Below are positions 1 through 64,000 of a DNA stretch of 64,000 bases, in pieces. How positions within the stretch are numbered: position 1 is the stretch's first letter; each line of letters starts with the position of its first letter. Source of the DNA: Malacoraja senta (Eukaryota); the NCBI GenBank assembly GCA_038087875.1, contig CM075995.1, positions 1,986,001 through 2,050,000 on the forward strand, written 5' to 3'. Under the pieces are notes generated by a model that made no database searches, had not been told where the DNA came from, and was given only the letters and a program-made list of their open reading frames with translations. A program made the position numbers and the translations under genes.

Positions 1-570
1 GTATACACTGGAATTTAGAAGGGTGAGAGGGGATCTTATTGAAACATATAAGATTATTAAGGGATTGGACACGCTAGAGGCAGGAAACATGTTCCCATGT
101 TGGGGGAGTCCAGAACCAGGGGCCACAGTTTAAGAATAAGGGATTGGCCATTTAGAACAGAGATGAGGAAAAACGTTTTCACCCAGAGAGTTGTGAATCT
201 GTGGAATTCTCTGCCTCAGAAGGTAGTGGAGGCCAATTCTCTGGGTGCTTTCAAGAGAGAGTTAGATAGAGCGCTTAAAGATAGCAGTCAAGGGATACGG
301 GTAGAAGGCAGGAACGGGGTACTGATTGGGGATGATCAGCCGAATGGGCCGAATGGCCTACTCCTGCACCTATTGTCTATTGTACTACCTGTCGTACTTC
401 TGTACAGCTGAATTGTAACGTTTAAGAAACAATTAAACAGGTTCATAGATAGGACAGGTTTAGAGGGATATGGGCCAAACGCAGGCAGGTGGGACTAATA
501 TAGATGGGACATGCTGGCTGATGTGGGCCTTGGGGCCCGTTTACACGCTGTATGGCACTATGATTCTATG
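1..570 (+). mobile_element. Two adjacent CR1/HER1-like 3' ends
   Basis: RTRGHSLRI...FTQRVVNLWNSLP with a ctattgt tail (1-385), then the 3' end of a second subfamily (~412-570). Confidence 0.85.
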
Positions 571-1035
571 AATTGTATTCACATGTGATATGATCTGATT
601 TAATAAAATAGCTTGCGCAAAAAGCTTTTCACTGTATCTCGGCATGTGTAACAATAATAAAACCATACCAATACTTAAATTTTGTTAATAATGCAGGATC
701 TTCCCAAATGAAAGAGTGACTAATCTCAGTAATACAGAGCTAAAATGTTGTTTGATTGTTGTTAAAATCCCAATTGGTTCACTCATGGAGAGAAACCTGC
801 CAAACTCAGGCCTGATGTGACTTTAGATCCTCAGTCATGTGGTGGACTAATAGCTCATGAAATGGCCGAGCAAGTCATCCATCTGTACGATTACAGTAAT
901 TTGTTATTTACATAAACGTAAAACGAGTGAAACGGGACAGTCCATTTGACAAGGACTTTGCACTGGCACAATTACATCATTTTCAGATCAACCTTGCTAA
1001 ATCCTCCTCATAAAACACCAATGCCGGTGATGGCA

Positions 1036-1330
1036 GGCCGGCACGGTGGCCCAGCGGTAGAGTTGCTGCCTTACAGCGCCAGAGACCCAGGTTCGATCCC
1101 GGCTACGGGTGCTGTCTGTACGGGGTTTGTACGTTCTCCCCATGACCGCGTGGGTTTTCTCCGGGACCTCCAGTTTCTTCCCACACTCTAAAGACGTACA
1201 GGTTTGTAGATTAATTGGCTCGGTGTAAATGTAAGATTGTCCCCCGTGTGTGTAGGATAGTGTGGGGATCGCTGGTCAGTGTGGACTCGGTGGGCCTGTT
1301 TCCTCGCTGTATCTCTATACTAAACTAAGC
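1036..1330 (+). mobile_element. HE1-type tRNA-derived SINE
   Basis: ggcacggtggc.cagcggtagag (A-box), ggttcgatcc (B-box), conserved body, and a LINE-shared tail ending in (taaac)n. Confidence 0.85.
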
Positions 1331-2314
1331 TGAGTCTAAATGGGAGAACTGTCCCACAAACGCCACCACTGCAACTCAGAACAAAGCCTCACCCAAAATG
1401 GCCACTCCCACATAGCCCATCTGCCTGAGTCTGTCTGCCATATATACGCCACCAAGAGCAGTCACTCCCAGACACTGGACAGTCTGAAGAAGGGTCTCGA
1501 CCAAAAACTTCACCCATTCCTTCTATCCAGAGATGCTGCCTGTCCCACTGAGTTACTCCAGCATTTTGTGTTTATTCTCGGTGTAAACATGCATCTGCAG
1601 TTCCTTCCTACACACTGTTGGCTCTTTTTAAAATCTCATTATTATATGATAAACCATCTTTGGTTCAATGAGGAGCGCTGGAGGGAACACCAGCAGCTGC
1701 ATCAGTCCTAGCAAAGTAATGGGTGCCAGTGCGCAGAAGCTGCAACAAAGGACCGTCCTCTGGAGGAATTTACAAGTTTTTTTACAGAGGGCAGTGTGTG
1801 CCTGGAACGCGCTGCCAGTGGCAGTGGTGGAGGCAGATACAATAGTGGTATTTAAGAGGCTTTTAATTGGCACATGGATGTGCAGGTAATGGAGGAATAG
1901 GGATCACATGCAGGTCGAGACGACTATATTAACGGCATTATGTTGAGCCCTTCACTGTAGGCCAAAGGGTCTCTTCCTGTGCTGTACTGTTCTATGTACA
2001 GGAAGGTACTGCAGATGCTGGTTTACACCGAAGATAGACACAACATGCTAGAGAGACTTAGGGGGACAGGCAGCATCTCTGGAGAAGGAATGGGCGATGT
2101 TTCAGGTTGAGACCCTTCTTGAGACTGAGAGTCAGGAGAGCATTGAGAAATCTCCTCAAGGCATGCCGACTGAAGCTCTTTCTCTCTCCGACGAGAGTTC
2201 TGCAACACCTTCTCTCGCTGCTCCTCCTCTGCGGTTCCTTCTACTCTCCAGCTCTAGGATCTCTTGTTTCCCTCTACCCTGACTCTCAGTCAGAAGAATC
2301 GCCCAGTCCTTCTC

Positions 2315-2740
2315 AATAGACAATAGACAATAGGTGCAAGAGTAGGCCATTCGGCCCTTCGAGCCAGCACCGCCATTCAATGTGTTCATGGCTGATCTTC
2401 CCCAATCAGTACCCCGTTCCTGCCTTCTCCCCATATCCCCTGACTCCGCTATCTTTAAGAGCCCTACCTAACTCTCTCTTGAAAGCATCCAGAGAACCTG
2501 CCTCCACCGCCCTCTGAGGCAGAGAATTCCACAGACTCACAACTCTCTGTGAGAAAAAGTGTTTCCTCGTCTCCGTTCTAAATGGCTTACTCCTTATTCT
2601 TAAACTGTGGCCCTGGTTCTGGACTTTCCCAACATCGGGAACATGTTTCCTGCCTCTAGCGTGTTCAAGCCCTTAACAATCATATGTTTCAATGAGATAC
2701 CCTTTCATCCTTCTAAACTCCAGAGTGTACAAGCCCAGCT
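2315..2740 (-). mobile_element. CR1/HER1-like 3' fragment
   Basis: Reverse-strand copy of the 1-385 sequence; tail reads (caataga)n on the + strand. Confidence 0.85.
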
Positions 2741-2935
2741 TCTCCCCAGAGATACTGCCTGTATCTGTTCTATCTTCTAATGTAAGAGGCTTCAGTATTT
2801 GAGACAATTCATGTTTCTGTTCTACATTTAATTTGTCATAACAGAACATCTCAAACATACTAATTTTATTATGAAGCACTTTGATGTCTCTTGTGCTTGA
2901 GTATTTGTTTCTTTTTTGTGTGGTCGCTCATTGTT

Positions 2936-3250
2936 TTAGTTTAGTTTAGTTTAGTGATACAACGTGAAAACAGCCCTTCGGCCCACCAAGCCCGCACCGA
3001 CCAGCGATCCCCGCACATTAACACTTTCCTACACTTGGGACAATTTTTACATATATATTAAGCCAATCAACTTACAAACCTGTACGTCTTTGGAGTGTGG
3101 GAGGAAACCAAAGTTGTCGGAGAAGTATAGGTCACGGGGAGAAGGTACAAACTCCATACAGACAAGCACCCGTAACCAGGATCGAACCTGGGTTTCTGAT
3201 TCTGTAAGCACTGTAAGGCAGTAACTCTACTGCTGTGCCACTGTGCCGCC
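2936..3250 (-). mobile_element. HE1-type SINE
   Basis: Reverse complement of the same family with a (tttag)n tail. Confidence 0.85.
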
Positions 3251-3479
3251 CCTATTTGTCTATTTATATTGTTTATAAGAAATTCATTGGAAAAGAAAAA
3301 TGATTCCTTTTTAGGCACATGGATGAGCAGAAAATGGAGGTAAATGGATCACGTGCAGGCAGAGGTGGTTAGTTTATCTTGGCATCATGTTCAGCAGGGA
3401 CAATGTTGGCTGAAGGGCCTGTTCCTGTGCAGTATTGTTCCTTGTGTAAGAATGAACTGCAGATGTCGGTTTAAACCGA

Positions 3480-3669
3480 AGATAGACACAAAAAGCTGGA
3501 GTAACTATGTGGAACAGGCAGCATATCTGAAGAGAAGGCATGGGTGACGTTTCTGGTCGAGACCCTTCTTCAGGTCTGAAGAAGGGTCTCGACCCAAAAC
3601 GTCACCTATTCCTTCTCTCCAGAGAATCTGCATGTCCCGCTGAGTTACTCCAGCTTTTCATGTCTATCT
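3480..3669. repeat. Fold-back (inverted) dimer of the hammerhead unit, arms about 95 bp
   Basis: ...gacccttcttcag-gt-ctgaagaagggtc...; both arms extend out to agatagaca / tgtctatct. Confidence 0.85.
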
Positions 3670-4469
3670 GTACTGCTCCTTGTGCTTTGTTCTGTGTTTT
3701 CCAATAGCAGAAAGCGCAGAAAATCGAAAGAGGTGAGCAATTCCACAGATCAGAGCTGTAAATTATGGCAGAGAAGAGGTGAAGTCTCCAAGCACAACAC
3801 TATCCTTAACAATGGCACGAGCCAGCATGAGTACAAAAGAGAAAAAAAACGGAAGCATTTACAACCACACTTAGCCAGGTGCAGAGTGAATTATCTGTCT
3901 TGGCTTCCTCCTGAGTTCCCCGCGATCACAGAAGCCAGTTTTCAGTCAATTTGCTTCTATCCAAAGGCCAGCACGTAGCAGTTGAAAGCACTATGCAGCA
4001 AAAACAACGGGAGCAGACAGCATCCTAGCGACGGTATCAAAGGCAGGTTTCCACTCCACAACTAGCTGCTCCTCAAGCCAAGCCGTTCCATTGCAGTTAC
4101 AACAGTGCCATCTACCAGGCAATGTGGAAAATTGCCCTGTCCATCACACCAACCCCCCCCCCCCCCCGCCACCCCGCCTCAACTCATCTGCATTTCACGC
4201 TGCCTCGGGAAAGCATCCAATTCAACAATCAATTATGTCCCGGTCATTCCCTCTTCTCCTCTCTCCCGTCGGGCAGAAGATACATAAGCTTGAATACGTA
4301 CCAACGTATTCAGGAACTGCTTCTTCCTCGCAGTTATCAGTAGTCACCTACTGAACGGTCCTCTCATAACCCTGTTTAGGCAGGATCTGCGGATGCTGGT
4401 TTACACTGAAGGTACACGAAAAGCTGGAGTAACTCAGTGGGTCAGGCAGCGTCTCTGGAGAAAAAGGAA

Positions 4470-4507
4470 TAGGTGACGTTTCAGGGTCGAGGCCCTTCTT
4501 CAGACTC
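4470..4507 (-). ncRNA. Minimal hammerhead ribozyme motif (core intact)
   Basis: Minus strand agtCTGAAGAagggcctcgaccctGAAAcgTCacct. Confidence 0.55.
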
Positions 4508-4859
4508 ACAAGCCTGATCTTCCGACCTACGTCGCTGCAGCCCTTGCACTTTTTTTATATCTCTGAAAATGTAATGCTATAATGCAGGAACACTACATTC
4601 TGCACTCTGGTATTTTATTTTATTTGTATTACCTGTTATACTTGTTTACGGCTGGGTTGTACTATAGTATGATTTGACTGGATAGCGCACTAATTTGTTC
4701 TCTGTATTTCAGTACATGTGACAATAATAAAGCACCACCAATAGCAATCGCAAGTATGTCCTGTTAACATGAAACAGGCCACAAATCCAGCATGACTAAT
4801 CATTGCCCAACTACTCTGTCAGCAGATTGATGGAAGGTGTTGGAACTGTTCTTTCAAGC

Positions 4860-5230
4860 ACACGTGTATAAAATTATGAGAGGAATAGACTCATGCCCAG
4901 AGTAGAGGAATCGAGAACCAGAGGACAGAGGTTTAAGGTGAAAGGGGCAAAGAATTAATTGGAATCTGATTTTAATAGGAATTGAGTTCACACAAAGGGG
5001 GAGTGGGGGGGGGGGGGGTGTATGAAAGGGGCTGCCAGAAGAGGTAGATGAGGCAAGGACTATTATAATGTTTAAGAAGCAATTAGACAGGTACATGGAT
5101 AGGACAGGTCTAGAGGGATATGGGCCCAACGCAGGTAGGTGGGACTAGTGTAGATGGGACATGTAGGTCGGCGTGGGCAAGTTGGGCTGAAGGGCCTGAT
5201 TCCATGCTGTAGGACTCTATGTTTCTATGA
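4860..5230 (+). mobile_element. CR1/HER1-like 3' fragment
   Basis: YKIMRGID...RTRG coding remnant plus the conserved 3' tail. Confidence 0.8.
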
Positions 5231-5632
5231 AGGAAAAAAACAAGCAGTTTTTCCACCACAATTATACAACATCAAGGAGGCTTTAGAACGTCAGGTTAAA
5301 ACAAGCAAAAGAATATTGCATTCCTTAATAACTGTATGACTTTTTTGTCTCCATGACTTATTCACCTATAGCCTGCTCAGCAATGCACAGCTTGGACTTG
5401 ACAAGATATAATCAGCTCCAGGTCTCGGCACAGCCTTTTACTTAACAAAGACCAAAGGGTTGAATTCCAGAGGCGGCCTCAGAGTGGCTGTTCTTGACAT
5501 CAAGGCAGTGTTTAACCGAGTGTCACAAAGTGCAAATCAGCCTGGACAGCAGCATCACTGTGTGGAAGGATTCTACTGGTGCGCTGCAGCACAGCCAGCA
5601 ATCTACAAACCTGGACAATGAAGGAGTGGACT

Positions 5633-5958
5633 GGGGCGGCACGGTGGCGCAGCAGTAGAGTTGCTGCCTCACAGCGTCAGAGACCCAGGTTTGATCCTGA
5701 CTATGGATGCTTGTCTGTACGAAGTTTGTACGTTCTCCCCGTGACCTGCGCGTGTTTTCTCCATGTGCTCTGGTTCCCACCCACACTCCAAAGACGTACA
5801 GGTTTGTAGGTTAATTGGCTTTGGTTAAATTGTACATTGTCCCTAGTGTGTAGAACAGTGCTGGTGTGCGGGTGATCGCTGGTCGGCGCGGACTCGGAGG
5901 GCCGAAAGGCCTGTTTCCATGCTGTATCTCCAAACTTAACTCAAATTAAATTAAACTA
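5633..5958 (+). mobile_element. HE1-type SINE
   Basis: Full head, body and tail. Confidence 0.85.
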
Positions 5959-7537
5959 GACTGGTGACACAGTGTGTGCTTCATTTGTCAGACGGTCTAC
6001 AGAAGACCATAAAGCTATTGTCAGTGCACAAATGCAGGCGTTTCTTCCCTCCAATCCTGCTGTCGCAGACAATGTCGCTTGTTAACCTAGATGGAACCGT
6101 TGCTCTACACTGTGAGAGGGATAGACGACTGATTGGAGTGATTCAATACTAAATGGAAGAGATGAGCAGGTAATGGGGAATACTTGGCGGAAACTTAGAG
6201 ATGGGTCCACAACTTAGAGAAGTCAATATTTATATGGTGGAGATTGATAGATTCTTGATTAGTACCTATGTCAGGGGTTATGGTGAGATGGCAGGAGAAT
6301 AAGGTTGAGAGGGAAAGATAGATCAGGCGTGATTGAATGGCGGAGTAGACTTGTTGGGCCGAAGGGCCATAACTTATGAACTTATGGGATTCATTTGTCG
6401 GGTCAAGGAAATTTAGTTGGGAGAACGGATTTAAAAGTGAGAATGAAAATCAATCACCATGTCAGGCATAGAGAATATGGACATAGAGAATCTTGAAAGC
6501 GATAAACCCCAAATTGTTGCTAAGCAAGGGTGCTTATTTTATCGATTATAGAGCTGAAAATTATGTGTCAAAGTGTCCAGAGTTGAAATTGGAAGACACT
6601 TTGAAACTCATTCTGAACTGGAAGCCAATGTGATTGCCAAAGCATGAATGAAGCATGCAGCGTCCAAGATTTACAGACAGACGGTATAAAAGAATGTGGT
6701 CTATCCTTTAAAGGCCAGGGAGTCATTCAGACAAACTCCCAGAAGGTACAGGAAACAAGTGACCTTCAAGTCAAACTGTCACAAGTCAAGTATTCATGAC
6801 ATTTATAATGTGTCATAACAAATTCAATGACCTCAACACATGGTCAAGCCTGAAGGATTTTTATGGGGAGGTCGTATATTTGCTAAAGTAAAAAATTAAA
6901 AAAAAGAAAATTAAGTATATTTCCTATATAAAATGTTGTATAGTGAAAAGCAAACCCAGTGCTTATGTTGTGGTAATACAAAAAGCAGACACCGTTAACA
7001 TTGTCCTCAGTAATCTATGGACTTAATGACAGATATAATGGTTTAATAGGCAAAACCCAAGCTGGCAATGTGGACGAGAGACCTGGAAGTGCAGTTGCTG
7101 TTGGTATGAGTGTTCAGATATGATACGATAAACTTTATTCATCCCCGGAGCGAAATTGGTCAGCCAACAGTCGCATCACACAAGGTACACAAAAACTTGA
7201 AATTAAAAGTGAATAAAAAAGAAAAGGACTAGCGACTGTTGGCTGGCTCCGCGTGCACAGTGCCTTCACCGGCAAACGAACAAACAACAAACGAACGAAT
7301 GGAGACTTATCCCCGGGGCAGAGGATTCTAAACTGGAGTTCCCCTTCCCCCCACACAAGGTCCCCCTTTGTTCCCCCACCGTCCCTCACGGCAGTCCCCC
7401 CACACTGGGTCCTCCACTGTTCTTCATGATGGTCCCCCCACGTCGGGTCCCCATTGTCTTCCCCTCCCCACCTCATGCTCTAGCCCTAAAATAAACTAAT
7501 TTTCGCTGTTGACTAATGATCCAATATGGAGAATTTA

Positions 7538-7952
7538 ACCATAAAACCATATAACAATTACAGCACGGAAACCGGCCATCTCGGCCCTTCTAGTCCGTGC
7601 CGAACACTTACTCTCACCTAGTCCCATCTACCGGCACTCAGACCATAACCCTCCATTCCTTTCCCGTCCATATACCTATCCAATTTATTTTTAAATGATA
7701 AAATCGAACCTGCCTCCACCACTTCCACTGGAAGCTCATTCCACACAGCTACCACTCTCTGAGTAAAGAAGTTCCCCCTCATGTTACCCCTAAACTTTTG
7801 TCCCTTAATTCTCAAATCATGTCCTCTTGTTTGAATCTTCCCTACTCTCAATGGAAAAAGCATCCACGTCAACTCTGTCTAGCCCTCTCATAATTTTAAA
7901 GACCTCTATCAAGTCCCCCCTTAACCTTCTGCGCTCCAAAGAATAAAGACCT
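7538..7952 (-). mobile_element. CR1/HER1-like 3' fragment
   Basis: ORFs 7618-7872 and 7817-8089 carry LYSLERRRLRGDLIEVFK and RGNFFTQRVV. Confidence 0.85.
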
Positions 7953-8200
7953 ATGTTCAGTTCTGCTTGCTGGATAAGTGGTTTTGATGCAGTAACGGCA
8001 GGATCAGGAAACATTTTAGGATTAAGGAATCCAATTACATTGTAGAAGTGAATAATTACAGGACATTTATGAAACATTCTCACCGACAACTAATAATAGA
8101 GGTACATCTATTTTTGATGCAGCTTTTATTTAATTTGTTATCCTTACATTGAGCACTGTGCTTACATTCACATTACCAATGTACTGTTGTGTGATCCTTA

Positions 8201-8517
8201 AAGCCCTGTCCCACTGTACGAGTTCATTCAAGAGCTCTCCCGAGTTTAAAAAAAAATCAAACTTGTGGAAGCACGTAGAATGTACATAGCGGGTACATCA
8301 GAGCTCGAGGATGTCTCTTAGCGCCTCGTAATGCTAACGGCAGGAACTCGGGAAACGCAGTAAGCTCGGGAAGACTCGTGAAGATTTTTCAACATGTTGA
8401 AAAATGTCCACGAGAGCCCCGAGTACCTACGAGCGGCCATTACCGTAAATCTCCGAGTTCGAATCAGGGCAAACTCGGGAGAACTCTTGAATGAACTCGT
8501 ACAGTGGGACAGGGCTT
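8201..8517. mobile_element. PIF/Harbinger-type MITE
   Basis: 47-bp TIRs (AAGCCCTGTCCCACTGTACGAG..., one mismatch) and a TTA target duplication at 8198-8200 and 8518-8520. No transposase. Confidence 0.88.
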
Positions 8518-8534
8518 TTACTGTGTGAGTAGTG

Positions 8535-8902
8535 GAAAAAGACACAAAATGCTGGAGTAACTCAGCGGGACAGGCAGCATCTCTGGAGAGAAGGAATGGG
8601 CGACGTTTCGGGTCGAAACCCTTCTTCAGAGTGAGAGTCAGGGAAGAGGGTGACATTAGAGATGTGGAAGGGTAAGGTGTGAAAACGAGAGATCAAAGTG
8701 GATGAAGGTCAAGGAAAATGTAGAATGGACCATTGTTAGCTGGGGAAGGTGACAGCAAGGCATACAATCAGTAAAATTTAATCAGGACAGTGAAACTAGG
8801 ATGGGGAGGGATGGAGAGAGAGGGAAAGCAAGGGTTACTTGATGTTAGAAGTCAACATTCATACCGCTGGGTTGTAATCTGCCCAAGCAAAATATGAGGT
8901 GC
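8535..8902 (-). mobile_element. Penelope-like element 3' end: endonuclease C-terminus, 3'UTR and hammerhead unit
   Basis: Minus strand gives HLIFCLGRLQPSGMNVDF, then a pyrimidine-rich UTR, then CTGAAGAAGGGTTTCGACCCGAAACGTC and the conserved downstream unit. Confidence 0.8.
8598..8633 (-). ncRNA. Minimal type I hammerhead ribozyme motif (core intact)
   Basis: CTGAAGA-a-GGGTT-tc-GACCC-GAAA-CG-TC on the minus strand. Confidence 0.6.
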
Positions 8903-9039
8903 AACAATGCTTTCGCTAGTAGGTTACTTGGTTACTGTAAATTACCCCGATGAAGGCAGATGATAGGAGGATCGAAGGGAAGAAAGTAGGTGGGGGGGAT
9001 GATGAGCTTGGGTAGTCGTAGAGTCACATCGAGTAACGT

Positions 9040-9482
9040 AGAGAGTCAGACAGTGTTGTAACAGGCCCTTCCCAACCTACCCACACCGACCAACATGTGC
9101 CATGGTATAGTCTCACCTGCCTGCATTAGGCCCATATTCCTCTAAACCTATTCTATCCATGAACCTGTCTAAATGTTTCTTAAACATTGCGATGGTACCT
9201 GCTTCAACTAGCTCCTCTGGCAGCTCGTCCCATACACTCACCACCCTTTGTGTAAAAACATTACCCCTCAGGTTCCTATTAAACCTTTTCCCCTTCACCT
9301 TAAACCTATGTCCTCTGGTTCTTGATTCCCCTACTCTGGGCAAGAGACTCTGTGCATCTACCCAATCAATTCCTCTCATGATTTTGAACACCTCTATAAG
9401 ATCACCCCTCATCCTCCTGCGCTCCAAAGAATAGAGTCGCAGCCTGCTCAACCTGTTCCGAAAGCTCAGATCCTCGAGTCCT
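9040..9482 (-). mobile_element. CR1/HER1-like 3' fragment
   Basis: ORF 9113-9451 is the CR1 ORF2 C-terminus. Confidence 0.88.
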
Positions 9483-9641
9483 AGAGTTGAGTTAATAGGT
9501 CAAATGTCATAAATATTTATAATAGGAAAATAATAATAATAGGAAGTGCAAAAATCACAGGAAGCAACACCAAGAGGCTCAGGGCCCTCCTCTGCAAAAG
9601 TCACCCCTTGCTCCTGACTGCAGAAGACATCCCACCAGGAT

Positions 9642-9939
9642 GGCACGGTGGTGCAGCGGTAAGGTTGCTGCCTTACAGCGCTAGAGACGCGGGTTCGATC
9701 CTGACTACGGGTGCTTGTATGTACGGTGTTTGTACGTTCTCCCCGTGACCTGCGTGGATTTTCTCCGGGATCTCCGGTTGCCTCCTACACTCCAAAAATG
9801 TGTAGGCTAATTGGCATGGTGTAAATGTAAATTGTCCCTAGTGTGTTGGATAGTGTTAGTGTACGGGAATCACTGGTCGGCACAGACTCGGTGGGCTGAA
9901 GGGTCTGTTTTCGCGCTGTATCTCTGAACTAAACTAAAC
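9642..9939 (+). mobile_element. HE1-type SINE
   Basis: Full head, body and tail. Confidence 0.85.
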
Positions 9940-10039
9940 CGCATCAATCACCAACATCTGACCTTTGCCCCTCCCCCTCCCTCTTCCATGTTATTACCCT
10001 TCCCCAGTGGCGTATTCCTCAGGTGCTCCAGCGCTTCTC

Positions 10040-11130
10040 GGTAGCAGCCCCACAGCCAGAAGGGTCGTTGGTGCCGTGTGAGTTAAGCAATTAGCACTAC
10101 AATTAGAGGACGATTATCGCTACACATATTCTAACTATTTCAATCACATTTGAAAGCGCAGCAAGCTTGCAATGCCCAGAAGAGTTTCCCGAACTCAGAA
10201 TGACAAGGGGGTACATGTGTATGCAATAACAGAACCAATCCAGCCCAAACTAAAGGAGACAGAGGAGCTAACGAGTGAATAGGAAGGAGCAGATGGCGTA
10301 GCTATGGTCTGATGTGCACAGCCACCACCACCAGCGATTTCTGCAACAGTTCAGCCCCAGGGCACCACCTGGTAGAGGTATAATTACTTAAATGGTACTT
10401 CTGTTTCATTACACTTGAAAAATCGCTGTGCCTGCTGACTGAGGTTTTGCCACCGTATTTTTAATCCGCGCGCAAATGCTGCCTGCTTTAATTCCGATGA
10501 CATTACTTCATATCTCAGTGCCCCCTTCCTTCCTTTAACACCGCCGTGGCCGAGAATGCAGCAGCAGTCAAATCATTTGTTCGTTCGCGAGGCACCAATT
10601 GGGACTGCTAGCCATGGCGTCATCTTCTCCGCACCAATAACAAGGCTCCGTAATGAGAGAGCGCAAATGCAACAAACTGTGACAGACAAAACATTGGCTG
10701 TGGCAGCTGAATCTCTGCTTCTGTCTTCTCATTTCTCTTGGAGAGATGCAAAATTTAAAGGCACAAGCTTTGCTTCTTTGTCACCGTCGTCTTGATGTCA
10801 GCGTGCACGAGGGCAACTGATTAAACCGTGGCCGCGTTGCCAGCTGCCCTCCTCCATTTCATCTTTCAAGGGCAGGCGAGAATGAGTGCCAGCTCAAAAC
10901 AATAGCCTCTCCACTACTTGACAGGAAAAGCATCTGTAGACATTAAAATCTAACCGCAGCACCTCGAATGGAAACTCCAAACCTTACCGCAGCCGCAATC
11001 ATTAGTTATTTCAATGCCTGTTGTTGAGCCGCAGGATGAAAATACTGAAGAATTAATTAACTGTATTCACTCTATAAAGAGCGCAGGTTCACAAACTACG
11101 CTATCCTCCTATTGAAGCAACAGTACATAA
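10040..11130. promoter_or_regulatory. Candidate conserved non-coding element / intronic enhancer
   Basis: Repeat-free and CpG-retaining, with clustered TAAT/TAATTA and SOX-like AACAAT/ACAAA words. Conservation not tested. Confidence 0.45.
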
Positions 11131-11589
11131 AGCCTATAATTGGTCCTTTTATCGGGAAACAGGACAAAGAAATTAGAACAAAGAGCAGAGATTAGGTTTG
11201 CATTCACAAGTCGCCAACCACTGAGATGTGGGGAATAAGTTTTTGATTGTCTACAAAGGAGATAACTCACCTGCCGAGGGTAGAATTTGAATGGCCACAG
11301 GGAAAGCTTACACCTGTTAAATAAGGTACTCGATTCTACAGAAAGAAATCCCTATGGATAATTTGCTGACCTTCCGCAAAGTATACTTGGGAAAACTCCC
11401 CAAAGAATCAATTGTATTTTATTCATTTTCAAATATAAAAAATCATCGCTGGGCAAAATATCTGCCTTGAAATTGGATTTTACCTGCTAAACTATCTTTG
11501 GCATTATTAACTTTATGGGCCTAGCATAGAAAAATTCAAATATATATATAGCAGGCTCAAGCACAAATCGGCTTTGCAATTTAAGAAGG

Positions 11590-12980
11590 AAGATTTACGA
11601 GGATGTTGCCAGGACTAGAGGGTCTGAGCTATTGGGTTGCCTAGGCTGAGACTCTATTCCTTGGAGCACAGAAGGATAAGGGGTGATCTTATTGAGGTGT
11701 ATAAAATCATGAGAGGAATAGATCGGGTAGACGCACAGAGTCTCTTGCCCAGGGTAGGTGAATCGAGTACCAGAGGACATAGGTTTAAGGTGAAGGGGAA
11801 AAGATTTAATAGGAATCTGAGGGGTATGTTTTTCACCCAAAGGGTGATGGGTGTATAGAACAAGCTGCCAGAGGAGGTAGTTGAAACTGGGACTATCCCA
11901 ATGTTTAGGAAACAGTTAAGACAGGTACATGGATAGGACAGGTTTGGAGAGATATGGACCAAACGCGGCCAGGTGCGACTAGCGTAGATGGGACACGTTG
12001 GCCGGTGTGGGCAAGTTGGGCCGAAGGGCCTGTTTCCACACTGTATCACTATGACTCATGTTGTAGAGGTGGAGCTGAGAAATGACTAAAGGATCCAATC
12101 TATAGACGTTGGTGAGGCCATATTTAGAGTACTGTGCTCGGTTCTGGGCACCATGTTATAGGAAAGATGTTATCATCAAGTTGGAAAGGGTGCAGTGAAA
12201 ATTTACAAGGATGTGGCCAGGACTCGAGGGTCTGCGCCATAGGGAGAGGTTGAGCAGGCTAGTAAGCTATTCCATGGAGTGCAGGAGGGTGATCTTATAG
12301 AGGTGTATGAAATCATGTGAGGAATAGATCGGGTAGACGCACAGTCTCTTCCCCAGAGCAGGGGAATCAACAACTAGAGGGCATAGGTTTAAGATGAAGG
12401 GGGAAAGATTTTATAGGACTCTGAGGGGTATCTTTTTCACGCTAAGAGTGGTTGGTGTAAGGAACAAGCTGTTGGAGGAGGTAGTTTAGTTTAGTTTAGT
12501 TTTGAGATACAGCGCAGAAACAGGCCCCTCGGCCCACCGAGCGATACCCGCATATTAACACCATCCTACACACACTAGGGACAATTTACACATACACCAA
12601 GCCAATTAGTCTACAAACCTATACGTCTTTGGAGTTTGGGAGGAAACTGAAGATCTCGGAGAAAACCCACGCGGCCACGGGGAGAACGTACAAACTCCGT
12701 ACAGACAGCACCCGTAGTCGGGATCGAACCCGGGTCTCCGGCGCTGCAAGCGCTGTAAGGCAGCAACTATACCGCTGCGCCACTGTGCCGCCCAATATGA
12801 GGCATTTTGAGGTAGGGACTATCGAAACCTTTAAGAAGCAAACCTTTAACAGGTACACGGATAGGACAGGTTTAGAGGGATGTGGGCCAAACACAGGCAA
12901 GTGGGACCAGTGTAGATGGGACATGTTGGTCGGTGTGGGCAATTTGGCCAAAGGGCCTGTTTACACACTGAGGCTCTATG
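11590..12980 (+). mobile_element. Two tandem CR1/HER1-like 3' fragments, the second interrupted by a SINE
   Basis: The LYSLE/RGDLIEVYK/RGH motif set occurs twice (11590-12055 and 12100-12480). The second copy resumes at ~12805. Confidence 0.85.
12485..12792 (-). mobile_element. HE1-type SINE nested in CR1
   Basis: Full-length reverse copy interrupting a CR1 3' end. Confidence 0.85.
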
Positions 12981-13129
12981 ACTTGGTAATCAAGGGAGAA
13001 TGTTGTTTTGATGGATTGGCTGCTGGATTCGCCTCCCACTGAGAGGTTGGTGGGAGTCAGGAGTGAGTTAGGAAAGAACATTAATTAAAGGCGACACATC
13101 CGAGTGTGCGTTTTTTCTTTAATGCAGAC

Positions 13130-13720
13130 AGCTACAGGAAAGGACCTGCTGAAGTAAACATGAAGTGAACTTCTAGTGGTCAATGGCGATGAAGTGGAAA
13201 TGGTTGAAAGCTTCAAACTCCTTGCCGTTAATATAATCTGTTGTGAACCAACCACATTGAAGCAACAGCCAAGAAGGGTCTCGACCTGAAACATTACCCA
13301 TTCCTTTTCTCCAGAGATGCTGCCTGTCCCACTGAGTTACTCCAGCGTTTTGAGTCTATCAAGGCACATCAACACCTCTATTTCCTTAGGAGACTGATTA
13401 AATTCGGCACCTCAATGACACCCACAAACTTCTACTGATGCAACATAAAAAGCATACAGCTTGGTTTGGGAGCAGCCCTGCCCAAGACTGCAAGAAACGT
13501 AGTAGATGTAGCACAGTTCATCACACAGACCACACTTCCCACCATGGACTCCATCAGGAAACCTCGGAAAAGCAGCCAACACAATCAAAGGATTGTCCCA
13601 CCCTGGTCATTCCTCCTTCTCCCATCCAGCAGAAGGTAAAGAAGCTTGAAAGTGCGCATCACCAGACTCACAAACAGATTCCTCCCCTCTGTTCTTAGGC
13701 TTCTGAATGGTCCTTTGACA
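13130..13720 (+). mobile_element. Old Rex1-like LINE fragment interrupted by a ribozyme-bearing unit
   Basis: GDEVEMVESFKLL, AHQHLYFLRRL and TAWFG remnants, collinear with the C-terminus of the intact Rex1 ORF. Confidence 0.65.
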
Positions 13721-13801
13721 AGCTAAGGTCCAGTGAAAAGCTTTTGTTGCTTGCTAACCAGCCAGCGGAAAGACGATACGTGATTACAATTGAGCCATTT
13801 A

Positions 13802-14363
13802 GGAAAAAAATTAATTCTAAAATTTTGGAAAGGCCCTACGTCCCCCACAATTAAAATGTGGATTATAGAAATGACGGAGACCTTAAACGTGGAAAGAATC
13901 AGATTTTCCCTGTTGGACAAACAGGAATTATTCGTTGGAACATGGTCTCCCTTTATTGATTATTTAAAGGGTCAGAATGGTTCAGCACAGGAACCTGACT
14001 AATACTCGGGCTAAAGAATGGATGAAATGCTATACTCTGAAATGTACGAATATATCTCGAATGAAGTTTTTTATTTTAATACATTTTTCCATTCTTCTTT
14101 AACCATCTTTTTCTTTTGTTTTGTTTTGTTTTTTGTTTTTTGTTTTTTTGTTGTTGTTTTTTTTTCTCTTTTTCTTCTCACTCTTTTCTTTCTTTACTTC
14201 ATCTATCTTTTTAGTTCTATCTAGTTTTAAAAAAAAGGCAAAAGGTATTGGAGACAATGTAATAATAATTGATAATATTATCAATTTAAAAATGTAAGAC
14301 TGTAATGATGTTAATAGGTTGTGTACTTTTCTCCAATAAAAAATATTTTCAAAAAAAACCAAA
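13802..14363 (+). mobile_element. L1/Tx1-like LINE 3' end with a 16-bp TSD
   Basis: ORF end (KKLILKFWK...WIIEM...WSPFIDYL), T-rich 3'UTR, AATAAA and A-tail. Flanked by the direct repeat ACAATTGAGCCATTTA at 13786-13801 and 14364-14379. Confidence 0.85.
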
Positions 14364-14379
14364 ACAATTGAGCCATTTA

Positions 14380-14757
14380 CCGTGTATAGATACACGATAA
14401 GGGAATAACGTTTAGTACAAGGTAAAGGCTGCAAAGTCCGATCAAAGATAGGCCGAGGGTCACCAAAGAGGTAGATAGTAGTTCAGGACTGCTCTCCAGT
14501 TGTGGGAGGATGATTCAGTTGCCTGATAACAGCTGGGAAGAAACTGTCCCTGAATCTGAAGGTGTGCTTTTTCACACTTCCATAGCTTTTACTTGATGGG
14601 AGAGGGGAGAAGAGGGAGTGACCACGGTGGGCCTCATCCTTGATTATGCTGCTGGCCTTGCCGAGGCAGCGTGAGGTATAAATGGAGTCAATGGAAGGGA
14701 GGTTGGTTTGTGTGATGGTCTGGGCTGCGTCCACAATTCGCTGCAATTTCTTGCGGT
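14380..14757 (-). mobile_element. Rex1-like LINE 3' fragment
   Basis: RKKLQRIVDAAQTIT...LFSPLPS...DSFFPAVIRQLN; same family as 47040-47740. Confidence 0.8.
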
Positions 14758-15105
14758 AAACGATGATTATAGTATCATCTGATTGGATAGCATACAAAAC
14801 AAAACCTTTCACTCTGGCTCGGAATACGTGACAATAGTAAACCTAAACTTTAACTACAAATGGCTTTGTACAAGAGTGTTTGACTAGATGAAAAGACAGA
14901 AAATGGGTCATTTATGATGTGTTTTGTCTAAACTTGTCAAGTTACAAAATAAGAAACAGTTAGACAGGTACATGGATAGGACAGTTTTGGAGGGATATGG
15001 ACCAAGCGCAGACAGGTGGGACTAGTGTAGTTGGGACATGTTGGCCGGTGTGGGCAAGTTGGGCTGAAGGGCCTGTTTCCACACAATATCACTCTATGAC
15101 TCTAT

Positions 15106-15363
15106 GATCGCTTCGCCCAACACCTCCACTTAGTTCGTACTAACCAACCTGATCTCCCGGTTGCTCAGCACTTCAACTCCCCCTCCCATTCCCAATCTGA
15201 CCTTTCTGTCCCGGGCCTCCTCCATTGCCAGAGTGAGGCCCAGCGCAAATTGGAGGAACAGAAACAGCAATTCATTAGGTAGTTTACACCCCAGCAGTAT
15301 GAACATTGATTTCTCTAATTTTAGATAGCCCTTGCTTTCTCCCTCCTTCCCCTCTCCCTTCCC
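15106..15363 (+). mobile_element. Penelope-like GIY-YIG endonuclease C-terminal fragment
   Basis: DRFAQHLHLVRTNQPDLPVAQHFNSPSHS...RKLEEQ, then after a frameshift LGSLHPSSMNIDFSNFR*. The RFxEH, VAxHF, LEE and GxN pattern is typical of Penelope endonucleases. Confidence 0.8.
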
Positions 15364-16466
15364 AGCATAAGTAGTACCGGGAAGTCATTCAAACTCATAC
15401 ATCAAAGTCATACATTCACAGCTGCTTATGATATGACATTCATTTTGAGGCCCTACTTTCATTGCATTTTTCTAATAAGGCATGAGCCCTACACGACCAT
15501 TGCAAATCACCTCCCATCTTTTTTTAGTTTAGTTTAGAAATACAATGAAGAAACAGGCCCTTTGGCCCACCAAATCCGCGCCGACCAGCGATCCCGTACA
15601 CTAACACTATCCCATACGCAATAGGGGCAATTTAAATTATACCAAACCAATTAACCTACCAACCTGTACATCTTTGGAGTGTGGGAGGAAACCGGAGATC
15701 GGGAGAAAACCCACTCAGGTCATGTGCCTGGATAGTTTGGTCTACAATGTAGCCATGTTATTTGCCTTGGGTATTCTATATGGTAGGAAGCTCAAGATTC
15801 TGGGGTGATGCTTCACTTGAATTCCCTATTGGAGTTAATACTTCCTTGCTTATGCAGTAGTTCACAATTTGGCCTTACCCACAAGAGGAAATGCAGAACA
15901 TCTACCCTAATCTTAGAAAGTTTTAAAATGTCACAATTCTGGCATCTCGGGTTGAATACTATTTGCATTTATTATAAATGCTTCCCTGATCTTTGCACGT
16001 TAACAGTTTGGAGGCTTCCCATCTGGATTGTAAAGTTGTGAATCTCAGATTCCTCCACAAATATTGACACCTCCCAACATTATGCTCGACGAAGTGTAAC
16101 TCGGGATAAGCAAGCCACCTATAACTTGCAGTTCCGCTCCACTGACGATAACTAATGATATCCTTCATTTGTGTTGGCATCAAAATGGGAATTCTAATCC
16201 CAGGTGCATTCTATCAGAGTTGTCAAGTTCACAGATGATTGGAGTCAGGCCCTCGTAGGTCAAACGTGGCACTGGGACCTTGATTCCCAAAGGTCTGAGT
16301 CTGAAGACTACTGCAAATACATCTTTGTTCTCGTGTTCTCTGTTACTCCAAATCAATTGCAAAGTATAAACAGAAGGAAACATACTGCCGAAACCCTCTG
16401 ACAGCTGTGAACAAGACATTATGCAAGAGAAAGATATACTAAAGGTAAACATAATTGCGTGCCTAC

Positions 16467-16830
16467 AATAGACAATAGACAATAGGTACAGGAGTAGGCC
16501 ATTCGGCCCTTCGAGCCAGCACCACCATTCAATGTGATCATGGCTGATCATCCCCAATCAGTACCCCGTTCCAGCCTTCTCCCCATATCCCCTGACTCCG
16601 CTATTTTTAAGAGCCCTATCTAGCTCTCTCTTGAAAGCATCCAGAGAACCTGCCTCCACCGCCCTCTGAGGCAGAGAATTCCACAGACTCACAACTCTCT
16701 GTGAGAAAAAGTGTTTCCTCGTCTCCGTTCTCAATGGCTTACTGCTTATTCTTAAACTGTGGCCACTGGTTCTGGACTCCCCCAACATCGGGAGCATGTT
16801 TCCTGCCTCTAGCGTGTCCAAACCCTTTAC
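16467..16830 (-). mobile_element. CR1/HER1-like 3' fragment
   Basis: ORF 16558-16842; closely similar to the 2315-2740 copy. Confidence 0.87.
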
Positions 16831-17254
16831 AATACCTTCCATCCATTAAACCCAACTACAATATTTCTTTGTGTTGGAAGGAACTCCAGATGCTGCTTTA
16901 AACCAAAGATAGACACAAAAAAAAAGGAATAAATCAGCGGATCAGACAGCTACCCTGGCGAAAAGGAATAGGTGACGTTTCGAGTCGAGGCCCTTCCACC
17001 AAGGGAGGTTGGTTTGCGTGATGGTCTGGGCTGCATCCACAACTCTGCAATTTCTAGCGATTTTGGATGAAGCTGTTCCCAAACCATGTTGCGATACATG
17101 TCACAGGTCACCAACCTGTGACATTAATTCACTCTTTTCCCTCCAAGGACGCTGCCCAACTGGCTGACCCAGCATTTTCTTTTATTTTGAATTTCTTGTG
17201 AATAAAGGTTCCTGGAACTCTTAGTTCCAGACCTGTATTTGTCCTTTTGTCCTC

Positions 17255-17740
17255 AAGCCCCATATCTGAGGATGGACGTGTTGGCTCTGGGTAGGGTCCA
17301 GAGGAGGTTTACGAGAATAATCCCAGCAATGACCATATGATGAGCGTTTGATGTCGCTGGGCCTGTACTTGTTGGAGTTTAGAAGGATGAAGGGCGGGGC
17401 CTCATTGTAACTTACCAAAAAGTGAACGGCCTGGATAACGTGAATGTGGAGAGGATGTTTCCACTAGTGGGAGAGTCTCAGACCAATGGGCATATCCTCA
17501 GAATAAAAGGATGTACCTTTAGAAAGGAGATGAGGAATTTCTTTTGTCAGAGGATGGTGAATCTGTGGAATTCATTGCCACAGACGGCTGTGGAAACCAA
17601 ATCACTAGATATGTTTAAGGCGGAGATGAACAGATTCTTGATTATTAAGGGTGTCGGGTTATGGGGAGAAGGCAGGAGAATGGGGTTCAGAGGAAAAGAT
17701 AGATCAGCTATGATTGAATAGTGGAATAGACTTGATGGTT
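17255..17740 (+). mobile_element. CR1/HER1-like 3' fragment
   Basis: ORF 17422-17721 (ERMFPLVGES...NLWNSLPQ). Confidence 0.82.
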
Positions 17741-18062
17741 CTGAATTTACGATGGATGGAAGGTACCAAGGCAGGTACCAGGTTACACTGACTGCAATAG
17801 CTTCCTGGGCTCAGGATAATCATGTTTAACCTTTGCTGTTTTCATGGCCCACTTTAAATAAGACCCACACAATGCATTCCTTCACAAATTTTAGGTTGTC
17901 CCTGCAAGGGGACAATGACAGTCTGAGGAAGGGTCTTAAACCTAAAACAACACCTATCCATGTTCTTCAGAGATGCTGCCTGACCTGCTGAGTTACTCCA
18001 GCACTTTGTGTCCTTTTACATCAAATTGATTGGGCTGTGGCATAGTTAAAAATTATCCTAGA

Positions 18063-18333
18063 GGGGCGGCAAGGTGGCGCAGCAGTAGAGTTGCTGCCTT
18101 ACATCCCTCTCCGGATGCTTGTCTGCACGGAGTTTGTACGTTCTCCCTGTGACCTGCGTGGGTTTTCTCTGAGATCTTCCGTTTCCTCCCACGCTCCAAA
18201 GGCGTACAGGTTAATTAGCTTGGTGTAAATGTAAATTGTCCCTAGTGTGTAGGATAGTGTTAATGTGCGGCGATCGCTAGTCAGTAGGCCGAAGGGCCTG
18301 TTTCCATGCTGTATCTCTAAACTAAACTAAACT
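18063..18333 (+). mobile_element. HE1-type SINE
   Basis: Head, body and (actaa)n tail. Confidence 0.82.
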
Positions 18334-20723
18334 AATAAAAGCTTTTGTAACTAAGGCTGAAATACTTAAATGGACGATAACAAGGAATGATCCTCAGAAA
18401 AAAATGATTCAGGGCCCTAACTGCAGATCTGTGGAAAATGTAATGGGGAAAGGTGAAGAATTACATCCTGTGGTCAAATAAATCTATTCTTTATGAAGTA
18501 GTGTTTCCTAAATTTTAAAATATTGAAACATGAAAAGCTTTGTGGACTCAATGTAATTACTAATTGTTGTCATTTCATATAAATCTTATGTTTGCAAAGA
18601 ATTCTTTCAGGTACAGAGAGTTCTGCCAATAATTAATAAAAGAAAAATGTTACTTGTACATTAATCATACCATCTGTATTATTTAATATCTTAACTGATG
18701 TTGAAGGGAGAGAAGCAAAGTTGTACAGCAGATTTTTTTAATGGTCATTTGGAAATGATTTGAAAGAATCATTGTATTTCTGCAGCTCATTCTATACTGA
18801 GGTTTGACGTTGTCAAGACATCTGGATAGATTTTCCATCGTAGGTACTATCCTTCCCCCATCAACAAAGGGATGTTTAGGAGACGTTGCCTCAAAAAGAC
18901 CCACACCACCCTGGCCATGCTCTCATTTCGCTCCTACCATTGGGAAGAAGGTACAGGTGCCTGAAAACAGTGACCACCAGGTTCAAGAACAGAGATGCAA
19001 GGAACTGCAGATGCTGGTTTACCCAAAAGGACACAAAGTGCTGGAGTAACTTAGCGGGTCAGGCAGCATCTCTGGAGAACATGCGTAGATGATGTTTCGG
19101 CTTGGGACACTTCTTCAGACTGGAATCCTCAGAGATGCTACCCGATCCGTTAATTTTCTCCACCACTTTGTGTCCTTTTAGGTTCAATAATAGATTCTTG
19201 TCAACAACCGTCAAGCTGTTGAGCACTACCCAATACTAACTACAGCAACTATGAATTTCTACGGACTACCTTTGGTTGCATTAAAACCTTTTGTTTTACA
19301 TATTGCGGTTATTAATTTATTGATTTTTAAACTCATATATTATGCGTGTGCATTGCATTTACGGCATTTACGGCCCTGTTCAGCTGCTGCAAGTCAGAAT
19401 TTTGATGTTCCATAATATGACAATTAAATACTCTTGATTTGACATTGAGGGAGATGGCAAATGGTCCATGTTTTTGTGGAGAGCAATGGAATTTCCAGAA
19501 GATAGTGATGATCTCTGTTGGATTCATTCACGTGTGTAAGGTTCACCAGTATAGCGTATTGTAGTGCATATTGCTAGTTGTAAAAAATTCTAAGAAATAT
19601 TCAAGGCTCAAAGCCTGCCAGGCCTGCAAGAACAGCAGATTCTTTTCTCAAAGAAGCTAATTTGCCCAATGCGACTGAAGTCCTGATAAGACGATGGTCT
19701 GCCAAGAAAAACAATACTTGGCTCGAGATTTCTGTAAACTGTTTATGATTAATAAAAGAAAAACAACATTTTACATTTGTACATTTGTACTTCAGCCAGT
19801 TGCCCACACTTAATGAGGACTTCATTTTAAGAATTATAATGCAGGATCTATTCCTTCTCATGTGGTAAGGAAAATGAAAATGTAAAATTGAGATATTTTT
19901 CTGCTGAGAATCGTTGAGTCATACGGCAAGGAAAGAGGCCCTTCAGCCACACTTGCCCATGCCGGCCACAATGCCCCATCTATGCCAGTTGCAAATGCCC
20001 ACCTTTAGCCTTTCCTATCAATGTATTTGACCAAATATGTTAAAAAAGTTATTAAACTACCTGCGTCAACTACCTTCTTTAGCAGACCGTTCAATATACC
20101 CTCCGCCCTCTCTGTGAAAAAGTTGCCGCTCGGGTTCCTATTATATCTTTCCCCTCTCACCATCAAACCTATGTCTTCTGTTTCTTGATTCCCTTACTCT
20201 GCGTAAAATACTCTGTGCATTCTTCCTAACATATTCCAATGCTTGGATCAGGAATTCATTTTACTTGAAAGAAGGAATTTGGGTGGTAACGGCTGGTTAG
20301 CCAACCTTCCATACTTCAATCAGTCGTGATTGAATGGCGGAATTGTCCCTGGTGCGTAGGATAGTGCTGATGTACGGCGGTCGCTGGTCGACACGGACTT
20401 GGTGGACACGGACACGGAATTGAAATCCCTTCAATTCAATTTATGATCGAATTGAAGGGAATCTTTCCCTCCTAACTCCATTCTCCTGCCTTCTCCCCAT
20501 AACCCCTGCCATCCGTACTAATCAAGAATCTATCTATCTCTACCGTAAAAATATCCATTGGTATAATGTACTAATGTAATTGGTTGTAATGTAATGTACT
20601 CCTAATAAATAAAAATTAAAAAAATATATATATATCCATTGGTATCCACTTGGCTTCCACAGCCTTCTGTGGCAAAGAATTCCACAGATTCACCACCCTC
20701 TGACTAAAGAAATTCCTCCTCAT

Positions 20724-21512
20724 TTTGGTGGCAAAAACAGGAACGTAGACTCTTATCTGAATGGTGACCGATTAGGAAAAGGGGAGATGCAACGAGACCT
20801 GGATGTCATGGTACACCAGTCATTGAAAGTAGGAATGCAGGTACAGCAGGCAGTGAAGAAAGCAAATGGTATGTTAGCATTCATAGCAAAAGGATTTGAG
20901 TATAAGAGCAGGGAGGTTCTACTGCAGTTGTACAGGGTCTTGGTGAGACCACACCTGGAGTATTGCGTACAGTTTTGGTCTCCTAATCTGAGGAAAGACA
21001 TTCTTGCCATAGAGAGAGTACAGAGAAGGTTCACCAGACTGATTCCTGGGATGGCAGGACTTTCATATGAGGAAAGATTGGATAGACTCGGCTTGTACAC
21101 GTTGGAATTCAGAAGACTGAGGGGGGATCTTATAGAAACTTACAAAATTCTTAAGGGGTTGGACAGGCTAGATGCAGGAAGATTATTCCCGATGTTGGGG
21201 AAGTCCAGAACTAGGGGTCACAGTTTAAGGATAAGAGGGAAGACTTTTAGGACCGAGATGAGGAAATCATTTTTTACACAGAGAGTGGTGAATCTGTGGA
21301 ATTCTCTGCCACAGAAGGTAGTTGAGGCCAGTTCATTGGCTATATTTAAGAGGGTTAGATGTGGCCCTTGTGGCTAAAGGGATCAGGGGGTATGGAGAGA
21401 AGGCAGGGATGGGATACTGAGTTGGATGATCAGCCATGATCATATCAAATAGGTGCAGGCTCAAAGGGCCGAATGGCCTACTCCTGCACCTATTTTCTAT
21501 GTTTCTATGTTT
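20724..21512 (+). mobile_element. CR1/HER1-like LINE 3' fragment
   Basis: The 196-aa ORF 20787-21377 is the CR1 ORF2 C-terminus (LVRPHLEYCVQFWSP, RGHSL, FFTQRVV), followed by a (TTCTATG)n tail. Confidence 0.92.
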
Positions 21513-23552
21513 CTATTAATGTTTAATGTTTTATGTGTCATTCCTAACTGTCACTGTATGTCATGTTGTCACTTGCGAGTGGAGCACCAAGGCAAATTCC
21601 TTGTATGTGAATACTTGGCCAATAAACTTATTCATTCATTCCTAAAGGAACATTCTTTAATTCTGAGGCTATGACCTCCAGTCCGAGGCTCTCCCACTAG
21701 TGGAAACATTCTCTCCACATCCACTCTATCCAAACCTTTCACTATTCTGTATGTTTCAATGAGCTCCACCCTCACTGCCGTCAAACGCTCATCATATGTT
21801 AACCCACTCATTCCTGGGATCATTCTTGTAAGCCTCTGGACCCTCTCCAGAGCCAGCACATCCTTCCTCAGATTGGGTGCCCAAAAGGTCAGGCAACATC
21901 TGTGGAGGAAAATGGATGGACAATGTTTCGGGATGGGACCCTACCTTTCTGTTGGGCTGCTGCAAGTAAGAATTTCATTTTACCATCTGGGACGGATGAC
22001 AATAAAACACTCTTGACTCTTGACTCAGACTGGCACAGAAAGAATATTTGATGGTAGTTCTACCCAATGAAAATATCACATCCCTACAAGGATACACTCT
22101 CAGGCCCCTACTATATATCCCCAAACCACTCTCTTTGATATGTGATACTGCTTATAAAGCATCAGTTATTGTTCAAGTGTTCCTCAAATACATATTGAAT
22201 AATGCTTTTTGGTACCTGCTCCATTTCCTGGCAACTGACTGCCTATCTTCCCACGGTCACCTGCTGAATCAGATCATTTGCAACTGGGCAACTGATCTCC
22301 AGCTTCATGTGCCCCCCACCAATAACTTCCACTTTCATCATACGTGTGTGTCTACCTCAACCTCCCTCAAACCAACCAGAGCTGAAATCTCACCCTGGCA
22401 TTTGTTACTTTAAAATTTGACAATGTTCTCCTGCCTGGTCTCCTATCCTACATCCTCTTTAAATTTCGACTCATCCAAAGGTCTGCTGCCCAACTCACGC
22501 CAGGACACATTCACTCATCAATGCCTATGCTCTGCTCCAAGAGAGGGGACCTCATTGAAACATACCGAATAGTGAAAGGCCCGGATAGAGTGGATGTGGA
22601 GAGGATGCTTCCACGAGTGGGAGAGTCTAGGACCAGAGGCCATAGTCTCAGAATAAAAGGACGTACTTTTTATAAAGGTGAGGAGGAATTTATTTAGTCA
22701 GAGGGTGGTGAATCTGTGTAATTCATTGCCACAGACGGCTGTGGAGGCCATCATTAGGTATTTTTAAGGTGCAGGTTGACAGATTCAATATTAGAGTCAT
22801 ACTAAGATTAGAGTCCTTAGCAAGGGTGTCAGGGGTTATGGGAAGAAGATGGGGTTGAGAGAGAAAGATAGATGTCATGATTGAGCATTATTCTCAACAG
22901 TGAAACTCGTGCATATTTAATCTGCTGTCCTCAGGAAGCCAATTCCTTAAATATTTGAAATAGCTTTTTCAATAGCTCAGTCAGTTTATTTAACAAACAG
23001 CTGAGTCTGATTTTCACATGTCTAGAAAAGAACTGCAGATGCTGGTTTACACCGAAGTTAGACACAAAATGCTGCAGTAACTCAGCGGGTCAGGCAGCAT
23101 CTCTGGAGCGAAGGAATGGGTGACGTTTCGGGTCGAGACCCTTCCTCGGTTTAGTTGTTTAGTTTAGTGTAGAAATCCAGCGCTGAAACAGGCCTGTGGC
23201 CCACTGAATCCACGCCGACCAGCGATCCCTGCACACTAAAGGGCCTATCCCACTTACGTGTCCTTGCCACGCAAATTACGCGACCTCGTGGTCGCGTTGA
23301 GCCGAGACGGTCCCGCGAAGGTCGGGCGCGATTACATGCGTATGCACAGCCGTCTGGAGCTCGTGACGTCATTTGAAGATGGACACAAAGCTGGAGTAAC
23401 TCAGCGGGATCGGCAGCATCTCTGGAGAGAAGCAATGGGTGACGATTCGTGTCGAGACTCTTCTTCAGTCTGAAAAGAAGGGTCTTGACCCAAAACGTCA
23501 CCCATTGCTTCTCTCCAGAGATGCTGCCGGTCCCGCTGAGTTACTCCAGCAT

Positions 23553-24234
23553 TTAAGTATAAGTATAAGTATCCTTTATTGTCATTCAGACCTTTTGGTC
23601 TGAACGAAATTTCATGCCTTGCAGTCATACATATAATAAAATAACAAAAACACACAATAAACACAAATTTAACATCCACCACAGTGAGTTCACCAGGCAC
23701 CTCCTCACTGTGATGGAAGGCAAAAGTCTTAAAGTCTTTGTCTCTTCCCTCCTTGTTCTCCCTCTGCGCTGAGGCGATCCAGGCTTCCGATGTTGTGACC
23801 CCACCGGGTGATGGTAAGTAAGTCAGTCCCGCGGCTGAATCCGAGCTCCGCGAACGGGCCGGTTCAAACTCCGCGGCCCGGGGCGGTCGAAGCTGCCGCC
23901 CTCCAGTCCAGCGGACGAAGCTGTTGCTGCGGGAGCTCCGGAAAAACAGGCCACCAACCTGTGACCTGCGGGCTCCCGACGACGTCGTTCACCAGGCCCG
24001 CGGCCGAGTCTCCGAGGCTCCGAAGTCGGGTCGCCGCCGCCGGAACGCCGCCACAGCCCCGAAGTCGGGCCGCCGCCGGAACTCCGCCACAGCCCCGAAG
24101 TCGGGTCGCCGCCACCGGAACGCCGCCACAGCCCCGAAGTCGGCCAGCCTCGCGTTGGTAAGTCCTGGCTAGCTCTGCCTCCGGAGCCTCGAGGACGGTC
24201 CCAGTTGGAGGCCGCCAGCTCCGCCATTAGGCCT
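23553..24234 (-). mobile_element. GC-rich non-coding retroelement, 5'-truncated, nested in a MITE
   Basis: Has AATAAA and a (TACTTA)n tail on the minus strand. CAGCAT is repeated at both junctions (23547-23552, 24235-24240). Confidence 0.65.
24021..24143. repeat. GC-rich tandem repeat, three units of 36-39 bp
   Basis: Unit cgaagtcgggtcgccgccgccggaacgccgccacagccc repeated three times. Confidence 0.9.
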
Positions 24235-25037
24235 CAGCATGTTGTGTCTATCTTCAATTTTCTTGGCGAGTAGAAGTGCGGGCGGATCCGGACCGCAATG
24301 GCCGTGAGCCCCAGGCCGAGATCGGCGATCGTTTGCCTGCTTCTGCTGCTGTTGAAGGTGAGACATTGCGTCGCGCCAGCGTCTTGGGCCTGTCCCACTG
24401 TGGCCATCAGTTCCGCGACAGGCCGTTGGCGCGCGAAGATTTCGTTCATTACAAAGATTTCGGAGCCCCGCGCGATGTCGCGCACAGCTCCATACCCCTC
24501 CGCGCTTCTAAATGGGACCGGCCCCGCGTGGCCATACGATGCCTGTGCGCCTCAACGCGACCACGAGGTTGCGTAATTTGCGTGCCAAGGACACGTAAGT
24601 GGGACAGGCCCTTAACACTATCCTGCATACACTAGGGACAATTTACAATCTTACCCAAGCCAATTAACCTTCAAACCTGTACGTCTTTGGAGTGTGGGAG
24701 GAAACTGGAGCTCCCGGGGAAAACCCATAGTCATGGGGAGAACGTACAAACTCCGTACAACAATCAGTCTGAAGAAGGGTCCCGACCCAAAATATCACCT
24801 ATCCATGTTCTCCAGGGACATTGCTTGAACCGCTGAGTTACTCCAACATTTTGTGCCTTTCCTTGACAATTTCCATCCTCTCTGTACATCTGACAATATT
24901 CTCTGTAAAATATATCCTACTGTAGCTCCATCGCAATTTTAGTAGTTACTGTGTTGAAGCTCTACTGGAGCTTTTGATTAAGAAACACTTGCATTTTAAA
25001 AGTTTCATCCTTGTTTTGAAAATGTCTCCTTGGCATT

Positions 25038-25340
25038 GGGACGGCATGGTGGCGCAGCGGTAGAGTTGCTGTCTTACAGCGCCAGAGACCCGGATTCAAT
25101 CCTGACTATGGGTACTGTCTGTATGGAGTTTGTACGTTCTCCGAGGCCACGTGAGTTTTCTCCGGGTGCTCCGGTTTCCTCCAACACTCCAAAGGAGTAC
25201 AGGTTTGTAGGTTAATTTTGCTTCGGTAAAAATTGTAAATTGTCCATCATGTGTCGGATAGAGCTAGAATACGGGTATCGCTGGTTGGCACGAACTTGGT
25301 GGGCCGAAGGGCCTGTTTCCATGCTGTATCTCTAAGGTAA
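25038..25340 (+). mobile_element. HE1-type SINE
   Basis: Head, body and tail. Confidence 0.82.
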
Positions 25341-26905
25341 AGTCTAAAAAACGATTTCCCTTCCCCATCTCTGCTTCCTTCCACACTACAACCTGCCAAG
25401 ATTTCTGCTCTACTCCATATCTGGCAGTTTGAACATTCCTGAATTATAATTGTTCCAACAATATCTTCAGGTGGCCAGTTCTTCTCTGGAATCCCTCGCC
25501 ACCATTTTCTCTCACTTTGCGACACTCCTGGTAAATCTCTTTGATCAAACCTTTGGCCTTCTGTCCTAATCTCCGCAAATAGCATGCTGGTGTAACATAA
25601 CTATATGTCAGCACGAAAAAAAGCCTATTTGTCAAGTTGATCCAAAAAATGTGCCGCTTGAACTAATAGTTTTCCATTTAATAAATACTAAAGCTACTGA
25701 GTGGCACTGAATCGTGTTCCAGTTAAACGGTTGAAGGGAACCAACATCTGTCTGGCTAAAATTGATTTTCCATAAGCAATTTTTAATATAATTATCTATC
25801 TCCAATCTACCATGGCAAAATTATTCCCTTGCATGATTGTAATAACACGATGTGTAATTTTAAAAATGACCACCAATTTACTAAAGCTACGTCTTTATAT
25901 TTGATGCGACTTGAATTGGTTCTGGTTCATAAATGCGGTTCCGATAATTATATATGAGAAATAAAAATCATCTTCACTAAACAAAATTATAATTTTTCCC
26001 AATAAATATAACAGATTTTGGAAGTGTAAAGATACATACACCTATAATGTGAATCAGAAATGGAGACTTAGCAAAACGGTAAGCATGATCATGGTGGGCT
26101 GAAGGGTCCATTTTTGTGGTGTACGACACATTTGGTATAAGACAGGTGGATAAAATATGGCATCAAAGATGGTTGCAAGAATGGTGTTGCAACCATCTTT
26201 GCAGAAGCTTATTGTGGTCATAGTATCAAACAGGAAAGATCAAGGGTATGTAAGAAGGAACTGCAGATGCTGGTTTAAACCGAAGATAAGACACAAAAAG
26301 CAGGAGGAACTCAGCGGGACAGGCAGCGTCTCTGGAGAGAAGGCAGCATCTCTGGGTGACGTTTTGGGTCGCGACCTTTCTTCAGACCAGGATCAAGGAG
26401 CAGCATTGTTGGTTCCACATATCATCAATATTTAATGTACTCTCCTACTTGCTGCCATGAAGAGCACACATCTTGGCTGCTGTCGGGTTTCCCCAACCCA
26501 AAATGTATTTTCTAATCATAAAGTGCTGTTGATGTGATGGCTGCTCAATACTGCCTTTTTTCTCGCTCTCAGGTAAGGAAGATGGGTGGCACAGCGGTAG
26601 AGTTGCTGCCAGAGACCTGGGTTTAATCCTGATTACAGTTGCTGTCTGTATGGGGTTTATACCCTCTCCCCAAACTATGATGATGCATAAGTTATAGCTT
26701 GCATTCACATAGCACCTTTAAATGTCACAGCTATTCCAATCTCTAAGTTGTGTCAGGCAAATTTATCAAGTATATTTCCCATGAAAGATCCTAATTCTGG
26801 AAAGATATACCTGAAAAGATTCTAAGAGGTCAAGCTCATTTAGTCAAAGGATATGGGAAGAAAAGAGGTTCAAATCCGATTATCAGGAGAATTTCAAAGC
26901 ATAGA

Positions 26906-27210
26906 TTTAGTTTAGTTTAGCGATACAGCATGGAAACTGGCCTTTCGGCCCACCGAGTCCATGCTGACCAACAATCACCCCGTACAGTAGTTCTTTCCTA
27001 CACGTTAGGACAATTTACAGAAGCCAATTAACCTGCAAACCCTGGTGATGTCTTTGGAATGTGGGAGGAAATAGAAGATCCCGGAGAAAACCCACGCGGT
27101 CACAGGGAGTACAAACAAAAACTGCCTACGGACAGCATCAGTAGTCAGGGTCGAACCTGAGTCTTTAGTGCTGAAAGGCAGCAACCCTGCCACTTCACCA
27201 ACGTGCCACC
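26906..27210 (-). mobile_element. HE1-type SINE
   Basis: Reverse copy. Confidence 0.8.
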
Positions 27211-29602
27211 ATAAATCAGAGCAGGAAACCACTATATTATTAATCCCTCATTTAGCGTTAAATATTCCTGCAGAAACACAAACTACATTAGGCTTCACTG
27301 AATATGTCCAAAGCTGAAATTCTGAAATAAGAAATTACCATTAGATTGACCGCCTCGTGTAACTTGGAAACCAAATGCATTATGGTAATGATATATCATA
27401 AGTTCATAAATAATAGAATCAGAATTACCCATTCGGCCCATCAAGTCTACTCCGCCATTCAAAGATGGCTGATCTATCTCTCCCTCCAAACCCTATTCTC
27501 CTGCCTTCTCCCCATAACCCCCGACGCCCGTACTAATCAAGTATCTATCAATCTCCGCCTTAATAATATCCATTGACTTGTCCTCCACAGCTTTCTGTGG
27601 CAAATCATCCAAAAACTATATGTTAGAAAATCATTTTAGTTATAGAATACAATAATGCCACAGTTATTTCCAGCTTGCTTTCTGAAGGATTTACCAATAT
27701 ATTAGGCAACATGATAACACACTGGTCAACAGACAAGAAGAATTACACAGGCACTTGATTTGAACACTGACATTAGGTAAGAGTCTGTCCCCCATATTGG
27801 CAGTTCTGCATTTTTTCAGTTCCTTTTCTAAAAACTTCCATAGTTACAAACTAGAAGCAGTTCCCATCTACTCTTTAACTTCTCTTTTCCTCACCATAGT
27901 GTCAAATTAAATGGTACAAGTAACCTGAATATTTCAACACCCAATAAGAGTTCTTCCTTTCACGTTCCTCAGACATGCCATTCACTTATGGCAGTTAAAC
28001 CGTCAAAAAATGATCGCTCTCATTTTTTTTTGGAGTCATAGCTAAGATGGAGCAAACATTGAATCCATTTGCAGCAGTTTGGTCTTTCCCCAGAACAGCA
28101 GGTTAAACCACTTTTAGAATCATACCGCACCGAAACAGGCCCAAATTTCCCCTGCACCATCTATGCCAGTCCTACCTGACTACATTTAGCCCATATCCCA
28201 CGACCTTTCCTATCCAGGTACCTGTCCAAATGTCTTTTAAAAGCTGTTACAGTACCTGCCTCAATTACTTCCCCTGGCAGCTCGTTCCAATATTGTGGAA
28301 AAAGATGCCTCTCAGATTCCTATCAAATCTTTCCCCTCTCACCTATGTCCTCTGGTTCTTGATTCCTGTACTCTGGGTAAATGACTTTGTGAATTTACCC
28401 TATCTATTCCCCCAATGATTGTATACACCTCCATAAGATCAAACTAATAGACAACTAATTCCTGCTGTAAAATAATAAAAATAACACTCACATAGATTGC
28501 CAGACACACCTGGATTCTGAAAATGCAAAGCCAGATTATGTCTGGTCGGAAGATTGCTGGAGTAACTCAGCGGGGCAAGCAGCATCTCTGGAGAGAAGGA
28601 ATGGGTGACGTTTTGGGTCTAGAACCTTCGTTATGTCTGGTCAGAATGTGGCACAGATAAATTTGCACTAAGGTTAAGTTAAAGATGCTGGATTTAAATA
28701 GATTGAAAGTACAATTACTATTTTAATTATATATATTATTAAGACAATATTAATGTGTCATTGGTTACGGGGAGAAGGCAGGAGAATGGGGTTGGGAGGG
28801 AGAGATAGATCAACCATGATTGAATGGCGGAGTAGACTTGATGGGCCGAATGGCCTAATTCTGCCTCTATCACATGATCTTATGATTAATCGTTCATACG
28901 AGGCAGTCTGAAGAAGGGTCTCGACCCAAAATCTCGCCTATTCATTCCCTCCCCAGATCCCTGCCTGACCCACTGAGTTAACACAGAACAGTACAGCACA
29001 GCAGCAGGGCCTTCGGTCCACAATGTCTGTGCTGACCATGATGCCAAAGCCAACTTTTATCTGCCTGCACATAATCAATATTCCTCTTCTGTCGTATGTC
29101 TTTTAGACCTGCAGCTCCGTTGAGGCGAGCCAGGCCAACGTGTCATCGTCCAGACTGCAAAAAAAATTATTCCTCCATCCCTTGCATATCCATAAATACC
29201 CACTATCATATATGCCTCCACCACCCCTGGCAGCGAGTTCCAAGCACTCACTACTCGCTTTGTAAAAAAACCTGACCCACACATCTTCTTTAAACTTTGC
29301 CCCTCTCACCTTAAAACAATGTCCTCTAGTATTTGATATTTTGTGTTTTGATTAATCTTTCATTGCCAGGACAAGTGTAGTTATGGGCAACACTGGGTCC
29401 TGACAGTTGAAGAATGAAATGTTGTGTATTTATGGTTTTAAATGTACAAATATTCTTCCTGATGCAAGAAAATGTAATCAAACTTTATTTTGAAATAGAC
29501 ATAAGATTCACTACGTGAACATCAATTTAATGGTAACCACCTGTATTTATACAGGAACTTCATGACATCAAAGTACCCCACGTTGCCATGCAATTACATT
29601 AT

Positions 29603-29898
29603 GGTGGCAGAGTTGCTGCCTTACAGCGCCAGAGACCCGGGTTCGATCCTGACTACAGGTGCTGTCTGTACGGAGTTTGTACGTTCTCCCTGTGACCTGC
29701 GTAGGTTTTGTCCGGGTACTCCGGTTTCTTCCCACCATCCAAAGATGTACAGGTTATAGGTTAATTCGATTCAGTAAGAATTGTAAATTGTCCCTAGTGT
29801 GTGGGATAGTGCTACCGTACGGGGATCGCTGGTCGGCTTGGACCCTGGATGGGCCGAAGGGCCTGTTTACGCGCTGTTTCTCTAAACTAAACTAAACT
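29603..29898 (+). mobile_element. HE1-type SINE
   Basis: Slightly 5'-clipped copy with a (taaac)n tail. Confidence 0.82.
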
Positions 29899-30804
29899 GA
29901 ACAAAATGCGGTAATACAAAGTATACCACACAATAAGAGGATAAATCTCTGTGGATTTCAAGCTTGTCCGTTCTGAGAGCCTTCTGAGAAGGTCATAAGT
30001 TATAGGAGTAGAATTAGGCCATTCAGCCCATCAAGTCTACTCCGCTATTCAATCATGGCTGATCTATCTCTCCCTCTTAACCCCATTCTCCTGCCCTCCC
30101 TGACACCTGTACTAATCAGGAATCTATGTGGCTCTGCCGTTAAAATATCTACCGACTTGGCCTCGACAGCCTTCTGTGGCTAAGATTCTCTACGCTCTGA
30201 CGAAAAAAAATTCTCCTCATCTCCTTCCAAAAAGAACGTCCTTTAATTCTAAGGCTATAACCTCGAGTCCTAGTCTCTCCCACAAGTGGAAACACCCTCT
30301 CCACATCCACTCTATTCAAGCCTTTCACTATTCTTTATGTTTCAATTAGGTCCCCCCTCATTCTTCTAAACTCCAGCAAGTACAGACCCAGGGGCTGACA
30401 AATGCACATCACAGGTTAATCTACTCATTCCTGGGATCATTCTTGTAAACCTCCTCTGGACCCTCTCCAGAGCCAGCACATCCTTCCTCACATATGGTGC
30501 CCAAAATTGCTCACTTTTTAACTGCAGAACACAAATCATTTCAGTTTATCAGAGAAAATGTACATCTGATGCATCGATAGAAGAATCTCTTCTGGCAAAA
30601 TGTGAAACACACAATACTCAGAAGTACAATACCAAATCATCCCCTTGCCTTGCGCACTTAGATGCAAAAAAAAAATCAGCATTTTGACAAAACCTTTTTT
30701 GCTTTATATTTTAAAAAATCACGACATTCTGCAGATTATAAAGCTTTTTATTTTCCTGAGTTTCAGGTCAAAACATTAGTGAGGTATTAATTTGTAAATA
30801 TTAC

Positions 30805-30908
30805 CTTGGAATGATTGGATGGCTCTGTCTACCAGCTCCTCCACAGAGTAACTAGCCAGCTCTCCTCTCGCATGCTTGGTTTTGCAGTATGTGCAAGCAT
30901 TCAGGCAT
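30805..30908 (-). CDS. CDKAL1: CDKAL1 internal coding exon, 104 bp ([34 protein letters not shown]), with the radical-SAM CxxxCxxC [4Fe-4S] motif
   Basis: Minus strand reads ttctgattgctgcAG|atgcctgaatgct...tcattccaag|[14 protein letters not shown] is the radical-SAM cysteine triad. In frame with the 121-bp exon. Confidence 0.97.
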
Positions 30909-32205
30909 CTGCAGCAATCAGAACAGTAAGTACACTTTTCACTCTGAATGGCAGCAACATTTAAGGCATTTAGTGAAAGGAAATTAGGAGGCTAAAAGCA
31001 TGTTTCTCATTATATATTCAATCTGTATATAAAATTATGAGAGGCATAGATAGGGTAGACAGTCACAATCTTTTTTGCTCAGGGTGGAAATGTCCAACAC
31101 TAGAGGGCATAGCTATAAAATGAAAGTGGGAAAGTTTAATGGAGATGTGCGGGGCAAGTTTTTTTACACTGAGAGTGGTGGGGGCCTGGAACGCACTGCC
31201 AGGTGTGGTGGTGGAAGCAGGTACGATGGTGGCATTTAAGAGGCTTTCAGATAGATTTTGTTTGAGTCTAGTTTGAGTTTACTTTATTGCCATGTGTACA
31301 GCAAAATGTTTTTGTTGTGTGCTAACCAGTCAGCAGAAAGTGTACAAATACATGATAAAGGGAATAACGTGAATAAGGTTTAGTACAGATAAAGTCCAGT
31401 AAAGTCTGATCAAAGATGAGGTCTCCAAAGAGGTATACAGTAGGCATATGGAAATGAAGGGAATAGAGGGACATGGATCACGTGCAGGAACATGAGATCA
31501 GTTTAACGTGGCATCATGATCGTGCAAACATTGTGGGCCGAAGGGCCTGGTCCTATGCTGTACTGTTCTATGTTCAATGTTCCATTAATTTTAGACAAAT
31601 GGTTTTATTTTAATACTCAACCAATACATTTATGTTTCAGTCTTGTGGGAAGGATAGCAAGCTGTATAACTATTAAGCAAATACTTTATTCCTGTCCCAT
31701 CTCCTCATATGCACACCCACCAGTGAAAGTGGGCATTTTTGTCTACCTTTACTTATAAAGTACACATAACTGACATTGTGACACAGGGTCATAGAAAGAA
31801 CATTTTCTTCAATATCAATTTAGGAATTTGTATCCCATTACGTTTACAAATCCTGCGACCATTTGGTTGAATCGTCTTTAAGTGTTTAAAATGTTACATG
31901 CAAGTTTCTATGTCAACGATACATATTATAAGCTTAAGAGATGAACTTTTAAATATTAACTACATTCACAGAAATACAGTAGCTCAACACACTATACTGA
32001 CTTCAACAGAATTGTCCTTTCTCAATTTTTATCTCAACTATTTCTGTTTATTCTTAACAATGTTCCACCTTTATTTCCCAAAACGAGAGAACTGGAACTC
32101 AAAGTGGTTACTTTTAATAACTTTTGAACATGCACATCAAAATATTAATCTTTGAAATGGTGTTAATATATTTATTGATAGGACAAATCAGTCTGAAGAA
32201 TCAAT

Positions 32206-32242
32206 CCATCTGAAGAAGGTTCCCGAACCGAAACGTCACCTG
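32206..32242 (+). ncRNA. Minimal hammerhead ribozyme motif with compensatory stem II
   Basis: CTGAAGA-a-GGTTC-cc-GAACC-GAAA-CG-TC. Confidence 0.6.
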
Positions 32243-32471
32243 TCCAATTTCTAAAGAGATGCTGCCTGACCCACTGAGTTATTCCAGCATTTTGTGTCTA
32301 TGTTTGGTATAAACCAGCATCTGTGGTTCCTTATTATTAAAATAGGACAACAGATTAATTTGTTTTCTGAATTTTAACACATAAACGATCAGATTTTAAA
32401 CTATTAAGCACCAGATAGTTTCAATTGAATTACCTGGCTTCTGTTAAAAAATAGCTCCTTCTGCAGATTGT

Positions 32472-34258
32472 AGAGTCATAGAGGTTACATTGTGGAAACA
32501 GGCCCTTCGGCCCAACTTGCCCACACAGGCAACAATGTCCCAGCTGCACTAGTCCCACCTGGCTGCGCTTGGTCCATATCTCTCCAAACTTGTCCTATCC
32601 ATGTACCCATCTAACTGTTTCTTAAACGATGGGATAGTCCCAGCCTCAACTGCCTCCACTGGCAGCATGTTCCATACACCCACAACCCTCTGTGTGAAAA
32701 AGTTACCCCTCGGATTCCTATTAAATCTTTTCCCCTTCACCTTGAATCTATTTCCTCTGGTCCTTGATTACCCTTCTCTGGGCAAGAGGCTCTGTGCATC
32801 TACCCGATCTATTCCTCTCATGATTTTGTACACCTCTATAAGATCATCCCTCATCCTCCTGCACTCCATGGAATAGAGACCCAGCCTACTCAACCTCTCC
32901 CTATAGCTCACACCCTCTAGTCCTGGCAACATCCTCATAAATCTTTTTTGAACCCTTTCAAGCTTGACAATATCTTTCCTATAACATGGTGCCCAGAACT
33001 GAACACAATATTCTAAATGCGGCCTCACCAACGTCTTATACAACTGCAACATGACCTCCCAACTTCTATACAGAATACTCTGACTGATGAAGGCCAAAGT
33101 GCCAAAAGCCTTTTTGACCACCTTATCTACCTGCGACTCGACCTTCATGGAACCATGTACTTGTACTCCTAGATCCCTCTGCTCTACAACACTACCCAGA
33201 GGCCTACCATTTACTGTGTAGGTGCTGCTCTTGTTCGACATACCAAAATGCAACACCTCACACTACTTTGTATTAAATTCCATCAACCATTCTTCCGCCC
33301 ACCTGGCTAATCGATCCAGATCCTGCTGCAATCTTTCACAACCATCTTCACTATCTGCAAAACCACGCACTTTTGTATCATCAGCAAACTTACTAATTTT
33401 GCCCTGTATGTTCTCACCCAAATCATTGATGTAGGTGACAAACAGTTACGGGCCCAACACCAAACCCTGAGGCTCACCACTAGTCACCAGCCTGAGAAGC
33501 AAACTTCCACCATCGCCCTCTGCTTCCTTCCAAGGAGCCAATTTGCTATCTATTCAGCTATCTCTTCTTGGATCCCATGCGATCTAACCTTCCAGAGCAG
33601 CCTACCATGCAGAACCTTGTCGAAAGACTTACTGAAATCCATGTACACAACGTCTGCCCTCATCGACCTTTTTGGTCATGTCTTAAAAAAACAACAATCC
33701 GATTTGTGAGACACGATCTCCCATGTTAAAAACCATGCTGACTATCGCTAATCAGCCCTTGCCCATCCAAATGCCTGTATAACCTATCCCTCAGAATACT
33801 CTCTAGTAACTTTCCAACTACAGATGTTAAGCTCACCGGCCTATAGTTGCCCACCATTTTTCCTGCAGCCCTTCTTGAAAAGAGGCATAACATTTGCCAC
33901 CCTCCAGTCTTCCGGCACCTCTCCTGTATTTAAGGACAACTCGTAAATTTCAACCAGGCCTTCCGCAATTTCCTCATTAGTTTCCCACAATGTCCTCGGA
34001 TATATCTGATCAGGCCCTGGAGATTTGTATACCTTCATACACAACAGTACCTTCAGTACTTCTTCGACGGTAACACTGACTGCTCTCAAGACACTTCCAC
34101 TGACTGCCCCAAGTCCCTCCGTCTTACTGTCTTTCTCCTCGGTAAATACAGAGGAGAAATACTCATTGAGAACTTTGCCCATCTCCTGTGGCTCCACACA
34201 GAGGTGACCGCTTTGATTCATGAGAGGTCCCACTCTCTCTCGTGTTAACCTTTCCCCC
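32472..34258 (-). mobile_element. CR1/HER1-like LINE, 5'-truncated and degenerate
   Basis: ORF fragments with KSPGPDQIYPR, VPEDWRVANV, LVRPHLEYCVQFW and RGNFFTQRVV; (CTATGA)-type tail. Confidence 0.9.
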
Positions 34259-35536
34259 CTGAATTATTAGACCTACTAATACTCAGTCTTGAGAGTTAAA
34301 CTTGAAACAATTGAGCAGGGATTTCCTTTACTGGTTAAGAATAACCATTTTAAGTATAAAATATATTGGGTTTTGCATAGGTACCATTTTTGTGAGCACT
34401 TATCAGAAGTCAACGCCTGGCCCACTTTTGAAGCAGATACAGAGTCCACCTCAGCAGAAAACATAAAGACTAGTTTCAGGTCGAAACCCTTCTTCAGACT
34501 GACCCTAAACGTCTCCCAATCCTTCTATCCAGAAACGCTACTTATCCTGCTGAGTTACTCTAGCATTTTGTGTCTATCTTCACCCTTTTAATGAAGTAAG
34601 CTCCATTTCATTCAGATTTTTAAATGATTAAACATTATTCAGAAGTTTAATGTACCATTCATTAATGTTCAGAGTATAATGTCCCATTGCTACATTGTAG
34701 GAGTAGCACTAATAAGTGTAAGAAAAAATTGATTCTCTCACCTATGACACTAATTGGAGTTTATCTCAGCAGCACTGTGTTTTGTGCTGCATGCTGGGAA
34801 AGGGAGGAGAGATAGTGACAAAAACAGTTTCACAATTATCTTTACAGAACCACTTCGGAATAGTTTTACTAGAGTTAAATAGGTGATTCCAGTAAATTTT
34901 AGGCATTTTTACACACAGCAATTGAACATAGAATAGCACAGCACAGGAATGGGCCCTTCGGCCCACAGTGTTTGTGCCGCACATGATGCCAAGTTAAACT
35001 GATCTCATCTAACTGTACATGATCCATATCCCTCTATTCCCTGCACTTCCTGTGCCTAGCTAAAAGCCTCTTAAACGCCACTATTGTATCTGCCTCCACC
35101 AACAGCCCTGGCAATGCGTTCCAGGCAGCACCACTCTCTGTGAAAAACAACTTGCCTTGGACATCTCCATTAAACTTTCCCCCTCTTTGCTTGTAGCTAT
35201 GCCCTCCAGTGACAGCTAGTTCCACTCTGTCAAAATGGTTTTGACTGTCTACCCTATCTATTCCTCTCATAATTTTATATACTTCTATCAAGTCTCCCCT
35301 CAACCGACAATCCAGAGAAAACAATCCAAGTCTGTCCAACATCTCCTGATGTGAGGCTCACGGGCCTATAGTTCCCTGGATTCTCTCTCTATTTCCTTTC
35401 TTAAACAAAGGAACAACAATGGCCACTCTCCTGTCCTTCAGGATCTCGCCTATGGCTGGAGAAGAAACAAAGATCCTCCTCAAGGCCCCAACAATCTCCT
35501 CTCTTGCTTCCCTCAGATAAAAGGTAATGGGTGCGG

Positions 35537-35757
35537 TGTGGCGCCATCTGGTGGTTAGGCCAGTTATAGATCGAACCCTCGTTAGTAGAACTGGAACAGG
35601 CACGTGACTGCGTTTGGCGGGAAGATGACGTCATGAGTCACGGGTGTGCCCGACTGCAACTACAAGGACTCAGTTAGTGCTCACTCTCAGCACGCGAGTG
35701 TCGGACTCTGTATCTGCCATTAAAGATCGTTTTATTCTTAACGTGTGTCTCGCCATA
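35537..35757 (+). mobile_element. Putative 5' LTR of a Gypsy retrotransposon
   Basis: Begins TGTGGCG and ends CGCCATA (near-perfect TG..CA inverted ends). ATTAAA lies near the 3' end. Followed directly by a PBS and gag. Confidence 0.65.
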
Positions 35758-35758
35758 T

Positions 35759-35770
35759 TGGTGACCCCGA
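35759..35770 (+). promoter_or_regulatory. Primer-binding site TGGTGACCCCGA (tRNA-Trp type)
   Basis: Complementary to the 3' end of tRNA-Trp (...TCGGGGTCACCA). Sits between the LTR and gag. Confidence 0.75.
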
Positions 35771-35862
35771 TGATCTAAAACGGCTGTTTTGGATTTTCAC
35801 GATGTGACGCAGCCGACAACCTACCCCAGCAACCCAAAGCAGCCGACATCCCGGCTCAACAG

Positions 35863-36160
35863 AATGCCGTTTCTCTCAAACTGCCTGTGTTCTGGACATC
35901 GCAGCCCCAGGTGTGGTTCCGGCAGGCTGAGGCCCAGTTCCATATTCGGCGAATTACTGCCTATGACACGAAGTATTATTATGTGGTCAGCGTGCTGGAT
36001 CAGGACACGGCCGGTCGACTCGAGCATTACCTGCGCCAGCCGCCAGCTGCCGACAAGTACGAGGGCCTCAAGGAGCTCCTCCTGCATACCTTTGGTCTCA
36101 GCCGCCACGATCGGGCGGTGATGCTCATGTACATGGGAGATCTCAGTGATCGCAAGCCTT
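35863..36160 (+). pseudogene. Gypsy gag N-terminal fragment, cut off by the Rex1 element
   Basis: Reads NAVSLKLPVFWTSQPQVWFRQAEAQF...TKYYYVVSVL...LSDRKPS, a recognisable Gypsy gag N-terminus. It stops at the Rex1 tail. Confidence 0.8.
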
Positions 36161-39146
36161 CAGATTCAGATTCAGATTCAACTTTATTGTCATTGTGCAG
36201 TGTACAGTACAGAGACAACGAAATGCAGTTAGCATCTCCCTAGAAGAGCGACATAATATGAGCAGTAAATAAATAAATCTAATAAATCCTGGTGGGAGGA
36301 GTGTCCGGGGGGGGGGGGTGTGATTGGCAGTCACCGAGGTACAGTGTTGAGTAGTGTAACCGCCGCAGGGAAGAAGCTGTTCCTGGACCTGCTGGTCCGG
36401 CTACGGAGAGACCTGTAGCGCCTCCCGGATGGTAGGAGGGTAAACAGTCTGTGGTTGGGGTGAGAGCAGTCCTTGGCGATGCTGAGCGCCCTTCGCAGAC
36501 AACGCTTGCTTTGGACAGACTCAATGGTGGGGAGTGAGGAACCGGTGATGCGTTGGGCAGTTTTCACCACCCTCTGCAGTGCTTTCCGGTCGGAGACAGA
36601 GCAGTTGCCATACCATACTGTGATGCAGTTGGTAAGGATGCTCTCGATGGTGCAGCGGTAGAAGTTCACCAGAATCCGAGGAGACAGATGGACCTTCTTT
36701 AGTCTCCTCAGGAAGAAGAGACGCTGGTGAGCCTTCTTGACCAGAGTTGAGGTATTGTTGGTCCAAGAGAGGTCATCGGAGATGTTGACCCCCAGGAACC
36801 TGAAGCTGGAAACACGTTCCACCTCCCTCCCGTTAATGTGGATGGGGGTGTGCATGCCGCCCCTAGACTTCCTGAAGTCTACAATGAGCTCCTTGGTCTT
36901 CTTGGAGTTAAGGGCCAGGTTGTTGTCAGCGCACCATGCTGCTAGGAGCTGGACCTCCTCCCTATAGGCCGACTCATCGTTGTTGCTGATGAGGCCAATC
37001 ACCGTTGTATCATCTGCGTACTTGATGATGGTGTTAGTACCATGTACAGGTGTGCAGTCGTAGGTGAAGAGGGAGTAGAGGAGGGGGCTCAGCACACAGC
37101 CCTGTGGAACGCCGGTGTTCAGGGTGAGGGTTGAAGAGGTGTGCTTGTCTAACCTAACAGACTGGGGTCTGTTGGTTAGAAAGTCCAGTATCCAGTTGCA
37201 GAGGGAGGGGTCGATGCCCAGGTCACCGAGTTTGGTGATCAGTTTAGAGGGTATGATGGTGTTGAATGCTGAGCTGTAATCGATGAACAGCATTCTTACG
37301 TAAGTGTCTCTGTTGTCGAGGTGGGAGAGGGCGGAGTGAAGTGCCGTTGAGATGGCATCCTCCGTACTCCTGTTCTTGCGGTAGGCAAACTGATAGGGAT
37401 CCAACGTGGGGGGTAGGCAGCCTTTGAGGTGTGCCAGGACCAGCCTCTCGAAGCACTTGGCGATGATGGGAGTAAGTGCAACTGGGCGGAAGTCGTTGAG
37501 GCTTGCCGCAGTGGAGTGTTTTGGCACCGGCACGATGGAGGTGGATTTAAGGCACGTGGGCACAACTGCTTGGGCAAGTGACAGGTTGAAGATGTCAGTC
37601 CAGACGTCTGTCAGCTGCGCAGCACAGGCCCTGAGGACGCGCCCGGGGATGCCGTCGGGGCCAGCAGCCTTACGTGCATTAGTCCTACTCAGTGCCACGT
37701 ACACGTCGAAGGGGGTGAGTGAGAGGGGCTGGTGATCGGCAGGGAGCACCGCCTTGATGGCCAACTGCCGATTGTCCCTATCGAAACGGCCATAGAAGTG
37801 GTTGAGCTCCTCAAGGAAGGAGGCGTTACTGGATGTGGGGGTGGTGTTGGTGGGTCTAAAGTCCGTGATGGCCTGGATGCCTTGCCACATGCGTCGGGGG
37901 TCGGAGTTGTTGTTGAAGTGCTCCTCAATCCTGAGTTTATGGCAGTGCTTGGCCTTCTTTATGCCCTTCTTCAGGTTAGCCCTGGATGAACTATAGGCTC
38001 GGGCATCGCCTGACCTGAAAGCGGTGTCCCGTGCTTTCAGCAGTAGCCTGACCTCGCTGTTCATCCATGGCTTCTGATTCGGGAATATGGTCACCTGTTT
38101 GAGGGAGGTGACACTGTTGATGGTGGAGTTTATAAAGTCCAGAACAGATGATGTATAGGAGTCAATGTCCGTGTGGGAGTCGAGGGTGGCCTGGGCTGCA
38201 AACGCCTTCCAGTCAGTGTTTCCAAAACACTGCTGAAGTGTGGATTCCGCATCCTCTGACCAGACTTTAACTGTCCTCACAGTGGGTTTATCCCGTCTGA
38301 TGAGTGGGGAGTACTTTGGGAGCAGGAACAATGAGAGGTGATCAGACTGTCCAAGGTGGGGGAGGGGGACGGCTTTGTAAGCTTCAGCCATGTTGGTGTA
38401 GACTTTGTCCAGTGTCTTGCCTTCTCTAGTGGCGAAGGAGACATGTTGGTGGAATTTGGGGAGTACAGTCTTCAGGTTGGAGTGATTGAAGTCACCCGCA
38501 ACAATGAAGGCTGCCTCGGGGTTGTGAGTCTGTTGTTTGCTAATGGCAGAATGCAGATCTTTCATTGCAAGCTTGGCATTAGCATCAGGAGGAATATAGG
38601 CTGCAGTCACAACAGTGGAGGTAAACTCTCTGGGCAGATAGAACGGTCTGCATCTAACCAAGAGGAACTCTAGGTTAGCTGAGCAGTGACTCTCGATGAT
38701 GGTGGTGTCCGTGCACCATGCTTTGTTTACATAAATGCACAGACCTCCACCTCTGGTCTTACCGGAGTCAATTGTCCTGTCCGCTCGGAGTAAATGCCGC
38801 CCCGTTAGCTGGATGGCGCTGTCAGGAACGTCGGTGTTGAGCCAAGTTTCAGTGAGGATCAAGATGCTGCAGTCTTTGATCCAGTTGTGGGAGGTGATCC
38901 TTAGCCGGAGTTCGTCCATTTTGTTAACCAGTGAGCGCACGTTGGCGAGGAAAAGGCTAGGAATCGCCAGCCTGTGTGGGACTAGCTCTAACCTGGCCTT
39001 TAACCCACCTCTGCGTCCCCGGCGGTGCTTCCGTTCACGTCGCCGTCTGTTGGTGCTTCTGGTCGGCCGAGCTGGCTTGGTGCGCGCTGGTGTTCTGCCG
39101 CCCCGCAGCATCGCGGCTCCGCTGGTGTTCTTGAAGAAAGCATCTC
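36159..39146 (-). mobile_element. Rex1/Babar LINE, near full length, slightly 5'-truncated
   Basis: ORF above, then a short 3'UTR with AATAAA and an (AATCTG)3 tail at ~36159-36180. The frame stays open upstream of the ATG to ~39146, where an unrelated repeat tail begins. Confidence 0.88.
36331..39111 (-). CDS. Rex1/Babar-clade LINE ORF (AP endonuclease + reverse transcriptase + C-terminal domain), 926 aa, no stops
   Basis: APE motifs LANVRSL, LTETWL, GDFN, SDH. RT motifs [27 protein letters not shown]. The C-terminal [15 protein letters not shown] and Arg-rich N-terminus are typical of Rex1. Confidence 0.93.
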
Positions 39147-41666
39147 GAACAAAGAAGGGAAGAAATTGAACTTATTTTTCACCTTCCATCACAGTGAGGA
39201 ATGTGGAAGAGTCACTGTGTTGGATGTTTATGTTAAAATGTATTTTGTGTGTTTTGTTGCTCTTTATTGGTATGACTGTATGGCAAATCATACTTGGCTA
39301 CTAAAGTATGATTATGATTAGAATTTGGCTTGACCCTGGTCTGCCATCTCCCCAGTATAAAGTACCACACCCTTTACTTTCATGAGAGCTTGCACATTAT
39401 TGATGGTATTAGCCTCTTGCAGAGAATGGATTGAAGTTCACTATGATTGCAAGCTTGGAACGGAGGCATTATTCTGTGGTGCTTGGTACAAGGTGAACTC
39501 CCAGGATTGTTGTTTCTGATAAGAAAGGTGGCTGCAAGAGCTGTGTCTCTGTTAAGTCTAGTATAAAGACACGTCTAGAGTAGCTGTGAACAGTGAGGTA
39601 TCATCCAGCTGCACAGCAATTTAACCCCTGCGGCTCTCATCCTGGAGAGCTGTGTTCAAAGGGTATCAATCACCCTATTTAGATAAGGATAAGTTGATAA
39701 GTGATAGCGGGAGAATTAGGCTGTTCGGCCCATCAAGTCTATTCCGCCATTCAATCATGGCTGATCTATCTATCCCTTTCAACCCCATTCTCCTGCCTTC
39801 TCCTCATAACCCCTGACAGCTGTACTAATCAAGAATATCTCTGCCTTAAAAATATCAATTGACTTGCCCACCATAGCTTTCTGTGGCAATGAATTCCACA
39901 GATTCACCAGCCTCTAAAGAAATTCCTCCTCATCTCCTTCCTAACGGAATGTCCTTTTATTCTGAGGCTATGACGCTAGTGCAAAACGCTCCCACTAGTC
40001 CAACATCCTCTCCACATCTACTCTATCCAAGTCTTTCACTATTTGGTAAGTTTCAATGAGGTTCCCACTCATCTTTCTAAACTCCAGCAAGTAGAGGCCC
40101 AGTGCCGTCAAACGCTCATCATATGTTAACCCATGGTAGATGCACAGAGTCTCTTGCCCAGAGTAGGTGAATCGAGGACCATAGGATTAAGGTGAACAAA
40201 TTTAATAGGAATCTGAGGGGTAACTTTTTCACACAAAGGGTGGTGGGTGTATGGAACAAGCTGCCAGAGGAGGTAGTTGAGGCAGGGACTATCCCAACAT
40301 TTAAGAAGCAGTTAGACAGGTAGATGGATAGGACAGGTTTGGAGGGATATGGACCAAATGCTGGCAGGTGGGACGTGTAGCATAGGCATGTTGGCCGGTG
40401 TGGGCAAGTTGGGCCGAAGGACCTGTTTTCACACTGCATCACTCTATGACACTGCGACTCTCGTTCCCAGTGTGCTTGTTTTTCAGCAGTGTATTCTGTG
40501 TAAAGGTTCTGTGTGAAAGTCCAGTGTCTTTTGTCTGCTTGTCATGTTCAGTCTTTCAGTTACAGTTCCACAGTTTCTTTGTTTTGTTAGTTGTGATACG
40601 TTCAGTTTTTAAGTTAAGGACCACAGATAACTTAATGCTTTGCACTGATGCCGTATAACCACTGTGCTCAAATAAAACATTTTAAAAGGCTACGACTGGA
40701 CTCAGCAAATGATTGAGAATTCAGTGATCCTCCAACTTCTACCCACTCCCACCCATCCATAGTTTCCTTTTGTGTGCGACTCAGGTTAAAAGATTTAGAC
40801 TGCTGGTTAACTTCCAACTATTTCCTGAGAATGCAGGCATAATATTACATGCAAAGTAATCTGGAAATGTGGCCATAATATTTGTAACCTTAAATCACTA
40901 AGAAGAAAATAATTTTACACAATGAAATCAAACTGATCTCCACTTGATCGACTGCCATCCTCCCCACAGAGTCTAGCAGTTCTGTTCAACAATCAGTGCC
41001 ATGAAAGAACAGGCTTTGTTATTAACTACATTTCCCTATGGTTCTTCAGCACGTGCCAAGTATACAAAATTACTGGGATGTTATCAAAATCCTATCAGTT
41101 TTGTTCCTTGAAAATTTGACAGGTGAGAAGAAGCATAACAGGAATTGCTTATTCTCAGTATCTCCAACATTTGTGAACACAATTCAGATGGGGGGGGGGG
41201 GGGGGGTTCTGTGGTTGGACTTGTGCTTTATGCCCAGAAGCTACTGAATTGGGTATATGGAGTTCTCCTTCCATGGAAAGAACAGGTTCAATCATAACGT
41301 TTTGGTTAGATTGTCAGTTTGCAGGGGCTATGGGATAATCGTCCTTCTTGTGTTCAGATTTAGGTTTATTGTCACATATACCAAGGTACAGTGAAAGGCT
41401 TTGCTTTGCATGCTATCCAAACACATCAGATATACCAGATTTGCAAAGAGGAAGATGGTTTAAAAAAGTGCAGAACATAGTTCTCAGCATTGCAGTGCAG
41501 AGGTTTAGTTTAGTTTAAAGATACAGTGCGGAAACAGGACCTTCGGCCCACTGAGCCCGCGCCGAGCCAATTAACCTACAAACTTGTACGTCTTTGGAGT
41601 GTGGGTCTATCTTTGCATGTCATGGGTTACCTGAAGAGCTTCTCTCTGGCAACGGTCCCCAATTTC

Positions 41667-44600
41667 ATAGATACATACACAATAGGTGCAGAAGTAGGCC
41701 ATTCGGCCCCGAGCCAGCACCACCATTCAATGTGATCATGGCTGATCATCCACAATCAGTACCCCGTTCCTGCCTTCTCCCCATACCCCCTGATTCCGCT
41801 AGCCCTAAGAGCTCTATCTAACTCTCTTTTGAATGCTTCCAGTGAATCGGCCTCCACTGCCTTCTGAGGCAGAGAATTCCACAATTCACAACTCTCTGGG
41901 TGAAAAAGTTTTTTCTCACCTCAGTTCTAAATGGCCTACCCCTTATTCTTAAACTGTGGCCCCTGGTTCTGGACTCCCCCAACATCGGGAACATGTTTCC
42001 TACATCTAGTGTGTCTAATCCTTTTAATAATTTTATATGTTTCTATAAGATCCCTTTACATCCTTCTAAGTTCCAGTGAATACAAGTCCAGTCGCTCCAT
42101 TCTCTCATCATATGACAGTCCTGCCATCCCGGGAATTAACCTCGTGATCCTACGCTGCACTCCGTCAATAGCAAGAATGTCCTTCCTCAAATTAGGAGAC
42201 CAAAACTGCATACAATACTCCAGGTGTGGTCTCACCAGGGCTCTATACAACTGCAGAAGGGCCTCTTTGCTCCTACACTCAACTCCTCTTGTTATGAAGT
42301 CCAACATGCCATTAGCTTTCTTCGCTGCCTGTTGTACCTGCATGCTTACTTACAGTAACTGATGTACAAGGACACCCAGGTCTCGTTGTACTTCCCCTTT
42401 TCCCAACCATTCAGATAATAATCTGCCTTCCTGTTCTTGCCACCAAAGTGGACCTCACATTTATCCACATTATACTGCATCTGCTATGCATCTGCCCACT
42501 CACCCAACCTGTCCAAATCACCCCACATCCTCATAGCATCCTCTTCACAGTTCACACTGCCACCCAGCTTTGTGTCATCTGCAAATTTGCTAATGTTACT
42601 TTTAATTCTTTCATCTAAATCATTAATGTATATTGTAAATGACTGCGTTCCCAGCACCGAGCCTTGCGGCACCCCACTAGTCACTGCCTTCCATTCTGAA
42701 AGGGACCCGTTAATCCTTACTCTTTGTTTCCTGTCTGCCAACCAATTTTCTATCCATGTCAATACCCTACCCCCAATACCATGTGCTCTAATTTTGCCCA
42801 CTAATCTCCTGTTTGGGACCTTATCAAAGGCTTTCTGAAAGTCCAGGTACACTACATCCACTGGCTCTCCCTTGTCCATTTTACTTGTTACATGCTCAAA
42901 AAATTCCAGAAGATTTGTCAAGCATGATTTCCCCTTCGTAAATCCATGCTGACTTGGACCGATCCTGTTACTGCTATCCAAATACGCCACTATTACATCT
43001 TTGATAATCGACTCCAGCATCTTCTCCATGACCGATGTCAGGCTAACTGATCTATAATTCCGTGCTTTCTCTCTCCATCCTGTCTTGAAAAGTGGGATAA
43101 CATTATCTAGCCTCCAATGCACAGGAACTGATCCAGGATCTTTAGAACATTGGAAAATGATCACCATTGCGTCCACGATTTCTAGAGCCACCTCCTTGAG
43201 CCACCTCCTGGGATGCAGACCATCAGGCCCTGGGGATTTATCAGCCTTCAGTCCCATCAGTCTACCCATTTCCTGACTAATGTGAATTTCCTTCAGTTCC
43301 TCCGTCACCATAGGTTCTCTGTCCCCTAGTACATCAGGGAGATTGCTTGTGTCTTCCTTAGTGAAGACAGATCTAAAGTACCTGTTCAACTCGTCTGCCC
43401 ATAATAAATTCACCTGTTTTTGTCTTCAAGGGGCCCACATTTGTCTTAACGAATTTTTTCCTCTTCACGTACTTAAAGAAGCTTTTACTATCCTCCTTTA
43501 TATTCTTGGCTAGTTTATTTTCGTACTTCATCTTTTCTCCCCGTATTGCCTTTTTAGTTACCTTCTGTTGTTCTTCTCAATCCTCTGGCTTCCCGCTCAT
43601 CTTTGCTATGTTATACGTCTTCTCTTTTATTTTTATACTGTCCTTGTCTTCCCTTGTCAGCCACAGTCGCCTCTTACTACCCTTAGAATCTTTCTTCCTC
43701 TTTGGAATTAAATAACCCTGCATCTTCTGGATTATTCACAGAAATACCTGCCATTGCTGTTCCACCGTCATCCCTGCTAGGGTCCCTTTCCAGTCAACTT
43801 TGGCCAGCTCCTCCCTCATGCCCCCATAGTCCCCTTTGTTCAACTGCAATACTGACACTTCCAATTTTATCTTCTCCCTCTCAAATTGCAGATTAAAACT
43901 TTTCATATTATGGTGACTACCTCGTAATGGTTTCTTTACCTTGAGTTCCCTTATCAAATCCGGTTCATTACATAACACTAAATCCAGAATTACCTTCTCC
44001 CTGGTAGGCTCCTGTACAAGCTGCTCTAAGAATCCATCACGGAGGCACTCCACAAACTCCCGTTCTTGGGGTCCAGTACCAGCCTGATTTTCCCAGTCCA
44101 CCTGCATGTTGAAATCTCCCCTAACAACCGTAGCATTACCTTTGTTACATGCTAATTTTAACACCAGATGCAACTTGCACCCTATCTCCAGGCTACTGTT
44201 TGGGGGCCTGTAGATAACTCCCATTAGGGTCTTTTTATCCTTACAATTTCTCAGTTCTATCCACAATGACTCTACATCTTCTGACTATGTCACCCCTCGC
44301 AAGGGACTGAATTGCATTCATTACCAACAGAGCCACCCCACCCCCTCTGCCCACATGTCTGTGTTTTCAATAGGAGGTATACCCCTGAATATTCAGTTCC
44401 CAGCTCTGATCCTCTTGCAGCCATTGCTCTGTAATTCCCACAACATCATACTCACCAATTTCTAACTGAGCCTCTAGCTCATCCACTTTATTTCTTACAC
44501 TTCGCGCATTCATATAAAACACTTTTAATTCTGTATTCACCTCCCCTCTCACACCAGTTCCTATTTCACCTGACCTTACTCTCTTATCCCTTCTGGAACG

Positions 44601-44692
44601 TTCCGTCCCATTAATTTGTGTGAATTTCGTAACTTTTCCTGTACTCTCTTCCCCTTTCAACTCCATCCTTATACTCCCAATTTGTCAACCCC
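41667..44692 (-). mobile_element. CR1/HER1-like LINE, most of ORF2 (APE + RT), frameshifted
   Basis: ORFs 44367-44666 and 43736-44266 (NARS, GDFN, APE), 42484-43413 (YLDFQKAFDKV, GVPQGSVLG, FADD) and 42056-42343, then a CR1 3' tail. Confidence 0.92.
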
Positions 44693-44833
44693 TTTGTGCT
44701 GCACTGTTCCAAACTTTCATGAAGCTAAATAGTATCAAGCATACCTTAGTGCCAACTTACCATCCGGCATCTAACGGCGCAGCCGAAAGGTCAGTCAGGA
44801 TAGTCAAAGGAGCTCTCAAGAAACAAGTTCTTT

Positions 44834-45241
44834 ATGTACTCTGGAATTTAGAAGGATGAGAGGGAATCTTACTGAGACATATAAGACTATTAAGGGTTTG
44901 GACATGCTAGAAGCAGGAAACATGTTCCCGATGTTGGGGTTGTCCAGAACCAGGGGCCATAATTTAAGAATAAGGGGTAAGCCATTTAGAACAGAGATGA
45001 GGAAACACTTTTTCACACAGAGTTGTGAGTCTGTGGAATTCTCTGCCTCAGAGGGCGGTGGAGGCCGGTTCTCTGGATACTTTCAAGAGGGAGCTAGACA
45101 GGGCTCTTGAAGAAAGCGGAGTCAGGGGATATGGGGAGAAGGCAGGAACAGGATACTGATTGTGGATGATCAGCCATGATCACATTGAATGGCGGTACTG
45201 GCTTGAAGGGCCGAATGGCCTACTCCTGCACCTATTGTCTA
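44834..45241 (+). mobile_element. CR1/HER1-like 3' fragment inserted in the Gypsy integrase
   Basis: ORF 44856-45110; integrase sequence resumes on both sides. Confidence 0.85.
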
Positions 45242-46509
45242 CTGAATTCAAAATTCAGTATGTCACAGCGGCTAACAAGCTTTTTACTGAAATATCATAC
45301 CACGTTACGATTTACCACAGGGTATACGCCATGAACTGGTCATGAAAAGAAGGCTCAAAACTAGACTGAGTTTGGTTCTACCTAACCAATCTCCTAAGGT
45401 TGAACGCAAATAAACTGATCAGAAACAACATTGCGATATATGGTCGCTTTTTTTCTAAAATCAATATAGAGCGCAGACAGGAAATGGTCAAGATGAAACT
45501 TTTAATTATATAGATGTGCGGGGCAAGATTTTCTACATAGATTGAGGTGAGTGCCTGGAACATATTGGTGGGGATGGTGGTTGCGGCAGATATGATGGTG
45601 GCATTTAAGACTTTTGTACAGGCATATGGATATGCAGGGAATTGTGGAATTCTTGCACAAGTCAGTGGATTTATTTAAGGCAGAGATAGATAGATCCTTG
45701 ATTAGTACGGGTGTCAGAGGTCATGGGGTAATGCAGAATAATGGGGTAAGGAGGGAGAGATAAATCAGCCATGATTGAATAGCGGAGTAGACTTCATGGG
45801 TCAAATGGCCTAATTCTACTCCTGTCTTTTATGATCTTATGTCATTATGGTGGAAGTCAAAAAGAGCATAGGTTCAATACACATGATCAGGTTTGTGTTC
45901 TCAGCCCCCCTTACAAAGCAAACAAATGGGAGGTGGGAACAGTAGTTGAAGTGTGTGGTACCAGGAGGTACATGGTAGAAATTGGAGGATGTGTTAGAAG
46001 TGTGCACATAAACAATATGGTTCCAGCGAGGGATGAACAAGAGCAAAGCACAGACAAAGAAGCAGATCTGTCAGACGTTGGCATTATTCCAAGTTCAGAT
46101 GTCAGAGCAGAATCGCCAAAGAAAGTCGAGACAAAGGTAAATGATCCTGAACTTGACTCTCCTTTAGACCCACAACCTGACACTCCCCCTAAACCACTCA
46201 GGACATCAGAAAGAGTGCGTAAACCAGTCGTCAAGAGTGAATACATAAAATTGTTCTTGTTTGTCTAATTTACAAGTTATGTTACTTTCTAAGGGAGATA
46301 GGGTAGTGTATATAATGGTAACTGTAACTTTAAGTACTGAGTACTAAAATGGATTGATTTGTGTCATGTGATATATTCTATATCTTATCAGTCTCGTGAA
46401 CATGTGTGAGTATGCGCGGTGTACCTTTGCAAAATAAAGAAGACCCACACTGGCAACAGCGTGCACTGAAACCTGTGCTTGTTTCTATCCACATGCTGAA
46501 GCCATAATT

Positions 46510-46850
46510 GGGACGACAGATGGCGCAATGGGCTAAGTGTTCGGCTGGCAACCGGAAGGTAGCCGGTTCGAATCCCGCTTGGAGTGCATACTGTCGTTGT
46601 GTCCTTGGGCAAGACACTTCACCCACCTTTGCCTGCGTGTGAATGTGTGTGAGTGATTGGTGGTGGTCGGAGGGGCCGTAGGCGCAGATTAGCAGCCACG
46701 CTTCCGTCAGTCTGCCCCAGGGCAGCTGTGGCTACAGAAGTAGCTCACCACCACCGAGTGTGACTGAGGAGTGAATGAATAATGCGATGTAAAGCGCCTT
46801 CAGTATTAGAAAGGCGCTATATAAATCCCATCCATTACTATTATTATTAT
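46510..46850 (+). mobile_element. tRNA-derived CORE-type SINE with an L2-type tail (resembles teleost AFC SINE)
   Basis: A-box TGGCGCAATGG, B-box GGTTCGAATCC, CORE motif GTGTCCTTGGGCAAGACACTT, tail stem-loop tgtaaAGCGCCTT...AAGGCGCTatataaat, then (TAT)n. Confidence 0.85.
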
Positions 46851-47039
46851 ATCTTACAGACCGAAGTGCTGGAGTGACTCAGCATGTTAGGCAGCATCTC
46901 AGGAGAGCACGGACATGTGATGTTTTTCTCGAGACCCTTCCTCAGACTGATTGTAAGGGGAGGGGGCTTGGGTAGCTTACAACCCAAAGGTATGAACATT
47001 GAATTTTAAATCACCTCTGAATAAACACCCCTCCTCTCC

Positions 47040-47740
47040 AATCCACAGTGTACAGATACATGAAAAAGGGAATAATGTGAATAACGTTTAGTGCAAAATA
47101 AAGTCCGATCATAGATAGTTGAAGGGTCTCCAATGAGGTAGATAGTAGCTCAGGGCTGCTCTCTAGTTGTTGGTAGGATGGTTCAGTTGCCTGATAACAG
47201 CTGGGAAGAAACTGTCCCTGAATCTGGAGGTGTGCGTTTTCACACTTCTATACCCTTTGCTTAATGGGACGGGGAGAAGAGGGAGAGGCCGGGGTGCGAC
47301 TCATCCTTGATTATGCTGCTTGCCTTGCCGAGGCAGCGTGAGGTGTAAATGGGTCAATGGAAGGGCGGTTGGTTTGTGTGATGGTCTGGGCTGCATCCAC
47401 AATTCGCTGCAATTTTGTGCGGTCTTGGATGGAGCTGTTCCCAAACTACGCAGTGATGTATTCCGATAAAATGCGTTCTACGGCGCATCTGTATAATTTG
47501 GTGAGAGTTGTAAGGGACATGCCAAACCTCCTAAGCCTTCTCAGGAAGTAGAGGCATTGGTGTGCTTTCTTGGCCATTGCTTCAATATGGGTAGTCCAGG
47601 AGAAGTTGTTAGTGATATTCACTCCTAGAAATTAGAAGCTTTCAACCATCTCTTCTTCATCGCCATCAATACAAACCGGAATGTGTGTACAGTTTTGTTT
47701 CCTGCAGATTATCTCCTGTCTTGCTGACATTGAGAGAAAT
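47040..47740 (-). mobile_element. Rex1-like LINE 3' fragment
   Basis: Minus strand encodes MVESF.FLGVNI...AKKAHQCLYFLRRLRRFG...DSFFPAVIRQLN. Confidence 0.82.
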
Positions 47741-47771
47741 TCATTGCTGACATAGACTGATATCGTCATCG

Positions 47772-48611
47772 GATGGTGCCGCGCGCGGCAGCCTCGTCAG
47801 TAGTTTGTCCGTCATTTCACCCTTTTGTTATATTTTTAGTGTGTCAAAAGTATGTTTTAAAAGGTTTCTTGGTCTTTTTTATGTGGGGGGGGGGGGGGGA
47901 AGAGGGGGAACCGTTTCCCAGTCACTTCCTGGTCGGAGATGTGTCTTTTCTCCGAGTCACATCTTCGCCCCCCCACCTCGCGGCCTACCATCTGGATTGC
48001 CGCGGCCTTTCCTGCCGGAGACCGGCCAGAGTTTCAGCAGCGGCGCAGCACTGAATTCCATCGCGGAGCAGGACGATGCCTTACCGGGGATTGCCTGTGT
48101 TGACGCTCTGGAGTGTGGGGCCTGCTGATTAACACCGTGGAGCTGTGTTTTGCGGAGTTTCCAGCCACGGCCAGCACTGACTTTAACATCGCGGAGTCCT
48201 GGGATCTTTTGTCGAGGGTCGCCAGTGTTGAGTCTCCGCCCAGCTCGGCCTGTGGACTTCGGGAGCCGCGGTCTCCGGTAAGAAGTGGCCGATTCGGAAA
48301 CTCCAAGCCGTGAGTGTGTTCTTCTGTTCCGACGCCGGAGTTCCGATCATCCCGGCGAGAGGGCCTGAACATCGGCCCGCCGTAGCGGCGACTGTGGAGG
48401 GCTCAAAGGCCCCGACCACGGGTGAACAAGGAGGAAGATGTCTGAACTCTATTGCCTTCCCTACAGTGGGAAACATTGATTCCATTGCGGGGAATGTTTA
48501 TGTTAAACTCTATTGTGCATTTTGTTATTTTATTTGAATGGCTGTATGGTATCTCAAATCTCACTGTACCAATCGGTGCATGTGACATTAAATGTTACTT
48601 GAACTTGAATG
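47772..48611 (+). mobile_element. GC-rich non-coding retroelement with a Rex1-like tail (putative non-autonomous)
   Basis: Starts GATGGTGCCG, has a CpG-rich body, and ends gccttcc..cagtg...ctcactgtac...catgtgac with an (ACTTGA)n tail. The 3' block resembles 23553-23770 and 39147-39320. Confidence 0.6.
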
Positions 48612-48692
48612 TTATTAAGAATTTTTATTCTTCAATGATGCAAGTCTCTTCACAACTATATCAGAAGGATGTAGAGCCTCAACATTACCTCC

Positions 48693-49120
48693 CTGTTTTT
48701 TGTATAAAAGCCCTCTTGAAATAAATGCTAGCATTGAGTTTGCTTTCTTTACTACCGATTCAACTTGCAGTTTAACTGTTTGGGAATCCTGCACCAGCAC
48801 TCCCAAGTCTCTTTGCACCTCCGATTTCTGGATTCTCACCCTATTTAGAAGAGTCTACACCTTTATTCCTACTACCGAAATGCATGACTCCACACTTTGC
48901 TACACTATATTCCATCTGCCACTTCTCTGCCCACTCTCCCAACCTGTCCAAGTCCTCTGGAGAGTCCCTGGTTTCTCTACACTACCTGCCCCTCCACCTA
49001 TTTTCGTATCATCCGCAAACTTTGTCACAAAGCCTTCAATCCCCTCATCCAAATCATTAATGTACAACGTGAAGAGTAGCGGCCCCAGCACCGACTCCTG
49101 TGGAACTCCACTAGTCACTG
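48693..49120 (-). mobile_element. CR1 reverse-transcriptase fragment
   Basis: SGVPQESVLGPLLFTLYINDLD...KFADDTK. Confidence 0.85.
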
Positions 49121-50849
49121 GTCCACTCCACTAGTCACAGTAAAGTGCCCCTTGTGTATAGGTGAGGGGTAGAGTCGGTGAGGACTTCATTTGAATGTGG
49201 GAGAATAAAAAGGGCTTAAATAAATGAAGCAAATCAGAGTTGATGGTTGTCATAGATTCAGTGAGCCAAAGTTCCTGTCCTCCATTACTCTTTGACTCGA
49301 CATTATATTTAAAAAACGTAGCCATAGAGTCAGACTCGTACAGTGAAAGCAGGCCCTTCGTCCAACTCGCCCACACCAACCAACACGTCCCATCTACACT
49401 AGTTCCACCTGCCTGCGTTTGGCCCATATCGCTCTAAACTATTCTATCCTTGTACCTGTCTAATTGCTACTTGAACGTTGCGATAGTCCCTGCCTCAACT
49501 ACCTTCTCCGGCAGCTTGCTCCATAGGTTCTCGATTCCCCCGCTCTGGGCAAGAGACTCTGCGTGTCCACCCAAATCCATTCCTCTCATGATTTTATACA
49601 CTTCTCAAATACCTCTAAAAATTAAAATAACTAAAATCATTAAACGAAGCAACTGGTTAAAATGTTAAACCAACTTATTCAGTGCAGCCATTTTTGTCCT
49701 TTCATATGAATGAGTTCTCTGTCCAGGCTTGGTTCAGACAGTAGGTTCTGGGGAATTCAGGCTGGGGAATTCAGCAAGTTCATCCTTCACCCTTGTGTAG
49801 CATCTGACAAACAGAATCAGGACACACAGCCAGTTTCTGACACACAGCCAGGATCTGCCACAACAGCCCGGCAGGCAAGTCTGGGACTCTCTCGTTCGTG
49901 CAGGAATCCCAAAAGTGCAGATGCTTACAAGACCAAATGCTGGATAAAGGTTCTCGGTGGAATTCACGATATTTCTCGCTAACTTCTGACCTAAAATCAG
50001 ATTAACAAGAATAATTGCACTAAACACGAAATCTATTATTCAAATCTCAATTATTACAACTGCTGACCTTGCCATTGTTACATTAGCAGTTTGTGGCCAA
50101 AGGAAATCGAAAGGAGATGCTTTATTTTTTTTTAAATATCTTTCGTCAATGAAACATTTATGAATACAATGGAAGAAATCATTAATGTTTCTTTGACGAG
50201 AACTTATGAGTTCCAGGAGCACAATTAGGCCATTCGGCCCATCAAGTCTACTCCGTCATTCAATCAAGGCTGATCTATCTTTCTCTCCTAACCCCATAAC
50301 CCGATACCCATAACAATCAAGAACCCGTCGATCTCCACCTTAAAAATATCCATTGGCCTCCACAGCCTTCTGTGGCAATGAATTCCACAAATTCGCCACC
50401 CTCTGACTAAATAAATTCCACCTCATCTCCTTTCTAAAGGTACGTCCTTTTATTCTGAGGCTATGGCCTCTGGTCCTATACTCTCTCACTAGTGGAAACA
50501 TCTTCACATGCACTCAATCCAGGTCTTTCACTATTCGCTACGTTTCAATGATGACCCCCCCCCCCTCTTCTTTCCAAAAGGATTGACAGAAATAGTTACC
50601 AATTGGTAAATTGCAGCTGTTTTCCTACCAGTGGATGACAGGAAGATTCAAAGTCCTTTTAAATATTAGAAGTTGCAAGCTCAAAGCTATATCTGTCACT
50701 TGACCTGGTCCTGCATAACTATGCAAGTTGGCAAGACCACATGTACTGACAAATGGAGTCACAAGAAACAGAATGGTGCTTAAATCTTGCATAGAACACA
50801 AAGTGCTGAAGTAACTCAGGCAGCATCTCTGGAGAACTTGGATAGTTAA

Positions 50850-51180
50850 GTTTAATTCAGTTTAGTTTAGAGATACAGCATGGAAACAGGTCCTTCAGCC
50901 CACCGAGTCCACGCATTTATCAATCACCTGCTCACACCAGTTTCATGTTATCCCACTTTCTCATCCACTCCCCACACACTAAGGGCAATTTACAGAGGCC
51001 AATTAACCAACATATCTACACGTCTTTGGGATGTGCGCAGAAATCGGAACATCAAAGGAACCACATGTGGGCACAGGGAGAACGTGCAAACTGCAGAGAC
51101 ACCACCGGAGGTCAGGATCGAACTCCGATCTCGGGCGCTGTGAGGCAGCAGCTCTACGAGCTGCGCCACTGTGCTGCCCC
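50850..51180 (-). mobile_element. HE1-type SINE (divergent)
   Basis: Reverse copy with head at ~51180. Confidence 0.78.
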
Positions 51181-52471
51181 AGATAAACTGATAATCGCAG
51201 ATAAGATGACAGTCCATGATTCAAAATGTCGTTTCATCCTAAAGTATACTTACATTGCGTTTCTGCAGAATGATTTAATTTTGCAAAAAACAAATTAGGG
51301 GAAAACAAAGCAAAAAAACCCCAGAGCTGCTCAAAATCTGGTGCAAGGAAACTATGATTGTATAATTCAGGGAGCACCGTGCCTTTTCAAGGCAGTGGGG
51401 AAATCCCCTAATCCAGGAATTTATATAGTCAGAAAAAATAAGTGTAGCTTCTGAACTTTTCACTGATGTTCAGGATTTCATATAAGTGCCAGTAATATTA
51501 TTAAATCTGGCTGCATGGTTAACTTAATATTTGTGTATTCTCAGGGTGGTGATCATTTGGTCTGTTAATTATGTACAGTTCCCTTTCAAACTACAAACTT
51601 CCACCTATTTAAGGATATTAATTCTTGTCTGAAAAGCACCTCCTGTTAAAGTCACAATGGATGTTTCATGATTGATTTCTTGTTGGTACCGAATGATATC
51701 AATGTTTTTTTATAAGCCTCTGTTTCACACAATTGTTAGAGAGGAACCTTAACATGTAATTATTCTCAAAAAACCAGTTCAAGGTAAAAGAAACAAATTT
51801 AGTCATTCCAAATTGCAACATAAGTTTATTTAGCAGTTGAGCCAATGTCACCTCTTGGTATTGCACAATAAATTATGATTTGTGTAATATTAAATCAAAG
51901 AGGGGCATTGAGAAAATAATCATGTTAAAGAAGGAACTGCAGATGCTGGAAAATCGAAGGTACACAAAAATGCTGGAGAAACTCAGTGGGTGCAGCAGCA
52001 TCTATGGAGCGAAGGAAATAGGCAACATTTCGGGCCGAAACCCTTCTTCAGACTCATGCCTCCAGTGATATTGTTCAGCAACATTAGGGCGGCACGGTGG
52101 TGCAGCGGTAGAGCTACCGCCTTACAGACGTGGGTTCGATCCTTCGACCCCACGCCGACCAGCGATCTCTCCACACTAACACTATCCTACACACACTAGG
52201 GACAATTTACATTTATACCAAGCCAATTAACCTACAAACCTGTATGTCTTCGGAGTGTGGGATGAAACCAAAGATCTCGGAGAAACCCCACACGATCATG
52301 GGGAGAACGCACAAACATTCTTGCCGACAGCACCCGTAGTCAAGATCGAACCCAGGTCTCTGGCGCTGTATGGCCCTGTGCCATTGTGCCACCCTTTTAT
52401 CTTCCAATCACTTGCTCAGCTTTGTGCTGCCTCCACTTCTACTTTTCCAGCTTTCTCCCCACAACTCCAAC

Positions 52472-52508
52472 CAGTCTGAAGAAGGGTCCCGACCTGAAAC
52501 GTCACCTG
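52472..52508 (+). ncRNA. Minimal hammerhead ribozyme motif (core intact)
   Basis: cagtCTGAAGAagggtcccgacctGAAAcgTCacctg. Confidence 0.6.
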
Positions 52509-54049
52509 TCCATCCCCCCCAGAGATGCTGCCTGACCCGCTGAGTTGTTCCAGCACTTTGCGTTTTACTCCAGATTCCAGCATCTGAAGTTCCTTGCATC
52601 TCCACAGATTACAAGATGTATTCATAAGGTGACGACCAGTTTGCCATATAAAGAGGCTAGGTCTGCATTTTCTGGAGTTTGGTAGATTAAGAGGAGACCA
52701 CACTGAAACTTACAGAATCGAGAACCAGAGGACATAGGTTTAACGTGAGGGTGAAAACATTTAATAAGAATCTGAGGGGTAACTTTTTCATGCAAAGGGT
52801 GGTAGATGCATGGAACGTGCTGCCAAAGGAGGTAGTTGAAGCAGATACTAACGCAACGTTTAAGAAACATTTAGACAGGTACATGGATAGGACAGATTTA
52901 GAGGGATCTGGGCCAAATGCAGATGGGTGGGGCTAGACTAGACGTAATGGCCAGTGTGGGCAAGTTTGGCCGAAGGGCCCATTTCCTATGAATTAGACTC
53001 TAATTCTAACAAGGCTCAACATGTTGGGTTCAGGGAGGATGTTCAGAGCTGGGAGTCATGGCCGCAGGAACAAAGGCCACCTTGTTCAAGACTTGGTGAG
53101 GAGAAATATTTTTACTCAAGCAGTAGTTAATCTTTGGCATTCTCTACCCAGGAGGGCTGGGGAAGCTCAATCACTGAGTTCTTTCAGGACATCGGTAGAT
53201 GTTTGAATATTATGGGAATCAGGGGCTATGGGGATAGTGCAGGAAAAGGCCATGATTTTGATAAATAGCAAAGCAGCTTCAAAGAGCCTGCTGAAATATT
53301 TCTTGTTTCCTTTTGCAATAATATGGAATGTTCACACTTTTCTGGCAAGGCCATTACCTGTCAGGGAAAATAGGTAGGCAATGCTGCAAAGGTAGGCAAA
53401 GCTGCAAATTGGCTATATTTATTAGTCTATCAAGTAAACGGTGCTTAATCCCAATTAATGCAGTCACAAATTAAAGCAATCATTTTCTTCCTGACAAGTT
53501 AGAAAAGCATTTAACAGGAGTTGTAAGGGTACTAACTGTGGGGATTTTGGACACGAGTTAAGAGTGAAGAGTGCATAATTGCCAGATGCATAGTATGGGT
53601 GTCAGAGGTTACAGGGAGAAGGCAGGAGAATGGGGTTAGGAGGGAGACATAGATCGGCCATGAATTGCAGAGTAGACTAGATGGGCCAAATGGCCTAGTT
53701 CTGCTCCTATCACCTATGACCTTATGACCGATGCACCAGGACCAACGCAGTCTGAACAAGGGTTTTTACCCAAAACGTCTCCCAATCATTCAATCCAGAG
53801 ATGCTACTTGTCCTGCTGAGTTACTCCAGCATTTTGTGTCTATCTTCACTCTTTTAATGAAACAAGCTCCTTTTCATTCTGATCTTTAATTGATTAAACA
53901 TTAGATTCACGTGTATAATATACCATTCATTAATGATCTGGAGTATAATATTCCATTGCTATATCGGAGGGGTTGTGCTGATAGACCCAGCAAACACTCA
54001 GATTCAGACTTACACCTAGAACCGAACCACACTCAGATGTCACACAAAA

Positions 54050-54340
54050 CGGCTGCACGGTGGCGCAGCGGTAGAGTTGCTGACTTACAGCGCTCACAGC
54101 GCCGGAGACCCGGGTTCAATCCCGACTACGGGTGCTGTCTGTACGGAGTTTGTACGTTCTCCCCGTGACCGCGTGGGTTTTCTCCGAGATCTTCAGTTTC
54201 CTCCCACACTCCAAAGACGTACAGGTATGTAGGTAAATTGGCTTGAAAAATGTAAATATTGTCCCTAGTATGTGTAGGATAGTGTTAATATGCGGACATC
54301 CAGTGGGTCGAAGGGCCTGTTTCCGCACTGTATCTCTAAA
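54050..54340 (+). mobile_element. HE1-type SINE
   Basis: Head, body and tail. Confidence 0.82.
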
Positions 54341-54411
54341 AAACCCAGCACACACTCAAGACCTCAGATTCCTTTTGTGTAACTTGTAACCTAACGATAT
54401 GAACACTAACG

Positions 54412-54788
54412 CTTAGGAGACCCAAACAGCAACCTCTGGTGACCTTGCCCGCCACCCAAGGTTTCCATGAGGTCACCGGAGGTTTTGGTCACTCTCCCTA
54501 ATGGTCAAAAGTGGTTTCCGCGTGGTCGAGGCTTCATCTAGGTTGCTGCTATTTTTTCATCATGATTAAAACCGGCCTCGACTTAAAATAGGTTGCCGTT
54601 TTAAAAATCGATCATTTTTTAGTCGCAGGTCTAGTCGAAGCCGGTTTTCTTCATAGTCGAGGAAGGTTTTCAACATATGCGTGGGAGGTGGTAGGAGGTT
54701 GCAGGTCACCTCGACCTTGATTTTTTTTTGGGTGACGGGCAAGGTCACCAGAGGTTGCTGTTTAGGTCTCCTAAGTGGGACAGGGGCT
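54412..54788. mobile_element. PIF/Harbinger-type MITE, left tip lost
   Basis: Inverted arms cttaggagaccYaaacagcaacctctggtgaccttgcccg; the right end AGTGGGACAGGGGCT matches the other two MITEs. Confidence 0.78.
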
Positions 54789-55700
54789 TAGGTGACTAAC
54801 CTACAACAGTTCCCCTTTTCCTCCCTCTCTTCCCTGTGCCCCCTCCTGGACGCGCAACATTTATCCCTTTCCCCTTCCCTCCGTACACCTAGATTCCTTC
54901 TCTGGGTTCACATGCTTCTTCCATCCTTATCTCACACTTTTTGCATTTTCATCTCTGGCCTTTGTCCACCCACCTACCTATCAACCTCCCCCCCTCACCG
55001 ATATCCACCTGTCACTTGCCCAACTTTGGCCCACCCCCACCTCTCATCCAGCTTTCTCCGCCCCCCTACCACTACAATTAGTCCAAAGAAGGGTCATGAC
55101 CCGAATCGTCACCTATCCATGTTCTCCAGAGATGACCCGCTGAGTTACTCCAGCACTTTGTTTCTTTTTTTTTGTAAATCAGCATCTGCAATTCATTCTG
55201 CCCTCAGCTTCACATTGAGGTTAGAAGACAAAGAACTAAAATCATCAAAGGAAGAAATGCATAAATAGCCTTATTCAACCATGCAAAGGCATATTGGTCA
55301 CGATCTGTTCATACTTTTAAAATTCCTTTGTAAAAACCCCTCCAAGATCACTTACGCAAACTCATGGCAATGTTCGCCCGAGTGTTTGAACTTTCAGGTG
55401 GAAGATTAACAAAGAGGAAAGACATCGATGTTCAAGACTGATCACAGAAGGGCTATAATCTCCACAAACACAAAGCTCCAAGCATCCTAAGACGGTGATA
55501 GCATGGGGCGAAAATGGTCGCAGCATCATAAGTCAATGAAATCACAAAATAAATCTCGCAAATGGCATAAACCCCGTGGTGTATTTTCCGGTGTGCTGTG
55601 CATTTGGCAACCTTGTTCAATTAAAGCTGGAGCACTTGAAAATAAATTGCATCCTGAAGTACTGCTGAATATTTGATGGGTATATTTTAAAGAAGCTCAC

Positions 55701-55821
55701 CCAGTATTGATGGAGATGATCTCTATCAAAGGGTTTTTCCTAATCTTTGGCAGATCCAGTCGAGCTCCCCCCAGCCGTTTCCCCTTTTCCTTCTTTTGAC
55801 CCAGTAGCCTCACAGAGTGAC
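55701..55821 (-). CDS. CDKAL1: CDKAL1 internal coding exon, 121 bp ([41 protein letters not shown])
   Basis: Minus strand reads tttgttttgcAG|gtcactctgtgagg...atcaatactgg|GTGAGC. Open frame, phase 1 in and phase 2 out, joining both neighbouring exons in frame. Confidence 0.97.
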
Positions 55822-55979
55822 CTGCAAAACAAAATGCACCCTTACATTTCAGTCAGAAATTTCAATTTGAAAGCAATTTTCATATTCGAAACAATATAAT
55901 GCTGTGTAAAACAAGTTTAAAAAAATCTCACACCAGGCATTTTTTTATTTGAAATTAAGAATTAATCGTTAAATATATG

Positions 55980-56340
55980 AGGCGTACAAAATCATGAGAT
56001 GAATAGATCGGGTGGATACACACAGGGTCTCTTGTCCAGTAGGGGAATTGAGAACTAGAGGGCATAGGTTTAAGGTGCGGGGGCAAAAAGTTAATAGGAA
56101 CCTGAGGGCTGACTTTTTCAAGCAAAGTGTGTGGGGTGTATGGAACGAGTTGCCGGAGGAGGTAGTTGAGGCAGGTACTATTGCATGTTTAAGAAACATT
56201 TAGACAGGTCCATGGATAGGACTGGTTTAGAGGGATATGGGCCAAATCCAGGCAGGTGGGACTAGTGTAGATGGGACATGTTGGCCTGTGTAGGCAAGTT
56301 GGGCTGAAGGGCCTGTTTCCATGCTGCATGACTCTGACTA
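55980..56340 (+). mobile_element. CR1/HER1-like 3' fragment
   Basis: RTRGHRFKV...WNELPEEVVEAG plus 3' tail. Confidence 0.82.
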
Positions 56341-57714
56341 TATTTAGGTCACCAGCACATGCTTTAAAACAATGAGAATGTCTTGTAATTCTTGCCCCAT
56401 TCTCTCTTGCTTAACTCCTAAAAAATCAGTAAATATATGAAAACGAATTGGCTGTTTTTTTAATTATCATGCAATTATAATTTGTCAAATGCATTATGAC
56501 TTTCCAAATACTGACTTGCAAAAACAATTCCGCGGTTTCTTTTCCAATCACATATCCAGTTTAAATGCATTTAAAAGACATTTGAACAGATTCATGGTTA
56601 GGAAATGTTTGGAGGGATATAGGCCAAATGCAGGCAAATGGGACTAATTTAGATGTGGCATCTTGGACAGCATGGACAAGCTGGGTCGAAGTGCTTATTT
56701 TTGCGCTGTATGACTCAATGGAATACATTTCCAGTTTGCTTGAGGTTTAATACAGCATCAGCATTTGTTTTTGTATTTTTAGAGAAATACAGCGTGGAAA
56801 CAGGCCCTTTGGCCAACTGAATCCAAGCCGACCATCGATCATCCCGTTCACACTGTTATGACACCAGTTCTATGTTATCCCACTTTCACATCCTACACAC
56901 TAGGAGCAATTTACCTAAGCTAATTAACCGACAAACCTGCACCTCTTTGATGTGGGAGGAAACCCACGTGGTCACAAGGCGAATGTTCAAACTCCATATA
57001 GACAGCTCCTGTAGCCAGTATCAAACCCGGGTCTCTGGCGCTGTGAGGTACCAGCTCCATGGTACGGGAAGCTCAGTCTCACGAATCTTATATAATTATT
57101 TTTAAGTTTGTATAATTGATACGAGTTACTGCAATGTATCTATAATGGGACCAAAATAAACTGCTTCTTAATCTCTACAAGGGTACAAATCAGAAGTGCA
57201 GAATGTTTCCCTGCTTTCTATGGTTTTAATATATATATATATATTTTTTAAATCTGGCACTGTCAATTTTTAATGGACTTGGAATAGAGCTGAACATTAA
57301 TGAAGGAGATGAGGTGGAATTTCTTTAGTCACAGGGTGGCGAATCTGTGGAGCTCATTGCCACAGAGGGTTGTGGATGCTAAGTCAATGGATATTTTTAA
57401 GGTGGAGATAGATAGATTCTTGATTAGTACGGGTGTCAGGGGTTATGGGGAGAATTCAGGAGAATGGGGTTGAGAGGGAAAGATAGATTAGCCATGATTG
57501 AATGGCGGAGTAGATTTGCCTGATTTTGCTCTGATAACTTATGAACATGAATTATCACTAATTTAATGAGGGAGATATGCAGGGAGGAAGTCAAAATTCT
57601 AGTCTAAGAAGCTGGTTCAATGAAGAATCATTGAAGGTGAAAGTGGAAAGAATAGGCTCAGTGCAAGGCTCACTCTCAGAGGAGGAGGACTTGTCAAAGT
57701 TCAATTGGAAAGGC

Positions 57715-57943
57715 TCTGCTTTTTTTAAATTTTTATATATAGATAGAAAATAAGAAAGTAGCAGAAAGAAGGAAAAAAAAAAAAAAGGATAATAAAGAAG
57801 AATGGAATAACTTACTAAAAGTACATCATTAGAGATATATTCGTACATTTCAAAGTATAACTTTTCATCTAATCCTTAGCTCGAGTTTTAGTCAGGTTCC
57901 CGTGTCGAACCAGTCTGACCCTTCAAATAGTCAATAAATGGAG
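57715..57943 (-). mobile_element. Second copy of the same L1/Tx1-like 3' end
   Basis: The reverse complement matches 13945-14230 (tctcc.tttattga.tattt.aagggtcaga...ggaacctgactaa, aaatgtacgaatatatctc). Confidence 0.8.
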
Positions 57944-58092
57944 AAAAAAACAATATTGGAGGCAACACGAATAACGTTTGATAATATTCGTAATGTAGAA
58001 ATGAAATACATGAAATGTTTTCAATATGATATGTACTGGCCTCTAATAAAATATTATTCAAAAAAAAAAGGAAAGGCTCTGCTTAACACTTT

Positions 58093-58402
58093 GGGGCGGC
58101 ACAGTAGCGCAGCGATAGAGCTGCTGCCTCACAGCACCAGAGACCCGGGTTCGACCCCGACTACGGGTGCTGTCTGTACGGAGTTTGTACGTTCTCCCCG
58201 TGACCGCATGGGTTTTCTCCAAGATCTTCGTGTTTCCTCCCACACTCCAAAGACATTCAGGTTTGTAGGTTAATTGGCCTGGTATAAGTGTAAATTGTCC
58301 CTTGTGTGTGTAGGATAGTGTTAATGTGCGAGGATCGCCAGTCGGTGCCGACTTGTGGGCCGAGGGGCCTGTTTCACACTGTATGTCTAAACTAAACTAA
58401 AC
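58093..58402 (+). mobile_element. HE1-type SINE
   Basis: Full head, body and tail. Confidence 0.85.
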
Positions 58403-58534
58403 AAGCTTTAAGGTCAGAGGGAGCCAGCTTCCCACCAGAAAATGGAGCCCTCTCCAAGTAAGAGCAGGCTTTAAGAAGTGGTGAATGCAGGTTTACAAGC
58501 ATAAGTGGCCTGAAAGTAGCTTGAAAAAAAAATG

Positions 58535-58960
58535 TGTTTCACGGCACTGGGCCTACATTCGCTGGAGTTTAATAGAATGAGGGAAACATACGGAATAGCG
58601 AAAGGCTTGGATAGAGTGGACGTGGAGAGGATGTTTCCACTGGTGGGAGAGTCTAGGATTAGAGGTCATAGCCTCAGAATTAAAGGACGTTCTTTTAGGA
58701 AGGAGATGAGGAGAAATTTCTTTAGTCAGAGAGTGGAGAATCTGTGGAATTCTTTGCCACAGAAGGTTGTGGAGGCCAAGTCAGTGGATATTTTTAAGGC
58801 AGAGATATAGATTCTTGATGAGTACGGGTGTCAGAGGTTATGGAGAGAAGGCAGGAGAATGGAGTTGAGAGGGAAAGATAGATCAGCCACGATTGAATGG
58901 CGGAGTAGACTTGATAGGCCGAATGGCATAATTCTACTCCTATCACATGATCTTATAATC
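58535..58960 (+). mobile_element. CR1/HER1-like 3' fragment
   Basis: ORF 58532-58810 (ERMFPLVGESRIRGHSL...FFSQRV). Confidence 0.85.
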
Positions 58961-59088
58961 TTAAGCATGCAATAATTTTCACTGTGAAAGAAGAGACACA
59001 GCGAAGTGGCCCAGTGGACTGTTGGTCTGTCTACAGTACACTGCATATCCTGCCAGCCCTCTTAAAAGAGCACAATTTAATTTAGTCA

Positions 59089-59124
59089 CAGTCTGAAGAA
59101 GGGTTTCGACCCGAAACGTTGCCT
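59089..59124 (+). ncRNA. Minimal hammerhead ribozyme motif (core intact, GTT triplet)
   Basis: cagtCTGAAGAagggtttcgacccGAAAcgTTgcct. Confidence 0.55.
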
Positions 59125-59589
59125 ATTTCCTTCGCTCCAGAGATGCTGCCTCACCCGCTGAGTTACTCCAGCATTTTTGTCTACCTTCGATTTTCCAGCA
59201 TCTGCAGTTCCTTCTTAAACAGTTTAATTTACTTCTCTTTAAAAAGCAAAAATGACTTCTTGCTTGTAACATTACAGATTACCTGCATTGAAAATGCAAA
59301 CTCCAGAGATAGCTCATTGAAATCCAAGAATCACTACAGTGACAGACACTCATGTGGCTTCTTGCAGCTTTATGTTCCTTTAAATACCACTTCCAATATA
59401 TATTTGAAAACAATCTTTTTAGGTTTAACACAGCACTGGCCATCCGTGCTTATTAAACTTGCATTATTCCACAGCGATTAGCATCTTGTACCCAACTTTT
59501 GTGTACGATGGGCATGCAGGGGTCCCTGTGTATTCAATTTCCAGGACATATTTGAGAGAGCCGGAAAACAACATTTTCTTTAGACTTCT

Positions 59590-59878
59590 TAGCGTGGAAA
59601 CAGGCCATTCAGCCCACCGAGTCCATGCCAATCAGCGATCACCCCGTACACTAGCACTAAACTACACACTAAGGACAATTTACAATTTAAGGAAACCAAT
59701 TAACCTCCAAACCTGTACGCCTTTTGAATGTGGGAGGAAACTGGAGCACCCGAAGAAAACCCACTCGGTCACAGGGAGAACGTACAAACTTCGTACAGAC
59801 AGCACCCGTAGTCAGGATCGAACCCAGGTCTTTGCCGCTGTAAGGCAGCAACTTTACTGCTGTGCCACCTTGCCGCCC
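59590..59878 (-). mobile_element. HE1-type SINE
   Basis: Reverse copy. Confidence 0.82.
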
Positions 59879-61123
59879 AATTTTTCGGTATGAGTTGATC
59901 CATTAGATCAGAAGGATAATTATATGTTAAGCACATGATGCTTATGATGTTACAGTTCTGACTTACAAATCTATTTTTATTAAATAACTGAATAATCTCT
60001 CTGGTTATTATGTCATGAATGTCAAATAGTTCAGTCATTCATTGTTCTGATTTTTATGCACAGTATTGTATTCAGAGAGAATACTTGTGATTTCAACAGG
60101 TTATGAATCATTGACTTCTCGGCTCACAAGATACAAGCTAAACAATTCTAAATGAGTTTCTCGGATGGAAAAATAACTTTCAACTGTGCGGAAATGAGCA
60201 TCTGATCATAAACGTGCTTTCAAGCATTATTCAGACCTCACACACAATCCCCTTGCCTTGTCATAGCCCAGCCATTCAACAATTAAGCCGGCAGCTAATG
60301 AAGCAAACAATTTAAGTTCTCATCCCAAACTTACATCTCCTGCCAATGACAATGAGTCACAATATTCAAAATCCCACCAAGAAAAACACTCTTGTGATCG
60401 AATTTAATTAATGTCTGACCTACGAAAAGCACCTACTTCCATTGTCAGTCAAATCGGTTGGCAACTGCCTCAATGCCAGAGGCACTTCCTAAGGAATGAT
60501 AATTTTTGGTGAGCTCAGCATCCACAGCCAGAAACATAAAGGATATTGTGAGCCTTCCAACTCGCAAAAATCAACGTTATATTCCAGAATAGCTCACTTT
60601 TATTAAGGGAGCCAAATCACATGCTTCAGGTCAACGAGCTGCAGGAATCAGAGTTGAAATGGCGACAGAATGCAGGATTTTCTCTACAGTATCCGATTCT
60701 AATTGCTCCTCACTGACTTGTAATTCCACTGTAACTTGGAAATACAGCTGTTGTAAAGTGGGTAGTTTTCACGTGGGTGCCTCATCAGGTTCGTATAACG
60801 TCGCGGTAATTGGTGAATGTTGCTGTTGCAATCGCAAGACGTGCATGCATACCTGAGAGATACGCATATATCATTCTTAAGAATATTTTTCATCCTAAAT
60901 TCTGGAATTGTGATTGCCTGCTGGAATTTATTTATCGTCATGCACTTTCCCCATCAGATGGAAAATATGAATTAATAACAAGAAAATGTTTTACTAATTC
61001 AAGCTCAATATGCAACGTGAACTCTTCCTTCCACTCTCCATCTATTTTTAAACGCGTTAGTTGCCTGGAAATCCAGAGGTTCCACGTCCCCGTTTATTCC
61101 ATCACATACTACTTAAATTAGGA

Positions 61124-61425
61124 CAGGCAGTGGTAGAGTTGCTGCCTTCCAGCACCAGAGATTCGGGTTAGATCCTGACCACGACCGCTGTCTGCACAGA
61201 GCTTGTACGTTCTCCCAGTGACCGTGTGGGTTTCCCCCGGATGCTCCAGTTTACTCCCACTCCAAAGGTGTACAGGTCTGTAGGATAATTGGCTTCAGTA
61301 AAAATTGTAAATTGTCCCCAGTGTGAAGGATAGTGTTTTTGTACGGGGATCGCTGGACAGCGCGGACACTGTGGGGCGAAGGGCCAGTTTCCGCGCTGTA
61401 TCTCTAAACTAAACTGGACTAAATT
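61124..61425 (+). mobile_element. HE1-type SINE
   Basis: Head, body and tail. Confidence 0.8.
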
Positions 61426-61877
61426 GAACCACATGGCACACGTCCACATACTATCTCAATGGGAGGGCTCATGCCCGGTGTCTGGAATTCATTTTCCTTG
61501 ACCATTTCATCAACTAGTATCTACATCATGCCCTGGCATGCCCCTCCAAGATACTGGAAAATAATTGGGAATTCAAACTAACAGCACAGGTTTGCTGAGA
61601 GACAGACCATTTGCCAGAGATGGACCATGACAGGTTACCATGCCAGCGCTGTATTGTGACCATAATCCTTAAATTGATGCAGCCCTAAAAATACCCAGAA
61701 TGCACGGATTGTTCCAAGTCAATACGACAAATGACGTGTTCACCTCTTCATTTTCCTCCATCTGACACTCTACCAATTCCACCAGGTGAAGCATCGGATA
61801 TTTGATCCCGCCTGTTCCTACCTCTAGTTTCAAATGAGTGAAGGCAAACAAGCTAATTTAAGAGGCCACCTACTCAC

Positions 61878-61926
61878 CCTTAATTGTTTCTTCCACAACT
61901 TCAACTACACGATCTATTTGCTGAAC
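61878..61926 (-). CDS. CDKAL1: CDKAL1 internal coding exon, 49 bp ([17 protein letters not shown]); corresponds to human exon 7 as I recall
   Basis: Minus strand reads ttttttccctttAG|gttcagcaaatagatcgt...acaattaagg|GTGAGT. The peptide matches CDKAL1 as I recall it. Phase 0 in, phase 1 out, which fits the next exon. Confidence 0.96.
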
Positions 61927-62179
61927 CTAAAGGGAAAAAATAATAGGTGAACAATCTTGTAATAATTCACTTTAGTAACTGCTGGTTGTTCGGCACCCTT
62001 CCTAGGCACACGTTCAGTCATGGACGAGGCCATGAAATCTGAAACTGAAATATCACACACTCCTGCAAATGCACCAAAATCAACAAATATATATATTTTC
62101 TGTAGCTAATTGCAAGATTTGCAATCTCAGCTGCTCCAGGCAATCTTTACATACTTGTATTATAGTGGATTGATGCAGA

Positions 62180-62304
62180 ATATTAAGATGCATGGGATTC
62201 ACGGTGACTTGGTGGTTTGGATTCGGAACTGGCTTACCCATAAGGGTTGTGATGGGTGGGTGTTATTCTGGCTGGTGTTCTGAGATAGGGCCCCTGTTGT
62301 TTCT

Positions 62305-62344
<40 letters not shown>

Positions 62345-62880
62345 TTAGACTTAAATGTATATGGGTTGGTTGGTAAGTTATCAGACAATGCTAACATTTG
62401 TGGAACTGTGGGCAGTGAGGAAGACTGTCAAAGGATAACAGCACGATTTAGATCAGCTACAGATATGGGTGGAAAAACAGCAGATGGGCTTTAATCCTAG
62501 CAAGTGTGAGGTGATGCACTTTTGTAAGTCAAATTTAAGGAGAAAGTAAACAGTTAATGGTTAGACACTTCACAACATTGCTGTACAGAGGGATCTCAGA
62601 GTCTCTGAGATTGGCAGCACAGGTAGATAGAGTGGAAGGGAAAGCATATGGTCTGCTTGCCTTCCGGGGTCAAAACATTGAGTATAAGAGTCAGGAAATC
62701 TGTAGGAAGATCATTAAGCTGGAAAGGGTGCAGAGATTTACTGGCTCTCAATCAAAGGCCTGAGCTAAAGGGAGGGATTGGGTTGCCTATTCCTTGGAAG
62801 GTAGGAGTCTGAGGGGTGATCTTACAGAGGTATATAAAATCATGAGAGGAATAGATAGGGTTAATGCACAGAATCTTTGA
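62180..62880 (+). mobile_element. Old degenerate CR1 RT fragment
   Basis: GPLLFL.YI..DLD, KCEVMHF, IKLERVQRF and RGDL.EVYKIMRGIDRV remnants in collinear order. Confidence 0.75.
62308..62341. repeat. (AT)n microsatellite
   Basis: Uninterrupted AT run of about 17 units inside a CR1 RT remnant. Confidence 0.95.
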
Positions 62881-64000
62881 GCAAGGGAACCGAGACTTGA
62901 GCTAAACTGGTAAGAAAATTAAACTTGATCTTGCAAGATAGAGAATCATGACATGATAGACAATCAACCCATAATTATAATGGAGCCTTTGGTACCCATT
63001 TTATGTGGTATTACTTAAGATTCCCTCATCACTCAAATGTGTCCCAAACTTCCAAAATTCTATTTCTGCACTTTCTTCCAGCTTACACAATCAAATATCT
63101 TACGCTATTAAATTTAAATAGCTGTTAGATCTCCTTTCATTTTTCTATTCTAGGCTTTAAAATTTCCTTGTATTTTTTTGTTTTGCCCAATGATACCAAG
63201 ATGATTTTGAAGTATGTTGAATTATTGAAATATTAACATTTGAACTCTGCTGCACCTGCTTTGAGGGTGGAATTTGATGTCCATACATTGCTATATTAGT
63301 GCATGACAGGCGATAAGTTTCTACCCCATCTACATTTTAAACAGCCAGCTAAGCCACAATACAGAGGGAGCCTTATTGAAACATACCGAACAGTGAAAGG
63401 CTTGGATAGAGTTGACTGTGGACTAGAGGTCACAGCCTTAGAATGAAAGGACGTTCCTTTAGGATGTAGATGAGGAAGAATTTCTTTAGTCGGAGGGTGG
63501 TGAATCTGTGCAAATCATTGGCACAGAAGGCTGTAGAGGCCAAGTCTTGATGGGCCGAATGGCCTAATTCTGCTCCTATCACTTAATACTTTATGACCAA
63601 CTAGATATCTCCCTATGGGTGCAGTTCGACCAGATGAAAGGAACACCCTCTTCCCTAGCAGAAAATATTTTCTTGAGTTTCCTCTTCCCCCTACCAAAAA
63701 GGTCCTTTTCTTTCCACCCCAGCCAAATTCCTGTCTTCATTTCCCCATTTTTAATTCAAAATAAATGCTTAGTTCTCCTTGTGCCGAAGCCAGGCGACTC
63801 CCAGAAGAGGATCTGCTATTATCCACTGCAATGTTTTCACTCTTTCAAATCTTTAGTTCAGCAACAGCATTTCTTACAATGCTGTCTTTGATCTCCTTGC
63901 AGACCTGTCGTAGACTTTATCTTGTACTAAATGTTGCTTTCTTTATCTGTACAATGTGGACGGCTTGATTGTTATAACGTATAGTCTTTTCTTTGACAGC

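What the first reader, a model, noticed from the sequence alone, without database searches (positions are those of the whole stretch)
1480..59216. Dispersed ~130-bp unit carrying a minimal hammerhead ribozyme core (about 20 copies in 64 kb)
Seen: a unit cagtCTGAAGAa-gggtc-tc-gaccc-GAAAcgTCacc...agagatgctgcc...gagttactccagca...tgtgtctatc recurs on both strands (near 1480, 2090, 3545/3576, 4470, 8600, 13275, 16975, 17920, 19090, 23120, 23440/23470, 24766, 26355, 28605, 28905, 32210, 34475, 46915, 52025, 52475, 53750, 55080, 59090). At least five copies keep CTGANGA, stem II, GAAA and a GTH triplet. Many copies begin right at CAGTCTG, so the unit looks discrete. Known: Penelope-like elements carry minimal type I hammerheads whose stem III is a tiny palindrome (here ACGT) that favours cleavage as dimers. 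Inference: this is a high-copy, non-autonomous, ribozyme-bearing retroelement family in an elasmobranch. Caveats: stem I is only 2-4 bp in most copies, and the shared 5' boundary is upstream of the predicted cleavage site, not at it.
Basis: partly seen in the sequence, partly recalled or inferred. Interest (0 to 1): 0.8.

Follow-up and report, generated by a model that had tools for sequence, protein, structure and literature searches.

The report
Penelope transposon tail-ends carrying hammerhead motif
The repeated 100-130-base unit is the tail end of a Penelope-type jumping gene whose full-length copies lie elsewhere in this genome; it carries the small hammerhead ribozyme motif known from such elements, is likely present about 600,000 times, and is likely a by-product of the parent's copying rather than an independent element, with self-cleavage untested and predicted to be weak.

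Summary
Observation confirmed: all listed copies exist (32 hits, 0 in the reversed window); 8 of 20 core-spanning window copies keep the hammerhead core. The unit is the 3' end of the pseudo-LTR of Neptune-type Penelope-like retrotransposons. In this genome it follows RT + GIY-YIG reading frames and flanks intact 1,247-1,261-codon elements. It shows the known PLE signatures: two 3' ends about 36 nt apart (the tail), 9-14 bp target duplications, head-to-head pairs. There are 43,723 exact cores genome-wide and roughly 600,000 copies by sampling. Related invertebrate/fish elements keep the same core with covarying stems; here stem I is only 2 bp and the fold is predicted unstable. The shared 5' boundary is real: 39 of 80 copies stop at -19..+3 of the core, none at -20..-59, and one of 95 at the cleavage site. 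But short copies share haplotypes with long ones in every subfamily, so they look like by-products, not a separate SINE. Copies that arrive from the ORF mostly pass that boundary (1 of 15 stop). A known kind (Cervera & de la Pena 2014); this scan noted it in other genomes four times. Copy number and the boundary are the additions.

The parts
59089..59221 (+). Reference copy, long form with tail; begins at CAGT; 9-bp repeat in both flanks
59091..59122 (+). Minimal hammerhead: stem I 5' arm 59091-92, CTGAAGA 59093-99, extra A 59100, stem II 59101-04/59109-12, GAAA 59113-16, palindrome ACGT 59116-19, predicted cut after 59120, stem I 3' arm 59121-22
   Evidence: sequence; alignment A2 and pair counts
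1480..1613 (+). Copy, long form, core decayed
1996..2127 (-). Copy, long form, a few bases of upstream UTR, core decayed
3444..3675 (.). Head-to-head pair joined just 5' of the two cores (3444-3573 minus, core intact; 3574-3675 plus, core decayed)
4373..4506 (-). Copy, long form, core intact
8508..8632 (-). Copy with intact core that continues at least 90 nt upstream into the parent's 3' UTR
13271..13388 (+). Copy starting inside the core
15100..15322 (+). Fragment of the parent's GIY-YIG C-terminus, followed by the start of its 3' UTR; no unit behind it
   Evidence: tblastn 72% identity, E 9e-20; sequence
16870..16996 (-). Copy starting inside the core
17919..18037 (+). Copy, short form, core decayed
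18993..19186 (.). Copy 18993-19122 minus (core intact, stem II broken) with an inverted partial partner 19128-19186
21886..21945 (-). Decayed partial copy
23020..23147 (-). Copy, long form, first core bases changed
23345..23572 (.). Head-to-head pair sharing the CAGWCTG junction; both cores decayed
24765..24876 (+). Copy, short form, core decayed
26249..26387 (-). Copy, long form, core decayed
28553..28631 (-). Partial copy
28904..28980 (+). Copy cut at its 3' side, core decayed
32209..32338 (+). Copy, long form, core intact, with a short duplicated start at 32189
34473..34609 (.). Inverted pair of partial copies
46825..46949 (-). Copy, short form, core decayed
50781..50847 (-). Partial copy without the core
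51923..52055 (-). Copy of the youngest lineage, long form, core intact
52472..52599 (+). Copy with intact core and upstream UTR similarity
53748..53878 (+). Copy, core decayed
55080..55199 (+). Copy with upstream UTR similarity, core decayed

Best explanation
The unit is the last 95-130 bases of the pseudo-LTR of a Neptune-type Penelope-like retrotransposon, and the short copies are likely made when the parent's own RT/GIY-YIG protein starts copying at one of two sites behind the hammerhead motif and likely lets go just 5' of it. Shown: identity with the parent's end, two 3' ends about 36 nt apart, target duplications, head-to-head pairs, a 5' end hotspot at -19..+3, and no hotspot at the cleavage site. 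Inferred: the endonuclease nick primes cDNA at +92/93 or +128/129 on uncleaved RNA. Also inferred: the stop is tied to the repeat in which priming took place, most likely because that repeat is held in the protein-RNA complex (about 50%; a short RNA starting at TCAGT about 30%). The hammerhead is a true member of the PLE minimal type and would cut after GUC/GUU only as a dimer or with the element's protein; with a 2-bp stem I it is predicted to be weak or silent as naked RNA.
For: Parent: GIY-YIG frames followed by the unit about 110 nt after the stop; 135 ORF ends in the fetched loci are followed by a core 110-463 nt later; full elements L113 and L112 with the unit at both ends of 1,247/1,261-codon open frames; RVT_1 and GIY-YIG matches; CX4CX2C linker and DKG motif. 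Tail: 3' ends peak at +91..+95 and +127..+132 in 129 young copies, and the tail sequence is the start of the 5' UTR in tandem copies, as in PMC11167929 and PMC8557442. Target duplications of 9 nt or more in 62 of 273 short copies against 4.1 shuffled. 5' hotspot: 39 of 80 at risk end at -19..+3, 0 of 41 at -20..-59, about 0.002-0.003 per nt further up; the same boundary shows as loose ends in contigs of three other organisms. Copies that run into the ORF pass it: 1 of 15 stop, against 39 of 80, p = 0.003. By-product: all six subfamilies hold both short and extended copies and the main young haplotypes are shared. Hammerhead homology: 13 invariant columns in 15 sequences are the core; stems covary, 0 of 500 shuffles.
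Against: No transcript or cleavage data: the runs found were contigs only. Two sites differ in frequency between short and extended young copies (+28, p < 0.0001; +88, p = 0.002). This fits an age effect, since the youngest haplotype has more long copies, but a part-independent short lineage is not excluded. Pfam scores for the parent protein are below the curated cut-offs. The barrier itself is unobserved, and TATA/Inr spacing in two related lineages points to a start site instead. Core conservation across this genome's six subfamilies alone is not significant (0 of 11 vs 14 of 55 variable, p = 0.10).
Confidence: 0.85

Rival explanations
1. The short copies are complete copies of a short capped RNA that starts at the TCAGT initiator-like motif just before the core. 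They could come from any pseudo-LTR, including solo copies, so the unit would behave as a Pol II-driven SINE-like passenger of the parent.
For: CAGT is kept in all subfamilies while the UTR before it changes in sequence and length. In related elements a TATA box lies 35-39 nt before the core in two lineages, in one with TCAGT 30 nt behind it; background 66 of 5000. G is enriched directly before copies that start at AGT (21 of 41, p = 0.003). TATA plus Inr in a pLTR is reported in PMC3846280.
Against: 14 of 15 ORF-bearing copies extend past this point, 7 of them ending at -300..-366, so ORF-bearing RNA mostly starts further up. This family has no TATA box there. Copies anchored by a target duplication show no extra G (adjacent extra base T5, C3, G3, A3). 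The ends are spread over about 20 nt.
Confidence: 0.3
2. One reading: an independent non-autonomous retroelement family that spreads by its own ribozyme processing (retrozyme-like).
For: Discrete ends with target duplications. Tandem arrays of pLTR pieces exist (138-bp and 384-bp periods), and the 138-bp unit starts exactly at the predicted cut. Such arrays are called retrozymes in bioRxiv 10.64898/2026.07.22.740005.
Against: The sequence is the parent's own end and tracks its subfamilies. Only 1 of 95 non-inverted young copies starts at the cut. The copies are dispersed monomers or inverted pairs, not direct tandems. The 138-bp array lacks the core, and its junction also has microhomology.
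Confidence: 0.07
3. CAG before the core is a splice acceptor (the UTR being an intron, as in Drosophila virilis Penelope), and splicing sets the boundary or supplies a longer stem I.
For: A long pyrimidine tract precedes CAG in all subfamilies, and older ones have GT at the stop codon. In D. virilis the intron's end meets helix I (PMC4209133).
Against: 0 of 135 ORF ends are joined directly to the core. Short copies carry target sequence, not a constant first exon, before the core. No GT..AG joint among the 15 joints shown of 157. The youngest lineage lacks the GT.
Confidence: 0.08
4. On the ribozyme alone: the motif no longer cuts in this lineage and is kept as a binding or folding landmark for the element's protein.
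For: Stem I is 2 bp against 3-6 bp in 9 of the 10 relative rows (2 bp in L331). The hammerhead fold lies about 4-10 kcal/mol above the best fold; stem II probability is 0.00-0.27 in four copies against 0.97-1.00 in five relatives. In the anole element, hammerhead mutants did not affect insertion in vitro (PMC11167929).
Against: All catalytic positions, the extra base and the palindrome are unchanged through six subfamilies, while neutral positions (N7, loop II, H17) vary. The anole hammerhead cut only with its protein, so weak naked folding does not mean silence.
Confidence: 0.4

Closest known systems
Minimal hammerheads (min-HHR) in the pLTRs of metazoan Penelope-like elements (Cervera & de la Pena 2014, PMC4209133; parts 1-2 of 4 read)
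   Same: Type I core, extra base between A9 and G10.1, G10.1-C11.1 pair, palindromic 15.2-16.2 without loop III, mostly single dispersed motifs tied to truncated PLEs, opposite-strand pairs.
   Different: Stem I 2 bp and stem II 4 bp (their typical 4-5 and 7-8 bp; 2 bp only in D. virilis). 43,723 exact cores here against about 4,000 (coelacanth) and 9,000 (Xenopus), counted by another method. No cartilaginous fish in the parts read.
Neptune clade of endonuclease-bearing PLEs (Craig et al. 2021, PMC8557442; passages read)
   Same: RT with C-terminal GIY-YIG, CX2-5CxxC linker, partial tandems forming pLTRs, inverted 5'-truncated neighbours, 30-40 bp tail.
   Different: A long Pro/Ser-rich insert makes the frame about 1,250 codons. 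Clade membership rests on motifs and neighbours, not on a tree with Repbase references; Nematis shares the linker.
Poseidon element of Anolis carolinensis, PAc (Frangieh et al. 2024, PMC11167929; parts 1-2 of 4 read)
   Same: Two RT start sites behind the hammerhead define the tail; uncleaved RNA is the template; no ends at the cleavage site; both strands are cut and extended, which would explain inverted pairs.
   Different: There the ORF starts inside the hammerhead; here the first ATG lies about 165 nt behind the core. A 5' stop at the core was not described in the parts read.
Animal non-LTR retrozymes (Li, Clavereau, Pollet 2026, bioRxiv 10.64898/2026.07.22.740005; parts 1-3 of 5 read)
   Same: pLTR-derived, hammerhead-bearing, present as monomers and arrays; reported in one chondrichthyan genome.
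   Different: Defined there as direct tandems with a hammerhead in each unit; the window's copies are dispersed monomers and inverted pairs with target duplications.
Penelope elements of Adineta vaga (Arkhipova et al. 2013, PMC3846280; passages read)
   Same: Solo pLTRs, head-to-head inverted pLTRs with palindromic junctions, 8-10 bp target duplications, 31-bp tail, Inr-like motif.
   Different: Few copies; their solo pLTRs often lacked target duplications, whereas many here have them.

Membership tests
Penelope-like element (EN+), pLTR end | Linked to a single ORF with RT and C-terminal GIY-YIG | tested here: met
Penelope-like element (EN+), pLTR end | Partial tandems that form direct pseudo-LTRs | tested here: met
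   L112, L113, L115, L123, L126
Penelope-like element (EN+), pLTR end | Optional 30-40 bp tail | tested here: met
   3' ends at +92/93 and +128/129
Penelope-like element (EN+), pLTR end | Inverted 5'-truncated neighbours | tested here: met
   34 of 129 young copies; 98 of 351 sampled copies
Penelope-like element (EN+), pLTR end | Target-site duplications | tested here: met
   62 of 273 vs 4.1 shuffled, mostly 9-14 nt
Neptune clade | CX2-5CxxC linker between RT and endonuclease | tested here: met
   CX4CX2C in the parent
Neptune clade | RT groups with named Neptune references in a tree | not tested
   No named Repbase proteins among the hits; no tree built
PLE minimal hammerhead | CUGANGA and GAAA boxes, UH triplet, extra base 9/10.1, G10.1-C11.1, palindromic 15.2-16.2 | tested here: met
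   135 of 262 sampled core-spanning copies keep the core
PLE minimal hammerhead | Helices I and II supported by compensatory change | tested here: met
   Across 15 sequences: helix II 100% paired, helix I 75%, 0 of 500 shuffles, slid controls 22-38%. The relatives were picked with a descriptor that asks for these stems, and related rows inflate the counts.
PLE minimal hammerhead | Helix I of 4-5 bp | tested here: not met
   2 bp in this family; an old decayed sister family shows a 3-4 bp arm
Hammerhead ribozyme (function) | Self-cleavage after NUH | not testable with these tools
   No raw RNA reads; folding predicts weak naked activity
Independent non-autonomous element (SINE-like) | Own lineage of source copies, separate from the autonomous partner | tested here: not met
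   Shared subfamilies and haplotypes; sample of about 1 Mb only
Non-LTR retrozyme | Direct tandem with a hammerhead in each unit | tested here: not met
   Window copies are monomers or inverted pairs; arrays exist elsewhere
Non-LTR retrozyme | Circular RNA of unit length | not testable with these tools
   contigs only

The most novel reading that the evidence does not exclude
Half a million insertions record a step of Penelope transposition not described in the papers read: cDNA primed in a pseudo-LTR hits a hard stop at the 5' edge of that same repeat's hammerhead, while cDNA arriving from the ORF passes through. The hammerhead here has shrunk to a 2-bp stem I and would serve as the protein-bound landmark that sets insertion ends, making a SINE-sized unit without a SINE gene and one of the largest loads of a ribozyme motif in a genome.
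Probability: 0.3. Interest if true: 0.6.

Novelty: new member of a known kind. Interest (0 to 1): 0.33.

Why it matters
What the hammerhead does for Penelope-like elements is an open question (PMC8557442, PMC11167929). This family offers intact young parents (97-99.6% identical copies), tens of thousands of intact cores and sharply mapped ends. It can test whether the motif cuts, binds or marks a start site. It also explains a few per cent of an elasmobranch genome. The class of element and the motif are already known.

Tried and rejected
Rfam scan: no hammerhead family matched; the motif is too minimal, so this is no evidence against it. Tandem Repeats Finder: none of 13 rows is this unit. 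Cleavage-made 5' ends: rejected (1 of 95 non-inverted copies at +28, one inverted at +29). Spliced DNA copies: 0 of 135. Cap-derived G: mixed. A strong long-stem-I family in this genome: only 70 and 11 exact matches to two motif variants; most of the 30 loci viewed for the first are point variants of the main family. Whole-unit folding is not unusual: z = -1.3 to +0.5 for six window pieces, -2.2 for the L113 unit. Expression: no RNA holder listed; the laid runs were contigs, which show the unit in three other organisms but no start, end or strand. Searches used a reference with a duplicated stretch or one extra base; their offsets were discarded and redone. The full-length 5' end count rests on 20 of 40 planned regions plus 13 loci already held. 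Paper searches found no description of this family in sharks or rays; Repbase and Dfam were not available and may hold it; supplements of PMC4209133 and of the 2026 preprint were not seen and may list it.


Full report
Observation. The unit is real. Of 20 window copies that span the core, 8 keep CTGANGA, GAAA and a TH triplet, 7 of them with at least 3 of 4 stem II pairs. Rfam has no matching family. In 863 kb of sequence not chosen for the unit (the window, 200 kb beside it, 60 spots elsewhere) there are 423 hits, 0 in the reversed control; core-bearing hits run at 18 per 100 kb on C1 and 34-39 elsewhere, about 620,000 for the genome, a rough figure. An exact 28-letter motif of the intact core has 43,723 matches, control 0. 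Of 262 sampled copies that span the core, 135 keep it.

Parent. Copies with longer 5' sides share upstream sequence of variable length. A GIY-YIG search of the genome gave dispersed frames followed, about 110 nt behind the stop, by the unit (part of that output was cut). Over all fetched loci, 135 ORF ends have a core 110-463 nt behind them. A young lineage has at least 150 near-identical RT copies. L113 and L112 are complete: unit, open frame of 1,247 or 1,261 codons, unit again. The protein matches RVT_1 and GIY-YIG below the curated cut-offs (GIY-YIG above it in two shorter copies), has the DKG motif and a CX4CX2C linker, and is closest to proteins named from Mobula (73%), Chiloscyllium (68%), Rhincodon (68%) and Hypanus (66%), then about 50% to marine invertebrate proteins. 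By the definitions in PMC8557442 (passages) this is an endonuclease-bearing PLE of Neptune type; no tree was built. A piece of the parent's endonuclease end lies in the window at 15100-15322.

Ends. I took 129 young-lineage copies by a tag that lies behind the cleavage site, so the choice does not depend on the 5' end (core C = 0). 3' ends peak at +91..+95 and +127..+132. The stretch between is the start of the 5' UTR in tandem elements: the PLE tail, which PMC11167929 (parts 1-2 of 4) traced to two internal RT start sites. Of the 129, 34 are head-to-head, 15 of these fused at a palindrome at +10. Of the 95 others, 15 end at +29..+4, 39 at +3..-19, none at -20..-59, and 41 run 60 nt or more upstream at a low steady rate; one starts at the predicted cut (+28). 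Target duplications of 9 nt or more flank 62 of 273 short copies of all ages against 4.1 in shuffles. Contigs from three other organisms show loose ends at the same place. Genome-wide, 6,736 of 19,101 young cores carry the youngest parent's 11 upstream bases; the rest are short copies or sister subfamilies.

Separate family or by-product. Six subfamily clusters (3.5-20% from their majorities; clustering is weak, silhouette about 0.25) each hold short, inverted and extended copies: 187, 98 and 66 of 351. In the young lineage the six commonest haplotypes occur in both short and extended copies; two sites differ in frequency, with the youngest haplotype richer in long copies. This favours continual production from the autonomous lineage. 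A part-independent short lineage cannot be excluded from about 1 Mb.

Why the stop. Elements that run from a 5' pLTR into the ORF mostly pass the boundary: 1 of 15 ends at -19..+3, against 39 of 80 terminal copies (p = 0.003), and 7 of the 15 end at -300..-366. The stop is therefore tied to position and to the repeat in which priming occurred; it appears with both 3' ends. The simplest reading, inferred, is early release at the edge of the protein-bound repeat. The rival is a short RNA starting at TCAGT: two related lineages have TATA 35-39 nt before the core, one with TCAGT 30 nt behind it (background 66 of 5000), and G is enriched before AGT starts (21 of 41). Against it, copies anchored by target duplications show no extra G. 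Splicing at CAG found no support.

The hammerhead. In 80 loci of related elements from metagenomes a descriptor finds 21 hits, 0 in reversed sequence, typically about 105 nt behind the ORF or upstream of it. In an alignment of 5 copies from this genome and 10 relatives, the 13 invariant columns are the catalytic core, the extra A and G10.1; helices I and II covary (0 of 500 shuffles), with the caveat that the relatives were picked by those stems. The motif fits the min-HHR of PMC4209133 (parts 1-2 of 4). Within this genome the core is unchanged across subfamilies (0 of 11 against 14 of 55 downstream positions, p = 0.10). But stem I is 2 bp, the hammerhead fold is about 4-10 kcal/mol above the best fold, and stem II forms with probability 0.00-0.27 against 0.97-1.00 in relatives. 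An old decayed sister family has a longer arm. Published minimal motifs did not cut as monomers and cut weakly as dimers (PMC4209133); the anole one cut only with its protein (PMC11167929). I put protein- or dimer-assisted cleavage at about even odds and naked monomer cleavage at about 5%.

Comparison and verdict. All parts are known PLE traits (PMC4209133, PMC8557442, PMC11167929; PMC3846280 passages; PMC2377424 passages). The 2026 preprint on retrozymes (parts 1-3 of 5) links pLTR-derived monomers and arrays to PLEs and includes one chondrichthyan. Searches found no paper on this family; repeat databases were not available. Four earlier notes of this scan report the same kind of thing in other genomes (none by sequence or in this genome). 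It is a new member of a known kind. What it adds is scale, a very short stem I, and a measurable 5' stop that is specific to the primed repeat.

Noticed in passing
L076, L077, L065 (G000 C5550, C14:18.24-18.41 Mb of 18.49 Mb, C4451; hits also at C17:5.9-11.6 kb): A second, very young PLE family in tandem arrays near contig ends. It has two ORFs (597 aa with a weak GDSL/SGNH match; 759 aa RT + GIY-YIG), long (CCCTAA)n runs on the sense strand behind the ORF, and its own hammerhead-like motif. It looks like an endonuclease-bearing PLE that builds or targets telomeric arrays. Esterase ORFs in Neptune-like PLEs are mentioned in PMC5408684; one paper search for the telomeric arrangement found nothing relevant.
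   Followed up: partly
L407-L417 (G000 C1:27.817 Mb): Tandem array of a 138-bp unit that starts exactly at the predicted cleavage site (+28) and ends at +165; the junction also has microhomology, so a cleavage origin is not shown.
   Followed up: partly
L418-L430 (G000 C1:28.90 Mb): Tandem array of a 384-bp pLTR piece with an intact hammerhead core in the unit printed, i.e. a retrozyme-like array; arrays with 165-, 254- and 275-bp spacing are also listed.
   Followed up: partly
L112, L113, L123, L433, L441, L442, L443; also L254, L232, L169: A second cluster of 5' ends at -300..-366 from the core, possibly the start of the full-length RNA or the edge of a master copy.
   Followed up: partly
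L268 (G000 C1:3.87-4.04 Mb): Array of about 2-2.5 kb period holding units on both strands, many repeats.
   Followed up: no
window 36331-39171 minus: 946-codon open frame with AP endonuclease and RT: a nearly intact non-LTR retrotransposon.
   Followed up: partly
window 42484-44284 minus; 20613-21377 plus: Pieces of another non-LTR element (RT and endonuclease matches for the first; the second resembles CR1 ends by recall, no Pfam match).
   Followed up: no
window 35779-36243 plus: DUF7041 match (E 8e-20), a domain I recall from LTR-element gag regions.
   Followed up: no
window 3444-3675 and 23345-23572: Head-to-head pairs would fold into long hairpins if transcribed (-137 and -152 kcal/mol); 98 of 351 sampled copies sit in such pairs, a large possible source of double-stranded RNA.
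   Followed up: partly
L113 4787-4920: In the young long form the 5' end of the unit is predicted to pair with the end of the tail, closing the whole unit (z = -2.2); weaker in older subfamilies.
   Followed up: partly
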